Assembly (NCBI RefSeq): GCF_963921235.1
Contig: NC_086097.1
Span: 133,798,001-133,862,000 of the forward strand
Source: Mobula hypostoma
Taxonomy: Eukaryota
DNA: 64,000 nucleotides
Direction of reading: 5' to 3'
Under the pieces are notes generated by a model. The model did no database searches and was not told the DNA's origin. It worked only from the letters and a program-made list of their open reading frames with translations. This document shows, in pieces, positions 1 to 64,000 of this stretch. The translations under genes and the position numbers were made by a program. Within the stretch, counting starts at the first letter, position 1. Every line of letters begins with the position of its first letter.

Positions 1-291
1 TAGAATATATCCCTTATGCCAGTTATCCGTGTCTGCTGGGTTACTGACTCTCATACAGGAACCATTAATTTCTTACTTTTTGCCCAATGTAACATGCTAA
101 CGTTGCAACAGTATTTCTTCTGGGGCCTTTCAGGACTGATATTAAAGTGGTTTCCTGAGACCGTAGGCTTATACCTCCACAAACAGTAGGTCATATTCCT
201 GGAAGTGTGATCACATGACCTCCTGGCTTCTTCTGCCATTGGTCCATCAACCCACCTATACTTGCAATCCATCTGATGGGAAGGTAAAAGT

Positions 292-2290
292 GAAGAAGCA
301 TACAAATTAGCCAGAAAAAGTGGCTCACCTGAGGACTGGGAGAAATTCAGAGTTCAGCAGAGGAGGACAAAGGGCTTAATTAGGAAGGGGAAAAAAGATT
401 GAGAGAAAACTGGCAGGGAACATAAAAACTGACTGTAAAAGCTTTTATAGATATGTAAAAAGAAAAAGATTGGTTAAGACAAATGTAGATCCCCTACAGA
501 CAGAAACAGGTGAATTGATTATGGGGAGCAAGGACATGGCAGACCAATTGAATAATTACTTTGGTTCTGTCTTCACTAAGGAGGACATAAATAATCTTCC
601 GGAAATAGTAGGGGACAGAGGGTCCAGTGAGATGGAGGAACTGAGGGAAATACATGTTAGTAGGGAAGTGGTGTTAGGTAAATCGAAGGGATTAAAGGCG
701 GATAAATCCCTAGGGCCAGATGGTCTGCATCCCAGAGTGCTTAAGGGAATAGCCCAAGAAATAGTGGATGCATTAGTGATAATTTTTCAAAACTCTTTAG
801 ATTCTGGACTAGTTCCTGAGGATTGGAGGGTGGCTAACACAACCCCACTTTTTAAAAAAGGAGGGAGAGAGAAACCAGGGAATTATAGACCGGTTAGCCT
901 AACATCGGTGGTGGGGAAACTGCTAGAGTCAGTTATCGAAGATGTGATAACAGCACATTTGGAAAGCGGTGATATCATCGGACAAAGTCAGCATGGATTT
1001 GTGAAAGGAAAATCATGTCTGACGAATCTCATAGAATTTTTTGAGGATGTAACTAGTAGAGTGGATAGGGGAGAACCAGTGGATGTGGTATATTTGGATT
1101 TTCAAAAGGCTTTTGACAAGGTCCCACACAGGAGATTAGTGTGCAAACTTAAAGCACACGGTATTGGGGGTAAGGTATTGATGTGGATAGAGAGTTGGTT
1201 GGCAGACAGGAAGCAAAGAGTGGGAATAAACGGGACCTTTTCAGAATGGCAGGCGGTGACTAGTGGGGTACCGCAAGGCTCAGTGCTGGGACCCCAGTTG
1301 TTTACAATATATATTAATGACTTGGATGAGGGAATTAAATGCAGCATCTCCAAGTTTGCGGATGACACGAAGCTGGGCGGCAGTGTTAGCTGTGAGGAGG
1401 ATGCTAAGAGGATGCAGGGTGACTTGGATAGGTTAGGTCAGTGGGCAAATTCATGGCAGATGCAATTTAATGTGGATAAATGTGAAGTTATCCACTTTGG
1501 TGGCAAAAACAGGAAAACAGATTATTATCTGAATGGTGGCCGATTAGGAAAAGGGGAGGTGCAACGAGACCTGGGTGTCATTATACACCAGTCATTGGAA
1601 GTGGGCATGTAGGTACAGCAGGCGGTGAAAAAGGCAAATGGTATGCTGGCATTTATAGCGAGAGGATTCGAGTACAGGAGCAGGGAGGTACTACTGCAGT
1701 TGTACAAGGCCTTGGTGAGACCACACCTGGAGTATTGTGTGCAGTTTTGGTCCCCTAATCTGAGGAAAGACATCCTTGCCATAGAGGGAGTACAAAGAAG
1801 GTTCACCAGATTGATTCCTGGGACGGCAGGACTTTCATATGATGAAAGACTGGGTGAACTAGGCTTATACTCGTGGAATTTAGAAGATTAAGGGGGGATC
1901 TGATTGAAACGTATAAGATCCTAAAGGGATTGGACAGGCTAGATGCAGGAAGATTGTTCCCGATGTTGGGGAAGTCCAGAACCAGGGGTCACAGTTTGAG
2001 GATAGAGGGGAAGCCTTTTAGGACCGAGATTAGGAAAAACTTCTTCACACAGAGAGTGGTGAATCTGTGGAATTCTCTGCCACAGGAAACAGTTGAGGCC
2101 AGTTCATTGGCTATACTTAAGAGGGAGTTAGATATGGCCCTTGTGGCTAAAGGGATCAGGGGGTATGGAGGGAAGGCTGGTGCAGGGTTCTGAGTTGGAT
2201 AATCAGCCATGATCATACTGAATGGTGGTGCAGGCTCGAAGGGCCGAATGGCCTACTCCTGCACCTATTTTCTATGTTTCTATGATTCTA
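292..2290 (+). mobile_element. CR1-clade LINE, 5'-truncated, young; ORF2 reverse transcriptase
   Basis: RT motifs [33 protein letters not shown] and FADD in ORF 470-1612. Premature TAG at 1610-1612, frameshift near 1873, natural stop 2191-2193, 3' tail (TTCTATGT)n at ~2270-2290. Confidence 0.95.
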
Positions 2291-2380
2291 CTTTAGCTGA
2301 TTGGAAGATTCTTGACAGATGGTCGAACAGCCTTTTTCTGTATGTGGCAATATCTTTTAAAAAAACCTGTCTTTTTTCAG

Positions 2381-2481
2381 AGAATAAATCGATTGTTAAG
2401 CCCCCAGGATTTTTTATGGATGGAGTTTATTCTAAACAGTGCTCAGCGAATTGATTTTCTGCTCCTTGGAATTGCAGAATG
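2381..2481 (+). CDS. Candidate internal coding exon of an unidentified host gene (RINRLLSPQDFLWMEFILNSAQRIDFLLLGIAE)
   Basis: Non-repetitive island with acceptor cctgtcttttttcag| and donor TG|gtaggt. 101 nt open in phase 0, ending in phase 2, compatible with the exon at 32426. Confidence 0.6.
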
Positions 2482-2579
2482 GTAGGTACACTCCTCATGG
2501 TTCTACTAACCAAATACAGGGCATTACTGTATTACTTAGTGTGGGAAGTTGACATCTAATGTATTGAGAAATTGGATTG

Positions 2580-3020
2580 AGTTATAGAGTTACACAACAC
2601 AGAAGCAGGCCCTGCAAGTCCTACATCTCACCTGTATCCTGTTAAATCATTTCTGTCAATGCTACTGTCTAAATGTAACAGTACCCATTTCTACATCTTC
2701 CTCATTCCATATGCTCACCAGCATCTAAATGAAAAATCTTTCCCTCAAGTCCTCTCTAACTCTTTTTCCTCTCATCTTAAACCTAGACCTCTCAATTTAG
2801 ACTCCGCCACTATGGGAAAGGCTGTGACCACCACCCCCCACCCCCACTTTATCTACCCCATCATCATTTTGTAAGCCTCTGTAAGGTCAACCCTCAACCT
2901 CCTACACTTCTGGATAAAGAATCTCAGCCTATCCAGTCTCTCCCCATAACGCAACTCCGCCAGTCTGCTTACGTCCTTGTGAATCTTTTCTTCATCCTTT
3001 CCATCTTAATGACATCCTTG
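2580..3020 (-). mobile_element. Old degenerate CR1 3' fragment
   Basis: Diverged similarity to the reverse complement of the CR1 3' end and tail seen elsewhere in the window. Confidence 0.6.
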
Positions 3021-3177
3021 TTCAGTAATAACATCTTAAATTTGCAGCTTTCTTATTGATTCATGGGATTTTAAATTGGTAATGGATATTTGGTTTATCA
3101 CTGTCACAAGTACAAATGAAAGACTTTGTTTTGCGTCTCAAATCATTTCATTACAACAGCGCACTGAGGTAGTAAAA

Positions 3178-3850
3178 CCTCACGTCCACAGGACACTCAA
3201 AACTGCTACGCAGGTTGACAGTGTTGTTAAGAAGGTGTATGGTGTGATGGCCTTCATCAACCGTGGGACTGAGTTCAAGAGCCGTGAGGTAATGTTGCAG
3301 CTATATAAGACCTGAGTTAGACCCCACTTAGAGTACTGTGTTCAGTTCTGGTCACCTCACTACAGGAAGGATATGGATACTATAGAGAGTGCAAAGGAGA
3401 TTTACAAAGATGTTGACTGGGTTGGAGAGCATGCCTTATGAGAATAGGTTGAGTGAACTTGGCCTTTTCTCCTTGGGGTGACGGAGGATGAGAGGTCACC
3501 TGATAGAGGTGTGTAAGATGATGAAAGGCATTGGTCATGTGGAAAGTCAGGGGCTTTTTCCCAGGGCTGAAATGGCCAACATGAAGGGGCATAGTTTTAA
3601 GGTGCTTGGAGGTAGGTACAAGAGGGATGTCAGAAGTAAGTTTTTCACACAGAGAGTGGTGGGTGCGTGGAATGCACTGCCAGTGATGGTGGTAGAGATA
3701 GACACAATAGGGTCTTTTAAGAGCTTAGAAAAAGAGTGGGCTATGCAGTAGGAGAATTCTAGGCAGATTCTAGCATAGGTTACATGGTCAGCATGACATT
3801 GTGGGCCGAAGGGCCTGTAGTGTGCTGCAGATTTCTATGTTCTATGTTCT
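3178..3850 (+). mobile_element. CR1 LINE 3' fragment, inserted into an older Rex1-type 3' tail (3090-3177 and 3851-3962)
   Basis: Broken ORF2 C-terminus (REVMLQLYK, FFTQRVVGAWNALP) and a (TTCTATG)n tail at 3832-3850. Confidence 0.9.
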
Positions 3851-4104
3851 AGAATGGAAATCAATAACAGAATGTGGAATAAGGTGTTACACTTACACAA
3901 AAAGTGCTGTGCAGGTAAACAATAAGGTGCAAGACCAGAACAAAGTAGATAGTGAGGTCAAGGGGGTTATAACTTGCTGGCACTTATCCATCTGCTGGAA
4001 TTAAGTGGTCCGGTCTGCCCCTTCAGAGGACTGATTAGGAGCCGACCATTGGTGTGTACCTAGACCTACAGCATCTGGGTAAAGATGATAGATTGAAAAT
4101 CAAC

Positions 4105-4635
4105 GGCAGATGTTGAAAATCTGAAATAAAAGTAGCAGATGCCGGAAACACTCAGCAGGTCAGGAAGCATCTGTGGAAAGAGGAAAGACACAAACTTTCA
4201 GTTCAGAGACCTTTCAGCAGAAATGGGAAAAGTAGAAAAAAAACTTAATTCTAAGTGGGAAATGGAGAGAATGGATTGGACAAAGGAAGCATCCGTGATA
4301 GGGTGAGACCTTGTGCAAAGCATTAATGGGTAAATTTAGAGGGAGATTATGCTTTGGATATGATGTGTGTGGCTATTAACAGGGGTGTGGATGTATTCTA
4401 GGCAGGTCGGGCTGCACTAATGGAGAAGGAAAAACAGAGTCAAAATCAGAGATTGATGTTTGGCAGAAATAGCTTGCTCTTATACAAACTGAAAGAGCAA
4501 CTCACACTGATGTTGGACATGTCAATATCAAGTCCAGAAGGCTGAATATTCTCAGACAGAAAATGAAGTACTGTTCCCTGAACATGCACTAGATGCACAG
4601 GGCTTCAATATAACAGGGTAGGAAGACACAGACAG
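4105..4635 (-). mobile_element. Highly degenerate Penelope-like element remnant
   Basis: pLTR motif ctcagcaggtcaggaagcatctg, decayed hammerhead near 4190-4225, decayed GIY-YIG C-terminal coding sequence. Confidence 0.55.
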
Positions 4636-4639
4636 TCAA

Positions 4640-5335
4640 TGTTGAGTTTATTGTCAAATGCACAAGTACAATGAAAAACCTACTAGCAACGCTATCTCAG
4701 GCAATAGCATCAGGTACACAACAGTCACAAGAAAAACATAAATTAAGCATCAATTCTGCCCTATTTTTCAAGAAAGCACATGATTAGAACAAGAAAATCC
4801 ATTGTAATGCAAAGTTGTCAAAATATTTGTAATGTTACTGTATCCGGTTGTGCCTGTTAGTTGAAGAACCAAATGGTGGAAGGGAAGTAGTTGGTCTTGA
4901 GCCAGGTGGTGTGGTACTTTGCCCTTCTGAACCTCCTGCCCAGTAGAGACTGCGAGAAGATGGCATGGCCTGATTGTCAGGGATCTTTGATGATGGATGT
5001 TGCCATTTTGAGGTAGCGCCTCATGCAGATCCAATGTAATACAAGGGGAAGATGAGTGAGATACATGATAGTGGGTGGTGAGGATGTGCAGGATGCTGCA
5101 TATGATGTATAGGAATGAGATCAAAACCCTCTAAAGCTTCTTACAATTCTGTGCTTTCAAATTTCTGTTACAAACCACAATGCAACCAGTCACAATGCTT
5201 TCAGCAGTGCCCCTGTAAAAGTTTGTTAGAGTGCTTGGTGACAAGCTGAACTTCCTTAACCTTTAAGAAAGCAAAGATAGTGGCCCATCTTCTTTGTGAT
5301 TGCCTCTATCTGCTGGGCATAGGATAGGTCATCCT
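4640..5335 (-). mobile_element. Degenerate Rex1/Babar LINE 3' fragment
   Basis: Tail starting with tttatt; similar to the Rex1 3' ends at 13345-14086 and 24455-25760. Confidence 0.65.
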
Positions 5336-6334
5336 GAGAAGAATAGAGTGGGGATGAAACAATAGATTCTTTTCACTAAAGGTCAGGACTGAACCAAAAA
5401 CACCAGAAGTCGGTCAGGGTCTATCCAAACCAGAAAACCTGGATCAACACTTCCATGCGAGCAGCATTACGGTGCGACACAGAGCTTAGGTTGCTGGTCA
5501 TCAGCAGGAACTCCAGCTACAATCTGCGCAAAAGACCATCAGACACAGAAGCAGAATTAGACCATCTGACCAATCAAGTCTGCTCCGCCATTCAGTTATC
5601 GCTGATCCTTTTTCCTTCCTCCTCCTCAACCCCAGTTCCCAGCCTTCTCCCCGTAACCTTTGATACTATGTCATAGAAACATAAAACATCTACAGCACAA
5701 AACCTACAGCCCTTCGGCCCACAATGCTGTTCTGAACATGTACTTACTTTAGAAATCACCTAGGGTTACCCATAGCCCTCTATTTGTCTATGCTCCATGT
5801 ACCTATCCAGGAGTCTCTTAGAAGACCCTATTGTATCTGCCTCCATCGCCGTCACTGGCAACCCATTCCATGTAATCATCACTCTCTGCGTTTATTTAAA
5901 AAAAAAAATTTATACCTGACATCTCCTCTGTACCTACTTCCAAGCACCTTAAAACTGTGCCCTCTCGTGTTAGCCATTTTAGCCCTGGGAAAAAGCCTTG
6001 ACTATCCACACAATCAATGCCTCTCATCATCTTTTACACCTCTATCAGGTCACCTCTCATCCTCTGCCACTCCAAGGAGAAAAGTTCACTCAACCTATTC
6101 TCATAAAGCATGCTCCCCAATCCAGTCAACATCCTTGTAAATCTCCTCTGCACCCTTTCTATAGTTTCCACATCCTTCCTGTAGTGAGGCGAACAGAGCT
6201 GAGCACAGTACTCCAAGTGGGGTCTGACCAGGGTCCTATATAGCTGCAACATTACCTCTCTGCTCTTAAACTCAATCCCATGGTTGATGAAGGCCAATGC
6301 ACCATATGCTTTCTTAACGACAGAGTCAATCTGC

Positions 6335-6961
6335 GCAACATACATCAAAGTTGCTGGTGAACGCAGCAGGCCAGGCAGCATCTATAGGAAGAGGCGCAGT
6401 CGACGTTTCAGGCTGAGACCCTTCGTCAGGACTAACTGAAGGAAGAGTGAGTAAGGGATTTGAAAGCTGGAGGGGGAGGGGGAGATGCAAAATGATAGGA
6501 GAAGACAGGAGGGGGAGGGATGGAGCCGAGAGCTGGACAGGTGATAGGCAGAAGGGGATACGAGAGGATCATGGGACAGGAGGTCCGGGAAGAAAGACGG
6601 GGGGGGGTGACCCAGAGGATGGGCAAGAGGTATATTCAGAGGGAGAAAAAGGAGAGTGAGAGAAAGAATGTGTGCATTAAAAAGAGTAACAGATGGGGTA
6701 CGAGGGGGAGGTGGGGCCTAGCGGAAGTTAGAGAAGTCAATGTTCATGCCATCAGGTTGGAGGCTACCCAGACGGAATATAAGGTGTTGTTCCTCCAACC
6801 TGAGTGTGGCTTCATCTTTACAGTAGAGGAGGCCGTGGATAGACATGTCAGAATGGGAATGGGATGTGGAATTAAAATGTGTGGCCACTGGGAGATCCTG
6901 CTTTCTCTGGCGGACAGAGCGTAGATGTTCAGCAAAGCGGTCTCCCAGTCTGCGTCGGGTC
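6335..6961 (-). mobile_element. Penelope-like element 3' fragment (GIY-YIG endonuclease C-terminus plus pseudo-LTR)
   Basis: TRRRLGDRFAEHLRSV..PVATHFN..EQHLIFRLGSLQPDGMN, stop at 6718; nearly identical to 17420-18455. Confidence 0.92.
6398..6433 (-). ncRNA. Minimal type I hammerhead ribozyme in PLE pLTR
   Basis: Minus strand reads AGTC CTGACGA AGGG tctcag CCT GAAA CG TC GACT: stem I, CUGANGA core, stem II, GAAA, GUC cleavage triplet. Confidence 0.85.
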
Positions 6962-7126
6962 GACCCCAAGATCCCTCTGGTCCTCCACACTGCCAAGAGT
7001 CTTACCGTAAATACTATATTCTGCCATCATATTTGACCTACCAAAATGACCCACCTCACACTTATCTGGGTTGGACTCCATCTGCCACTTCTCAGCCCAG
7101 TTTTGCATCCTATTTTGCATCCTATT

Positions 7127-7174
7127 ACCAAATTTCCCTTGGGATTAATAAAGTATATCTGTCTATCTATCTAT
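7127..7174 (+). mobile_element. Very short LINE 3'-tail insertion (Rex1/L2 type)
   Basis: aatttcccttgggattAATAAAgta followed by (TCTA)n; flanked by a CTATT duplication at 7122-7126 and 7175-7179. Confidence 0.65.
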
Positions 7175-10030
7175 CTATTGACATCCTGCTGTAACTTCTG
7201 ACAGCCCTCCACACTATCCACAACACCCTCAACCTTTGTGTCATCAGCAAATTTACTAACCTTCCTCATCCAGGTCATTTATAAAAATCACGAAGAGAAA
7301 GGGTCCCAGAAGAGATCCCTGAGGCACACCACTGGTCACTGACCTCCATGCAGAATATGACCCATCTACAACCACTCTTTGCCTTCTGTGGGCAAGCCAG
7401 TTCTGGATCCACAAAGCAAGGTCCCCCTGGATCCCATGCATCCTTACTTTCTCAATAAGCCTTGCATGGGTTACCTTATCAAATGCCTTCCTAAAATCCA
7501 TATACACTACATCTATTGCTCTACCTTCATCAACGTGTTTAGTCATATCCTCCTAAAATTCAATCAGGAAAAATTCAATGTCCAATCAAGAACCTATCAA
7601 TCTTTGCCTTAAATATATCCAACAACCTGGCCTCCACAGCTGCATGTGGCAACAAATTCCACAAATTCACCACCCTTTGGCTAAAGAAATTTCTCCACAT
7701 CTCTGTTTTGAAAGGGTGCTCTTCCATCCTGAGGCTGTGCCCTCTTGTCCTAGACTCTCCTACCATGGGAAACATCCTTTCCACATCTACTTTGTCTAGG
7801 CCTTTCAACATTTGAAAGGTTTCAATGAGATCCCCCTCATCCTTCTGAATTCCAGCGAGTACAGACCCAGAGCCATCAATCATTCCTCATATGATAACCC
7901 CTTCATCCCTGGAATCATCCTTGTGAACCTCCTCTGAACCCTCTCCAATTCCAGCACATCTTTTCTAAGATGAGGGGCCCAAAACTATTCACAATACTCA
8001 AGGTGAGGCCACACCAGTGCCTTATAAAGCCTCAGCATCACATCCTTGCTCTTGTATTCTAGACCTCTTGAAATGAATGTTAACATGGCAATTGCCATCC
8101 ATTCAACCGACTCAGCCTGCAAGTTAACCTTCAGGGTGTTGTGCATAAGGACTCCCAAATCCCTCTGCACCTCAGATTCCTGTATTTTCTCCCCATTTAG
8201 AAAATAGTCTGCACATTTATTTCTACTACCAAAGTGCATGAGGATGCATTTTCCAACATTGTATTTCATTTGCCACTTTCTTGCCCATTTTCCTAATCTA
8301 AGTCCTTCTGCACCCTACCTGTTTCCTCAACAGTGCCTCCTCCTCCACTAATCTTCGTGTCATCAGCAAATTTGGCAACAACGCCATCTATTCCATCATC
8401 TAAATCATTAATATACAGCATAAAAAGAAGCGATCCCAACACTGACCCCTGTGGAACACCACTAGTCACTGGCAGCCAACTAGAAGAGGATCCTTCCAGT
8501 CCCACTCACTGCCTCCTACCAATCAGTCAATGCTCTAACCATGTTAGTAACTTTCCTGTAATACCATGGGCTCTTAACTTGGTAAGCAGCCTCATGTGTG
8601 GCACCTTGTCAAAGGCCTTCTGAAAGTCCAAACATACAATATTCACTGCATCCCCTTCATCTATCCTACTTGTAATCTCCTGAAAGAATTCCAATAGGTT
8701 CGTCAGGCAAGATTTTCCCTGATGGAAACCATGCTGACTTTGTACTATCTTTTCCTGTGTCACCAAGTGCTCCATCACCTCATCCTTAACAATTGACTCC
8801 AACATCTTCCCAACCACTGAGGTCAGGCTAACTGGTCTATAACTTCCTTTCTGCTGCCTTCTTCCTTTCTTAAAGAGTGGAGTAATATTTGCGATTTTTC
8901 AGTCCTCTGGCACCATGCCAGAGTCCAATTATTTTTGAAAGATTATTTCTAATGCCACCAGAATCTCTAACACTACCTTTTTCAGAACACTAGGGTGCAG
9001 CTCCTCTGGTCCAGGTGATTTATGTACCTTTAGGTCTTTCAGCTTTTTGAGCACCTTCTCTCTTGTAACAATAACTGCACTCACTTCTCTTCCTTCACAC
9101 ACTACAACATCAGACATACTGCTAGTGTCTTCCACAGTGAGGACTGATGCAAAATACTCATTTAGTTCATCAGCCAGCTCCTTATCCCCTGTTATTATTT
9201 CTCCTGCCTCATTTTCTAACGGTCCTATATCCATTCTCACTTCTCTTTTATTTTTAACATACTTTTACTATCCACTTTGAAATTTATTTGCTAGCTTTCA
9301 TATTTTATCTTTTCCCTTCTAATGATTTTTTTAGTTGGTCTCTGTAGGTGTTTAAAAACTTCCCAATCCTCTATCTTCCCACTAATTTTTGCTTTGTTGT
9401 ATGCCCGTTTTTTTGCTTTTACAATTAGCTTTGACTTCTCTTGTCAGCCACGGTTGTACAATTTTACCATTTGAGTATCTCTTCATTTTTGTCCTTTACC
9501 TTCCTCATGTCCTGCACCTTTCTCACTTTCCCAGAAACGCACACTGTTGCTGCTCTGCTAACATCCCTGCCAGCAGCTCCTTCCAATCTACTTTGGCCAA
9601 CTCCTTTCTCATACCACTGTAATTTCCCTTATTCCACTGAAATACTGCTACATCAGACTTTACTTTCTCCCTATCAAATTTCAAGTTGAACACAATCATA
9701 TTGTGATCACTGGTTCCTAAGGGTTTTTTTCACCTTAAGCTCCCTAATCACCTCCGGTTCGTTACCTAACACCCAGTCCAGTATAGCTGATTCCCTTGTA
9801 GGCTCAATGACAAACAGCTCTAAAAAGCTATATCTTAGGCATTCAACAAACTCACTCTCTTGAGATCTATTACCAACCTGATTTTCCCAATCGACCTGCA
9901 TTTTAAAAATTCCCAAGACTATCATAACATTGCTTTTTTGACTCACCTTTTCTATTTCCTGTTGTAACCTGTGGTCCACCTCCCAACCACTGTTGGAAGG
10001 CCTGTATATAACTGCCATCAGCGTCCTTTT

Positions 10031-11666
10031 AGAGTCATCAAGGCAGGGAAACAACAATACAAGGACAAGATTTAGACTCAACTCTCCACCCAAAACACAT
10101 GGAGCCTATGGGAAGGTCTGCATACCATCGCAGACTTTAAAGTTAAACGCAGTAGAGTTTTTAACATCGCTGCCTCACTCCCAGATCAGCTAAATCTTTT
10201 TTACACTCGATTCGATATTGCCAACACTGAGCTCCTGAGGAGTCCTACAGCTGATGCAACCTGCAAGTTGGTCATCTCTGAGGCTGAAGTACGCAGGGGT
10301 TTCCAACGGGTGGACGATTGCAAGGCTGCGGGACCGGACAGCATCCCAGAGTGGGTATTCATGATGTGCACAGCACAACTGACAGGTGTGTTTACAGACA
10401 TTTTCAACCTGTTTCTCTCCCAGTTTAGAGTGCCCTCCTGCTTCAAAACATCCACCATTGTACTCAGTCTAAAAAGACCAAGGTATAGCGTGTCTGAAGA
10501 ACTGGTGTCCTGTTGCACTCACCTCAATAATAAGCAAATGCTTTGAGTGGCTGGTCAAGGACTACATCTGCACCATGTTACCATCCAAACTGGACCCCTA
10601 CAATTCGCCTACTGACACAACCGATTGACAGATGACGCAATAGCCACAGCTCTACACACCATCCTTACACATCTGGAGAAGAAGGATGTCGGCAGGTGGT
10701 AAGAGTGGGCTCCCTCACCTCTGCCTGTCTGGCCCTCAACACAACTGCCCCCCAAGGCTGTATCCTAAGCCCCTTCCTTTACTCTCTGTATACCCATGAC
10801 TGTTGCCACCCACAGCTCCGATCTACTAATTAAATTTGCCGGTAATACCACACTGATCTCAAATAATAATGAGGAGACCTACAGAGAAGAAGTCATCACC
10901 CTGACACAGTGGTGTCAAGAAAACAACCTCTCCCTCAATGTTGCAAAAATAAAGGAGCTGGTTGTGGACTACAGGAGGAATGGAAATAGGCTAACTCCTA
11001 TTGACATCAATGGATCTGGGGTTGAGAGGGTGAACAGCTTTATGTTCCTTGGCATAAATATCACTGAGGATCTCACATGGTCTGTACATACCGGCTGTGT
11101 GGTGAAAAAGGCACGGCAGCACCTTTTTTACCTCAGATAGTTGAGGAAGTTTGGTATGTGCCCCATATCCTAAGAACTTTCTATAGGAGCACAACTGTGA
11201 GCATCCTGACTGGCTGCATCAGTGCCTGGTACGGGAAATGTACTTCCCTCAATCGCAGGACTCTGCAGAGAGTGGTGCAGACAGCCCAGCACATCCGTAA
11301 ATGTGAACTTCCCACTATTTAGGGCATTCACAAAGCCAAGTGTGTAAAAAGGGCCCAAAGGATCATTGGGAATCCGAGTCACCCCAACCACAAACTGTTC
11401 CAGCTGCTACCATCCAGGAAATGGTACCGCAGCATTTAAAACAAGACCAACAGGCTCCAAGACAGCTTCTTCCACCAGGCCACCAGACTGATTAATTCAT
11501 GCTGATACAATTGTATTTCTATCTTATATTGACCTGTTGTACATAATATTTATTACAAATTACTATAAATAGCACATTTAGATGGAGGCATAACATAAAG
11601 ATTTTTACTCCTCGTGTAGTGAGGGATGTAAGTAATAAAGTCAATTCAATTCAATTCAATTCAATT
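10031..11666 (+). mobile_element. Rex1/Babar-clade LINE, 5'-truncated, with an internal deletion near 10690
   Basis: KAAGPDSIP..QLTGVFTDIFNL..PSCFKTSTI, decayed KFADD (KFAGN), WCQENNLSLNV; AATAAA 11634-11639 followed by (TCAAT)5. Confidence 0.9.
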
Positions 11667-12919
11667 GAAATGGGTTTTTAAGACAATCCAGTTGTCTCAC
11701 CATTAATTAAATGCAAAAGAGCTCACTTTTCCCTTCCAGATATCTGATTGAATTTAAATTCCCCAGTTGTGATGATATTTGTATTCACTTCTCAGGACAT
11801 CAGTCCAGGTTTCTGCAGTTGTGCACTCGAGTTTGAGTTTTCTCACAAAACTCTGAGTCAAAATTTTGACTGTCACTGGAGGATACCATTTGGAGGTTTT
11901 TCTGCTGACATGTTTGGTTGTGAGGTAACTTATTATGCTGTGCTGAATATAATCCAGTACTTATTCCTATATTTCACCAACAGGGTGTGACTCTTTAGTG
12001 TGCAGGTTTCTATGTCTGTATACCTATTCTTGCATAGTAAGACCCAAACAGGCTAGTCAAATTCAGCTGGAAGTAATGGAGGACTCTTGACATTCCCAGG
12101 AGTTCATGAGTTAATTACATTTGGATTGAGAAACAGAGATTAACAGCTTCAAATTACATACACCAGTGATTTGAGCAAGAACCCTTTTTTTTAATAATCA
12201 CTCACCACCATCAGTCAATGTGACTCTTTTAAAATTGTGTAACAAAAGGTTTGAATAATGAAACAAAAGCACTGAGTCCTGTCTATATCTGGCACATACA
12301 TGGATAAAGAGATTCAAATTAGCTGGTTTCTCAGGATGACACTGTTTTCAGGAACGAAGGAGTAAGTAAGCTAAAATAGAAAACACTTCTAACCACTCCG
12401 AAGATCAAACAATATCTGTGGAAAAACACTTCAGGTTTGTCAGGAGTTCCATGTTTTCCCATTTTGTTTCCCCTCAATAAATTCTGTACACATCATCTTT
12501 ATGCTCACACATTTAACCTGCTCCTATTCCTTTTAGTGTCCTTGCAATTTACTTTTCCACCTGTCTTTCTAACATCACAAACCTTGAATACATTACACAT
12601 GATCTCATCAACTAAATGACAAATAGCTATTGTCCTAGCATTGCCCTGTGGCATCCTACTAGTTAGAGATTCCATCTTGAAAATGTTAACCAATCTGCTT
12701 ATTATGGTCATAAAGTAATGTGATATATATGGTGGTATATCATTCCCATATCATAACCTTTATGCGGCATCTTAACAAATATCCATTGGTGCGACATGAA
12801 ACATTAAACAACCATTTTTATTCAACCTATTTTATTTTACCCACATTCCAATCAACTGTTTCTCAGATTCCATCACTCACCCACACACGAGGAACAGTTT
12901 AGAGTGGCCAGTTATGGTG

Positions 12920-13232
12920 AACAGCCACCACTGTGTACTCCAACAGTGATTGTGATTGGGGGTCAGTTCCCACCACTGTCTGTGAGGACTTTATACGTTC
13001 TCCCCGTGACCGCATGGGCTTTCTCCGAGTGCTTCACTTCTCTCCCACTTTCCAAAAGACAAATGGGTTAGGGTTGGTTAGTGGTGGGCGTGCTATGTTG
13101 GCACTGGAAACATTGCAACAACTGTAGGCTGCCCCCAGCACGTCCTCCTGTGTTGGTTGTTGACGCAAACAACATATTTCACCATATTTTTGATGTTTTG
13201 ACGTGCATGTGAGAAATAAAGCTAATCTTTCT
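12920..13232 (+). mobile_element. V-SINE (tRNA-derived head, V domain, LINE-type tail)
   Basis: V-domain-like gttctccccgtgaccgcatgggctttctccgagtgct..cccactttccaaaagac; AATAAA tail. Confidence 0.7.
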
Positions 13233-13344
13233 TTATTTCTGTGTATATTGTGTGGACCATCCTCGTGTATAAAATGACCCTCTTGCTTACAGGACGAGAA
13301 GGAAACCAAAGCAGTCAGAAGAAACCTATATATTCATAGGGAGA

Positions 13345-14086
13345 ATCAGGTTTACTATCACTGGCATATGTTGCAATATTTTTTTGTTATGTGGCAGCAG
13401 TACATTGCAATGCATAATAAAAACTGAATTACAGTAAGATATACAGGTATGTGTGTATATATGTGTGTGTGTATATATATAATATATAGTGCACAAAAAT
13501 GTTTTGAGGTAGTGTTCATATGTTCAATGTCCATTCAGAAATCTGATGGCAGAAGGGAAGAAGCTGTTACTGAATCTTTGAGTGTGTGCCTTCAGGCTCC
13601 TGTACTTCCTTCCTGATGGTAGTAATGAGAAGAGGACATATGTTGGGTGATGAGTTTCCTTAATGATGGATGCTGCCTTTTTGAAGCTCCCTGAAGAAGT
13701 CTTGGATGCTGGGGAGGCTGGTGCTCATAATGGTGCTGATTGAGTTTGCAACTTTCTGCAACTTGTATCGATCCTGTGCAGTGCCCCCCACCCCGTACCA
13801 GACAGTGATGCAGTCAGTTAGAATGCTCTCCATGGTACATCTATAGAAATTTGTGAGTATCTTTGGTGACATAGCAAATCTTCTCAAACTCCTAATGAAA
13901 TATAGCCCCTATCAAGCCTTCTTTGTAATTCCATTGATATGTTGGATTCAGGATAGATCCTCAGAGATGTTGACACCCAGGAACTTGAAATTGCTCACTT
14001 TTTCCACTTCTGATCCTTGCATGAGGATTGCTATGTGTTCCCTTGTCTTACCTTTTCTGAAGTCCACAATCAATTTGTTGGTCCTG
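13345..14086 (-). mobile_element. Rex1/Babar LINE 3' fragment containing a (TG/TA)n microsatellite at 13448-13488
   Basis: RRFAMSPKILTNFYRCTMESILTDCITVWYG. Confidence 0.85.
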
Positions 14087-14429
14087 CAAACTCCACACAA
14101 ACAGGTCCAGAGCTCAGGATTGAACATGGGTCACTGGAGCTGAGGGGCAGTGGGTCCACAAGCTGCACCACTGTAACGTCCAAATCTTCAAGAAACTTAA
14201 GAATGTTTTTTTTTCTTTTACAAACATTTCATTTTTTCATTTATGTTCTACTAAGTGCACTAATATCACTTCCAAAATAATAGATTATATCATTTTCCTG
14301 ACAATTGATGTTAGGCTGACTGGTCTAAGGTTCCCTATTTCCTCTTCTCCTCTGTTATTGAATAGTACTGTTACCTTCCAGTTTATTGGAACATGTCCTA
14401 AATTTTGTATATTTTGCAATATGCAATTT

Positions 14430-14812
14430 AAATGCCGGCTCAGATAGTCTGGGGATCCTCTCTCCACGATGCTCCCGGCTACTGTGCTTCATGTCTGCGA
14501 ACTATGCGGCGACCTGCCCCATCAATATGATGAACTAAATACCAAGGCTTTGGGTCTAATCCGAGCAACTCCAGGGATTTGGACCTAAGTATTCAATTTG
14601 GTTCGGAATGCTGTTGTTGTTGCTCACTTCTATTGTTTGCATGATTCAGTTTTTTTTCTTTCTCTGTGGGCACTAGGAGATTGGTCTTTTTTTTATTGGG
14701 TTCTTTTGGGTTTCTTGCTTTGCAACTGCTTGTTAAGCAAACAAATCTCAAGGTTGTAGAATTTATATATTCTTGGATAATAAATGCACTTTGAATCTTC
14801 AAATCTTTGAAT
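14430..14812 (+). mobile_element. Non-coding retroposon 3' fragment inserted in a decayed CR1
   Basis: CpG-richer 5' part, T-rich body, AATAAA plus a (CTTTGAAT)-like tail; interrupts minus-strand CR1 debris at 14280-14425. Confidence 0.45.
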
Positions 14813-16220
14813 GTGCCTCGTTTTGAATCCCAGGATGCTATCACAAAATAATTTGTCAATGTTTAGCAGCACTAGTTTCCCAGATGCTTTTCCCCTTGTG
14901 ATATCATTTCAGTCTTTCATTCTTGTTTGCCTCTTCATTGCCTACTATTTTTGATGTGCTTTCAGCCGAACTCGATCTAGAAAAATATTCTATATTCCAC
15001 CTTGTTATCAATATTAGACTTTCCAATTTCGGGTAACTCAACCTTCCTGTCTCCCTATCCAACTCCTACTGTTCACCTAGGTTTTCTTTTCTTTGGTTCA
15101 CCATTTCCTCAACAATGTCCATTCCTATACATAGATTTATTATCTTCTTGCATCTATTTCTATCCGACCACCATACCTCTCTTATCTGGCTCCACCTATC
15201 TCATTCCAGTCTCTAACATCCTCCTCTACTCCCCACACCTGGCTTCACTGGCCCTTTTTTTTTAATCTTTCTTATCTGTTTCCACTGATCATGCACTAGC
15301 CTCTATCCTTAATTTCCACCCAGGTCTTTCTCCTAGGTTTTCTATCAGTCTGTCTGTCAACTTCAGCTAGTTCCAACTATCCCTTACCTATCTTTACCTG
15401 TTGACTGTCCCTTTCCCTTCTTCCCTGCATCAACGCTGCTTGACCTGCTGAGTTCCTCCAGCTATTTGTATTTGCTCCAGATCATACCATCCGCAGTTTC
15501 TTGTCTCCACAAATACACCATGGTTGCTCAATATCTCTCCCATTTCCTTATTCTGCATTATTTCAGAAGGACCAACAATTAATTATGTTCCTCTCCTTCT
15601 CTTCATATATTCCTACAGCCCTTAAAGCCCTGTTAATTTATACTATATTCTATATTTTCAATGTTTACTATGGTTTCAATAATTTCAGCTGATTTCTAAA
15701 ATTCTGCTGATTCTCAAATACACTACCATCCTTTGCAATTTTGTAAGCTATTCCTTTCAGTTTTACACTGTTCCTAACTTCTGATGGATTACTCTTCTCA
15801 AAGAAGCTGATTTCTCAATGAAATTGAAAATTGGGAAGGATGCCTCTAAGTGTTATCTGTCAGCATCAGCTGAGGGAGGATTGAATAGTTTTCTTTACAA
15901 GTATCATGAGACTTGAAGGAGTGGAATCAAAGTTGTGGGTACCCAGGTACATTCCCAGTAAGTCTATCATGCAGATCAGCCTCCCCTCTATTGACTGTCT
16001 ACACTTCCTGCTGCCTTGGGAAAGCTGCCAACACATAGTAATCAATGACTAATCCCAGCTATGGTCATCTCCACACTTGTTGGGCAAGATGTGTAAAGGC
16101 ATGAGAGCACATATTGCTAAACTTAAGGACAGCTTCTATCCCACTGTTATTAGTCTCTCAACTGGAACTCTCATGCTCTGAAAGCTGAACTTTTGAACTC
16201 TTGATCTCCTAATATACCTT

Positions 16221-17125
16221 ATGCTGGAGGAACTCAGCAGGTCAGGCAACAAATATGGAAATGTCTATGTCTCAGGCTGAGACCCTTCTTTAGGACTGGA
16301 AAGGTCGGGTTCACTTCCTTTCCAGACCGGAAAGGAAAATAAGGACATGGAAATAAGAGGGTCCACTTACCTACCAGCCCATGAGCCTTTGCATCCACTG
16401 TCTCCAAAAGGATCCTACCACCAAACATATCTTTACCTCACCCAACCCCACCACTCTGCTTTCTGCAGGGATCGCTCTCTCCATGATTCCCTTGCCCATT
16501 CGTCCCTCCCCACTAATCTCCTTCCCAGTACTTACCCCAGCAAGCGGCCAAAGTGCTGCACCTGCCCATTCACCTTCTCACTCACCTCCATTCAGGGCCC
16601 TAATCAGTCCTTCAAGGTGAGGCAACACTGCACCTGCGAATCTGCTGCAGTTGTCTGTTGTGTCCGGTGTTTCGGATGCAGCTTCCTCTACATTGGTGAG
16701 ACCCATCATTAACTGGGGGACCACTTTGTTAAGCACCTCTGCTCCATTTGCCAAAAAAATGGAAATTTCTTGTGGCCAAACATTTTAATTCTGATTCCCA
16801 TTCCCATACCGCTCAGAATTATGAGGAGTATAGATAGGGTTAATGCAGCAGGCTTTTCCCACTGAGGTTGGGCAGGATAACAACTAGAGCTCATGGGTAA
16901 GGGTGAAAGGTGAAAAGTTCAAGGAGAAAGTGAGGGGAAACTTCTTCACTCAGAGGGACATGAGAGTTTATTTTTGACATCTTCGCCCTTACTTTCCAAT
17001 CCTGAAGAAGGGTGTGAAACATCAAATGTTTATCCATTTCCATAGATGCTGCCTAACTTGCTAAGTTGCTCGAGCATTTTGTGTATGTTGCTTTGGATTT
17101 CAAGCACCTGCAGAATTTCTCGTGT
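16221..17125 (+). mobile_element. Older Penelope-like element with an inverted 5' pLTR arm (16221-16304) and an internal CR1 patch (16816-16966)
   Basis: Cys-rich linker and GIY-YIG (CTCESAAVVCCVRC..LYIGET); pLTR in opposite orientations at the two ends. Confidence 0.8.
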
Positions 17126-17419
17126 TCCCAATATACCCTATTGCCTACCTGCTCTGTACTTTCTCTGTAAGTGTAACACTACATTCTGCATTCCATTTTC
17201 TTCTTACTACTTCAATGTAATTTTGTTTGCATGGCATACAAACAAAAGCTTTTCACTACATCTTGGAGCATGTAATACAGGAGGATTGGAGGATAGCTAA
17301 TGTTGTTCCGCTGTTTAAGAAAGGCTCTAAAAATAAACCAGGAAAGTATAGGCCAATGAGCCTAACATCAGTAGTGGTAAAGTTATTGGAAGGTACTCAA
17401 AGGGACTGGGTATATGGGT

Positions 17420-18455
17420 TCCCGCCACCCCACTAGGAATAGGGTTCCCCTGGTCCTCACCTACCACCCTACCAGCATCCGGGTCCAACATATTATTCTC
17501 CGTAACTTCCGCCACCTCCAACAGGATCCCACAACTAAGCACATCTTTCCCTCCCCCCCCCCCCCGGCTTTCCGCAGGGATCACTCCCTACGCGACTCCC
17601 TTGTCCATTCGTCCCCCCCATCCCTCCCCACCCCCACTGATCTCCCTCCTGGCACTTATCCTTGTAAGCAGAACAAGTGCTACACATGCCCTTACACTTC
17701 CTCCCTTACCACCATTCAGGGCCCCAAACAGTCCTTCCAGGTGAGGTGACACTTCACCTGTGAGTCGGCTGGGGTGATGTACTGTGTCCGGTGCTCCCGA
17801 TGTGGCCTTTTATATATTGGTGAGACCCGATGCAGACTGGGAAACAGCTTTGCTGAACACCTACGCTCTGTCCGCCAGAGAAAGCAGGATCTCCCAGTGG
17901 CCACACATTTTAATTCCACATCCCATTCCCATTCTGTCATGTCTATCCACGGCCTCCTCTACTGTAAAGATGAAGCCACACTCAGGTTGGAGGAACAACA
18001 CCTTATATTCCGTCTGGGTAGCCTCCAACCTGATGGCATAAACATCGACTTCTCTAACTTCCGCTAATGCCCCACCTCCCCCTCGTACCCCATCTGTTAT
18101 TTATTTTTATACACACCTTCTTTCTCTCACTCTCCTTTTTCTCCCTCTGTCCCTCTGACTATACCCCTTGCCCATCCTCTGGGTTCCCCCCCCTTGTCTT
18201 TCTTCCCAGACTTCCTGTCCCATGATCCTCTCGTATCCTTTTTGCCAGTCACCTGTCCAGCTCTTGGCTCCATCCCTCCCCCTCCTGTCTTTTTCTATCA
18301 TTTTGGATCTCCACCTCCCCCTCCAACTTTCAAATCTCTTACTCACTCTTAGTTAGTCCTGACGAAGGGATCTCGGCCTGAAACGTCGACTGTACCTCTT
18401 CCTAGAGATGCTGCCTGGCCTGCTGCGTTCACCAGCAACTTTGATGTGTGTTGGT
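17420..18455 (+). mobile_element. Penelope-like element, 5'-truncated (linker, GIY-YIG endonuclease, pLTR)
   Basis: CKQNKCYTC, YCVRCSRCGLLYIGET..RL..EH; perfect 13-bp TSD TGGGTATATGGGT at 17407-17419 and 18456-18468. Confidence 0.95.
18355..18391 (+). ncRNA. Minimal type I hammerhead ribozyme in PLE pLTR
   Basis: AGTC CTGACGA AGGG atctcgg CCT GAAA CG TC GACT. Confidence 0.85.
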
Positions 18456-19171
18456 TGGGTATATGGGTATTTGGATACACATGGACTGATTAGGGATAGT
18501 CAGCATGGTTTTGTGCATGTCTAACCAATCTTACAGTTTCTGAAGGAAGTTACCAGCAAAGTGGATGAAGGCAAGGCAATGGATGTTGTCTACATGGACT
18601 TTAGTAAGGCACTTGATAAGGTCCCACATGGGATACTGGTCATGAAGGTTCAGTCACTCGGCATTCAGGACAAGATAGTAAATTGGATTAGACATTGGCT
18701 TTGTGGGAGGAGCCAGAGAGTGATAATAGATAGCTGCCTCTGACTGGAGGCCTATATCTGGTGGTGTGCCTCAGGGATCAATGCTGGGTACATTGTTGTT
18801 TGTCATCTATATCAATGGTCTGGATGATAATGTGGTAAACTGGATCAGCAAATTTGCAGACGTCTCCAAGACTGGGGGTGTAGTGGACAGCGAGGAGTAT
18901 CGGTGCTTTCAGCAGGATCTGGACCGGATGGAAAAATGGGCTGAAAAAGGGCAAATGAAATTTAATGCAGATAGATACAAGGTGCTGCACTTCAGCAGGA
19001 CCAACGAGGGTATGTCTTACACAGTGAACAGTAGGGCACTGAGGAGTGTGGTAGAACAAAAGGACCCAGGAATACAGGTCCATGATTCATTGAAAGTGGT
19101 AGTATGAATAGATAGGGTCATAAATAATGCTGTTGGTATATTGGTCTCCATAAATCAAGGTATTAAGTACA

Positions 19172-19274
19172 AGAAACACACCTAAAAGTTGCTGGTGAAC
19201 GCAGCAGGCCAGGCAGCATCTCTAGGAAGAGGTGCAGTCGACGTTTCAGGCCGAGACCCTTCTAAAAAGACTGC
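19172..19274 (-). mobile_element. ~100-bp PLE pLTR-only insertion
   Basis: pLTR 3' end truncated inside the hammerhead core at 19262; 11-bp TSD TATTAAGTACA at 19161-19171 and 19275-19285. Confidence 0.85.
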
Positions 19275-19715
19275 TATTAAGTACAGGAGATGGGATGTAA
19301 TGTTGAGGTTGTACAAGATGTTGGTGGGGCCTAATATGAAGTATTGTGTGCAGTTTTGGTCACTGAACTACAGGGAAGATGTAAATAAAACTGAAAGGAT
19401 TTACATGAATGCTGCTGGGAATGGGGAACCTGAGCTTTAAGGAAAGATTGGACGGGTGGGGACTTTATACCTTGGAACGTAGAAGACTGAGGACGTTTGA
19501 CAGAGGTATACAAAATTATAAGGGGTATAATGCAAGCAGGCTTTTTCCACCGACTACAACTAGAGATCATGGGTAAGGGTGGAAGGTGAAAACTTTAAGG
19601 GGAATATGAGGGGAAACCTCTTCACTCAGAGGGACATGAGAATGTGAAACGAGCTGCCAGCATTAGTGGTGCATGTGAGCTCAATTTCAATGTTGAAGAG
19701 AAGTTTGGATAGGTA

Positions 19716-21324
19716 CAATGGCATGCAAATGTTTGGGCACCCCAGTCAAAATTTTTGTTACTGTGAATAGCTAAGTGAGTAAAAGATGACCTGATTTCCA
19801 AAAGGCATAAAGTTAAAGATGACACATTTCTTTAATATTATAAGCAAGAAAACTTTTTTATTTCCATCTTTTACAGTTTCAAAATAACAAAAAAGGAAAA
19901 GGGCCCAAAGCAAAGGTTTGGGCACACTGTATGGTCAGTATTTAGTAATACCCCCTTTGGCAAGTATCACAGCTTGTAAACGCTTTTTGTAGCGAGCTAA
20001 AAGTCTTTCAATTCTTCTTTGGGGGATTTTTGCCCAATCTTCCTTGCAAAAGGCTTCTAGTTCTGTGAGATTCTTGGGCCGTCTTGCATGCACTGCTCTT
20101 TTGAGGTCTATCCACAGATTTTCGATGATGTTTAGGTCGAGGGACTGTGAGGGCCATGGCAAAACCTTCAGCTTGCACCTCTTGAGGTAGTCCATTGTGG
20201 ATTTTGAGGTGTGTTTAGGATCATAATCCTGTTGTAGAAGCCATCCTCTTTTCATCTTCAGCTTTTTTACAGATGGTGTGATGTTTGCTTCTAGAATTTG
20301 CTGGTATTTAATTGAATTCATTCTTCCCTCTACCAGTGAAATGTTCCCTGTGCCACTGGCTGCAACACAAGCCCAAAGCATGATCGATCCACCCCTGTGC
20401 TTAACAGTTGGAGAGGTGTTCTTTTCATGAAATTCTGCACCCTTTTTTCTCCAAACATACCTTTGCTCATTGCTGCCAATAAGTTCTATTTTAACTTCAT
20501 CAGTCCACAGGACTTATTTTCAAAATGCATCAGCCTTGTTTAGATGTTCCTGTTAGACTTCTGACACTGAATTTTGTGGTAAGGATGCAGGAAAGTTTTT
20601 CTTCTGATGACTGTTCATGAAGATTATACTTATGCAGGTGTCGCTGCACAGTAGAACAGTGCACCACCACTCCAGAGTCTGCTAAATCTTCCTGAAGGTT
20701 TTTTGCAGTCAAATGGGGATTGGTTTGCCTTTCTAGCAATCCTACAAGCAATTCTCTCAAAGTTTTCTTGGTCTTCCAGACCTCAGCTTGACCGCCACCA
20801 TTCCTGTTAACTGCCATTTCTTAATTACATTATGAACTGAGGAAACGGCTACCTGAAAATGTTTTGCTATCTTTTTGTATCCTTCTCCTGCTTTGTGGGC
20901 ATCAATTATTTTAATATTTAGATTACTAGGCAGCTACTTAGAGGAGCCCATGGCTGCTGATTGTTGGGACAAGGTTTGAGGAGTCAGGGTATTTATAAAG
21001 CTTGGAAATTTGCATCACCTGGCCTTTCCTAACAATGGCTGTGAACAAGCCATGGCACTAACAAGCTGATTAAGGTCTGAGACCTTGGTAAAAGTTATGA
21101 GAGCTCAAATCTCTTCGAGTGCCCAAACGTTTGCATGGTGCTCCTTTCCTTTTTATCACTCTAAAATTGTACAAAAAAAATACACTAATCTTGCTTAAAA
21201 TGTTAAAAAGAATGTTTCATGTTTAGCTTTATGACTTTTGGAGATCAGTTCATCTTCTACTCACTTAACTATTCACAGTAACAGAAATTTTGACCAGGGG
21301 TGCCCAAACTTTTGCATGCCACAG
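19716..21324 (-). mobile_element. Full-length Tc1/mariner DNA transposon, IR/DR type, with a DD34E transposase pseudogene
   Basis: TA TSD at 19714-15 and 21325-26. ~210-bp inverted repeats (19716-19925, 21119-21324) with GCAAA.GTTTGGGCAC direct repeats at both ends. Transposase ATG 20951 to stop 19935 with WTDE, QQDYDPKH and SLDLNIIENLW (34-aa D-E spacing); stops and frameshifts present. Confidence 0.95.
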
Positions 21325-21619
21325 TACATGGATGGCAGGGGTATGGAGGGTTATGGTCTGGGTGCAGGTCGATGAGCGTAGGCAGTTTAAATAGCTTGGC
21401 AGAAACTAGATGGGCCAAACAGCCTGTTTCTGTGCTGTACTTTTCTATGACTCTAAATCTACCTGAACAGGACACTTTTGGTACTTTTCTAAGCATACCT
21501 CACCCTTGAGCAGGGTATCCTAGCCATCACTCTTCAGTTCCTGTGAGCCATTGGGCACAGAGGGCGGATTAAACATTCTAAAGAATCTACACTGTACTTG
21601 AAGTACTATGTAGAGTGCT

Positions 21620-22000
21620 GATCTTCCTGTTAAGGGAAAGATGTGGTTAAATTGGAAAGAGTGCAGAAAAGATTTATGAGGATCCTGACAGAATTAGAGG
21701 GCCTGAACTACAGGGAGAGATTGGTCTTTATTCCTTGGGACGTAGGAGAATGAGGGCCAATTTTTTAGAAGAGTTAAAAAATTATGAGAGGCATAGATAA
21801 TGTGGATGGTAACAGTCTCTTCCCTAAGGAAAGGGAGTCTAAAACTATGGAGCACAGATTCATGGCGAGAGGGGAAAGATTTAAAAGAGAACAGAGTGGT
21901 AACTTTTTCCACCTAGAGGGTGGTGATTATATGGAATGAGCTGCCAGAGGAAGTGGTACATTGGTAACATTTAAGAAATACTTGGATAGATATATCCATT
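21620..22000 (+). mobile_element. Degenerate CR1 3' fragment
   Basis: Diverged ORF2 C-terminal sequence. Confidence 0.65.
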
Positions 22001-22049
22001 TAGGAAAACAATTGCGCATCAACCATTCAACTGTGGGTCTGAAACTTGA

Positions 22050-22250
22050 TTGTTGTTTCTTTTCACGCCTTGTGGTGCATTGGACAGCATTTTTGCCGTT
22101 TCCGTAGTATTTGACTGTTTTTACGAGGCTGAGTTGCCAGCTTGACGCTCAACTCAGCATAGATGGAAAGCATTCAGGGAGATGGCCGGATTCGGATTCA
22201 GGACCATTCACCTCGAAGTCTGATGCTGATGCCACTGCACCACCAGCCAG
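22050..22250 (-). mobile_element. tRNA-derived SINE
   Basis: Antisense tRNA-like head with A/B-box-like segments at 22185-22245. Confidence 0.45.
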
Positions 22251-22580
22251 CGAGATCTGAAACTTATTGGTCAGAAAATCTCTTCTCCCAAGAGAATTGG
22301 TGAATCAGATGAATTTTAAATCGATCTAAATATTTTTACATTCACCATTATTGATACTATATTTTTTATTTCAGATTTTTTCAGTTGGTGAGCAGTCATT
22401 GTCATCGATGCATCAAGTCGTAAGTTGGAAATGGGCCCTATGACTGTCACCAGTTAATCCATAACTCCAAATGAAAATTAATTAATTGATTTTGAGTAAA
22501 CTGCCCATTTCAAGGACAGAAGAAACAGAAGCTAAAACAACTTCTCGCAGTAATAGCAGGGTCACTTGTCAGTGAGTGAA

Positions 22581-23020
22581 GCAAATAAAAATCTGTGAGG
22601 AAATCAGCAGGTCAGGTTGGTAGCAGCTATGAAGGGAAATGAGCAGCTGACATTTCATTCAGGGACGTTCATCAGGATGGCTTAGAAAAAGAAGAAAAGG
22701 GCAGAAGTCAGAATAAAAAGGTGGGGTGGAGGAAATAGCACAAACTGCTGGATTCTATGAGAGGGGGAAGGCTGGTGTGTGGTAGGTTAGTGAAAGGAAA
22801 TGACATAAGAAGCTAGGTGGAGATCGACGGAAGAGGCAAATAGCTGAAGAAGAATGAATCGAATAGAAGAGGTCAGCAGACCATGAAGTAAAGGGGGAGG
22901 TCGGGTCCTGATGAAGGGTCTCAGTCCAAAATGTCATCCTATTGCCTGATTTGCTGAGTTCCTCCAGCATTTTGTAAATATTGCTTAAGATTTCCAGCAT
23001 CTGCAAAATCTCTAGTGTTT
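22581..23020. mobile_element. Old fold-back PLE remnant (inverted pLTR arms); a second smaller one at ~23110-23270
   Basis: Minus arm 22581-22900; plus arm begins at a decayed hammerhead ggtcCTGATGAagggtctcagtccaaaa (22904). Another CTGATGA-aAGGCC-att-GGCCT-GAAA at 23158-23182. Confidence 0.65.
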
Positions 23021-23421
23021 CAATGAGTGAAAGGTAAGTGAATGTGGATATGGAAATAAAACCCCACATGCAGTCGTCATGTACTGCAGTGCAGTCACCT
23101 AGTGTCATTAAAAAGCAGAAAAGACTTGAGAATATCAGTAGGTCATATCTTACCTTTCTGATGAAAGGCCATTGGCCTGAAATATTAACTTTTCTTATCT
23201 GCAGATGCTGACTGACCAATTCAATATCTCTGGCATTTTCTATTGTTACTTCAGATTTCTTGAATCTGCTTTTTTTTAAGCTTTATGGACATTTTGGTAC
23301 ATGGAGCTTAGAAAAATAAAGGGCTATGGGAAACCCTAGGTAATTTCTAAAGTAAGTGCATGTTCAGCATTGTCGGCCAAAGGGCCTGTATTGTGCTGTA
23401 GGTTTTTTATGTTTCTATTTT

Positions 23422-23976
23422 ACATAGAAACATAGAAACATAGAAAATAGGTGCAGGAGTAGGCCATTCGGCCCTTCGAGCCTGCACCGCCATTTATTAT
23501 GATCATGGCTGATCATCCAACACAGAACCCCGCTCCAGCCTTCCCTCCATACCCCCTGATCCCCGTAGCCACAAGGGCCATATCTAACTCCCTCTTAAAT
23601 ATGGCCAGTGAACTGGCCTCAACTGTTTCCTGTGGCAGAGAATTCCACAGATTCACCACTCTCTGTGTGAAGAAGTTTTTCCTAATCTCGGTCCTAAAAG
23701 GCTTCCCCTTTATCCTCAAACTGTGACCCCTTGTTCTGGACTTCCCCAAAATCGGAAACAATCTTCCTGCATCTAGCCTGTCCAATCCCTTTAGGTTTTT
23801 ATACATTTCAATCAGATCCCCCCTCAATCTTCTAAATTCCAATGAGTACAAGCCCAGTTCATCCAGTCTTTCTTCATATGAAAGTCCTGCCATCCCAGGA
23901 ATCAATCTGGTGAACCTTCTTTGTACTCCCTCTATGGCAAGGATGTCTTTCCTCAGATTAGGGGACCAAAACTGCA
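23422..23976 (-). mobile_element. Young CR1 LINE 3' fragment, same subfamily as 292-2290
   Basis: Uninterrupted ORF2 C-terminus (QFWSPNLRKDILAIEGVQRRF..) and (CATAGAAA)3 tail; abuts another CR1 tail (+, 23280-23420). Confidence 0.95.
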
Positions 23977-24454
23977 TACATTTTAATTGACAGAGGGAAT
24001 TCATTTTTTTGGATTTTGGTACCACTGATAACGTGCATACTCATTGACTATCCCTAATTGCCCCTGAGAAGGTAATGGTGAACTTCTCTCTTAAGCTGCC
24101 ACTGTTTTGCTGAATGTGTTCCTGGTGCTGGGGAAGAAATTCCAGGATTTAGGCCCGATGACGATGAAAGACAGATGGTGCATCTCCATTTGGTTTTGTG
24201 TGTGACTTAGAGAGGAACCTGGAAATGCTTTTGAACTTCCTGACACTAAAGATCATAATTTTGGGTAGTATTGATGGACTGGCCTATAGGAGTAAATGCG
24301 ATGTATTTTGCAAATGCTACACATCACAACCACTGTGTTCTAATAAAGGGAAAAAAAGCTTTATTTGTTACATAAACATCGAAATATACAGCGAGTGGCT
24401 TTATTTGCATCAACAAGGATGTGCTGGGAACAGCAGTGGATGGAATTGAATGCT

Positions 24455-27380
24455 TAGATTCAAAGTTCAAAGTAAATTTGTTATCAAAGTACATATATTT
24501 CACCATATACAACCCTGAGATTCATTTTCTTGTGGGCATTCACAGTAAGCACAAAGAAACACAATAGAATCAATGAAAGACTGCACAAAACAAGATGGAC
24601 GAACAACCAACCAACGTGCAACAGACAACAAACTGTGCAAGTCCAAAAGAGAAAAATAATTTAAAAATTAAGCAATAACTATCAAGAAAATTAGATGAAG
24701 AGTCCTTGAAAGTGAGTCCATAGGCTGTGGGAACAGTTCAGTATTGGGGTGAGTGTAGCTGAATGAAGTTATCCTCTCTGGTTGAAGAGCCTGATGACTG
24801 AGGGATAATAACTGTTCCTGAGCCTGGTGGTACGTTCAGAACATCTGTGCCTTCACTGCTCAGACGTACCACCTTCCTGATGGCAGCAGCAAGAAGAGAG
24901 CATGGCCTGGATGGTGGGAGTCTCAGATGGTGGACGCTGCTTTCCTGTGACAGCGCTCCATGTGGATGAGCTCAGTGGTGGGGAGAGCTTTACCCGTGAT
25001 GGACTGGGCTGTATCCACTACTTTTTGTAGACTTTTCTGCTCACGTGCATTAGGGTTGCCATACCAGGCTGTGGTGCAACCAGACAATATACTCTACGCT
25101 GCGCATTTATAAAAATCTGTCAACATTTTAGACAGCATGTCAAATCTTTGCAAACTTCGAAGTAGAAGTAAGGAGCGCTGCATGCTCTCTGTGCAATGGC
25201 ACTTGTGTGCTGGACCCAGGACAGATCCTCTGAAATGATAATACCAAGGAATTTACAGTTGCTGACTGTCTCCTCCTCTGATTCCCCGTTGAGGACTGGC
25301 TCATGGAGCTTTGGTTTCCTCCTCCTGTAGTCAATAACCAGATCTTTGGTCTTGCCGACCTTGAATGGGAGGTTGTTGTTAAGGCACCACTCAGCCAGAT
25401 TTTCCTCTCTATATGCTGACTTGTCACCATATGTGATTCAGCCAGTGACAGTGGTGCTGTCAGCAAACTTAAATATGGCATCAGAGCTGAACCTAGCCTT
25501 ACAGTCATCAGTATAATGCAAGTCGAGCAGGGGGCTAAGCACACAGCCTTGTAATTGTGGAGGAGATGTTGTTGCCAATCTGAACTGACTGGGGTCTGCA
25601 AGTGAGGAAATGAGGATCCAGTTGGCTAAGAACAATTGAGGGCTAGGTCTTAAAGCTTATTAATTAAATTTAATGGTATGTTAGAAATGAATGGTGAGCT
25701 GTAGTCAATGAGGACCATTCTGATGTATGGGTCTTTGTGCCCAGATGGTCTAGTGTTGAGTAAATACTTTATTCTTCATTGTCACCAAACAATTGATACT
25801 AGAACGTACAATCATCACAGCGATATTTGATTCTGCGCTTCACACTCCCTGGAGTACAAATCGATAGTAAATATTAAACATTTATTTTCTATTTATGATT
25901 TATAATTTAGAAAAATGGAAAGTAAGGTAGTGCAAAAAAAAACTGAGAGGCAGGTCTGGATATTTGGAGGGTACGGCCCAGATCCGGGTCAGGATCCGTT
26001 CAGTAGTCTTATCACAGTTGGAAAGAAGCTGTTCCCAAATCTGGCCGTATGAGTCTTCAAGCTCCTGAGCCTTCTCCCGGAGAGAAGAGGGATGAAAAGT
26101 GTGTTGGCTGGGTGGTTCATGTCCTTGATTATCCTGGCAGCACTGCTCTGACAGCGTGCGGTGTAAAGTGAGTCCAAGGATGGAGGATTGGTTTGTGTGA
26201 TGTGCTGCGCCATGTTCACAGTCTTCTGCAGTTTCTTCCGGTCTACCAATAACCAATGAAATAGCCTCTTGTTGACCAATTGTGACGATAGATAAATTGG
26301 AGTGGATCGAAGTTTCTTCTCAGGCAGGAATTGATATGTTTCATCACCAACCTCCTAAAACACTTCATCACAGAGGATGTTAATGCTGCTGAATGATAGT
26401 CATTGAGGCAGGTTATTATGTTCTTCTTAGGCACCAGTATAATTACAACCCACTTGAAGCAGGTGGGCACCTCAGATTGCTGAAGCGAGACATCAGTGAA
26501 TACTCCAGCCAATTGATCAGCACAGTTCTTTAGCATTCAGCAAGGTATCCCTCTGGGCTGGATGCTTTACAAAGTTCATCCTCCTGAGAGATGCTTTCAC
26601 GTCAGCCTCAAAGACTGAAATTACAGGGTCATTGAGGGCTGTGGGAGTTCACCAAAGCACCTTCATGTTTTGCTGGCCAACACAAGCATAAAGGCTTTGA
26701 ACTCATCTGAGAGCGAAACCTTGTTGTTACCTAAGTCACTTGGTTTCACTTGTAAGAGGTGATAGCATTCAAGCCTGACACACCTACTGAGCATCCTTCA
26801 GCGATTCAAGTTTGGTCTGGAATTAGCATTTTGCATGTAAGATGGCTTTCGTGAGATCATACCTGGACTTCTTGTCACCAGTTCTGAACACCCTTAGCAG
26901 ATTATGGATTTGTTGGTTCATCCCTAAGCTTTTAATTAGGAAAAACTCTGAATGATTTTGTAAGGTCACACTCATCTAGGACTTTTTTATAAAGTCTGTG
27001 ACAACCGTGGCAATCAGCTCCTCCAATGAGCCCTTGAACACAGCCCAGCCCACCGACTTGAGACAATTCCATAGCCGCTCCTTCAACTCCAGCGAACAGC
27101 TTCTTGTTCTTCTTATCTCCAGAGTCTTACTTCTGCCTGTACGCAGGTAGGAGGATAGCCAGATGATCTGATTTGCTGAAATACAGTCTCAGGATGGTAT
27201 GGCAGACATTTCTAATCATAATAAAACAGTGGACGAGTTGGGACTCCTTCCGGTGCAGGTGGTATGCTAACCAGGCAGGGATTTTCTCAAATGAGTCTGA
27301 TTGAAGCCCTTGGCAATGAGTTGAAAGGCATTGTGGTAGGTTGTTTCTTTTTTGCTGATTGCAGCACTCAATACCTTGGT
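24455..27380 (-). mobile_element. Rex1/Babar LINE (endonuclease end, RT, 3' tail), decayed, split by a nested Rex1 at 25762-26245
   Basis: [45 protein letters not shown]. Confidence 0.85.
25762..26245 (-). mobile_element. Younger Rex1/Babar 3' fragment nested in Rex1
   Basis: DRKKLQKTVN..HPANTLF..SGRRLRSLKTHTARFGNSFFP; own AATAAA tail. Confidence 0.85.
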
Positions 27381-27599
27381 GATGTGAAAACTGCAGTCAG
27401 GATCACAAAGGAGAACGTTGTTGGTAAGTAGAACAGTCGGCACTGAATTATTAGATCTTCCAGGTCAGGGGAACAAGGCCACTATGTTTGAGTACAACAA
27501 AGGGATTACCATGAAATACAGCCCTCCCCGCCTTTGCCCTCTTCGAATCAGATTGGTGTATGTAGTACCAATCAAGTTGGCTTCTTTAACCTGCATGGT

Positions 27600-28790
27600 A
27601 TTGGTGAAGCTGCACTCATTCAGGCAAGTGGACAGTATTCCGTCACTCTCCTGACTTTAAGATGGTGAGAATGTTTGGCGTGTTAGGAAGTGAATCACTC
27701 CGTGATTGGTCCAATTAGATTTCTGGTCAACTGTGATACCCAGGTATTGATGGTGGAAATCGGCAATGGCGATATGTTTGAAAATCAAGAGTAGGTGGTT
27801 AGACTCTTGTTGGAAGTTGTCATTGTCCGGCACTTCTGTATGACATTTGCTGCTTGCCATTATACAGCCCTAGTGTCTAAGCATAATAAAAGGCAAGAAC
27901 TAATGTCTAGCTCTTGCTGTAGGTGAGCTGTTGCATTTGCTGAGGTGTGGGAATGGAACTGAACATTGCAATATCATCAGAGAACTTCTCAGTTCTGACC
28001 TTATGATAGAAGGAAGATCTTTACTTCCCTGTGAAATTCCTACAGTGATGTCCTGTGGCTGGGATGGTGGATCTCCAACAACCCCAACCATTTTCCTTTA
28101 TGCAAAAGAATCTCCAAGGATTGAAAATTCTTCCTTTGACACCCATTGACTTCACTTTTACTAGGGTATTACAGCACCACCATGTCATATGATTTCAAGG
28201 ACAGTTACTCTTGATGGAATTTAGCTTTTTCGTACATGTTTGGACCAGGACCATGATAAATTCTGGAGATAATTTGTCCTGGCAAATTCTGAACTGGGGA
28301 GAGATGGAAGACTGCAGGTACTGGAATCTGAACAAGACAGGAGATGCTGGGGGAATTCAGTGAATCAGGCAGCATCAAAGAAGGAAAATAGGCCGCCGAC
28401 GTTTTAGAATGAGAAGCTTCATCTTGAATACATTCTAACCTGGGCAATGGTGAGCCCATCATTGGAGAGTAAATGATAATTGATGGCGAGTGACACTGTC
28501 CAGCCCTCTGTTGCTGTTCCAGAGTAGACTGATTGGGGTGGGGGAGGAGGCAGGGTAATTAATGAGATCAGATTCATCCTGCTTATTTAGAACAGGGAAA
28601 ACCCAGGTAATTTCCAATATTATCAGGCAGATTCCAGTGTTTAAAAACAGACTGGAACAGCTTGCCCAGAGGCAAAGCTTGTTCTGGATCTCAGTCTGCA
28701 ATACTATAGCTTTGAAGTTATCTGGTCCCACCAAGTTCTCAGCATTCAATCCTCCTGGCTTTCATCTCCACCATGCAGGTTACAGAAACC
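27600..28790 (-). mobile_element. Ancient CR1/L2-group LINE remnant with a PLE pLTR fragment at ~28300-28430
   Basis: Residual GPDNF, WVFPVLNKQD and VGISQGS motifs in minus-strand ORFs. Confidence 0.5.
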
Positions 28791-29123
28791 ACTAACAGCC
28801 CATTAGAACACCGAATACTAGAATATTAGAATGCAGTACAGGGACTTCAGCCCATAATGTTGTGCGTCCATCATGCGATGCAAAGAGGAGCAACTGAATA
28901 ACATAGGGAGGAAATGATAGATGGGCAAGAGGCAGAGGGATTAGACTAGGCCACTGCTGAAATGAGCCAAAGGTTTTATTGGAGCAATGCTCCAAGTTAG
29001 ATTGGTTAGAGTTGAAAGCATATTCTGTCCTTGTCCAGTTGATGAGATTTGCAGTGAGCTAGCTTGGATTGTTTTCTCTGGAGCATCGGAAGCTGATTGG
29101 AGACCCAAGAGAAGTTTATAAAA

Positions 29124-29344
29124 GCAACACATATCAAAGTTGCTGGTGAACACAGCAGGCCAGGCAGCATCTCTATGAAGAGGTGCAGTCGACGTTTCAG
29201 GCCGAGACCCATCATCAGGATCTCGGCCTGAAACGTCGACTGCACCTCTTCCTAGAGATGCTGCCTGGCCTGCTGCGTTCACTGGCAACTTTGATGTGTG
29301 TTGCTTGAATTTCCAGCATCTGCAGAATTCCTGTTGTTTGTTGT
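29124..29344. mobile_element. Short fold-back (palindromic) PLE pLTR insertion
   Basis: 86-bp inverted arms 29122-29207 and 29221-29306 with a 13-nt spacer; TSD-like AGAA(G/A)TTTATAAAA at 29110-29123 and 29345-29358 within a decayed CR1. Confidence 0.9.
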
Positions 29345-29708
29345 AGAAATTTATAAAATTGAGAGAGATATAGAAAAGATAGAAAATCAGAAACATTTCC
29401 CCAGGGTCGAAACATATGATACTTCAGGTCACGTTTAATGGAGATAGGTGCGACAAGTTTCTTACACAGTTGCCTGGAATGGGCTGGTCATAGGAGAACA
29501 CGGGATGGTGGCATTTAAGGTAGATACATGCATATGGAGAACATGGAGGTGTGTGGACCATCTGCAGCAGAAGGGACCGTGTTCGATACAGACATTGTGA
29601 GCTGAAAGGCAAACACGAGGAAATCCGCAGATGCTGGAAATTCAAGCAACACACACAAAAAATGCTGGTGAACGCAGCAGGCCAGGCAGCATCTATAGGA
29701 GGAGGTAC

Positions 29709-29744
29709 AGTCGACGTTTCGGGCTGAGACCCTTCCTCAGAACT
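29709..29744 (-). ncRNA. Minimal type I hammerhead ribozyme in PLE pLTR
   Basis: Minus strand reads AGTT CTGAGGA AGGG tctcag CCC GAAA CG TC GACT. Confidence 0.8.
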
Positions 29745-31552
29745 AACTGAAAGAAGAGCTAGTAAGGGATTTGAAAGTGGGAGGGGGAGGGGGAGATCCA
29801 AAATGATAGGAGAAGACAGGAGGGGGAGGGATGAAGCCAAGAGCTGGAAAGTTGATAGGCAAAAGAGATATGAGGCTGGAGAAGGGAGAGGATCATGGGA
29901 TGGAAGGCCTAGGGGGGGGGGAGAATGGGGAGGAGGAAAGCCCAGAGGATGGGCAAGGAGTTATAGTGAGAGGGACAGAGGGAGAAAAAAGAGAGGGGAA
30001 AAAAGGGGGAAGAGAAAAAAAACTAATAATAAATAAACAAATAAGGGATGGGGTACGATGGGGAGGTGGGGCATTAGAGAAGTCAGTGTTCATGCCATCA
30101 GGTTGGAGGCTACCCAGACGGAATATAAGGTGTTGTCCCTCCAACCTGAGTGTGGCTTCATCTTTACAGTAGAGGAGGCCGTGGATAGACATATCAGAAT
30201 GGGAATGGGATGTGGAATTAAAATGTGTGGCCACTGGGAGATCCTGCTTTCTCTGGCGGACAGAGCGTAGGTGTTCAGAAAGCGGCCTCCTAGTCTGCGT
30301 CGGGTCTCGCCAATATATAGAAGGCCACATCGGGAGCACCGAATGCAGTATATCACCCCAGCCGACTCACAGGTGAAGTGGCGCCTCACCTGGAAGGACT
30401 GTCTGGGGCCCTGAATGGTGGTAAGGGAGGAAGTGTAAGGGCATGTGTAGCACTTGTTCCGCTTACAAGGATAAGTGCCAGGAGGGAGATCGGTGGGAAG
30501 GGATTGGGGGGGGGAACGAATGGACAAGGGATGGCACTTGCAAGAGACAGGGTGGGAAGAGGAATAGTCCAGGTAGCTGTGAGAGTCCATAGGCTTATAG
30601 TAGACAACAGTAGATAAGCTATCTCCAGAGATAGAGACAGAAAGATCAAGAAAGGGGAGGGAGGTGTCAGAAAAGGACCATGTATACTTGAGGGCAGGGT
30701 GAAAGTTGGAAGCAAAGTTAATGAAGTCAACAAGCTCAGCATGCATGCAGGAAGCAGCGCCAATGCAGTCGTCGATGTAGTGAAGGAAAAGTGGGGGGAC
30801 AGATACCAGTATAGGCTTGGAACATGGGTTGTTCCACAAAGCCAACAAAAAGGCAGACATAGCTGGGACCCACAGGGGTGCCCATGGCTACACCTTTAGT
30901 TTGGAGGAAGTGGGAGGAGCCAAAGGAGAAATTATTAAGAGTAAGGACTAATTCCGCTAGACAGAGGAGAGTGGTGGTAGAGGGAACTGGTTAGGTCTGG
31001 AATCCAAAAAGAAACTGAGAGATTTGAGACCTTCCTGATGGGGCATGGAGGTATATAGGGACTGGACATCCATGGTGAAAATAAAGCGGTGGGGGCCAGG
31101 GAACTTAAAATCATTGAAAAAATTCAGAATGTGAGAAGTATCATGAACATAGGTGGGAAGGGATTGAACAAGGAGGCATAAAACAGTGTCGAGGTATGCA
31201 GAAATGAGTTTGGTGGGGCAGGAGCAAGCTGAGACAATGGGTCTACCGGGACAGGCAGGTTTGTGGATCTTATCCCCATCCCTTTTTTTTTCTCTTTACA
31301 CCTTTTTTCTCTTTTTCTCCCTCTGTCCCTCTCACTATAACTCCTTGCCCATCCTCTGGGCTTTCCTCCTCCCCATTCTCTCTCCCTAGGCCTCCCATCC
31401 CATGATCCTCTCCCTTCTCCAGCCTTGTATCCCCTTTGCCAATCACCTGTCCAGCTCTTGGCTCCATCCCTCCCCCTCCTGTCTTCTCCTATCATTTTGG
31501 CTCTCCCCTCCCCCTCCCACTTTCAAATCTCTTACTATCTCTTCTTTCAGTT

Positions 31553-31588
31553 AGTCCTGACGAAGGGTCTTGGCCCGAAACGTCGACT
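31553..31588 (+). ncRNA. Minimal type I hammerhead ribozyme in the inverted PLE pLTR
   Basis: AGTC CTGACGA AGGG tcttgg CCC GAAA CG TC GACT, with all core bases and pairings intact. Confidence 0.87.
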
Positions 31589-32056
31589 GTACCTCTTCCT
31601 ATAGATGCTGCCTGGCCTGCTGCGTTCACCAGTATTTTTTTTTGTCTGTTGTGTGAGCAGACAGGCCTGTGCCTGTGCTGTACTGCTCTATGTTCCATGG
31701 TGGCATGGAAATGGGGGTCTGAACTCCCTGTTTCAAGGCTGTATGACTCTCTCACCTTCTGGCCACACAGACTAGATATAGGGAGAATGATTCCCTTGGC
31801 TGGGGAGTCCCGGGGGGTGGTCACTGTCTGAGGACACTGTTTTGCAATTTGGAACTGTGATCGGGAGAATTTCTCCACCCAGAGAGTGATGAACATTGCC
31901 AATGAAGGCCCCTGTTACATACATTTAATAGTGTTTTAATTGCAAAGGGAAGCAAGTATATAGGGAGGAGGTAGGTACAGGGGACTAAATGGATGATCAG
32001 CCATCATCCCACTAAATAATGGAGCAGATCTGATAGGCCAAATGGCTTTTTCCTTC

Positions 32057-32291
32057 CACAAACAAGACAAAATCTGCAGATGAAGGAAATCCGAGCAACA
32101 CACACAAAACGCTGGAAGAACTCAGCAGGCCAGGCAGCATCTATAGAAAAAAGTACAGTCGGCCTTTCAGGCCGAAATCCTGAAAGGAAACCCTGTCCTG
32201 CCAAAGAGTTTTGGCCCAAAACGTCGACTGTACTTTTTTCATAGATGCTGCCTGGCCTGCTGAGTTCCTCCAGCATCTTGTGTGTGTTGCT
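32057..32291. mobile_element. Short fold-back PLE pLTR insertion (second subfamily)
   Basis: Inverted arms ~32094-32177 and 32209-32291 meeting at decayed hammerheads; lies in a CR1 3' tail. Confidence 0.85.
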
Positions 32292-32425
32292 GGCCTTTCT
32301 CTTTCTCCTGTTTTCTGTGTTTCTAAATTAATGAATATTACTAACCTGTAAAGTTATTGTCAAAAGCTCTTACCCAATAGATTGTTCTCCTCTACTGAAA
32401 TGAATAAGTTTGTTGTTGTATCCAG

Positions 32426-32504
32426 CTGGAGTAGATTCCTCATGTCGATTCTGGAGAACTGCCCACAACTTCATGTGTTACCATTGTACTCAGGCAGTGT
32501 GTAG
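32426..32504 (+). CDS. Candidate terminal coding exon of the + strand host gene ((C)WSRFLMSILENCPQLHVLPLYSGSV*)
   Basis: Acceptor tttgttgttgtatccag|; phase-2 reading joins exon 2381-2481 in frame; TAG 32502-32504; AATAAA 32624-32629. Confidence 0.55.
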
Positions 32505-32623
32505 TTGAGGCAACGCATGTAAAAAGCTGACAGCAATCACTCATTCTGTCTAAATGTCCTGAACTTGCTAACACTCACATGGCAAAATGCCAGCCCTTCT
32601 TATATTATCACATTTCACATGGC

Positions 32624-32629
32624 AATAAA
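32624..32629 (+). promoter_or_regulatory. Candidate polyadenylation signal
   Basis: AATAAA 120 nt after the predicted stop, followed by T/GT-rich sequence. Confidence 0.4.
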
Positions 32630-32915
32630 TTTTGTTTGATGGCACAGAATATTTTGCCACAACGTAATATGAGTTTATGATCTGGAATGCATTACCAGGA
32701 TTCAATAAGAAGCTTCAAAAATAAGCTGGATAAACACATCAACAGAACTATGTGGAGCTGTATGCAAAGACCACGAGTGGGAATACTTATACCAACTTTT
32801 TTTCCAAGAACCAGCACAAGCTCAGTAGGCTGAATGGCTTCTTTCTGTGCTGCAATATTCTAGAAGGTAGCTGCTTCTAGTTAGGAAAGCTATCAGTAAG
32901 AATCATAAGTCAATG

Positions 32916-33409
32916 CACTGTGTGATCACTCAATTAGGTACATGTGCTCACTAATGCAAAAATTTAATCAGCCAATCATGTGACAGCAACTCGAGGCATA
33001 AAAAGCATGTAGACGTGGTCATGAGGCTCAGTTGTCGGTCAGACCCAACATCAGAATGTGGAAAAAATGTGATGTAAGTGATTGATGGTGCCGGATGGGG
33101 TGATTTGAGAATCTCAGAAGTTGGTGATCTCCTTGGAGATTTTCAGACAACAGTGTCTAGAGTTTACAGAGAATGGTGCAAAAACAGCCAGCGAATGGCA
33201 GCGCTGTAACGAGAGAGCTCAGAGAATAGCCAGGATGTTTCAAGCAGACAAGAAGGTGACAGTAACACAAATAACCATGCATTACAACAGTAGTTTGCAG
33301 AAGAGCATCTCTGAACACACAACACACCAAACCTTGAAGTGGATAGGCTACAGCAGCAGAACAGCATACCAGATTCCATTCCTGTGCCTAATAAAGTGGC
33401 CACTGAGTG
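32916..33409 (+). mobile_element. Non-autonomous, internally deleted Tc1-family element
   Basis: Imperfect TIRs cactgtgtgatcactcaattaggtac / gtgcctaataaagtggccactgagtg; transposase HTH remnant RIARMFQADKKVTVTQIT..ISEHTTHQTLKWIGYSSR. Confidence 0.8.
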
Positions 33410-33854
33410 CATTCCTTTGAAAAATCATATAATTAGTCTTGCAACCTTTCTACAAAGTGAGTGGTACAATCAATTGGATTTTATTTCTGTCACAAAGTTC
33501 GCCTGGTTCTCAACCAATTCAGACTCTCAGTTCCCATTCAAATCAAATGTGTTGGTAAAAGACACAATATGCTGCCTCATTCTATTCAGATGAAACTGAG
33601 GGAGATTGAAGGTGAATGGACTGATATTTGGTATTAGAGATGAATCTGCTACCCGTTCCAGAGACCAGTGCAAACTCTGCTTACATCATTAAAAATAAAA
33701 GTGACAGGAGTCATTTGAGCATGTTTGTGGCATTGAAGACAGCCTACAACCACACCATTTAGGAGCTGGACTTGACATTTTGAGAAACTGCATGGGATAT
33801 TCTGACATTTATCCACTCACTTGCTTCAAGGCATGAAGAACAATTCACAGTGAC

Positions 33855-35752
33855 TTAAATATCATTACAGTGTTTATTAAGCCTGTTATTGCAAAAAAGA
33901 TCCATAATGGTAGTAACATCTTTATGAAACATAAAAAGAGACATTGTTTTTTTTTTCATTTTCTCAGTGTTGTGCTTGGAAAATCTAAATATATATTTTT
34001 ATCATACAAATGATTTGTTTTCTCTTGTTAATTTTAATAAATAAGTGCACGGGTTATTAAGACGCATCCACATATTCCGTCACCATCAGAGGAATCCAGC
34101 TGGCTTCAAAAAAGTCTCAGATTTTATTTTATTTTAAAAAAGAGTTGGTCTCACTAATGTGGCAGAAGTTTAAAGTTGTGAGTTCAGGGGAAATATACAA
34201 AGCAGTCAGTAAGATAGCAAGGAAGTACTGTGCACTTGCAAAGGGACGAGAGTGATGTGTGTACCAACAATGGGTAAAATTTAAACACAGTAGAATCTAC
34301 AATCAGTGTTTTAAGTTATCACATTTAAATATTTTACATATGTACATGTCTTCCCAGAAAGGGGCAGTGCAGCATTACATTTCTTCAACTTTTTTTATAT
34401 AAACTAAAAAGATCAAGTAAGGAAACACGTCTTGTACCTGAACATATATACAGCAGATACCATTGCATCGTGGTAGTGAGGGTAAATATACAACATGCCC
34501 TGGTAGGGAGAGGGTAACAAGGATCTCTGCTACCCTTAAGATCTAAAATGGGAAGAGGGTCAGCCGTGAGGTGAAAGAGAATCGAATACTACTAGCAGAC
34601 ACTCTTAGTCGCATGGTAAGTGGGTGAATATAAAATACAGACTGGTTAATTATTCTTATCATTGAGAGGGGAGATAGGCCAGGAATGTGTTAGAAATAGC
34701 AGGGTGGCAGTCTTATTTAACTCAGATACCACATGAAGCTCCCTCCATCCCGGTTCTGACATAGTTTGGCATCCAGGACATATTGGCGAGTCAGGATACA
34801 AGCACTTTGCTGAGTTCACTTTGCAGGTCAGTATCGTGTTTTTATCACTTGTGTAAACCTGTTTCCGTCTTTGAAACATGCCATTAAAGACAGGTGATCA
34901 GGTGATTAAATAAGTTTATACAAGTTAAACTCCAATAGTCTAGCACACTCAGGATTTTGATGGTATCTTACAGGCAGATTTTCTGGACTATAGAACATTA
35001 CTCCAATAATACCCCAAAGCACTTTTTTAACATGTATTACTAGTGTAATACATCTTCAGGCAAGCCCAATAAGCTTAAAGGGAAAAAAATATGTATATAT
35101 ACAGGCACTCTGGACTCTATCTCCTGCAACTATCCTGCTCAAATTCCTAACCTCTGGTGTTTTGAACATCCAAATAATGGATCTGGGCCACAGCCCCTAT
35201 CCTTATCCCATCACTCACTGTAATCCCAGCTCCAGCCGCTGATCCCAACTAGACACTGGGTCCTCCCATTCATATCCTGGACTCATAAGTGAGCCTGATG
35301 CCAAACAATCGGGACGCTAGGTTATCAGAGTTTTACTGTACTGGGGCTAAAACAAAAGATTCAAAAGATGAACTTGTCAGTCTTACAGTTTTGATTCAGT
35401 TTCAATGAAGTACAGAGATAATTTTAATTGTTACCTTCCCTTTTATCCTTTCCCATCCCTGCAGTTGCTCCTATTATTGCTACTTGTCTATCCTGATGGA
35501 AAACTTGATGGACAGATGTGTGCAGACACACAAAAGAACCTATTTGGACTGGTGTGTCAGCTCATCTTTATCAAGTTTTGTATGGGTATTTTTTGCAGGC
35601 ACGCTTCATTACCCCAGAATGGTACGCCTGAAATGTTTGACGGTTCTGCCGTCTCTTCTTTCCACTTCAAGCCCGCACACATTGTTAGGAAGCCTTCCAG
35701 GGTGAGTTATGGAGAAGCTTTGGCCAACTTCCGCAAGAGAATGAATCGATGC
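33855..35752 (-). other. Candidate terminal exon / 3'UTR of an unidentified - strand host gene
   Basis: Largely TE-free and AU-rich. Minus-strand AATAAA at 33873-33878, TGTANATA motifs at 34339-34346 and 34445-34452, acceptor tttccctccaag| at 35753/35752. Confidence 0.5.
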
Positions 35753-35959
35753 CTTGGAGGGAAACTATAGATATTATTGTCCCAGTTCAGCTAGGGGCAA
35801 GACAGCCCAGGAAAGGAGGAAACACCTACTATTTACTGCTGACACAAAGCAGTCACTCCTCAGAGATGAGACCTCCTATTCACCTGAAGCCTGTGTACAA
35901 CATGGCCTGTGCACACACACATCCTCCACTTATTTATGGAAGCCCGGTGTGCTGACCCT

Positions 35960-36570
35960 GACTTATTGAGTGCCACTTACTTTGAAATGCTCGGTTGCAT
36001 GCCAAAGTGGGAGAGGCATTTGACAATTGTACGGGATGTTGGTGAGGCTGCACTTGGCAGTACTGTGCTCAGTTTCCGTCACCCTGTTGCAGGAAAGATG
36101 TCATTAAGATGAAAAGAGCACAAAAGATTTGCGAGGATTTTACCAGGACTCTAAGGAATACTTTACAGGGAGAAGTTGGGCAGAACAAGACTTTATTTAT
36201 TGTAGTTTAGGAGACTTTACAGAGATGTATAACTTCATGAGAGGCCTAGATAGGGGTAATGCACACAGTCTTCTTCCCAGGATTGGGGTATCAAGGACAT
36301 TGGTAAAAGCTGAGAGAGGGAAGATTTAATAGGGACCTGACAGGGAACTTTCTAATGCAAAGGGTGAGACCTTTATGGAATGGAAGGCAGTGGAAATAGT
36401 TGAGGCAGGTTCAATAACAACATTTAAAAGGTACTTGGACAGGTCAATGGATAGGAAAGGCTAGAGATATGTGGGTGAAATGCAGGCAAATGGGACGAGC
36501 TTAGACGGGATGGACCTTGGTCGATATGGGTGAGCTATGCTGAAGGGTCTGTTTCTGTGCGGTATCGAAT
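35960..36570 (+). mobile_element. Degenerate CR1 3' fragment
   Basis: Diverged ORF2 C-terminus and 3'UTR. Confidence 0.7.
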
Positions 36571-38209
36571 CAACAAGGCCTTAACTAAACTGTTGAAAGA
36601 AATTCAGCTGAGAGGAAAGATTAAATGGTGGAAAATAAATAGGTATGTTCTATTGGTTGAAGTAGCAGCCAAGAAGGCCAAAGATCACAGGAGTGCTGGT
36701 GATCTTCTGAAACTATGGGTTGTGAGGACCTACCATATTATAATAGAGAACTAATACTGCAGAACTTTATATTCAGTGCATGATGGATTCAATGTGTCTT
36801 AATGTCTAGATTATCTTATAGTTTCTTCGAGGTACTGACAGTGAGTTGGTCTGCATATGTAACTTGCCATAACAATCCTCAAAATTGCCTTGTTAATCCA
36901 ATCAGAGCTTCAATCTTCCCCACCCACCACATTCTTGAATCCATTCTCTTCCCCTCCCAAACATAAATCCTTGATAGATTGCTCGTCATAAATCCTCAGC
37001 CTTGTGTGACGGTGCAGGGGAAGATTGACAGCTTGTTAGAGTCTGGATACAAGAGGGGCAGGGCTATTCAGGGCTATGCAGTAACCTTACCTGCAACAAC
37101 CCCCCCACACACACAGTCCCTACTAAACGTCTGCTGCCTCCAATGCCTAGTGGAATGAACGATGGGCAGGCAAGCAGGATTCAAGGATGAAAGGATGATC
37201 TGGTATGTGCAATTCCTTTCTATGCAGACATATAGAATGTTGTTTTAGGCTTAGGCTCATTGAATAAGTATCCTAACATATTTGTAAACTTCCAGGATTC
37301 TGTGCATCCCTGACTTGGGAGGGGTGAAGAACAGCCGGTCCTGTCCAGCAGATTGAACACTTTAACGTACACGATCAGTCTTCTTTGCTGACACTTATAT
37401 ATCCGTTGATCCACTCCTTACAGTCCTGGGGTACTTGACCCTACACAATGGTAATGAGTTAAGATCCACCATCAATGCTGCTCATTTTCCGGTGAAGACT
37501 GGCCGCCCGTCTGGCTGTTGATGCAGACATGTCGTTGTACAGAGCAGCTGTTTTGCATTCATCCATGTTCCTTTCCGTATTGAGAAGGGGGAGGGGGTGT
37601 GGAAAAAGGTCACACAAGCCCTGAGATTGCAGACACATACAAGGAGTCCAGAGCACGCTCAGATAAGGAGGACCATGTCCTTCCCTGCCTTGCGAGCATC
37701 ACCTTCACTCTGAGCAGATTAGCCGGTGCAGCTCCTAATTTATTTGCATTCTCCCATCAATGAATATGTCAACGTAGGTGCTTAGTTTTAAAAAAAACAC
37801 AGGAGAAAAACATGGGGGAAAATAACATCTTCCTCTCTTATTATCACCTTGCTTCTCCTACCCCCTGTCTCCTGACACACACTCTTACCCCTCTAATGGT
37901 GAAAGATCCATCAAATTAAAACATCAGTGTACTTGGACGTAATCTCCAGAGTTCAGTACAGCGCTCTATATCTGTTCGTAGAGGAGCCCAACATGATTTA
38001 TCGATGCAAACCTAATAGCATCAATATGAATCTAACTAAAAATCAATATTTCATTACCAAATTGTTAGTGAGAATGAAGAAGAATTGCTGGAGTCAGAAC
38101 ATTTCTCTGGGGTAGGAGCATCTGGAGTTCAATGTGACAGAAAGAGTGATGCATGACTGAGGGGCAAGCAGAGGACATCAGGAGGACAGGCCACAAAGTG
38201 GGCACAATC

Positions 38210-38237
38210 TCAAAGAAGCTTGTTCCGTATCTTCTTT
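38210..38237 (-). CDS. Candidate last coding exon start of the - strand gene (phase 2: KKIRNKLL*; phase 1: RRYGTSFFEIV..)
   Basis: Very strong acceptor ttgacatgtttttttttgttctctctcttacacag| in unique sequence; frame cannot be fixed without the upstream exon. Confidence 0.45.
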
Positions 38238-38694
38238 CTGTGTAAGAGAGAGAACAAAAAAAAACATGTCAAAAAATGAGAGATTGCTAAAAAGAAGAAC
38301 CCAAAAGAAATAATTATCCGCGTAGTATTTCACCAATAACTTGCAAAGTTGCAATTATTTTTAAAAACAAAACCACATACTTTCGAGATGCAGGCATTAA
38401 ATTCAGTAATTTTTGTTTCTTCTTGACGTGATTTCTCTCTGCATTAAGTATTGATAATTATAAAGCATCCATTTACTCAGGAAAATAATATGCTTTATTA
38501 CTGTGCAATTATCACCAACAGGATGACTTCAATTCCTCAGTCTTTTAAACTCCAATAGACAAAATACCTCAGAGATCTAGAATACAAGAATAGAGAAGTT
38601 GTGCTGCAACAGTACAGCGGGGAATATTGAATTGGAAGGTGAGATAAGCATTTCTTGGTGTCACAATGTTCACACAAGCCAATGGATAAGAGTG

Positions 38695-39250
38695 CAAGGG
38701 AGACACAAGAGACCACAGATGCTGAAATCTGGAGCAACACCAGATCTGCTGGATAGACTCAGCGGGTCGAGCAGCATTTTTGGTGGGAAGGGAGCACTGA
38801 GTCAAAACTCTGCGTCAGGACTGAGAGTGAGTCAAGAGCCTGAGGTGACTGGTGGACTGAGGAAGGGTGAAAGATGACAGGCAGGTCGCACCAGGTTGGG
38901 GAGGTGAGCAGGGGTGGAGTTGACAGACAGCAGCACATGAATTACACGTGGAAGCAGACAAAGACAGACAAAGAAGGAGAGGAAGATGGAAAAAGTTTGG
39001 GAGGAGGGGTGGGTTGGAGACAGCTGCTGGAGGAAGATGAGCAGGAACACAAAAGGTCACCAGTGTTGGACTCAGGTAAGTAAAGGAGGTGATAATGGGA
39101 ACCATTAGAAGAGGGGTAAATGGCAGGTGGAACCAGAACCAGATGAAGGGCATGGGGTGGTCACTTTCCAGTTGGACACCACTTCCTGTCCGTGTGGTTT
39201 GGATGCTGCCTGATGGTTCATACTGAAGTAGGCCTTTGTCATCAAGGGGT
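38695..39250 (-). mobile_element. Degenerate Penelope-like element remnant
   Basis: pLTR motifs cagatgctgaaatctggagcaac and ctcagcgggtc, plus a purine-rich spacer. Confidence 0.6.
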
Positions 39251-40464
39251 TGCAGGTCAGACTAGAGCTAGCAGATCCTCAGCCAATTACCCTTGATGGC
39301 AGATCTGTTTCAGACCCCCAAAGCACTACCATCGTGCCCTGAGAGCAAGTCACTAGCTCTTCCTTTTAAACCAATCACAACTCCAACAGCCAAGTCCTGT
39401 CCTCCAAACCAAATCAAGGTCCCGAGTACTACCCAACCACTTTCGTCCAGGAAGCTGCAGATGATAGTGGGCACAGCCCTCCTCGTCATTGACAGCTTGA
39501 CAGAAGTGTTGCTTCGAGAAGGTGGCATCGGTCACCACAATCTTTACCATCCAGATCTCTTCTCACTACTACCATCAGGCAGGAGGTCCAGAAGCCCAAA
39601 GTCCCACAACACCAGGTTCAGCAACAGCTACTTTCCTATGACCATCAAGTATTGAACTGACTGGCAAAATCTTAATCACTGCAGTCAGCAACCGAACATT
39701 GCAGACACCTCTTGCACTATTCCGGAATTGTCTCTCTGGATTTTTTTGTACTAAGTTTTTGCACAATCTTGCTCTGACTATGATACATGCTATCGATCTG
39801 CAATTTCTCCACCACGATTTCTAGCCACGATTCCTGCTCCATCATTTAATAAATTTCCTCGCTATCAACAACTCTACCAATTCTCATTTCATCTGCAAAC
39901 CTACTGCACCAGTTACCATCTATTTCTTCATCCAGATTATTAATCTATATCACAAATAACAAGGGTTTCAGCACTGATCCTTGCAGAACACCTTTGGTCA
40001 CAGACTTCCAGTCAGAGTAACTCACTACTACTGCTGTTTTCTTTGACCAAGCCAATGAATCCAGTTTACCAATTCACCATGGATCCCATATGATCTAATC
40101 TGGATCAGCCTACCATGAAGGGCTTGTCAAGTACTTTACCGAAGTTTGTGAAGACAACATTTACTGTCCTACTCACATCAATCATTTTCACCATGTCCTC
40201 AATAACCTCTAGCAAATTTGTGAGAAAGGACCTCACACATTAAGCCAACTGACTACCAGAAATAAATTATTGCTTTTCCAAATGCTCGTAATTCACGTCA
40301 ATAAGAGCATTCTTCAATAATTTCGCTCCCACTAATGTAAGGCTTGTCAGTCTATAATTTCTTCATTTGTCTCTGTTGCCCTTCCTAAACAAAAGAACAA
40401 CGTTGCTGTTCTCCAGTCTTCCAGTCTCGGTCATTGCCCCAGCAATCTTTCCCCTTCCCTCTCT

Positions 40465-42500
40465 CAGAGGAGTGACAGAGGAACAGCTATGGGACTACTT
40501 TGAATTGATGGACGGGGCCATGTTCAAGGATTCATCAGAGGATCAGAATGAATATTCCATGGTTGTCAAGGACTTTATAGAATCAGTCTTAGAAACAATC
40601 GTTCCCACAAAATCATTCAGTCTTCCCCAACCAGAAGCAATCAAGAGATCCACAACTTGCTGAGGGCCAGATCAGTGGTGCCCAAGTAAAGGCCAAAAGA
40701 TACAGGTATGACCTCCGGAAGCTATCTCACATGTGAAGTGGTAGTTCCGGGCCACAGAATTATGCTGAACAGCTGTGGCAGGGCTTGACTGATATCACCT
40801 CTAACAAAGAGAAGCCAAGCGACATAAGTGAAAACAACCTTTCGCTCCCATATGAGCTCAACACATTTTTTTACTCACTTTGACCATCAAAACATGGAGG
40901 CAACTTCAGTAACTCCCACAGCTCCTGGCGACTCTGTGATTTCAGTCTCTGAGGCCGATGTGAGAGCATCCTTCAGGAGGGTGAACCCACAGAAAGCATC
41001 CGGTCCAGACAGGGTACCTGGCCGAGTACTAAATAGCTGTGCTAATCAACTTGTTGGCGTGTTCACTGATATCTTTAAGCTCTTGCCTCAGCAGTCTGAT
41101 GAACACACCTGCTTCAAGAAGGCTTCATTTATACCGGTGCTTAAAAAGAACATGGTAACCTGCCTCAATGCCTATCATCCACTGTAATGAAGTGCTTTGA
41201 GAGGTCAGTGATGAAACATATCAACTCCAGTCTGAGGAGCAACTTGGATCTGCTCCAATCTGCCTACCAGCACAACAGGTCAACAGCAGATGCCATCCCA
41301 TTGGCTCTTCACTCAACACTGGAACAGCTGGACAGTGAAGATGCATACATCAGAATGCTCTTCATTGACCACAGCTCTGCATTCAATATTATCATCTCCT
41401 CAAAGCTAATCAATATGCTCTAAGACCCTAGGCCTCAATACCTCCTTGTGCAACGGGATCCTCAATTTCCTCACTTGCAGACCCCAGTCAATTTGGATTG
41501 GCAACAGCATCTCCTCTACAATCATCATAAGCACAGGCGCACCACAAGGCTGCGTGCTTAGCTCTCCTGCTCTACTCGCTTTACACTTATAACAGTAAGG
41601 CTAAACACAGCCCCAATACCATATTTAAGTATGCCGATGACACCACTGTTATTGGCCAAATCAAACGTGGTGAGGAATCAGCATATAGGATGGAAATCAA
41701 AAATCTGGCTGAGTGGTGCCACCACATCAGGGGATCAGCAACTTTAAATTCCTTGATGTTATAATTTCACAGAATCTGTCTGAACTTCAGCACGTAAGTA
41801 CCATTAAGAAAAACAAAACATGGTAGACCTGTGCTTTCTTACAAGTTTGCAAAGAATCAGCACGTCATCGAAAAATTTGACAAACTTTTATAGATGTGTG
41901 GTAGAGAGAATATTGACTCGTTTCATCATGTCCTGGTATGGAAATGCAAATACCCTTAAGTGGAAAAGACATCAAAAAGTACAGCCCAGCCCAAGTAAAA
42001 CCTTCCCCACTGTTGGGCACATCTACATGGAGTGCTGTTGTAGGAAAGCAGCATCCATCATTAAGGATCCCCACCATCCAGATCATGTTCTCTTCTCATT
42101 GCTGCCATCAGGGAGGAGGTACAGGAACCTCATGACCCACATCACCAGTTCAAGAACAGTACTATCCCCTCAACCATCAGGCTCTTGAACCAGAGGTGAT
42201 AACTTCATTCACCCCAACACTGAACTGTTCCTACAGCCTGTGGACTCACTTTCAATGACTCTTCATCTCATGTTCTCGATATTTATTGTTCATTTATTTG
42301 TTATCATACTTCTGTTTTTTTTCTTTTTGTATTTGCACAGTCTGTTGTCTTTTGCACATTGGTTGTTTTTTTGTGTTGTTGTGTAGTCTTTCATTGATTC
42401 TATTGTGTTTCTTTTTATTTACAGTGAATGCCCTCAAGGAAATGACTCTCAGGATGAGTATGGTGACATATATGTACTCTGAACTTTTTGAACTTCGAAT
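40465..42500 (+). mobile_element. Rex1/Babar LINE inserted in a decayed minus-strand CR1 (39800-40460 and 42540-42970)
   Basis: [56 protein letters not shown]; (TTGAACT)-like tail. Confidence 0.88.
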
Positions 42501-42971
42501 ATCCAAGGATAGATCTCATCAGGCTCTCAGGACTTTTCACTTTAATTTTTCGAGACACTCAAAACCTCCTCCTTCTTAAAACTGACATGTCCCCAGGATA
42601 TCACCATACCCTTCCCTAATCTCACCATTATCCATATCCTTCTCCCCGGTGAATACAGATGCAAATTACACATTAAAAGACCTCACCCACTTCCTGTGAG
42701 TCCATGCATAAATTTCATCCTTTGTCCTTGAGTGGTCCTACCTTTTCCCTCGCTACTCATTTTCCCATAATGTATGTATAAAATGCCTAGGATTCTCCTT
42801 AATCCTGTTTGTCAAAGGCATTTCATAGTTCCTTTTACCCCTCCTAATTTCTTGTTTACATTTTTTCCTGGTTATTTTATACTGCTCAAAGCCTTTGACT
42901 GATTTCAGCTTCCAAAAACTTGCTTTTGCTTCTTTTCTTAAAATTTTTGACTGAACTTACAATATCCTTTC

Positions 42972-43180
42972 CCAAAAGCAAACTGCTGGAAGAACTCAGT
43001 GACTCAGGCAATGGGGGCAATGGGATGTTCAAAACAGAGGGTGCAAAGGTTTCCTGAGGTCATCCAGATATAGGGTCTCAACCCAAAATGTCGAATGTCT
43101 ATTTCCCTTCATTGATGCTACCTGACCCACTGAGTTCCTCCAGCATCTTGTTTGTTGGTACAGGTTTCAGCATTTTGGTA
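42972..43180. mobile_element. Old fold-back PLE pLTR remnant
   Basis: Inverted tgctggaagaactcag / ctgagttcctccagca arms; decayed hammerhead-like segment at 43062-43097. Confidence 0.6.
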
Positions 43181-46100
43181 ATTCATTTGTCTAGATTAGT
43201 TTTCTGAGAGTCTCTATCTCCACCAGTCCCTTGGGCAATCCATTCTAGATTCCAACCACCTAGTTCTTCCTCAGATCCTCTCTGACCCCTTTCCCTGTAC
43301 TTATGTCTACCAGTGTTAAAACAGATCAAAAATAGTGCTAGAGAACTGGTCTGGGAGAAGGGATAAGAGGAGCATGAAAGACTGAGAGCTGGACAGTGAG
43401 AAGACAGAGTTGGGGAAAGGCCAGGGATGAGCTGTTTTCCACACCTCAGTCAGATAGGAAAATAGAGGACACAATAGAGGAATCATGTCCAAAAGAGGGC
43501 AATGGAGAGGAAATTAAGAAACACTAGAGGGGATTATCATTGTTTTCTTCTCCTGTAATAACTGGAATAAATGGTTTTGATTAAGAACCAAATATCTGCA
43601 AAAACATGGAGTGTATACAGTGAATAATGGCAGAATATTAATTTCATTCCATTAGCTTGGAGGTCCTTTATAAGTTGGCACTTATGAAGTAAGATTGCAT
43701 AAAGCACAAAAAGTGCTTGAAATATATATTAACCATTAATGTGTTTGCCTTAGCACTTAACATGTTGAGTTGTGGGAATGCCCATTAGGACTGAATAATA
43801 ATGGCTTTAAAGCAAACAGCTCACTCAGTTCACAAAATATTAAAGTTCATTGAAGGTTAATTAGCATTAATAAGTCATCAACAAGTTATGACTCTATCAT
43901 TAATACACTACACCATGTTTTAGTAACAGAGGATAGTAAAGATTACATTAATTCCAATCATTTTTAAGAGACCAGTTTAGCGCCATTAGAGACCAAATTG
44001 CCAATGAGTTGGAAGAACTGAGAATGCAGAGTAATCATCCATAATAAGCATTCACAGATCACCCTCTCCAGAAAGTATAATCTCTATCATCGCCCTGACA
44101 GACCATGGTCAGGAGAATTTCATGGCTTGCTTTTTTAACAAAGGCACAAATATATTTTATGTTGACCATTAAGAAAATAGGAAATAAGAACAGGAGAAGG
44201 TCATACAGCCTGTCTAATATATTCTGTAACATCACAGAGTCCAAAGTTATAGAGTAGTACAACAAACACCCTTTGGCCCATCATGCCTTGGCTGACCTTT
44301 ATGTCTACCTACACTAAGAATGGAATCAAGGTATCAGATCCTAGCTGATTTTCTGCCTGAAACTTATTTCCTTGTTTGACTCCCCACAACTATCCATTCC
44401 CTCATAGTCCAAAAATTCTAGCCTTGAACGTATTTATAATGACTCATATGTCCAGAGAGCTGTGGGGGAGAGAATTACAAAGGTCTACAGAGCTTAGAGA
44501 GAAGGAGCTCTCCTTCTTCTCAGTGTTAAATGACTGGCCCCTGAGGTTATGACCTTGGATTCTAAGCTCTGTTAGCAAGAGTCAGAAGGAGAAGTCAGTT
44601 ATATTGTCACTCAAGTCTCCTCCACCATTTAGTAAGACCATTTTCCATCCTCTACCTCATCTCTCTTTTGCCCTCTGTTCACTGGGATCCCTGAGATGTT
44701 CAAGGCTATCTCAATCTTAGCCTTAAACATACTCAATGACTGAGAATCCACAACCCTGCTAGGGGAGAGTAATCGAAAGATTTACAACCAACTGAATAAA
44801 GAGATTTCTCCTAATCTCAGCCCTAATTGAATGAACTCTCATCACTGTCTAAAGAGATAAAATCCCAAATAAACCATTCTATCTACTCGATGCACATCCA
44901 CATCTCATGAATATTAAAACTCAGATCTGCAGGCATTCTGCATTTAAAATCAAAGTCCATATTGCAAATATTCATGAATGGTTTGCATCAGAGACTCTGG
45001 TCATAGGTAGGTTTCTAGAGGGCTATGAGGATAACCCACAATTTTCAGTTATTTGGAAAGAGTAGGAAAACTGAAATTGCTTCCTTTTTGATTGTTCCCT
45101 TACTGATCAAGTAGTGGGGTGAAGCTCAGGCAGGATGTCAGGTACACATAATTAGCAATGTAAACCTGGTGTGGGAGACGATGTTGGAAGTTTTAGCTAT
45201 TTTTTGTTAAATGCACTAAATTCAGTATTTTTCAATTTCCAACTGTTATCAAGAGATGCAGAAAATCTGTATTTGCCATAAATTGCAAAAATATATGAGA
45301 GCCATAATATCTTATGAAGTACAAAACATGTGTTTGAAATTAATTAAAGGCAGGCTCCCAAAAATGTAAATGCTGATGAATAAATATACATTTATTCTTA
45401 ACTGAAAGGATAACTTTACCCAGAAGTTGCATTTCACCCATTTTTGGTATGCAAAGCGCTCAGTTAGGGACTTACAACTAAGTAAGCTTAATTTCTGAAA
45501 ATCACTTTTTTAAAAACTTATTTGCGCTATTTTCCTTGACAGAATGCTGTGTGTACTAATTCACAGCATCAGCTGAGCATCCAAGTGCTGTGTTAGTCCT
45601 GCATGCAAGCTCCCTGGAAGCCAGAGGCAATGACACAAAGCTGTTAGGGAGCTAAGAATGAAGAGGGTGCTGTGCTGGGGGTACCTGTGTCATAAGCAAC
45701 TGTAGTCACATTACACTAGAAGCTCTGGTACCAATCATGTCCCCTGCCACAACTGGTCCCAAGTCACTGCGAGACACAGGCTACAGAGATTGCCGCTGAT
45801 AGGTCTGCCGTGATGATATTCATTAGGCACTGTGAAGCACAGCAAAGCTGATTGTAATGTACTGAGCAGTAAAGACTCTGCAGGGACCAAAACACTGATG
45901 TTCCAATCACTTTGATTCGTGTCTACTTGATGACTTACCCCAAGATGTTCTCCTAGTTTTCTCACAATGAAGTTATAGAACAGAAATTTGTAGGTCACGA
46001 CTTTTAGAAGTTATTTCTGTTGGAATGTCATAAGGGAACACTGAGCACTCTGATGGCATTATGTGTGAAAATGACACTAGAAGAATGACAATGTGCACTG

Positions 46101-46423
46101 AAAATATTCTGTGACTAGATGTACATAGTCCAAAATTATAATGCGTGAGATTTTCATCAAAACCAATGGTTTAAAAATTTGGAGGTCCTTGTCTGGTTAC
46201 GCAGGTCACAGATGGGGCTGGATTTGGAGAATTGTGTTCAGTTTTGGTCACCGTCTTATAAAAAGATATTATTAAACTGGAAAACAGAAAAGATTTACAA
46301 GGATGTTGCCGTGACTTGAGAACTGAGTTACAGGGAGAAGTTGGACAGGCTAGAATATTATTATTTATTATTTATTTAGGGTCTCAGAGCATGGAAGATT
46401 GAGAAATGAGCTAACAGACCACT

Positions 46424-48300
46424 TGTTACGTATTCACTTCTATTTTGACCCTTGTGGATTGCTGTCAAGCTTCCCTGTGTGTTATGTGCTGAATGTAATG
46501 TGAGAGGGCATTCTGAGTAGATGCAAAATAAACAGCTGCACATTTGTTCCTCTCCCCTCTGTCTCACGTGTGTGTTATTCACGCCCACCTGACTTCCCAG
46601 TACCACAAGCATAACAACTGACGACAAGGTGACAAGTCCTCACGTGATATTTGTTGGGTTTTTTCCCCCCTTTGGCAAGAAAAGTCCATGTGCAACACTG
46701 GCGGTGTACTGCGGTGTACTGCTGTGTAATGTGGGTGAGCGAAAAGAAACTGGCCACAGGACGTGTGGCGAGCGAAGAAACTGATGGGAGAGAATGAGAA
46801 GGTGACGGTTAAATAAAACAAATAAGAGAGGGAGAGAGAGACGGATAAGACTAGTTAACTTTTCTGGAAGGTGATTGTGTTTGAAAATGGTGAGAATGTT
46901 TGGAAGTACGGGGCCATATGACAAAACAACAGAGCAATGGAGTTCATATACATAAAGATTTGAATATTTTGCGCTGACAAATTAAATTTCAGATGATATT
47001 CATGTTCTAGCTTTTCTGACTGTGATGGGTGCAAATGCGTTTAATTTATTACGCAGTCTAGTGCACCCTGTTCAGCGTGGCTGTAAACATTATGAGGCCA
47101 TAATTAAAGGCTTGAAGGACCACTGTTCACCTAAACCTTTGACTATTGCTGAAAGGTTTAGATTTCATAAAAGGAATCACAGGAAGGTGAGTCTATTTCA
47201 CAGTTTGTAGAGGTGATGAAGCAATTGTCTGAACTCTGATTTTGGGCAGCTGCAGAATGACACATTACATGATTGATTCGTAAGTGGTCTGCGTAGTGAG
47301 GCAATTCAGAAACATTTGCTTACAGAAGACAGACTAATGTTACAGAAGGCAATTGAGATTAGTACTGCTAAGGAGATGGCAGATCAAGCGGAGCTATTAA
47401 GCGCATCTTCCAAAGTTTGATTTTAAGAATAAGATAGCAATTGGCCATCATTGTTACTGTTGTGGCAAAATGGGGCATTCAGCAAAAGAATGCTGGTATA
47501 AGGATTTATACAACTGATGCTGTGGCAAAAAGGCATATATTGAACACTCCTATAAAAGTAAAAAGACACTGACAACCAAAATACAGCAATAAAGAAAAAT
47601 GACTTATGGAAAAACAAAAAGCAACATATGAACAAGATGGAGCATACTGAGGAAGGGCTGAGTGTCTCTCACTCTGTGGTTGAAGAAACTTTCCATGTTT
47701 TATCTGTTTCAGGATACAGACGGCTTATTGGGTCATTGGGCCACAATTGGATGGGGCCACAGTGAGGGTGCAGGTGGACACAGGTGCTACAGTACCAATG
47801 GAGTCAGAGACAGTTTACAAGATGAAATTGCAGCATCTCACCCTAGAAGGGGCAGGGTTGACTTTAAAGACTTACACTGGTGAGGATGTTCCTGTAAAGG
47901 GAGTAGTACGTGTTACAGTGCAGATTAACGAACAGAGAAAGAAACTTCCATTGTACATTGTTAAAGGTAGTTACCCAGTGCTTCTGAGCCATTTGTGATT
48001 GGAGCAGATCAAACTCAACTGGCAGGAAGTGCACTTGATTGATGAGAGCACTGTTCTGCAAGAGGTATTGAAGAACCATGCAAAAAAATTCAACGGAGAA
48101 CTGGACAGTATGAAAGGAATCACTGTTAAGCCTGACAGAACACCCAAATGCCTGAAAGCAAGAACTGTTCCATATGCCCTCAACCCAAAAGTAGAGAATG
48201 AAGTGGATAGACTAGTCCAGAATAAGGTATTGGAGCCAGTGATTGTAAGTAAATGGACGACTCCAATGGTTCCCGTCTTTGTGAAGACGTCAAGGTAACC
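46424..48300 (+). mobile_element. Truncated Ty3/Gypsy LTR retrotransposon (Mag-like): 5' LTR, PBS, gag, protease, start of RT
   Basis: LTR 46424-46616 (TGTTACG..CATAACA, internal AATAAA 46527), PBS-like TGACGACAAGG at 46619, gag from 46887 with PLTIAERFRFHKR and CCHC knuckle remnants, protease VDTGA, RT VPYALNPKVENEVDRL. Many stops; no 3' LTR. Confidence 0.88.
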
Positions 48301-49372
48301 ATTACCTCGGTTCTTATGGCATAGTAAGAACCATTCCAGGTTATCATTAACTCAGTTATTATGGTAGAGTAGTATCTAAGTAGAATGATCTGCCAGAAGT
48401 GGGTGAGGTATGCACAGTAACAACTTTTAGAAGATACTTGGACAGGCACATGGATTGGAAGGCTATTAGTCATAAGCTGGCTGGCAAATTAGACTAACTT
48501 GGAAGGGGTATCTTGGTTGGTATGGACAAGATGAGCCAAAGGGCTTGTTTTTATGCTGTATAACTCAATGTCTTATGACTACACAATGCTTAACAGATTT
48601 TATTCATATTGCATTTTTACACACAGACCCTATGAAAGAACAGTGCGAATTACACAGTCATTCCGTCTTAAATACCACTTCAATAAGAATAACCTATCAA
48701 ACACTTTGAATGTGTGATTATTTTTATTAATGCAGATGCCTACTTTTGTAAAGTCTTATACTGAGCAAAATGAGCTTTGTCTTCAGTGAAACACATGGAT
48801 TATAAATATGAACAGCCCTCCCCCAACCCATGCAGACTTACTCTCTCTATCCATCCACAAGCATATGTGAAATTGTACATTAAACAACAATGTGTTAATT
48901 TATAATTTTCACATTTTGACAGGTGGTTAAAAAACTCAGTGCAATCTAAAGAAGTCATTACTGTTACCATCATTGGCAATAGCAGTATTATTACACTAAC
49001 AGACAATGTTCTGTTCATTAACAAACATACAGAATGCAGAGCAATGACTTTGTAATTGAGTGAGACTAATAAGAATACATCATTTAGCTGTGTGACAAAT
49101 TGCATTTGAAACCCCCCAATACAGAAAATTCACATTTTGTCTTTATAAATAAATTACATGGGCTATGTATTATACATAACTTGAATCCTTGAAGACTTGG
49201 TTAAAATATAAAGGAGATGATCAGTTATTTATTTATCAAGACCAACCATGTTTGGATGCCCTGGTTTATACCTAGTATTGCAATTGTTGACTGAGAGAAT
49301 GAAAGGTGTTTTTAATCCTATTTGATGAACTGGAAATACCACTAGTTGAAATACTAGCATTTAGTTGTGAAT

Positions 49373-52300
49373 TAAGACCATAAGACATAGAAGCAGAATT
49401 AGACAATTCAGCCCATCGATTCGGCTCAGCTATTCCATCATGGCTAATTTATTATCCCTCTCAACCACATTCTCCTGCCTTCTCCTTGTAACTTTTGATG
49501 CCTTTATTAATCAAGAACCTTAAATAGACCCAGTTACTTGGCCTGCACAGTCGTCTGCGTCAATGAATTCCTCAGATTTACCACACTCTGGCTAAAGATA
49601 TTTTTCCTCATCTCTGTTCTAAATGGATGTCCCTCTATTCTGAGGCTGTGCCTTCTCATCCTAGACTCCACCCCTATAGGAAACATCTTCTCCACATCTA
49701 CTCTATCTAGGTTTTTCAATATTCAATAAATTCAAAAAGACCGCCCCCCCAACATTCTTCTAAATTACAGCGAGTACATGCCCATCAAACGTTCCTCATA
49801 TGTTAACCCTTTCATTCCTGAGATCATTTTTGTGAACTTCCTCCAGACCCTCTCCAAGGCCGACATATCACAATACTCCAAGTGCAGTCTGATCAATGCT
49901 TTTGAAAGCCTCTGCACTACATCATTGCTTTTGTATTCTAGTCCTCCTGAAACGAATGCTAACATTACATTTGCCTTCCTTACCCCCCGACTCAACCTGC
50001 AAGTTAATCTTTAGAGAGCCCTGCACGAGGATTCCCAAGTCCCTCTGCATGTCAGATTTTTGAATTTTCTGCCCATTTAGAAAACAGTCCACATCTTTAT
50101 TCCTTCTGCCAATATGCATAACCATGCACTTCCCTACACTATATTCTATCTGCCACTTCTTTGTCCATTCCCTTAATCTGTCTAAGTCCTTCTGCAGACA
50201 ACATAATTCTTCAAAAATACCTGTCCCTCCGCCTATCTTTGTATCATCCACAACCTTGGCTACAAAGCCATCAGTTCCGTTATCCAAGTCATTGACATAT
50301 AATGTGAAAAGCAGTTCCAACATTGATCCCTCTGGCTCACCACTAGTCTCTGGCAGCCAACCAGAAATGGCCCCTTATTTCCATTCTTTGCCTCCTATCA
50401 GCCTGCCAATTTTTTATTCACGCTGGTACATTTCCTATAATACCATGAGCTCTTACCGTGTTAAGAATTCTCATGTATGGCACCTTGTCAAAGGCCTTCT
50501 GAAAATCCAAATAAGCAACATCCACTCACTCTCCTTCGTCTATCCTGCCTGTTATTTCCTCAAAGTGTTCGAACAGATTTGTCAGGCAAGTTTTCCCCTT
50601 TAGAAAACCATACTGACTTTGGCCATTTTTTATCAACTGCTTCTAAGTACTCTGAAACCTTATCCTTAAAAATCGACTCTACCATATTTCCTACCACCAA
50701 AGTCAGGCTAACTGGCTTATAATTTCCTTTCTTCTGCCTCCCTCCCTCCATAAGGAGTGGATTGATGTTAACAATTTTCTAATCCTCATTATCCATTCCA
50801 GAATCTAGTAATTCTTGAAAGATCATTACTAATGCCTCCTTAATGACTTCAGTTACGTCTTTCTGAACCCTGAGCTATAGTCGAGCTGGTCCAGGCAACC
50901 TATCTACCTTCAGATTTTTCAGCTTCCCAAGCACCTTCTCTTAAGAAACCACAATCACTTCTGCCCCTGACACTCTCACATTTCTGACATTCTGCTGGTA
51001 CCTTCCACAGTGAAGACTGGTGCAAAATACTTATTCAGTTAATCTGCCATTTCGTTGTCCCCCATTACTACCTCTCCAACATCATTTTCCAGTAGCCCAA
51101 TATCCATTCTCATCTCTCTTTTACTCTTTATATATCTGGGAAAAAACCCTTTGTATCCTCTTTTATATTATTGGCTGGCTTACTTTCATATTTCAACTTT
51201 TTTCTCTTTATGACTTTTTTAGGTGCCTGCTGTTGTTTTTAAAAGCTTCCTAATCCTCCATCTTCCCAATAATTTTTGTTATATTATATTCCCTCTTTTT
51301 AGCTTTTATGCTGTCTGTGATTCCCCATGTCAGCCATGGTTGCCTCCTCTTCCCTTTAGAAGACTTCTTTATCTTCAGGATGTATCTTTCCTGTGCCTTC
51401 TGAATTTTCCCTGAAAGTACCATCTATTGCTGCTAGTGTCCCCGTCAATCAACTTTGGCCAGCTCCTCTCTCATGCCTCTATAATTCCCCTTATTCCACT
51501 GTAAAACTGATACATCTGATTTTAGCCTCCTTCTGAAACTCCAAAGTGAACTCTATCATATTATGATCACTGTCTCCAGAGGGTTCCTCTACCTTAAGCT
51601 CTCTAATCAAATCTGGGTCATTACATAACACTCAATCCAGAATTGCCATTCACCCACTGGGCTCAACCACAAGTTGCTCTAAAAAGCCATCTAACAGGCA
51701 TACTACAAATCCCCTCTCTTGGGATTCAGCACCAATCTGATTTTCCCAATCTACCTGCATATTGAAATCCCCCTTGATGATCACAACATTGCCCTTATTA
51801 CATGCATTTTCTCTCTCCCAATGTAACTTGCAGCCTACGTCATAGCTACTGTTCAGAAGCCTGTAGATAACTCCCATCAGGGTCTTTTTACCCTTGCAGG
51901 TATTTAACTCTACACATAAAGTTTCTATATCTTCCAGTCCTTTGTCACCTCTTTCTAAGGATTTGATTTCCTTCTTACCAACCTCTCTACCTATCTGCCT
52001 GTCCTTTCTATACAATGTGTATTCTTGGATGTTAAGCACTCAACTATGATCTTCTTTCAGACACGACTCAGGGATGCACACAACATCATAGCTGCCAATC
52101 TCTAAGTGCGGTACAAGATCACACTTATTCCATATACTGTGTGCATTCAAATATAACATTTTCAGCCCGGATTCATCACCCGTTTCAATTTTGGCCCCCT
52201 GTAATACTTTAACTCATCCCACTGACTGCAATTTTACCCTATTATCTGCCAGTCCTTCCTTGCAGTCTCACTACACACTGCATCTACTTGTATCCCAACT

Positions 52301-53215
52301 GCCCCATCCTCAGCCCCATCACTCCGGTTCTGATTCCCACACCATAGTAGTTCAAAACCCTCCTCAATACCTCTAGCAGACTTGCCTGAAAGAATATTGG
52401 TCGCCCTTGGTTTCAGGCGTAACCTGTCCATTTTGTGCAGATCATACCTTCCCCAGAAGAGTTCACAATGATCGAGAAATCCGAAATCCTGTCCCCTGCA
52501 CCAATTCTTCAGACTTGTATTCATCTGCCAAATCATCCTATTCTTACCCTTACTGGCATGTGCGCAGGCAACAATCCAGGATTACTACCCTCGAGGTCCT
52601 GCCTTTCAGCTGTCTGCCTAGTTCCCTATATTCTTCAGAATCTCCTATGTCATTGGCACGAACATGAACCTCGACCCCGGCTGTTCAGCCTGCCCCCTTT
52701 AGAATGCTGTGGACCCGATCTAGGACATCCATGACCCTAGCAGCTGGGAGACAACATACCATCTGGGAGTCCCCTTCATGTCCACATGATCTGCTTTCTG
52801 CTCTTCTAATTATGGGAACCTCTATCACTACTGTTCTCCTCTTCTCTGCCCTTCCCTTCCGAGCCACAGAGCCAGACTTGGTACCAGAGACCCAGTCAAT
52901 GCAGCTTCATTTCCACCCAACAGTATCCAAAGTGGTATACTTATTACTGAGGTGAACTGCCACATGTGTACTCTGCATTGGCTGCCTCGACCCTTTCCCT
53001 CTCCTGACAGTCACCCAGGTACCTATCTCCCTCTAGCTCCTGCCTATCACCTCCTCAATTTCCCATATGAGTCGATGGTCATTGAGGTGCAGCTCCAGTT
53101 CCTTAACAGGGTACCTAAGGAGCTTCAGCTCGATGCACCTTGTGCAGATGTAGTTATCAGTAAGAGTGGAGGTCTCCCAGAATTCCCACATCTCACACAA
53201 AGAACATATTCTCAC
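49373..53215 (-). mobile_element. Near full-length decayed CR1 LINE with ORF1 (zinc finger/leucine zipper plus SGNH esterase) and ORF2 (APE plus RT)
   Basis: CSLCEMWE..CTRCIELKLL; RRTVVI..MVCCLPAARV..; GVIYR..KGDFN; RT motifs; tail taagaccataagacatag. Confidence 0.92.
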
Positions 53216-54545
53216 ACAAAGGACATAATTCAGCGACATTCCCCACTTAACACAGTGGCAATCAAAGTCAGACAGACAATAATGTTATTGTAATAGGTTA
53301 CAGGGCAGTACAAGAGCTATGCGTATGCATCACTGGTTGAAAAACTTTGTGACTTCCATACCCCATGCTGCTGTGTATAATTATTAGCACAGCTTGAACA
53401 CAGTTAGTGTGGATTAACAAACATTTCAATTAGAATTACATATGAAATTGAAGGGACCCAATGATTCATGTTGGCCTTACAGCTTTAGAACTATTGCTTC
53501 GCTGTAACACATGGAAGTATGTAAACCGTTTCTTCCAATTTACAGATTTTTTTCCCTGACGCTTTGAATTACATCTTAACTTTTCTATTAATTAAGAAGT
53601 ATGTAGAGCTGTGAAAAAAAATAGAACACACAAGAGCAAAGAATCCCTGGTGCTCTGTGCCAACAGCAGATGTTAACAGGCTGACTATGGGGATATAAGG
53701 GAGTGTTGACAGATTTAAGTTCACAAGACCATAACTACTGAAATTCAAATGTGAAACGTAAAGATTTCACTGCAGTACAGGACTCATTTTAATCGACCCA
53801 GACTAGGGTTCACCCACCAAATATCTTGTTACAAGTCATTATTTGTCTCTCGGTCTTTTTATTGGTTCCAAAGTTAATACCTGGCACTCAATAAACTCCT
53901 AAGAAACAACTGTCCAAAGCAAGGCTAATAATACTCAAGAAAAGATCTACATTTAATGGAGACCCGGTTTAGATTTGTTGAGGTTAAAGGCCTAGTTCTG
54001 AGATTTGTGCAAATGAAACTGTGGACCACAATAGGGTATTTTTTTCTCTTTCTCTTTCCCAGGGCCCCTTGCTTTCCTCTGCTTGAAGCCTCCACCAGCA
54101 ATGAAACTGTCAACAATAAACATGCTATGGGCATATCTCAAAGCCAATGATCTGAACAAAGTAAATGCAGACACACAAACGTCATTATAAATTGAAGCAG
54201 TCCTGTTTATTTATGAGGTGCAAGCACAAAATAATTATGTGTCAGAGCACTATTTTTAAATGAGCATGCTTTTTCACGTGCCAGGTAACTAGCCACATTA
54301 TAGCTGCACAGGCTTAATGCAGCATTTAGAGGTTAAGATTAACAACACAGTGAGCACAGGGTGCATTTTCAAGTGTACAAATGAGGGACAGAGGGGTACA
54401 AAGGTGTACTGAAAAGGTTTAATGAGAAAAAGAACTGAAAATACTAACAATCATCCATGGCTTGCTTCTGTGTGTCAGGTGAGTGAGAATGTTGTAAAAG
54501 CAGAAAAATGCTGGAAATAGCTGGTCAGGCAGCATTTATTTATTA

Positions 54546-55140
54546 CAAACAAGAGAAAATCTGCAGATGCTGGAAATCTGAGCAACATGCACAAAATGCT
54601 GGAGGAATTCAACAGGCCAGGCAGCGACTAGGAAAAGAGTACAGTCAACGTTTTGGGCCGAAACCCTTCGGCAGGATTGGAGAAAAAAAGCCGAGGAGTA
54701 GATTTAAAAGGTGGGGGAGGGGAGAGAGAAACACCAGGTGATGGGTGAAACCTGGAGGGGAAGTGATGAAGTAAAGAGTTGGGAAGTAAATTAGTGAAAG
54801 AGATAGAAGGCCATGGAAGAAAGAAAAGGGGTGAGGAGCACCAGAGGGAGGTGGTGGGCGGGCTAGGAGATAAGGTGAGAGAGGAAAAAGAGGATGGGAT
54901 ATGGTGAAGGAGAGGGGACGGGGGGCCGTGGAATAATTCTGGAAGTTTGAGAAATCGATTTTCATGCCATCAGGTTGAAAGCTACCCAAATGGAATATAA
55001 GGTGTTGTTCTTCCAGCCTAAGTGCGGCCTCATCACGACTGTGGAGGAGGCCATGGATAGACTTAGCAATGAGGAGTGGAATGGGTGGCCACTGGGAGAT
55101 CCCGCTTTTTCTGGCGGACGGAGCGTCGATGCTTAGCGAA
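54546..55140 (-). mobile_element. Penelope-like element 3' fragment with a mutated hammerhead (54643-54678)
   Basis: RLEEQHLIFHLGSFQPDGM plus pLTR; hammerhead core mutated to CTGCCGA and AAAA. Confidence 0.85.
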
Positions 55141-55144
55141 GCAC

Positions 55145-55428
55145 TGATTGATTGATTTAGATAGCTAGATATACAGTGCAGAATAGGCCCTTCTGGCTGT
55201 TTGTGCCATGCCACCCAGCAACCCCTGATTGAACCCTAGCCTATCCACAGGACAATTGACAATGACCAATTAACCTACCCGCCGGTAGGTTTTTGGAATC
55301 TGGAAGGAGACCAGAGCACCCAGAAGAAACCCACGCTCTCACGGGGAGAACATACAAGCTCCTTACTGACAGCGGCAGGAACTGAACCTGGGTTGCAGGT
55401 ACTATGCTAACCACTATGCCACCATGCC
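55145..55428 (-). mobile_element. V-SINE (HE1-like) with a CR1-type tail
   Basis: tRNA-like head 55375-55428, antisense V domain accagagcacccagaagaaacccacg..cggggagaac, CR1-like 3' end. Confidence 0.8.
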
Positions 55429-57812
55429 GTGGAGGGAGAAACAGTTAATACTTCATCATTAAGAGAGTTTGTCTCTCTCTACAGACTCTGGCTATCTGCT
55501 GGGCATTTATGGCATTCTCCTTCTGATTTCACAAGTTTGATCTGAATTTCGCTGCTTTAACATGTCTCTCTGTGTTCTTCCCCTCTAACTGCACTCACTG
55601 CCCTATTAACCAGATGGCTCCATTAAAAAGTGGAAAAACCCACTCAATCCTGGCCCCACTCCATCAGAAATATTCCCTCTGCCCCACCCTTTCTTCCCTG
55701 ATCATCTCTGCAGTTTGGTTTCTTATATTGTCATGGCCTTTGACTTTAAGCATTAACTCTGCTTTGCTCTTCACAGATACTGCCTGGCCTGTGGAGTACT
55801 TCCAGCGATTTCTATTTTATATTTAGGAGAGACAACTGGATTGATAGTAGATGGGACAAAGTTACAGTTTGGTTTATAGACAGCAGAGTTTCACTTTTTA
55901 TTTTGAGATTACGACAGACAAGATAGAGAAGACAATAAAATTAATGTCCCAAAGAGACTTAGTTTCATAAGTTATTCTCTCTACTCATCTTTCAATCTCT
56001 GTCCTCCCTCTTCTCTGCCCCTTCACATGTTTCTGCAACTTTTAATAATACTACTGACATTTTTCAATTGGGAATCAAGATGAAGTGCCTGAAGTTTTAA
56101 GGCTGTATCCCTTCCACAGTTGCTGCCTGACCTGCTGAGAATTTCCAACATGTTCTGTTTTTATTTAAGATTTATTTATTAGTGTAATATAAAAATTCTT
56201 CCCCAATATAATCCTCTTATTGCACTCAAACGATAATGTACTTAGAAAACAATCTAAATCTCAGCAGAAGAGTATGAATTTTTGAGCAGATTTGATGACA
56301 TTTCCTAAACAATTCTAATATCACTGGAAACCAAGTGAATGAATAATTAAGACTAACAGAGAAGATGACGGCAATCATAATTTAAAGGAAAGATTAAGAA
56401 GTTGCGTAAAATTCTGGGAAATGATTTCATGTTTATTTAAGTACTCTTGGCTGATCTCCCATCTACCTCTTTCCATGAAAAAGATTGTCTAAAATGCCAT
56501 TCATCCACCACCCTTGTGCTCTCCAACAACTATTCCATTTAAAATGTGCACTTTGGATGTCCAAATTCTAACTTTCTTTAGGACTGTTTAGAATTGACAT
56601 TGTCGACTTAATGTTATCTAAATGAAATACTCTCTTAAACCCTATTACATTTTGGTCATCTGTCTAAAATCTCCTAAACCAAGGTTGAATCATTGTAGTT
56701 TCTGAGGATGTTTCATGGTAAGAAAGACCCAGATAAATGCACATTGAGGTCAACAAATTAATACACATTGATCAACAGAAAGCTAAAGCAAACTCAGAGA
56801 CAATACATTCCTATATATACAACTTCAACTTCAAGATTTCTCGGCAAATCTAACCAATGGAAGAGGAGAAGGAATTTCACCTGACTGACCAACCTTTCTC
56901 TATCTACTGTACATAGTCAAATCCAGCCTGATGACCAATCATTTCCAATCAGTACCAATCATGTAAAGGACCAAATTCCCTTCGAAGAGAGGTCAAAATC
57001 TAATTGAATACAGATAATTGCCCAATGTATTAAGCGGGGCCTGATAAATTTTCTTTGCCCTCAGGAAGATGGGGCATTGCAACTCAATGTCTGAAAGGGC
57101 GGTGCGGGTAGAACTCCTTACCAGATTTAAGATGTTCCTGGATGAGCACCATATGCGCCATAACTCACAAGGCTACGGACCAAGAGATGGGAGATAGGAT
57201 TAGTTCTTCATCGACCCAAATTGAATCCCTCCATCTCTGCTTTAAATCTCCACGATTCTACCTAACTTGTTTGCTGTCACGCTAGAGTGACTGCGTGCAA
57301 TTAACTGGTAGTGGGAAACAATGAGCCTCTCTTGCAAATAAAAGTTTGTTCTCTCCTTCACTAATCTTTAAACAAGTTTCACTGTTTTGTAGATTGGGGA
57401 ACAACAGTGTGAATATGATGGATTACAAAGCCTGAGCGTGATAAGAAAGGAAATATCTATTGAAATATATTTTTGCACAAAGTAAACAATACTGGCTGCC
57501 CAAGCAACAGTATCAGTTTTTTTTAATCCTCTGCAGATGTGCTTCCTAATTAACAGGTGGATGCTGGTGAATATCCATTAGGATTTTTTTTTTGTTCCTC
57601 TCTTCATCTTCCCCTAAGGAATGAGTGGCTCCTGTGAGGAGTAGGACTGTATCAGAAGCAAACATTGATTAGGAGACCAGTAGTTAAAAGGAGCCTTGGT
57701 AAAGAGCACTGATAAAACAGTGGACAATGCTATATACAGTATGTGATGGAACTGGACCAGTAAGAAATTTGCTATTTTTATCTCTGACTACAACACGCCC
57801 TATTTGTATTCA

Positions 57813-58349
57813 CAGTATTGTGCAAAAATCTTAGGCACATATATATATCTAGGGTGCCTAAGACTTTTATACTGTGTATTTGTCAACATGGAGTGAAGAA
57901 TGAGCTTGCAAATCTGGTGGGAGCAAAGGATATTGGGAAAGGCAAGGGTGGAGCACCACAGGAGGGGTTTGGGATAGATGGCAGAGAAGGAATGCCAGGG
58001 CAGGGCATGGGTGCAGACACACCCAGCCCTGAGAACCCAAGCAAGGTCATTAGATTCCAAATAATTGGTTTATTGATCATTACAAAATGTCTTTCTGGTG
58101 CTTTCCACTCCCTCCCCTCTCCCTTACCCTTTCCCCAAACATGATTCCCCCCTCTCTGCTCCATTCTCACTCTCAGTCCATGATAGAGACCCATATCCAA
58201 ATCAGGTTTATCATCACTCACATATATCATGAAATTTATGTTTTTTTGCAGCAGTAGTACAGTGCAATACATAAAATTAGTACAGTACTATGCAAAAGTC
58301 TTAGGCACCCTCGCTGTATGTATGTGCCTAAGACTTTTGCACATTACTG
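57813..58349. mobile_element. Composite non-autonomous Tc1-type element bounded by two palindromic mini-MITEs
   Basis: 57813-57878 and 58283-58349 are each TIR(26)-spacer(15)-TIR and are inverted relative to each other; TA flanks the right unit on both sides. Confidence 0.85.
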
Positions 58350-58679
58350 TACTTAATATAGAAAGAAAATGAACCATCCTCTCCCGCCTCCTCCTAACTG
58401 TTCATCAGTGATGGTTTACTAAACAAAATTTAACATCGGGCTACATGAAAAACACAGGCTAGTGACTAAAAGTATTAGAGGGAGGTCTGAAGGAGTACCT
58501 TACAAGGATAGAAGGAGAGATAGAAAGAGTGAGAGAGGTTCAGGGAGATGGTTCCAAAACTGACAGTTCAGGCTTCTGCACATAGATCCAATACAGTGAA
58601 TCAATTAAAATCTTGGATGTGCAAGATGGAGGGTTGGAGGAATTCAGTTATTTCCAAGAATTATGAAGCTTACTGAAGT

Positions 58680-59300
58680 ATTGTGAGTAATTCTAGTTGC
58701 CCCATTATAGGAAGGGTGTGGCAGCTTTGGAAAGGGTATAGAAGAGGTTTACTGGAATGCTTCCAGGATTGGAGGGTATATAAGGAGAGGCTGGACGAAC
58801 TATGGTTGTCTTCTGTGGAGCGTCAGAGGCATAGGGGAAACCTGATGGATTCAGAATCAGATTTATCTTTACTGATATATGACATGAATTCTGTTGCTTT
58901 ACAGCAGCATTACAGTGCAATAACACAAAACTAAAGTACAGGAATAGGCAGTGCAGCACAAGGAGATATAGAGAGGGTAGACAGAATCTTTCATTTTCAG
59001 GATAGAAATGTCAAGTACTAGATGACATCCATTTAAGGTGAGAGGGGAGGAAAATGTAAAGGAGATGTGTGGGGCAGGAGTTTTACACAGAGTTCAAGGT
59101 GCATAGAACAGGCTGCCAGGGGCAGTAGTGGAAGCAAGTATGATAGTGGCATTTAACAGACTGTTAGATGCATGGTGCAGTAAATGGAGGGACTAGGATC
59201 ATGCAACAGGCAAAAGGGATTTCATTCAGTTTGGTGCAGACATCATGAGTTAAAGGGCTTGTTCCTGTGCTGCAGTCTCTGTCTTCCTTGTTCTGCATTC
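58680..59300 (+). mobile_element. Degenerate CR1 3' fragment with a small Rex1-type tail insertion (~58848-58965)
   Basis: Diverged ORF2 C-terminus and 3'UTR. Confidence 0.65.
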
Positions 59301-59469
59301 TTCACTGTGATGAAAATTCTATTACAGTACTGAACAAAATAACAAAAAGTGACCTCACGAAAAGGGACATTCAGTCCCATGTCTTCACCCTCCAGTGGAA
59401 ATATTCATGATGCCAAAACGTATAATGCCACTCCATTTCTTACACTGGAATTACTTCCCTACTGCTGAG

Positions 59470-60680
59470 ACTACATAAGGAATATTGTAAGCTATTTTGG
59501 GCTCTATATCTAGGGGAAGATGCGCTGGTCCTGGAGAGGGTCCAGAGGAGGTTCACAAGAATGATCCCAGGAATGAAAGGTTTAATCTATGATGAGCATT
59601 TGATGGCTTTAGGCCTGTACTTGGCGGAGTTCAGAAGAATGAGAGGAGATCTCATTGAAATCTACTGAATACTGAAAGGCCTGGTTAGAGTGCCCATGCA
59701 GAGGCCATTTCCATTAGTAGCAGAGTCAAAAATCCAAGGACACACACACTCAGAATAAAGGGAGATTCCTTTAGAACTAAGAGGAAGAATTTCTTCAGCC
59801 AGAGGGTGGTGAGTCTGTGGAGTTTGTTGACACTTAAGGCACAGATTGATAGATTCTTGATTTGAGGGGTTAAGGATTATTAGATTAAATTATGAGGACA
59901 CTCAGTCCTCATTTTATTGTCATTTAGAAATGCATGCATTAAAAAATGACACAATGTTCCTCCAGTATGATATCACAGAAACGCAAGACAAACCAAGACT
60001 AAAACTGACAAAAGCCACATAATTATAACATATAGTTACAACAGTACAAAGCAATACCATAATTTGATAAGAGCAGACCATGGGCATTGTAAAAAAAAAG
60101 TCTCAAATTCCCAATAGCCCCAACATCTCACGCAGACGGTAGAAGAGAGAAAACTCTCCCTGCCATGAGCTTCCAGCGCCGCAAACTTGCTGATGCAGTA
60201 TCCTGGAAGCACCCGACCACAGTCCGACTCTGAGTCCGTCCGAAAACTTCAAGCCTCCGACCAGCCCTCCGATACCGAGCACCGAGCACCATCTCTGCCG
60301 AGCTCTTCAACCCCGGCCCTGGCTGCCAAGCAACAGGCAAAGCTGAGGATTCGGGGCCTTCCCTTCCGGAGACTTCAGATCACACAGTAGCAGCGGCGGC
60401 AGCGAAACGGGCATTTCAGAAGTTTCACCAGATGTTCCTTCATGCTCTCATGCCTGCCTCCATCAAATCAGAATTGTACACGGCATCCTACTTGACAGAT
60501 TACAGATATCATTCACCGGAGAGGCCGCGCCCACTGCGTTGCGCCACCATCTTCTCCTCCCGCTGATTATGGAGAAAAGGCAAGAAAATGGGACTGAGAA
60601 AAAAGAATCAGTCATGATTGAATGGCAGAACAGACTTAAGATTTGTACATCCTCCTATAATCTAATGATTTTATGGTCAA
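59470..60680 (+). mobile_element. CR1 3' fragment split by an insertion at 59881-60564
   Basis: ERVQRRFTRMIPGMKG-encoding sequence; 3'UTR resumes at 60565. Confidence 0.8.
59881..60564 (-). mobile_element. Non-coding, probably LINE-derived non-autonomous retroposon
   Basis: GATTAT TSD at 59875-59880 and 60565-60570; CpG-rich 5' end with AAGATGGTGGC; LINE-type AATAAA tail. Confidence 0.7.
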
Positions 60681-61877
60681 AACAATGAAAATAATAGCTA
60701 AGAATTAATAATAGTTATAAAATACATTGCATTTGAGGGCAAGATGAATGAAAGGCCTGTCTGGTCTCAATCACAACCTACAACATTGCTGTATATTCAA
60801 TATTATTAATTCTGTCCATGTCACAGAGGATACAAATAGAATCAATTGCTCAAACAGCTCTTGCTGAGGGAAAATGCCTACTCTTTTTACACAGAGGGCA
60901 TACAGAGACTGCAATGTTTTAAGCAGAATGTGGAAGGCATCTTAGGAATAGCACAAATTGAGTTTGATGCAAATTTGTTTGCAAACCATATTGATGAACC
61001 ATTTACCCAAATATCAAAGAAAAGCACGCAATATCTCTTTGCATCTCTAATACCAAAAATTCAATGTTTACGAGGTAGACCACAGCACATTTAGAAAGTC
61101 ATAACATAGATAACTATCATAACAGTAGGGGTGTTGTAAAATGATTGTCTCACCCAGAAACAACTGACTTGACACAGTAGAACTCCACGAGAATGGAATA
61201 ACATGGTACAATTGTTTGCAATATACTGTGGAAGGTTATATACATACTTTACAAATCTATTTACTACATGCTATCACTTACAACCCTGCAGGCAAGCATG
61301 CTTGCAAAATAGATATGCAAAACACACTTTGGAATCAGAAAATATCCTGTACAATTTATCAAATAGTATTAAATACCATTAATTCCCTGAATTTTCATAA
61401 AAGTAACCGCATGCATCATCTCTGATCAGAATCTATGCTTGCCTAACCAAAAGCCAATACAAATTTAAAAGGAAGAGTTGACAATAATTAGTCAAAGAAG
61501 TGTTAGGTAAACATAATACTTATTTTTCTCTGTTACTGTGGTGGGTTAACTGACTTCTTTTCAGTTGGATTTGCTTTGGGCAATTAACCTTTCAGATACT
61601 GAAAGTTTTCAATTAACCCTTCCCCTACCGAACCCTTTCTTAGCTAAAAAGTTAGTTGCTTCAACACCTCTTTAACAACCATTGATTACATGTTAGGAAG
61701 AGCAACACCAAAGCAGAATGGTATTTCAGAATGTTACCATCATACATTCAGAATGGTGATCTTAACCTGTTGCATATTAGCACAAGGGTTGTTGCTACTG
61801 CTGCTACTCAGTTCAATGGTTCCACCATTTCTGATCTCCGACACTGTTCCCATTGAGTCTACACCATGTGTGTTTCA

Positions 61878-64000
61878 ACAGACAATAGACAATAGGTGCA
61901 GGAGTAGGCCATTCGGCCCTTCGAGCCAGCACCGCCATTCACTGTGATCATGGCTGATCATCCACTATCAGTATCCATTTCCTGCCTTATCACCATAACC
62001 TTTGATTCCACTATCTTTAAGAGCTCTATCCATCTCTTTTTTGAAAGCATCCAGAGACTTGGCCTCCACAGCCTTCTGGGGCAGAGCATTCCATATATCC
62101 ACCACTCTCTGGGTGAAAAAGTTTTTCCCCAACTCCATTCTAAATGGCCTACTCCTAATTCTTAAACTGTGGCCTCTGGTTCTGGACTCACCCATCAGCG
62201 GGAACATGCTTCCTGCCTGCAGCGTGTTCAATCCCTTAATAATCTTATATGTTTCAATAAGATCCCCTCTCAGCCTTCTAAATTCCAAAGTATACAAGCC
62301 CAGTCGCTCCAATCTTTCGACATATGACAGTCCCGCCATCCCGGGAATTAACCTTGTGAACCTACGCTGCACTCCCTCAATAGCAAGAATGTCCTTCCTC
62401 AAAGTTGGAGACCAAAACTGCACACAGTACTCCAGGTGTGGTCTCACCAGGGCCCTGTACAGCTGCAGAAGGACCTCTTTGCTCTTATACTCAATTCCCC
62501 TTGTTATGAAGGCCAGCACGCCATTAGCCTTTCTCACTGCCTGCTGTACTTGCATGCTTGCTTTCAGCGACTGGTGTACAAGAACACCTAGATCTAGTTG
62601 TGCTTCCCCTTTTCCTAACTTGACTCCATTTTGATAATAATCTGCCTTCTCGTACTTACCACCAAAGTGAATAACCTCACATTTATCCACATTAAATTGC
62701 ATCTGCCATGCATCTGCCCACTCACCCAGCCTGTTCAAGTCACCCTGCATTCTCATAACATCCTCCTCACATTTCACACTGCCTCCCAGCTTTGTGTCAT
62801 CGGCAAATTTGCTAATGTTACTTTTAATTCCCTCATCTAAATCATTAATATATATTGTAAACAGCTGCGGTCCCAGCACTGAACCCTGTGGTACCCCACT
62901 GGTCACTGCCTGCCATTCCAAAAGGGACCCGTTAATCGCTACTCTTTGTTTTCTGTCAGCCAGCCAATTTTCAATCCATGTCAGTACTCTGCTCCCAACA
63001 CCATGTGCCCTAATTTTGCCCACTAATCTCCTATGTGGTACTTTATCAAAGGTTTTCTGAAAGTCCAGGTACACTACATCCACTGGCTCTCCCTTGTCCA
63101 TTTTCATAGTTACATCCTCAAAAAATTCCAGAAGATTAGTCAAGCACGATTTCCCCATGCTGACTCGAACCAATCCTGTTACTACTATCCAGATGTGTCG
63201 AAATTTCATCTTTTATAATTGACTGCAGTACCTTTCCCACCACCGACGTCAGGCTAACCGGTCTATAATTCCCTGTTTTCTCTCTTCCTCCCTTCTTGAA
63301 GAGAGGGACAACATTAGCCACCCTCCAATCCACAGAAACTGATCCTGAATCTATAGAACATTGGAAAATGATTACCAATGCATCCACGATATCTAAAGCC
63401 ACCTCCTTAAGTACCCTGGGATGCAGATCATCAGGTCCCAGGGACTTATCAGCCTTCAGACCCAACAGCCTATCCAATACCATTTCCTGCCTAATATATT
63501 CCTTCAATTCATCCATTACCCTGGGTCTTTTGGCCACTATTATATCTGGGAGATTGTTTGTGTCTTCCCTAGTGAAAACAGATCCAAAGTACCTGTTCAA
63601 CTCGTCTGCCATTTCCTTGTTCCCCATAATAAATTCAGCCGCTTCTGTCTTCAAGGGCCCAATTTTGGTCTTAACTATTTTTTTCCTTTTCACATACCTA
63701 AAGAAGCTTTTACTATCCTCCTTTATATTCTTGGCTAGTTTACCTTCGTACCTCATTTTTTCTCCGCGTATTGCCCTTTTAGTTACCTTCTGTTGCTCTT
63801 TAAAAGTTTCCCAATCCTCCGGCTTCCCACTCGTCTTTGCTATGTTATGCTTCTTCTCTTTTATTTTATACTGTCCATTACTTCCCTTGTCAGCCATGGC
63901 CTCCCCTTACTCCCCTTAGGATCTTTCTTCCTCTTTGGAATGAACTGATCCTGCACCTTCCGTATTACTCCCAGAAACACTTGCCATTGCTGTTCCACTG
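61878..64000 (-). mobile_element. Young CR1 LINE ORF2 (RT), runs off the window edge
   Basis: ORFs 63136-63897 and 61968-63209 joined by one small frameshifting deletion in the QHGF region; FADD intact; tail (CTATTGT)n. Confidence 0.95.

What the first reader, a model, noticed from the sequence alone, without database searches (positions are those of the whole stretch)
6398..31588. Penelope pseudo-LTRs carry an intact 36-nt minimal hammerhead ribozyme in multiple copies
Seen: AGTC-CTGANGA-AGGG-loop-CC(C/T)-GAAA-CG-TC-GACT at 6398-6433(-), 18355-18391(+), 29709-29744(-) and 31553-31588(+), always on the PLE sense strand and downstream of the GIY-YIG ORF where that ORF is adjacent. Differences between these copies fall at N7, in loop II, or give G-U wobbles. 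Decayed versions occur near 16265, 17000, 22904, 23158, 32196 and 54643; the 23158 copy has a different stem II (AGGCC/GGCCT) around the same core. Established: Penelope-like elements are known to encode minimal type I hammerheads whose helix III is reduced to a palindrome and which cleave as dimers. Inference: the ACGU palindrome here allows dimerisation between tandem pLTRs, with cleavage after GUC. The class is known; I cannot tell whether this family's ribozyme has been described.
Basis: partly seen in the sequence, partly recalled or inferred. Interest (0 to 1): 0.75.

Follow-up and report, generated by a model that had tools for sequence, protein, structure and literature searches.

The report
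Penelope hammerhead relics, known kind
The four 36-base motifs are real copies of an already described small self-cutting-RNA motif carried at the end of a very abundant Penelope-type jumping gene, likely of a shark or ray; the copies here are broken, solitary or back-to-back leftovers that likely do not cut, and cutting by this family is untested.

Summary
The motif is real: 4 intact minimal type I hammerheads at the stated coordinates, against 0 in 300 shuffles, among 24 pLTR remnants. They belong to a Neptune-type Penelope-like element (RT, CxxxxCxxC linker, GIY-YIG). Every feature (extra A after A9, G10.1-C11.1, loop-less ACGU helix III, short helix I) is in Cervera and De la Pena 2014, whose alignment lists no cartilaginous fish. 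This scan has reported the same kind many times, also in this genome.

Corrections: 31553 is not downstream of an ORF but an inverted pLTR at the 5' junction of the insertion that carries 29709, and the window has no tandem pair of intact motifs, so cis-dimers cannot form here. In public runs, core CpGs decay as fast as the loop CpG (9-14%), while the tolerated C11.1>U reaches 36-43%: the fold was likely kept in source elements, not in scattered copies. Covariation in 14 copies did not beat shuffles. The monomer is predicted to misfold.

One lead: 8 of 10 short copies begin in the hammerhead's 5' half and none at the cut site, which suggests uncut template RNA. New member of a known kind; cleavage untested.

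The parts
6398..6433 (-). Intact minimal hammerhead, about 290 nt downstream of the endonuclease stop of a 5'-truncated copy (6335-6961)
18355..18391 (+). Intact core, helix II reduced to 3 bp by an extra A; end of copy 17381-18457 (thumb, linker, endonuclease, UTR)
29709..29744 (-). Intact minimal hammerhead (U2.1-G1.1 wobble, N7=G) in the 3' pLTR of the longest copy
31553..31588 (+). Intact minimal hammerhead in the inverted pLTR (31274-31651) at the 5' junction of the same insertion; predicted cut between 31584 and 31585
30031..31273 (-). Broken RT, CxxxxCxxC linker and GIY-YIG endonuclease coding region (5'-truncated, frameshifts, internal deletion in the thumb region)
   Evidence: (GIY-YIG E 0.0072, below cut-off)
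29610..29708 (-). Conserved pLTR block downstream of the hammerhead, with the optional tail of about 35 nt; element end 103 nt after the cut site
   Evidence: (665 and 544 contigs with loose ends at 29610)
29745..30030 (-). Pyrimidine-rich 3' UTR between the endonuclease stop and the hammerhead
29122..29340 (.). Mini insertion of two back-to-back pLTR ends joined inside the hammerhead 5' half; core intact at 29187-29218(-) with a 2-bp helix I; tail at one end only
32059..32299 (.). Second back-to-back mini insertion, decayed cores, tail at one end only
16221..17126 (.). Older inverted insertion: decayed motif 16265-16297(-), endonuclease remnant 16366-16813(+), unrelated interrupting segment, decayed motif near 17000(+)
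54546..55142 (-). Older copy: endonuclease remnant, UTR, decayed motif 54643-54678, tail
19170..19262 (-). Short copy starting at G8/A9 of the hammerhead
22905..23020 (+). Short decayed copy starting in the helix I 5' strand, with tail
23154..23190 (+). Old-subfamily motif: A-U at 10.1-11.1, 5-bp helix II, 2-bp helix I, AUAU helix III

Best explanation
The motifs are minimal type I hammerheads in the pseudo-LTR of a very abundant Penelope-like retroelement, likely of the Neptune clade and of a cartilaginous fish; in the parent element they would cut weakly after GUC as a two-copy, likely protein-assisted ribozyme, and the copies in this window are likely inert relics. Shown: the sequence, its place at a fixed distance from the endonuclease stop and from the element's 3' end, the inverted and 5'-truncated layout, and symmetric CpG decay of the core in public runs. 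Inferred from the known class: helix III cannot close within one copy, so two copies swap strands, the AC of one pairing with the GU of the other and each helix I forming between the copies. Computed only: a single copy prefers an inactive fold in which core bases G5-G8 pair with the bases before the cut site, and the dimer has stronger competing folds, so a chaperone such as the element's own protein would be needed, as shown for the anole Poseidon element. Inferred: most genomic copies were made from uncut RNA, so cutting is likely not needed for insertion.
For: 4 descriptor hits against 0 in 300 shuffles. 5 of 5 endonuclease remnants have a same-strand motif downstream. Linker C-x4-C-x2-C and CxxC before GIY-YIG fit Neptune/Nematis; the best named protein relatives are from three sharks. 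The unpaired base after A9, G10.1-C11.1, the 15.2-16.2 palindrome and an opposite-strand second motif at a 5' junction are all described. 46,086 and 37,975 contigs of two DNA runs lie on the 85-nt stretch; the top loose-end piles fall at the two ends of helix I (31553-55, 31589-92) and at 31622, so diverged subfamilies share the hammerhead but not its flanks. Within 31571-31595, no row at 2% or more for A13, A14, A15.1, U16.1, A1.2 or C1.3 in any of 4 runs, while 4 of 7 spacer positions reach 2% in X1. C11.1>U (wobble kept) is 43% and 36% against G12>A 12% and 14% at the same CpG; other core CpG changes are 9-13%, like the loop CpG G>A at 13% and 11%. Monomer misfold probability 0.96-0.99 for the motif alone, 0.5 with upstream context. 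Low activity of minimal hammerheads and protein dependence with uncut template are published for relatives.
Against: No cleavage datum exists for this family. Covariation in 14 window copies does not exceed shuffles (paired cells 132/500, both-side changes 29/500), though it exceeds the slid controls. One older subfamily has a mismatch at the third pair of helix I. The C11.1>U excess may be one inherited event. The 5' core (C3-A9) gave no rows, apparently because it lies too near the end of the stretch, so its conservation was not measured. Contig depth is not copy number. Nearest-neighbour energies ignore the core's non-canonical contacts and Mg2+. Neptune versus Nematis was not tested by a tree. 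The host is inferred from protein relatives only.
Confidence: 0.7

Rival explanations
1. The fold is kept mainly for a non-cutting job (5' end of the transcript, protein-binding site or reverse-transcriptase stop), and cleavage is vestigial in this lineage.
For: 0 of 10 short copies start at the cut site, 8 of 10 start 21-35 nt before it; the cut site is not among the six top loose-end piles of any of 4 runs; strong predicted misfolds; anole catalytic mutants still insert and no RNA ends were found at the cut site; 8 of 9 Xenopus retrozyme dimers did not cleave.
Against: The full catalytic core and the GUC triplet are kept in the young family; published relatives do cleave as dimers or with protein. 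The loose-end table hid 285 rows, so a small cut-site class is not excluded.
Confidence: 0.2
2. One reading: neighbouring copies in one transcript pair through ACGU and cut after GUC.
For: Same-strand neighbours exist: 29744 and 29218 (minus, about 520 nt apart), 31553 and 32195 (plus), 17002 and 18359 (plus).
Against: In each pair one partner is decayed or truncated; 29218 sits in a back-to-back repeat that would form a long hairpin; the two intact motifs of one insertion are on opposite strands; no transcript of this locus is shown.
Confidence: 0.04
3. Both hammerheads of a tandem element cut out a unit-length RNA that is closed into a circle and reverse-transcribed, which restores an intact motif in long copies.
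For: Proposed by Cervera and De la Pena; long copies carry an intact motif and the downstream block.
Against: Long copies are equally explained by uncut tandem precursors; a circle does not predict copies that start 21-35 nt before the cut; no full-length or tandem element lies in the window.
Confidence: 0.12
4. The motif is a chance resemblance amplified by a repeat family.
For: The copies are related, so the shuffle test counts one origin several times; Rfam finds nothing; covariation is not above shuffles.
Against: It has all class-specific features at the expected place in a pLTR, closely resembles the listed Acropora Neptune and Xenopus motifs, and its borders match the borders of conservation between subfamilies.
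Confidence: 0.02

Closest known systems
Minimal hammerheads (min-HHR) in pLTRs of metazoan Penelope-like elements (Cervera and De la Pena 2014, PMC4209133; parts 1-2 of 4 of the text and parts 1-2 of 3 of the supplement read)
   Same: Type I, CUGANGA plus one unpaired base, G10.1-C11.1, GAAA, palindromic 15.2-16.2 without loop, helix I of 4-5 bp, U-rich upstream; mostly single dispersed copies; second copy on the opposite strand at a 5' junction (their Fig. S4A). The Acropora Neptune motif has the same core, bulge and CGUC.
   Different: No cartilaginous fish in their Table S1 or Fig. S3 as read; helix II here is 4 bp, shorter than the 7-8 bp of Schistosoma; a self-complementary GUCGAC spans the cut site.
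Poseidon hammerhead of the green anole, PAc (Frangieh et al. 2024, PMC11167929; parts 1-2 of 4 read)
   Same: Hammerhead in the pLTR; two 3' ends that flank a 30-40 nt tail about 70-100 nt downstream of the cut; copies from uncut RNA; both target strands extended, which would fit back-to-back insertions.
   Different: Poseidon clade, without the CX2-5CxxC linker; its ORF starts at stem II, whereas no start conserved in frame across subfamilies was seen here (a one-base length difference in the downstream block); its activity was tested, this one's not.
Neptune clade of EN+ Penelope-like elements (Craig et al. 2021, PMC8557442; passages and section 6 read)
   Same: RT followed by CX2-5CxxC linker and GIY-YIG with CxxC and histidines; 5' truncation, inverted pLTR, tail at one end only.
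   Different: No full-length or tandem copy in the window; clade not confirmed by a tree.
Non-LTR retrozymes (Li, Clavereau and Pollet 2026, 10.64898/2026.07.22.740005; parts 1-2 of 5 and passages read)
   Same: Type I hammerheads derived from pLTRs, reported in one unnamed chondrichthyan genome; many monomers.
   Different: Defined by head-to-tail tandem units each with a hammerhead; none here.

Membership tests
PLE minimal hammerhead | Core CUGANGA ... GAAA ... NUH | tested here: met
   4 of 24 remnants pass the strict descriptor; 0 in 300 shuffles
PLE minimal hammerhead | Unpaired base between 9 and 10.1; G10.1-C11.1 | tested here: met
   Unpaired A in 4 of 4; G-C in 2, G-U in 2
PLE minimal hammerhead | Palindromic 15.2-16.2, no helix III loop | tested here: met
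   ACGU in 4 of 4; A15.1-U16.1 in 14 of 14 aligned copies
PLE minimal hammerhead | Short helix I and a helix II | tested here: met
   Helix I 5 bp with wobbles, helix II 3-4 bp
PLE minimal hammerhead | Lies in the pLTR of a Penelope-like element | tested here: met
   5 of 5 endonuclease remnants have a same-strand motif downstream; two more in inverted pLTRs at 5' junctions
PLE minimal hammerhead | Compensatory changes in the helices | tested here: inconclusive
   5 of 11 pairs with a both-side change; 29 of 500 shuffles reach this; mostly from the single 23158 copy
PLE minimal hammerhead | Self-cleavage as a dimer | not testable with these tools
   No RNA run with raw reads was offered; contigs cannot show RNA ends
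Neptune clade | RT then GIY-YIG in one ORF, with CX2-5CxxC linker and CCHH motif | tested here: met
   C-x4-C-x2-C, CxxC before GIY-YIG and downstream histidines read; definition. Shared with Nematis
Neptune clade | RT groups with Neptune in a tree | not tested
   No named reference PLE proteins were at hand; one search reports only Neptune and Poseidon in vertebrates
Non-LTR retrozyme | At least two consecutive tandem units, each with a complete hammerhead | tested here: not met
   No such array
Rfam hammerhead families | Match to a covariance model | tested here: not met
   0 of 12 matches at E up to 10 is a hammerhead

The most novel reading that the evidence does not exclude
The short copies are a fossil map of the template's 5' end: the element's RNA starts at the first base of helix I, which sits in an initiator-like YYANWYY word in 8 of 8 UTR-bearing young and middle-aged copies. 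The reverse transcriptase starts internally about 70 or 103 nt after the cut site in the leading pLTR and runs off uncut RNA, and priming on both target strands yields the 220-240-bp back-to-back insertions. The hammerhead would then be a 32-nt leader whose cutting removes the cap, a brake or a translation switch, not a step of insertion.
Probability: 0.3. Interest if true: 0.5.

Novelty: new member of a known kind. Interest (0 to 1): 0.2.

Why it matters
As a motif it adds a cartilaginous-fish, Neptune-type member to a class known since 2014, so it matters little by itself. What hammerheads do for endonuclease-bearing Penelope elements is still called unclear. This family is so abundant (tens of thousands of matching contigs per run) that a genome-wide count of copy junctions around the cut site, and subfamily consensus comparison, could test that question at low cost.

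Tried and rejected
Rfam at E up to 10: no hammerhead among 12 matches. No whole genome is held for the window. Pattern scans found 0 loci in viral contigs and 0 in metagenome contigs, so no outside copies could be aligned. The two raw-read DNA runs X21 and X22 laid only 6 and 2 reads, none on the motif: no information. One search showed 40 of 261 variant rows, so most core positions were hidden. A splice acceptor at the AG before the core (polypyrimidine tract, then YAG; D. virilis has an intron ending at helix I) was considered: short copies share no upstream exon, loose ends in the RNA-guessed runs agree only 0.39-0.66, and the one subfamily with AA there lacks the AG; not supported. The loose-end piles at 31553-55 cannot be read as pure insertion junctions, since their consensus ends in the pyrimidine tract of older subfamilies. 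Lower CpG decay in run X14 (4-6%) affects loop and core alike, so it reflects younger copies, and the run is only guessed to be RNA. A conserved fold of the downstream block: consensus energy only -1.1 kcal/mol in 12 copies, not supported. The AUAU palindrome of 23158 as covariation: two relatives read differently there, and CG to UA is what two CpG decays give; rejected as evidence. Lunse et al. 2017 is not held; I saw only its title and a review's summary, so it or its supplements may already list shark or ray motifs.
Full report
Observation. The four motifs are present as stated at 6398-6433(-), 18355-18391(+), 29709-29744(-) and 31553-31588(+). A strict minimal-hammerhead descriptor finds exactly these 4 in the window and none in any of 300 dinucleotide shuffles; a loose form finds 7 against a mean of 1.29. 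Because the copies are related, this shows a repeated motif, not four independent origins. Rfam has no hammerhead among its 12 matches at E up to 10. An anchor search on the conserved block downstream of the motif gave 20 copies; with two found by the core scan and two fragments seen by eye, 24 remnants were examined, of which 4 are intact.

Fold. Helix I has 5 pairs with wobbles, then CUGANGA, one unpaired A, helix II GGGU/RCCY with a four-base loop, GAAA, and CGUC with the predicted cut after C (31584/31585). A15.1-C15.2-G16.2-U16.1 has no loop and can pair only with a second copy. In 18355 an extra A leaves 3 pairs in helix II. Cervera and De la Pena 2014 (PMC4209133; text parts 1-2 of 4, supplement parts 1-2 of 3) describe each of these traits, report such motifs in fish Xena, Poseidon and Neptune elements, and found no cleavage of a monomer and low cleavage of dimers. 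Their alignment includes an Acropora Neptune motif and a Xenopus motif of nearly the same make, and no cartilaginous fish.

The element. tblastn with all 36 relatives marks five coding remnants, near 6724-6961(-), 16366-16813(+), 17381-18076(+), 30031-31271(-) and 54939-55140(-); 5 of 5 have a same-strand motif downstream. The longest runs from RT through a C-x4-C-x2-C linker to a GIY-YIG domain (Pfam E 0.0072, below the cut-off). That linker marks Neptune and Nematis and is absent from Penelope/Poseidon (Craig et al. 2021, passages and section 6), and only Neptune and Poseidon were found in vertebrates (Li et al. 2026, passages), so Neptune is likely; no tree was built. The three best named relatives are shark proteins, from which I infer a cartilaginous fish. 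All copies are truncated or frameshifted.

Layout. 29709(-) and 31553(+) are the two ends of one insertion: the coding strand runs 31273 to 29610 and an inverted pLTR follows at 31274-31651. Three more insertions are back to back (16221-17126, 29122-29340, 32059-32299). Well-defined 3' ends fall in two groups, 66-76 nt (6 copies) and 99-103 nt (6 copies) after the cut; the long end at 29610 carries 665 and 544 loose-ended contigs in two DNA runs. In 4 of 4 inverted insertions only one end has the extra 35 nt or so. Inverted 5' copies and a one-sided 30-40-nt tail are the textbook layout.

Conservation. On 31541-31625, 46,086 and 37,975 contigs of DNA runs X1 and X2 were laid. The top loose-end piles lie at 31553-55 and 31589-92, the two ends of helix I, and at 31622; their consensus resembles older subfamilies, so the hammerhead is an island shared by subfamilies with different flanks. 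Variant rows appeared only for 31571-31595. There, A13, A14, A15.1, U16.1, A1.2 and C1.3 have no row at 2% in any of 4 runs, while 4 of 7 spacer positions reach 2% in X1. At CpGs, C15.2>U, G16.2>A, C17>U, G1.1>A and G12>A are 9-14% in both DNA runs, like the loop G>A (13%, 11%), but C11.1>U, which keeps a wobble pair, is 43% and 36%. I read this as neutral decay after insertion plus a source lineage that fixed only the tolerated change; it may be a single event, and depth-weighted contigs are not copies. Against: in 14 window copies pairing and covariation did not exceed shuffles (132, 29, 79, 43 and 123 of 500 on the five measures), although all measures but one (cells with a both-side change) exceeded every slid control; old subfamilies have mismatches in helix I.

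Folding energies. The monomer prefers a fold in which G5-G8 pair with the four bases before the cut, 4 kcal/mol below the open-core fold in the three C7 copies and 1 kcal/mol in the G7 copy, with probability 0.96-0.99 for 31553 alone and 0.5 with upstream context. The strand-swapped double hammerhead is 8-19 kcal/mol above the best dimer fold and 4-11 above two folded monomers; the ACGU duplex gives -1.7 kcal/mol against -7.5 for the GUCGAC palindrome over the cut site. These models omit core contacts and Mg2+, but agree with weak published activity and with the anole Poseidon hammerhead, which cuts only with the element's protein, is not needed for insertion in vitro, and left no RNA ends at its cut site (Frangieh et al. 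2024, parts 1-2 of 4).

Where short copies start. Of 10 short copies with a readable 5' junction, 8 start 21-35 nt before the cut, within the hammerhead's 5' half, 2 older ones start 20-35 nt after it, and none at it. A uniform null gives p about 0.0006, but the band was chosen afterwards and four of the copies come from two insertions. The cut site is also not among the six top loose-end piles of any run (285 rows hidden). The first base of helix I lies in a YYANWYY word (initiator consensus, recalled) in 8 of 8 UTR-bearing young and middle-aged copies, and not at that place in the 8 other copies examined; background is about 2% per position in the UTR and the copies are related. In D. virilis the start lies further upstream, 46 nt before an intron that ends at helix I (Schostak et al. 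2008, passages). So a start at helix I is a lead only; stalling of the reverse transcriptase at the 13 kcal/mol hairpin explains the data as well. I saw the clustering; the transcription-start wording follows earlier scan notes, which are unchecked and no support.

Novelty. The class is published and reviewed. Six searches showed no paper on this family's hammerhead in cartilaginous fish; the 2026 preprint reports tandem retrozymes in one unnamed chondrichthyan, its supplements are closed, and Lunse et al. 2017 was not available, so it may be listed there. The scan holds 792 findings with these words in at least 34 genomes and several on this family in this genome. Verdict: a real motif, a new member of a known kind, relics at this locus; interest 0.2.

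Noticed in passing
window 31604-31640 (+) and 19 other copies: The block starting about 20 nt after the cut site is the best-kept part of the pLTR in old copies, better than the hammerhead; no convincing common fold (-1.1 kcal/mol), and a one-base length difference between subfamilies argues against coding. Candidate protein-binding or promoter element.
   Followed up: partly
window 29122-29340 and 32059-32299; possibly 42980-43173: Insertions of 220-240 bp made only of two back-to-back pLTR ends joined inside the hammerhead's 5' half, with the tail on one side.
   Followed up: partly
window 54500-54535 (-): A fragment of the downstream block without hammerhead sits head-to-tail right after the tail of the 54546-55142 copy.
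   Followed up: no
window 19727-21312: Tc1/mariner-type DNA transposon remnant: 107-nt inverted arms (82%) and a DDE_3 ORF at 19935-20513(-), E 6.7e-14.
   Followed up: no
window 380-2290, 7500-10100, 49500-52000, 61968-63906: Several LINE reverse-transcriptase fragments (RVT_1 E 1e-34 and 8e-23 for two of them), CR1-like by recall; some Penelope copies lie inside or beside them.
   Followed up: no
window 58242-58353: A near-perfect hairpin of about 75 nt with a partial repeat beside it, giving chance microRNA-family matches; possibly a small DNA-transposon remnant.
   Followed up: no
window 21623-21732 (+): Weak full-length U6 match (21.4 bits, gathering score 44, E 0.69); chance or an old pseudogene.
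   Followed up: no
window 35372-35770 (+): A 132-codon open frame with no Pfam match and no repeat partner among the largest families; could hold a host exon.
   Followed up: no
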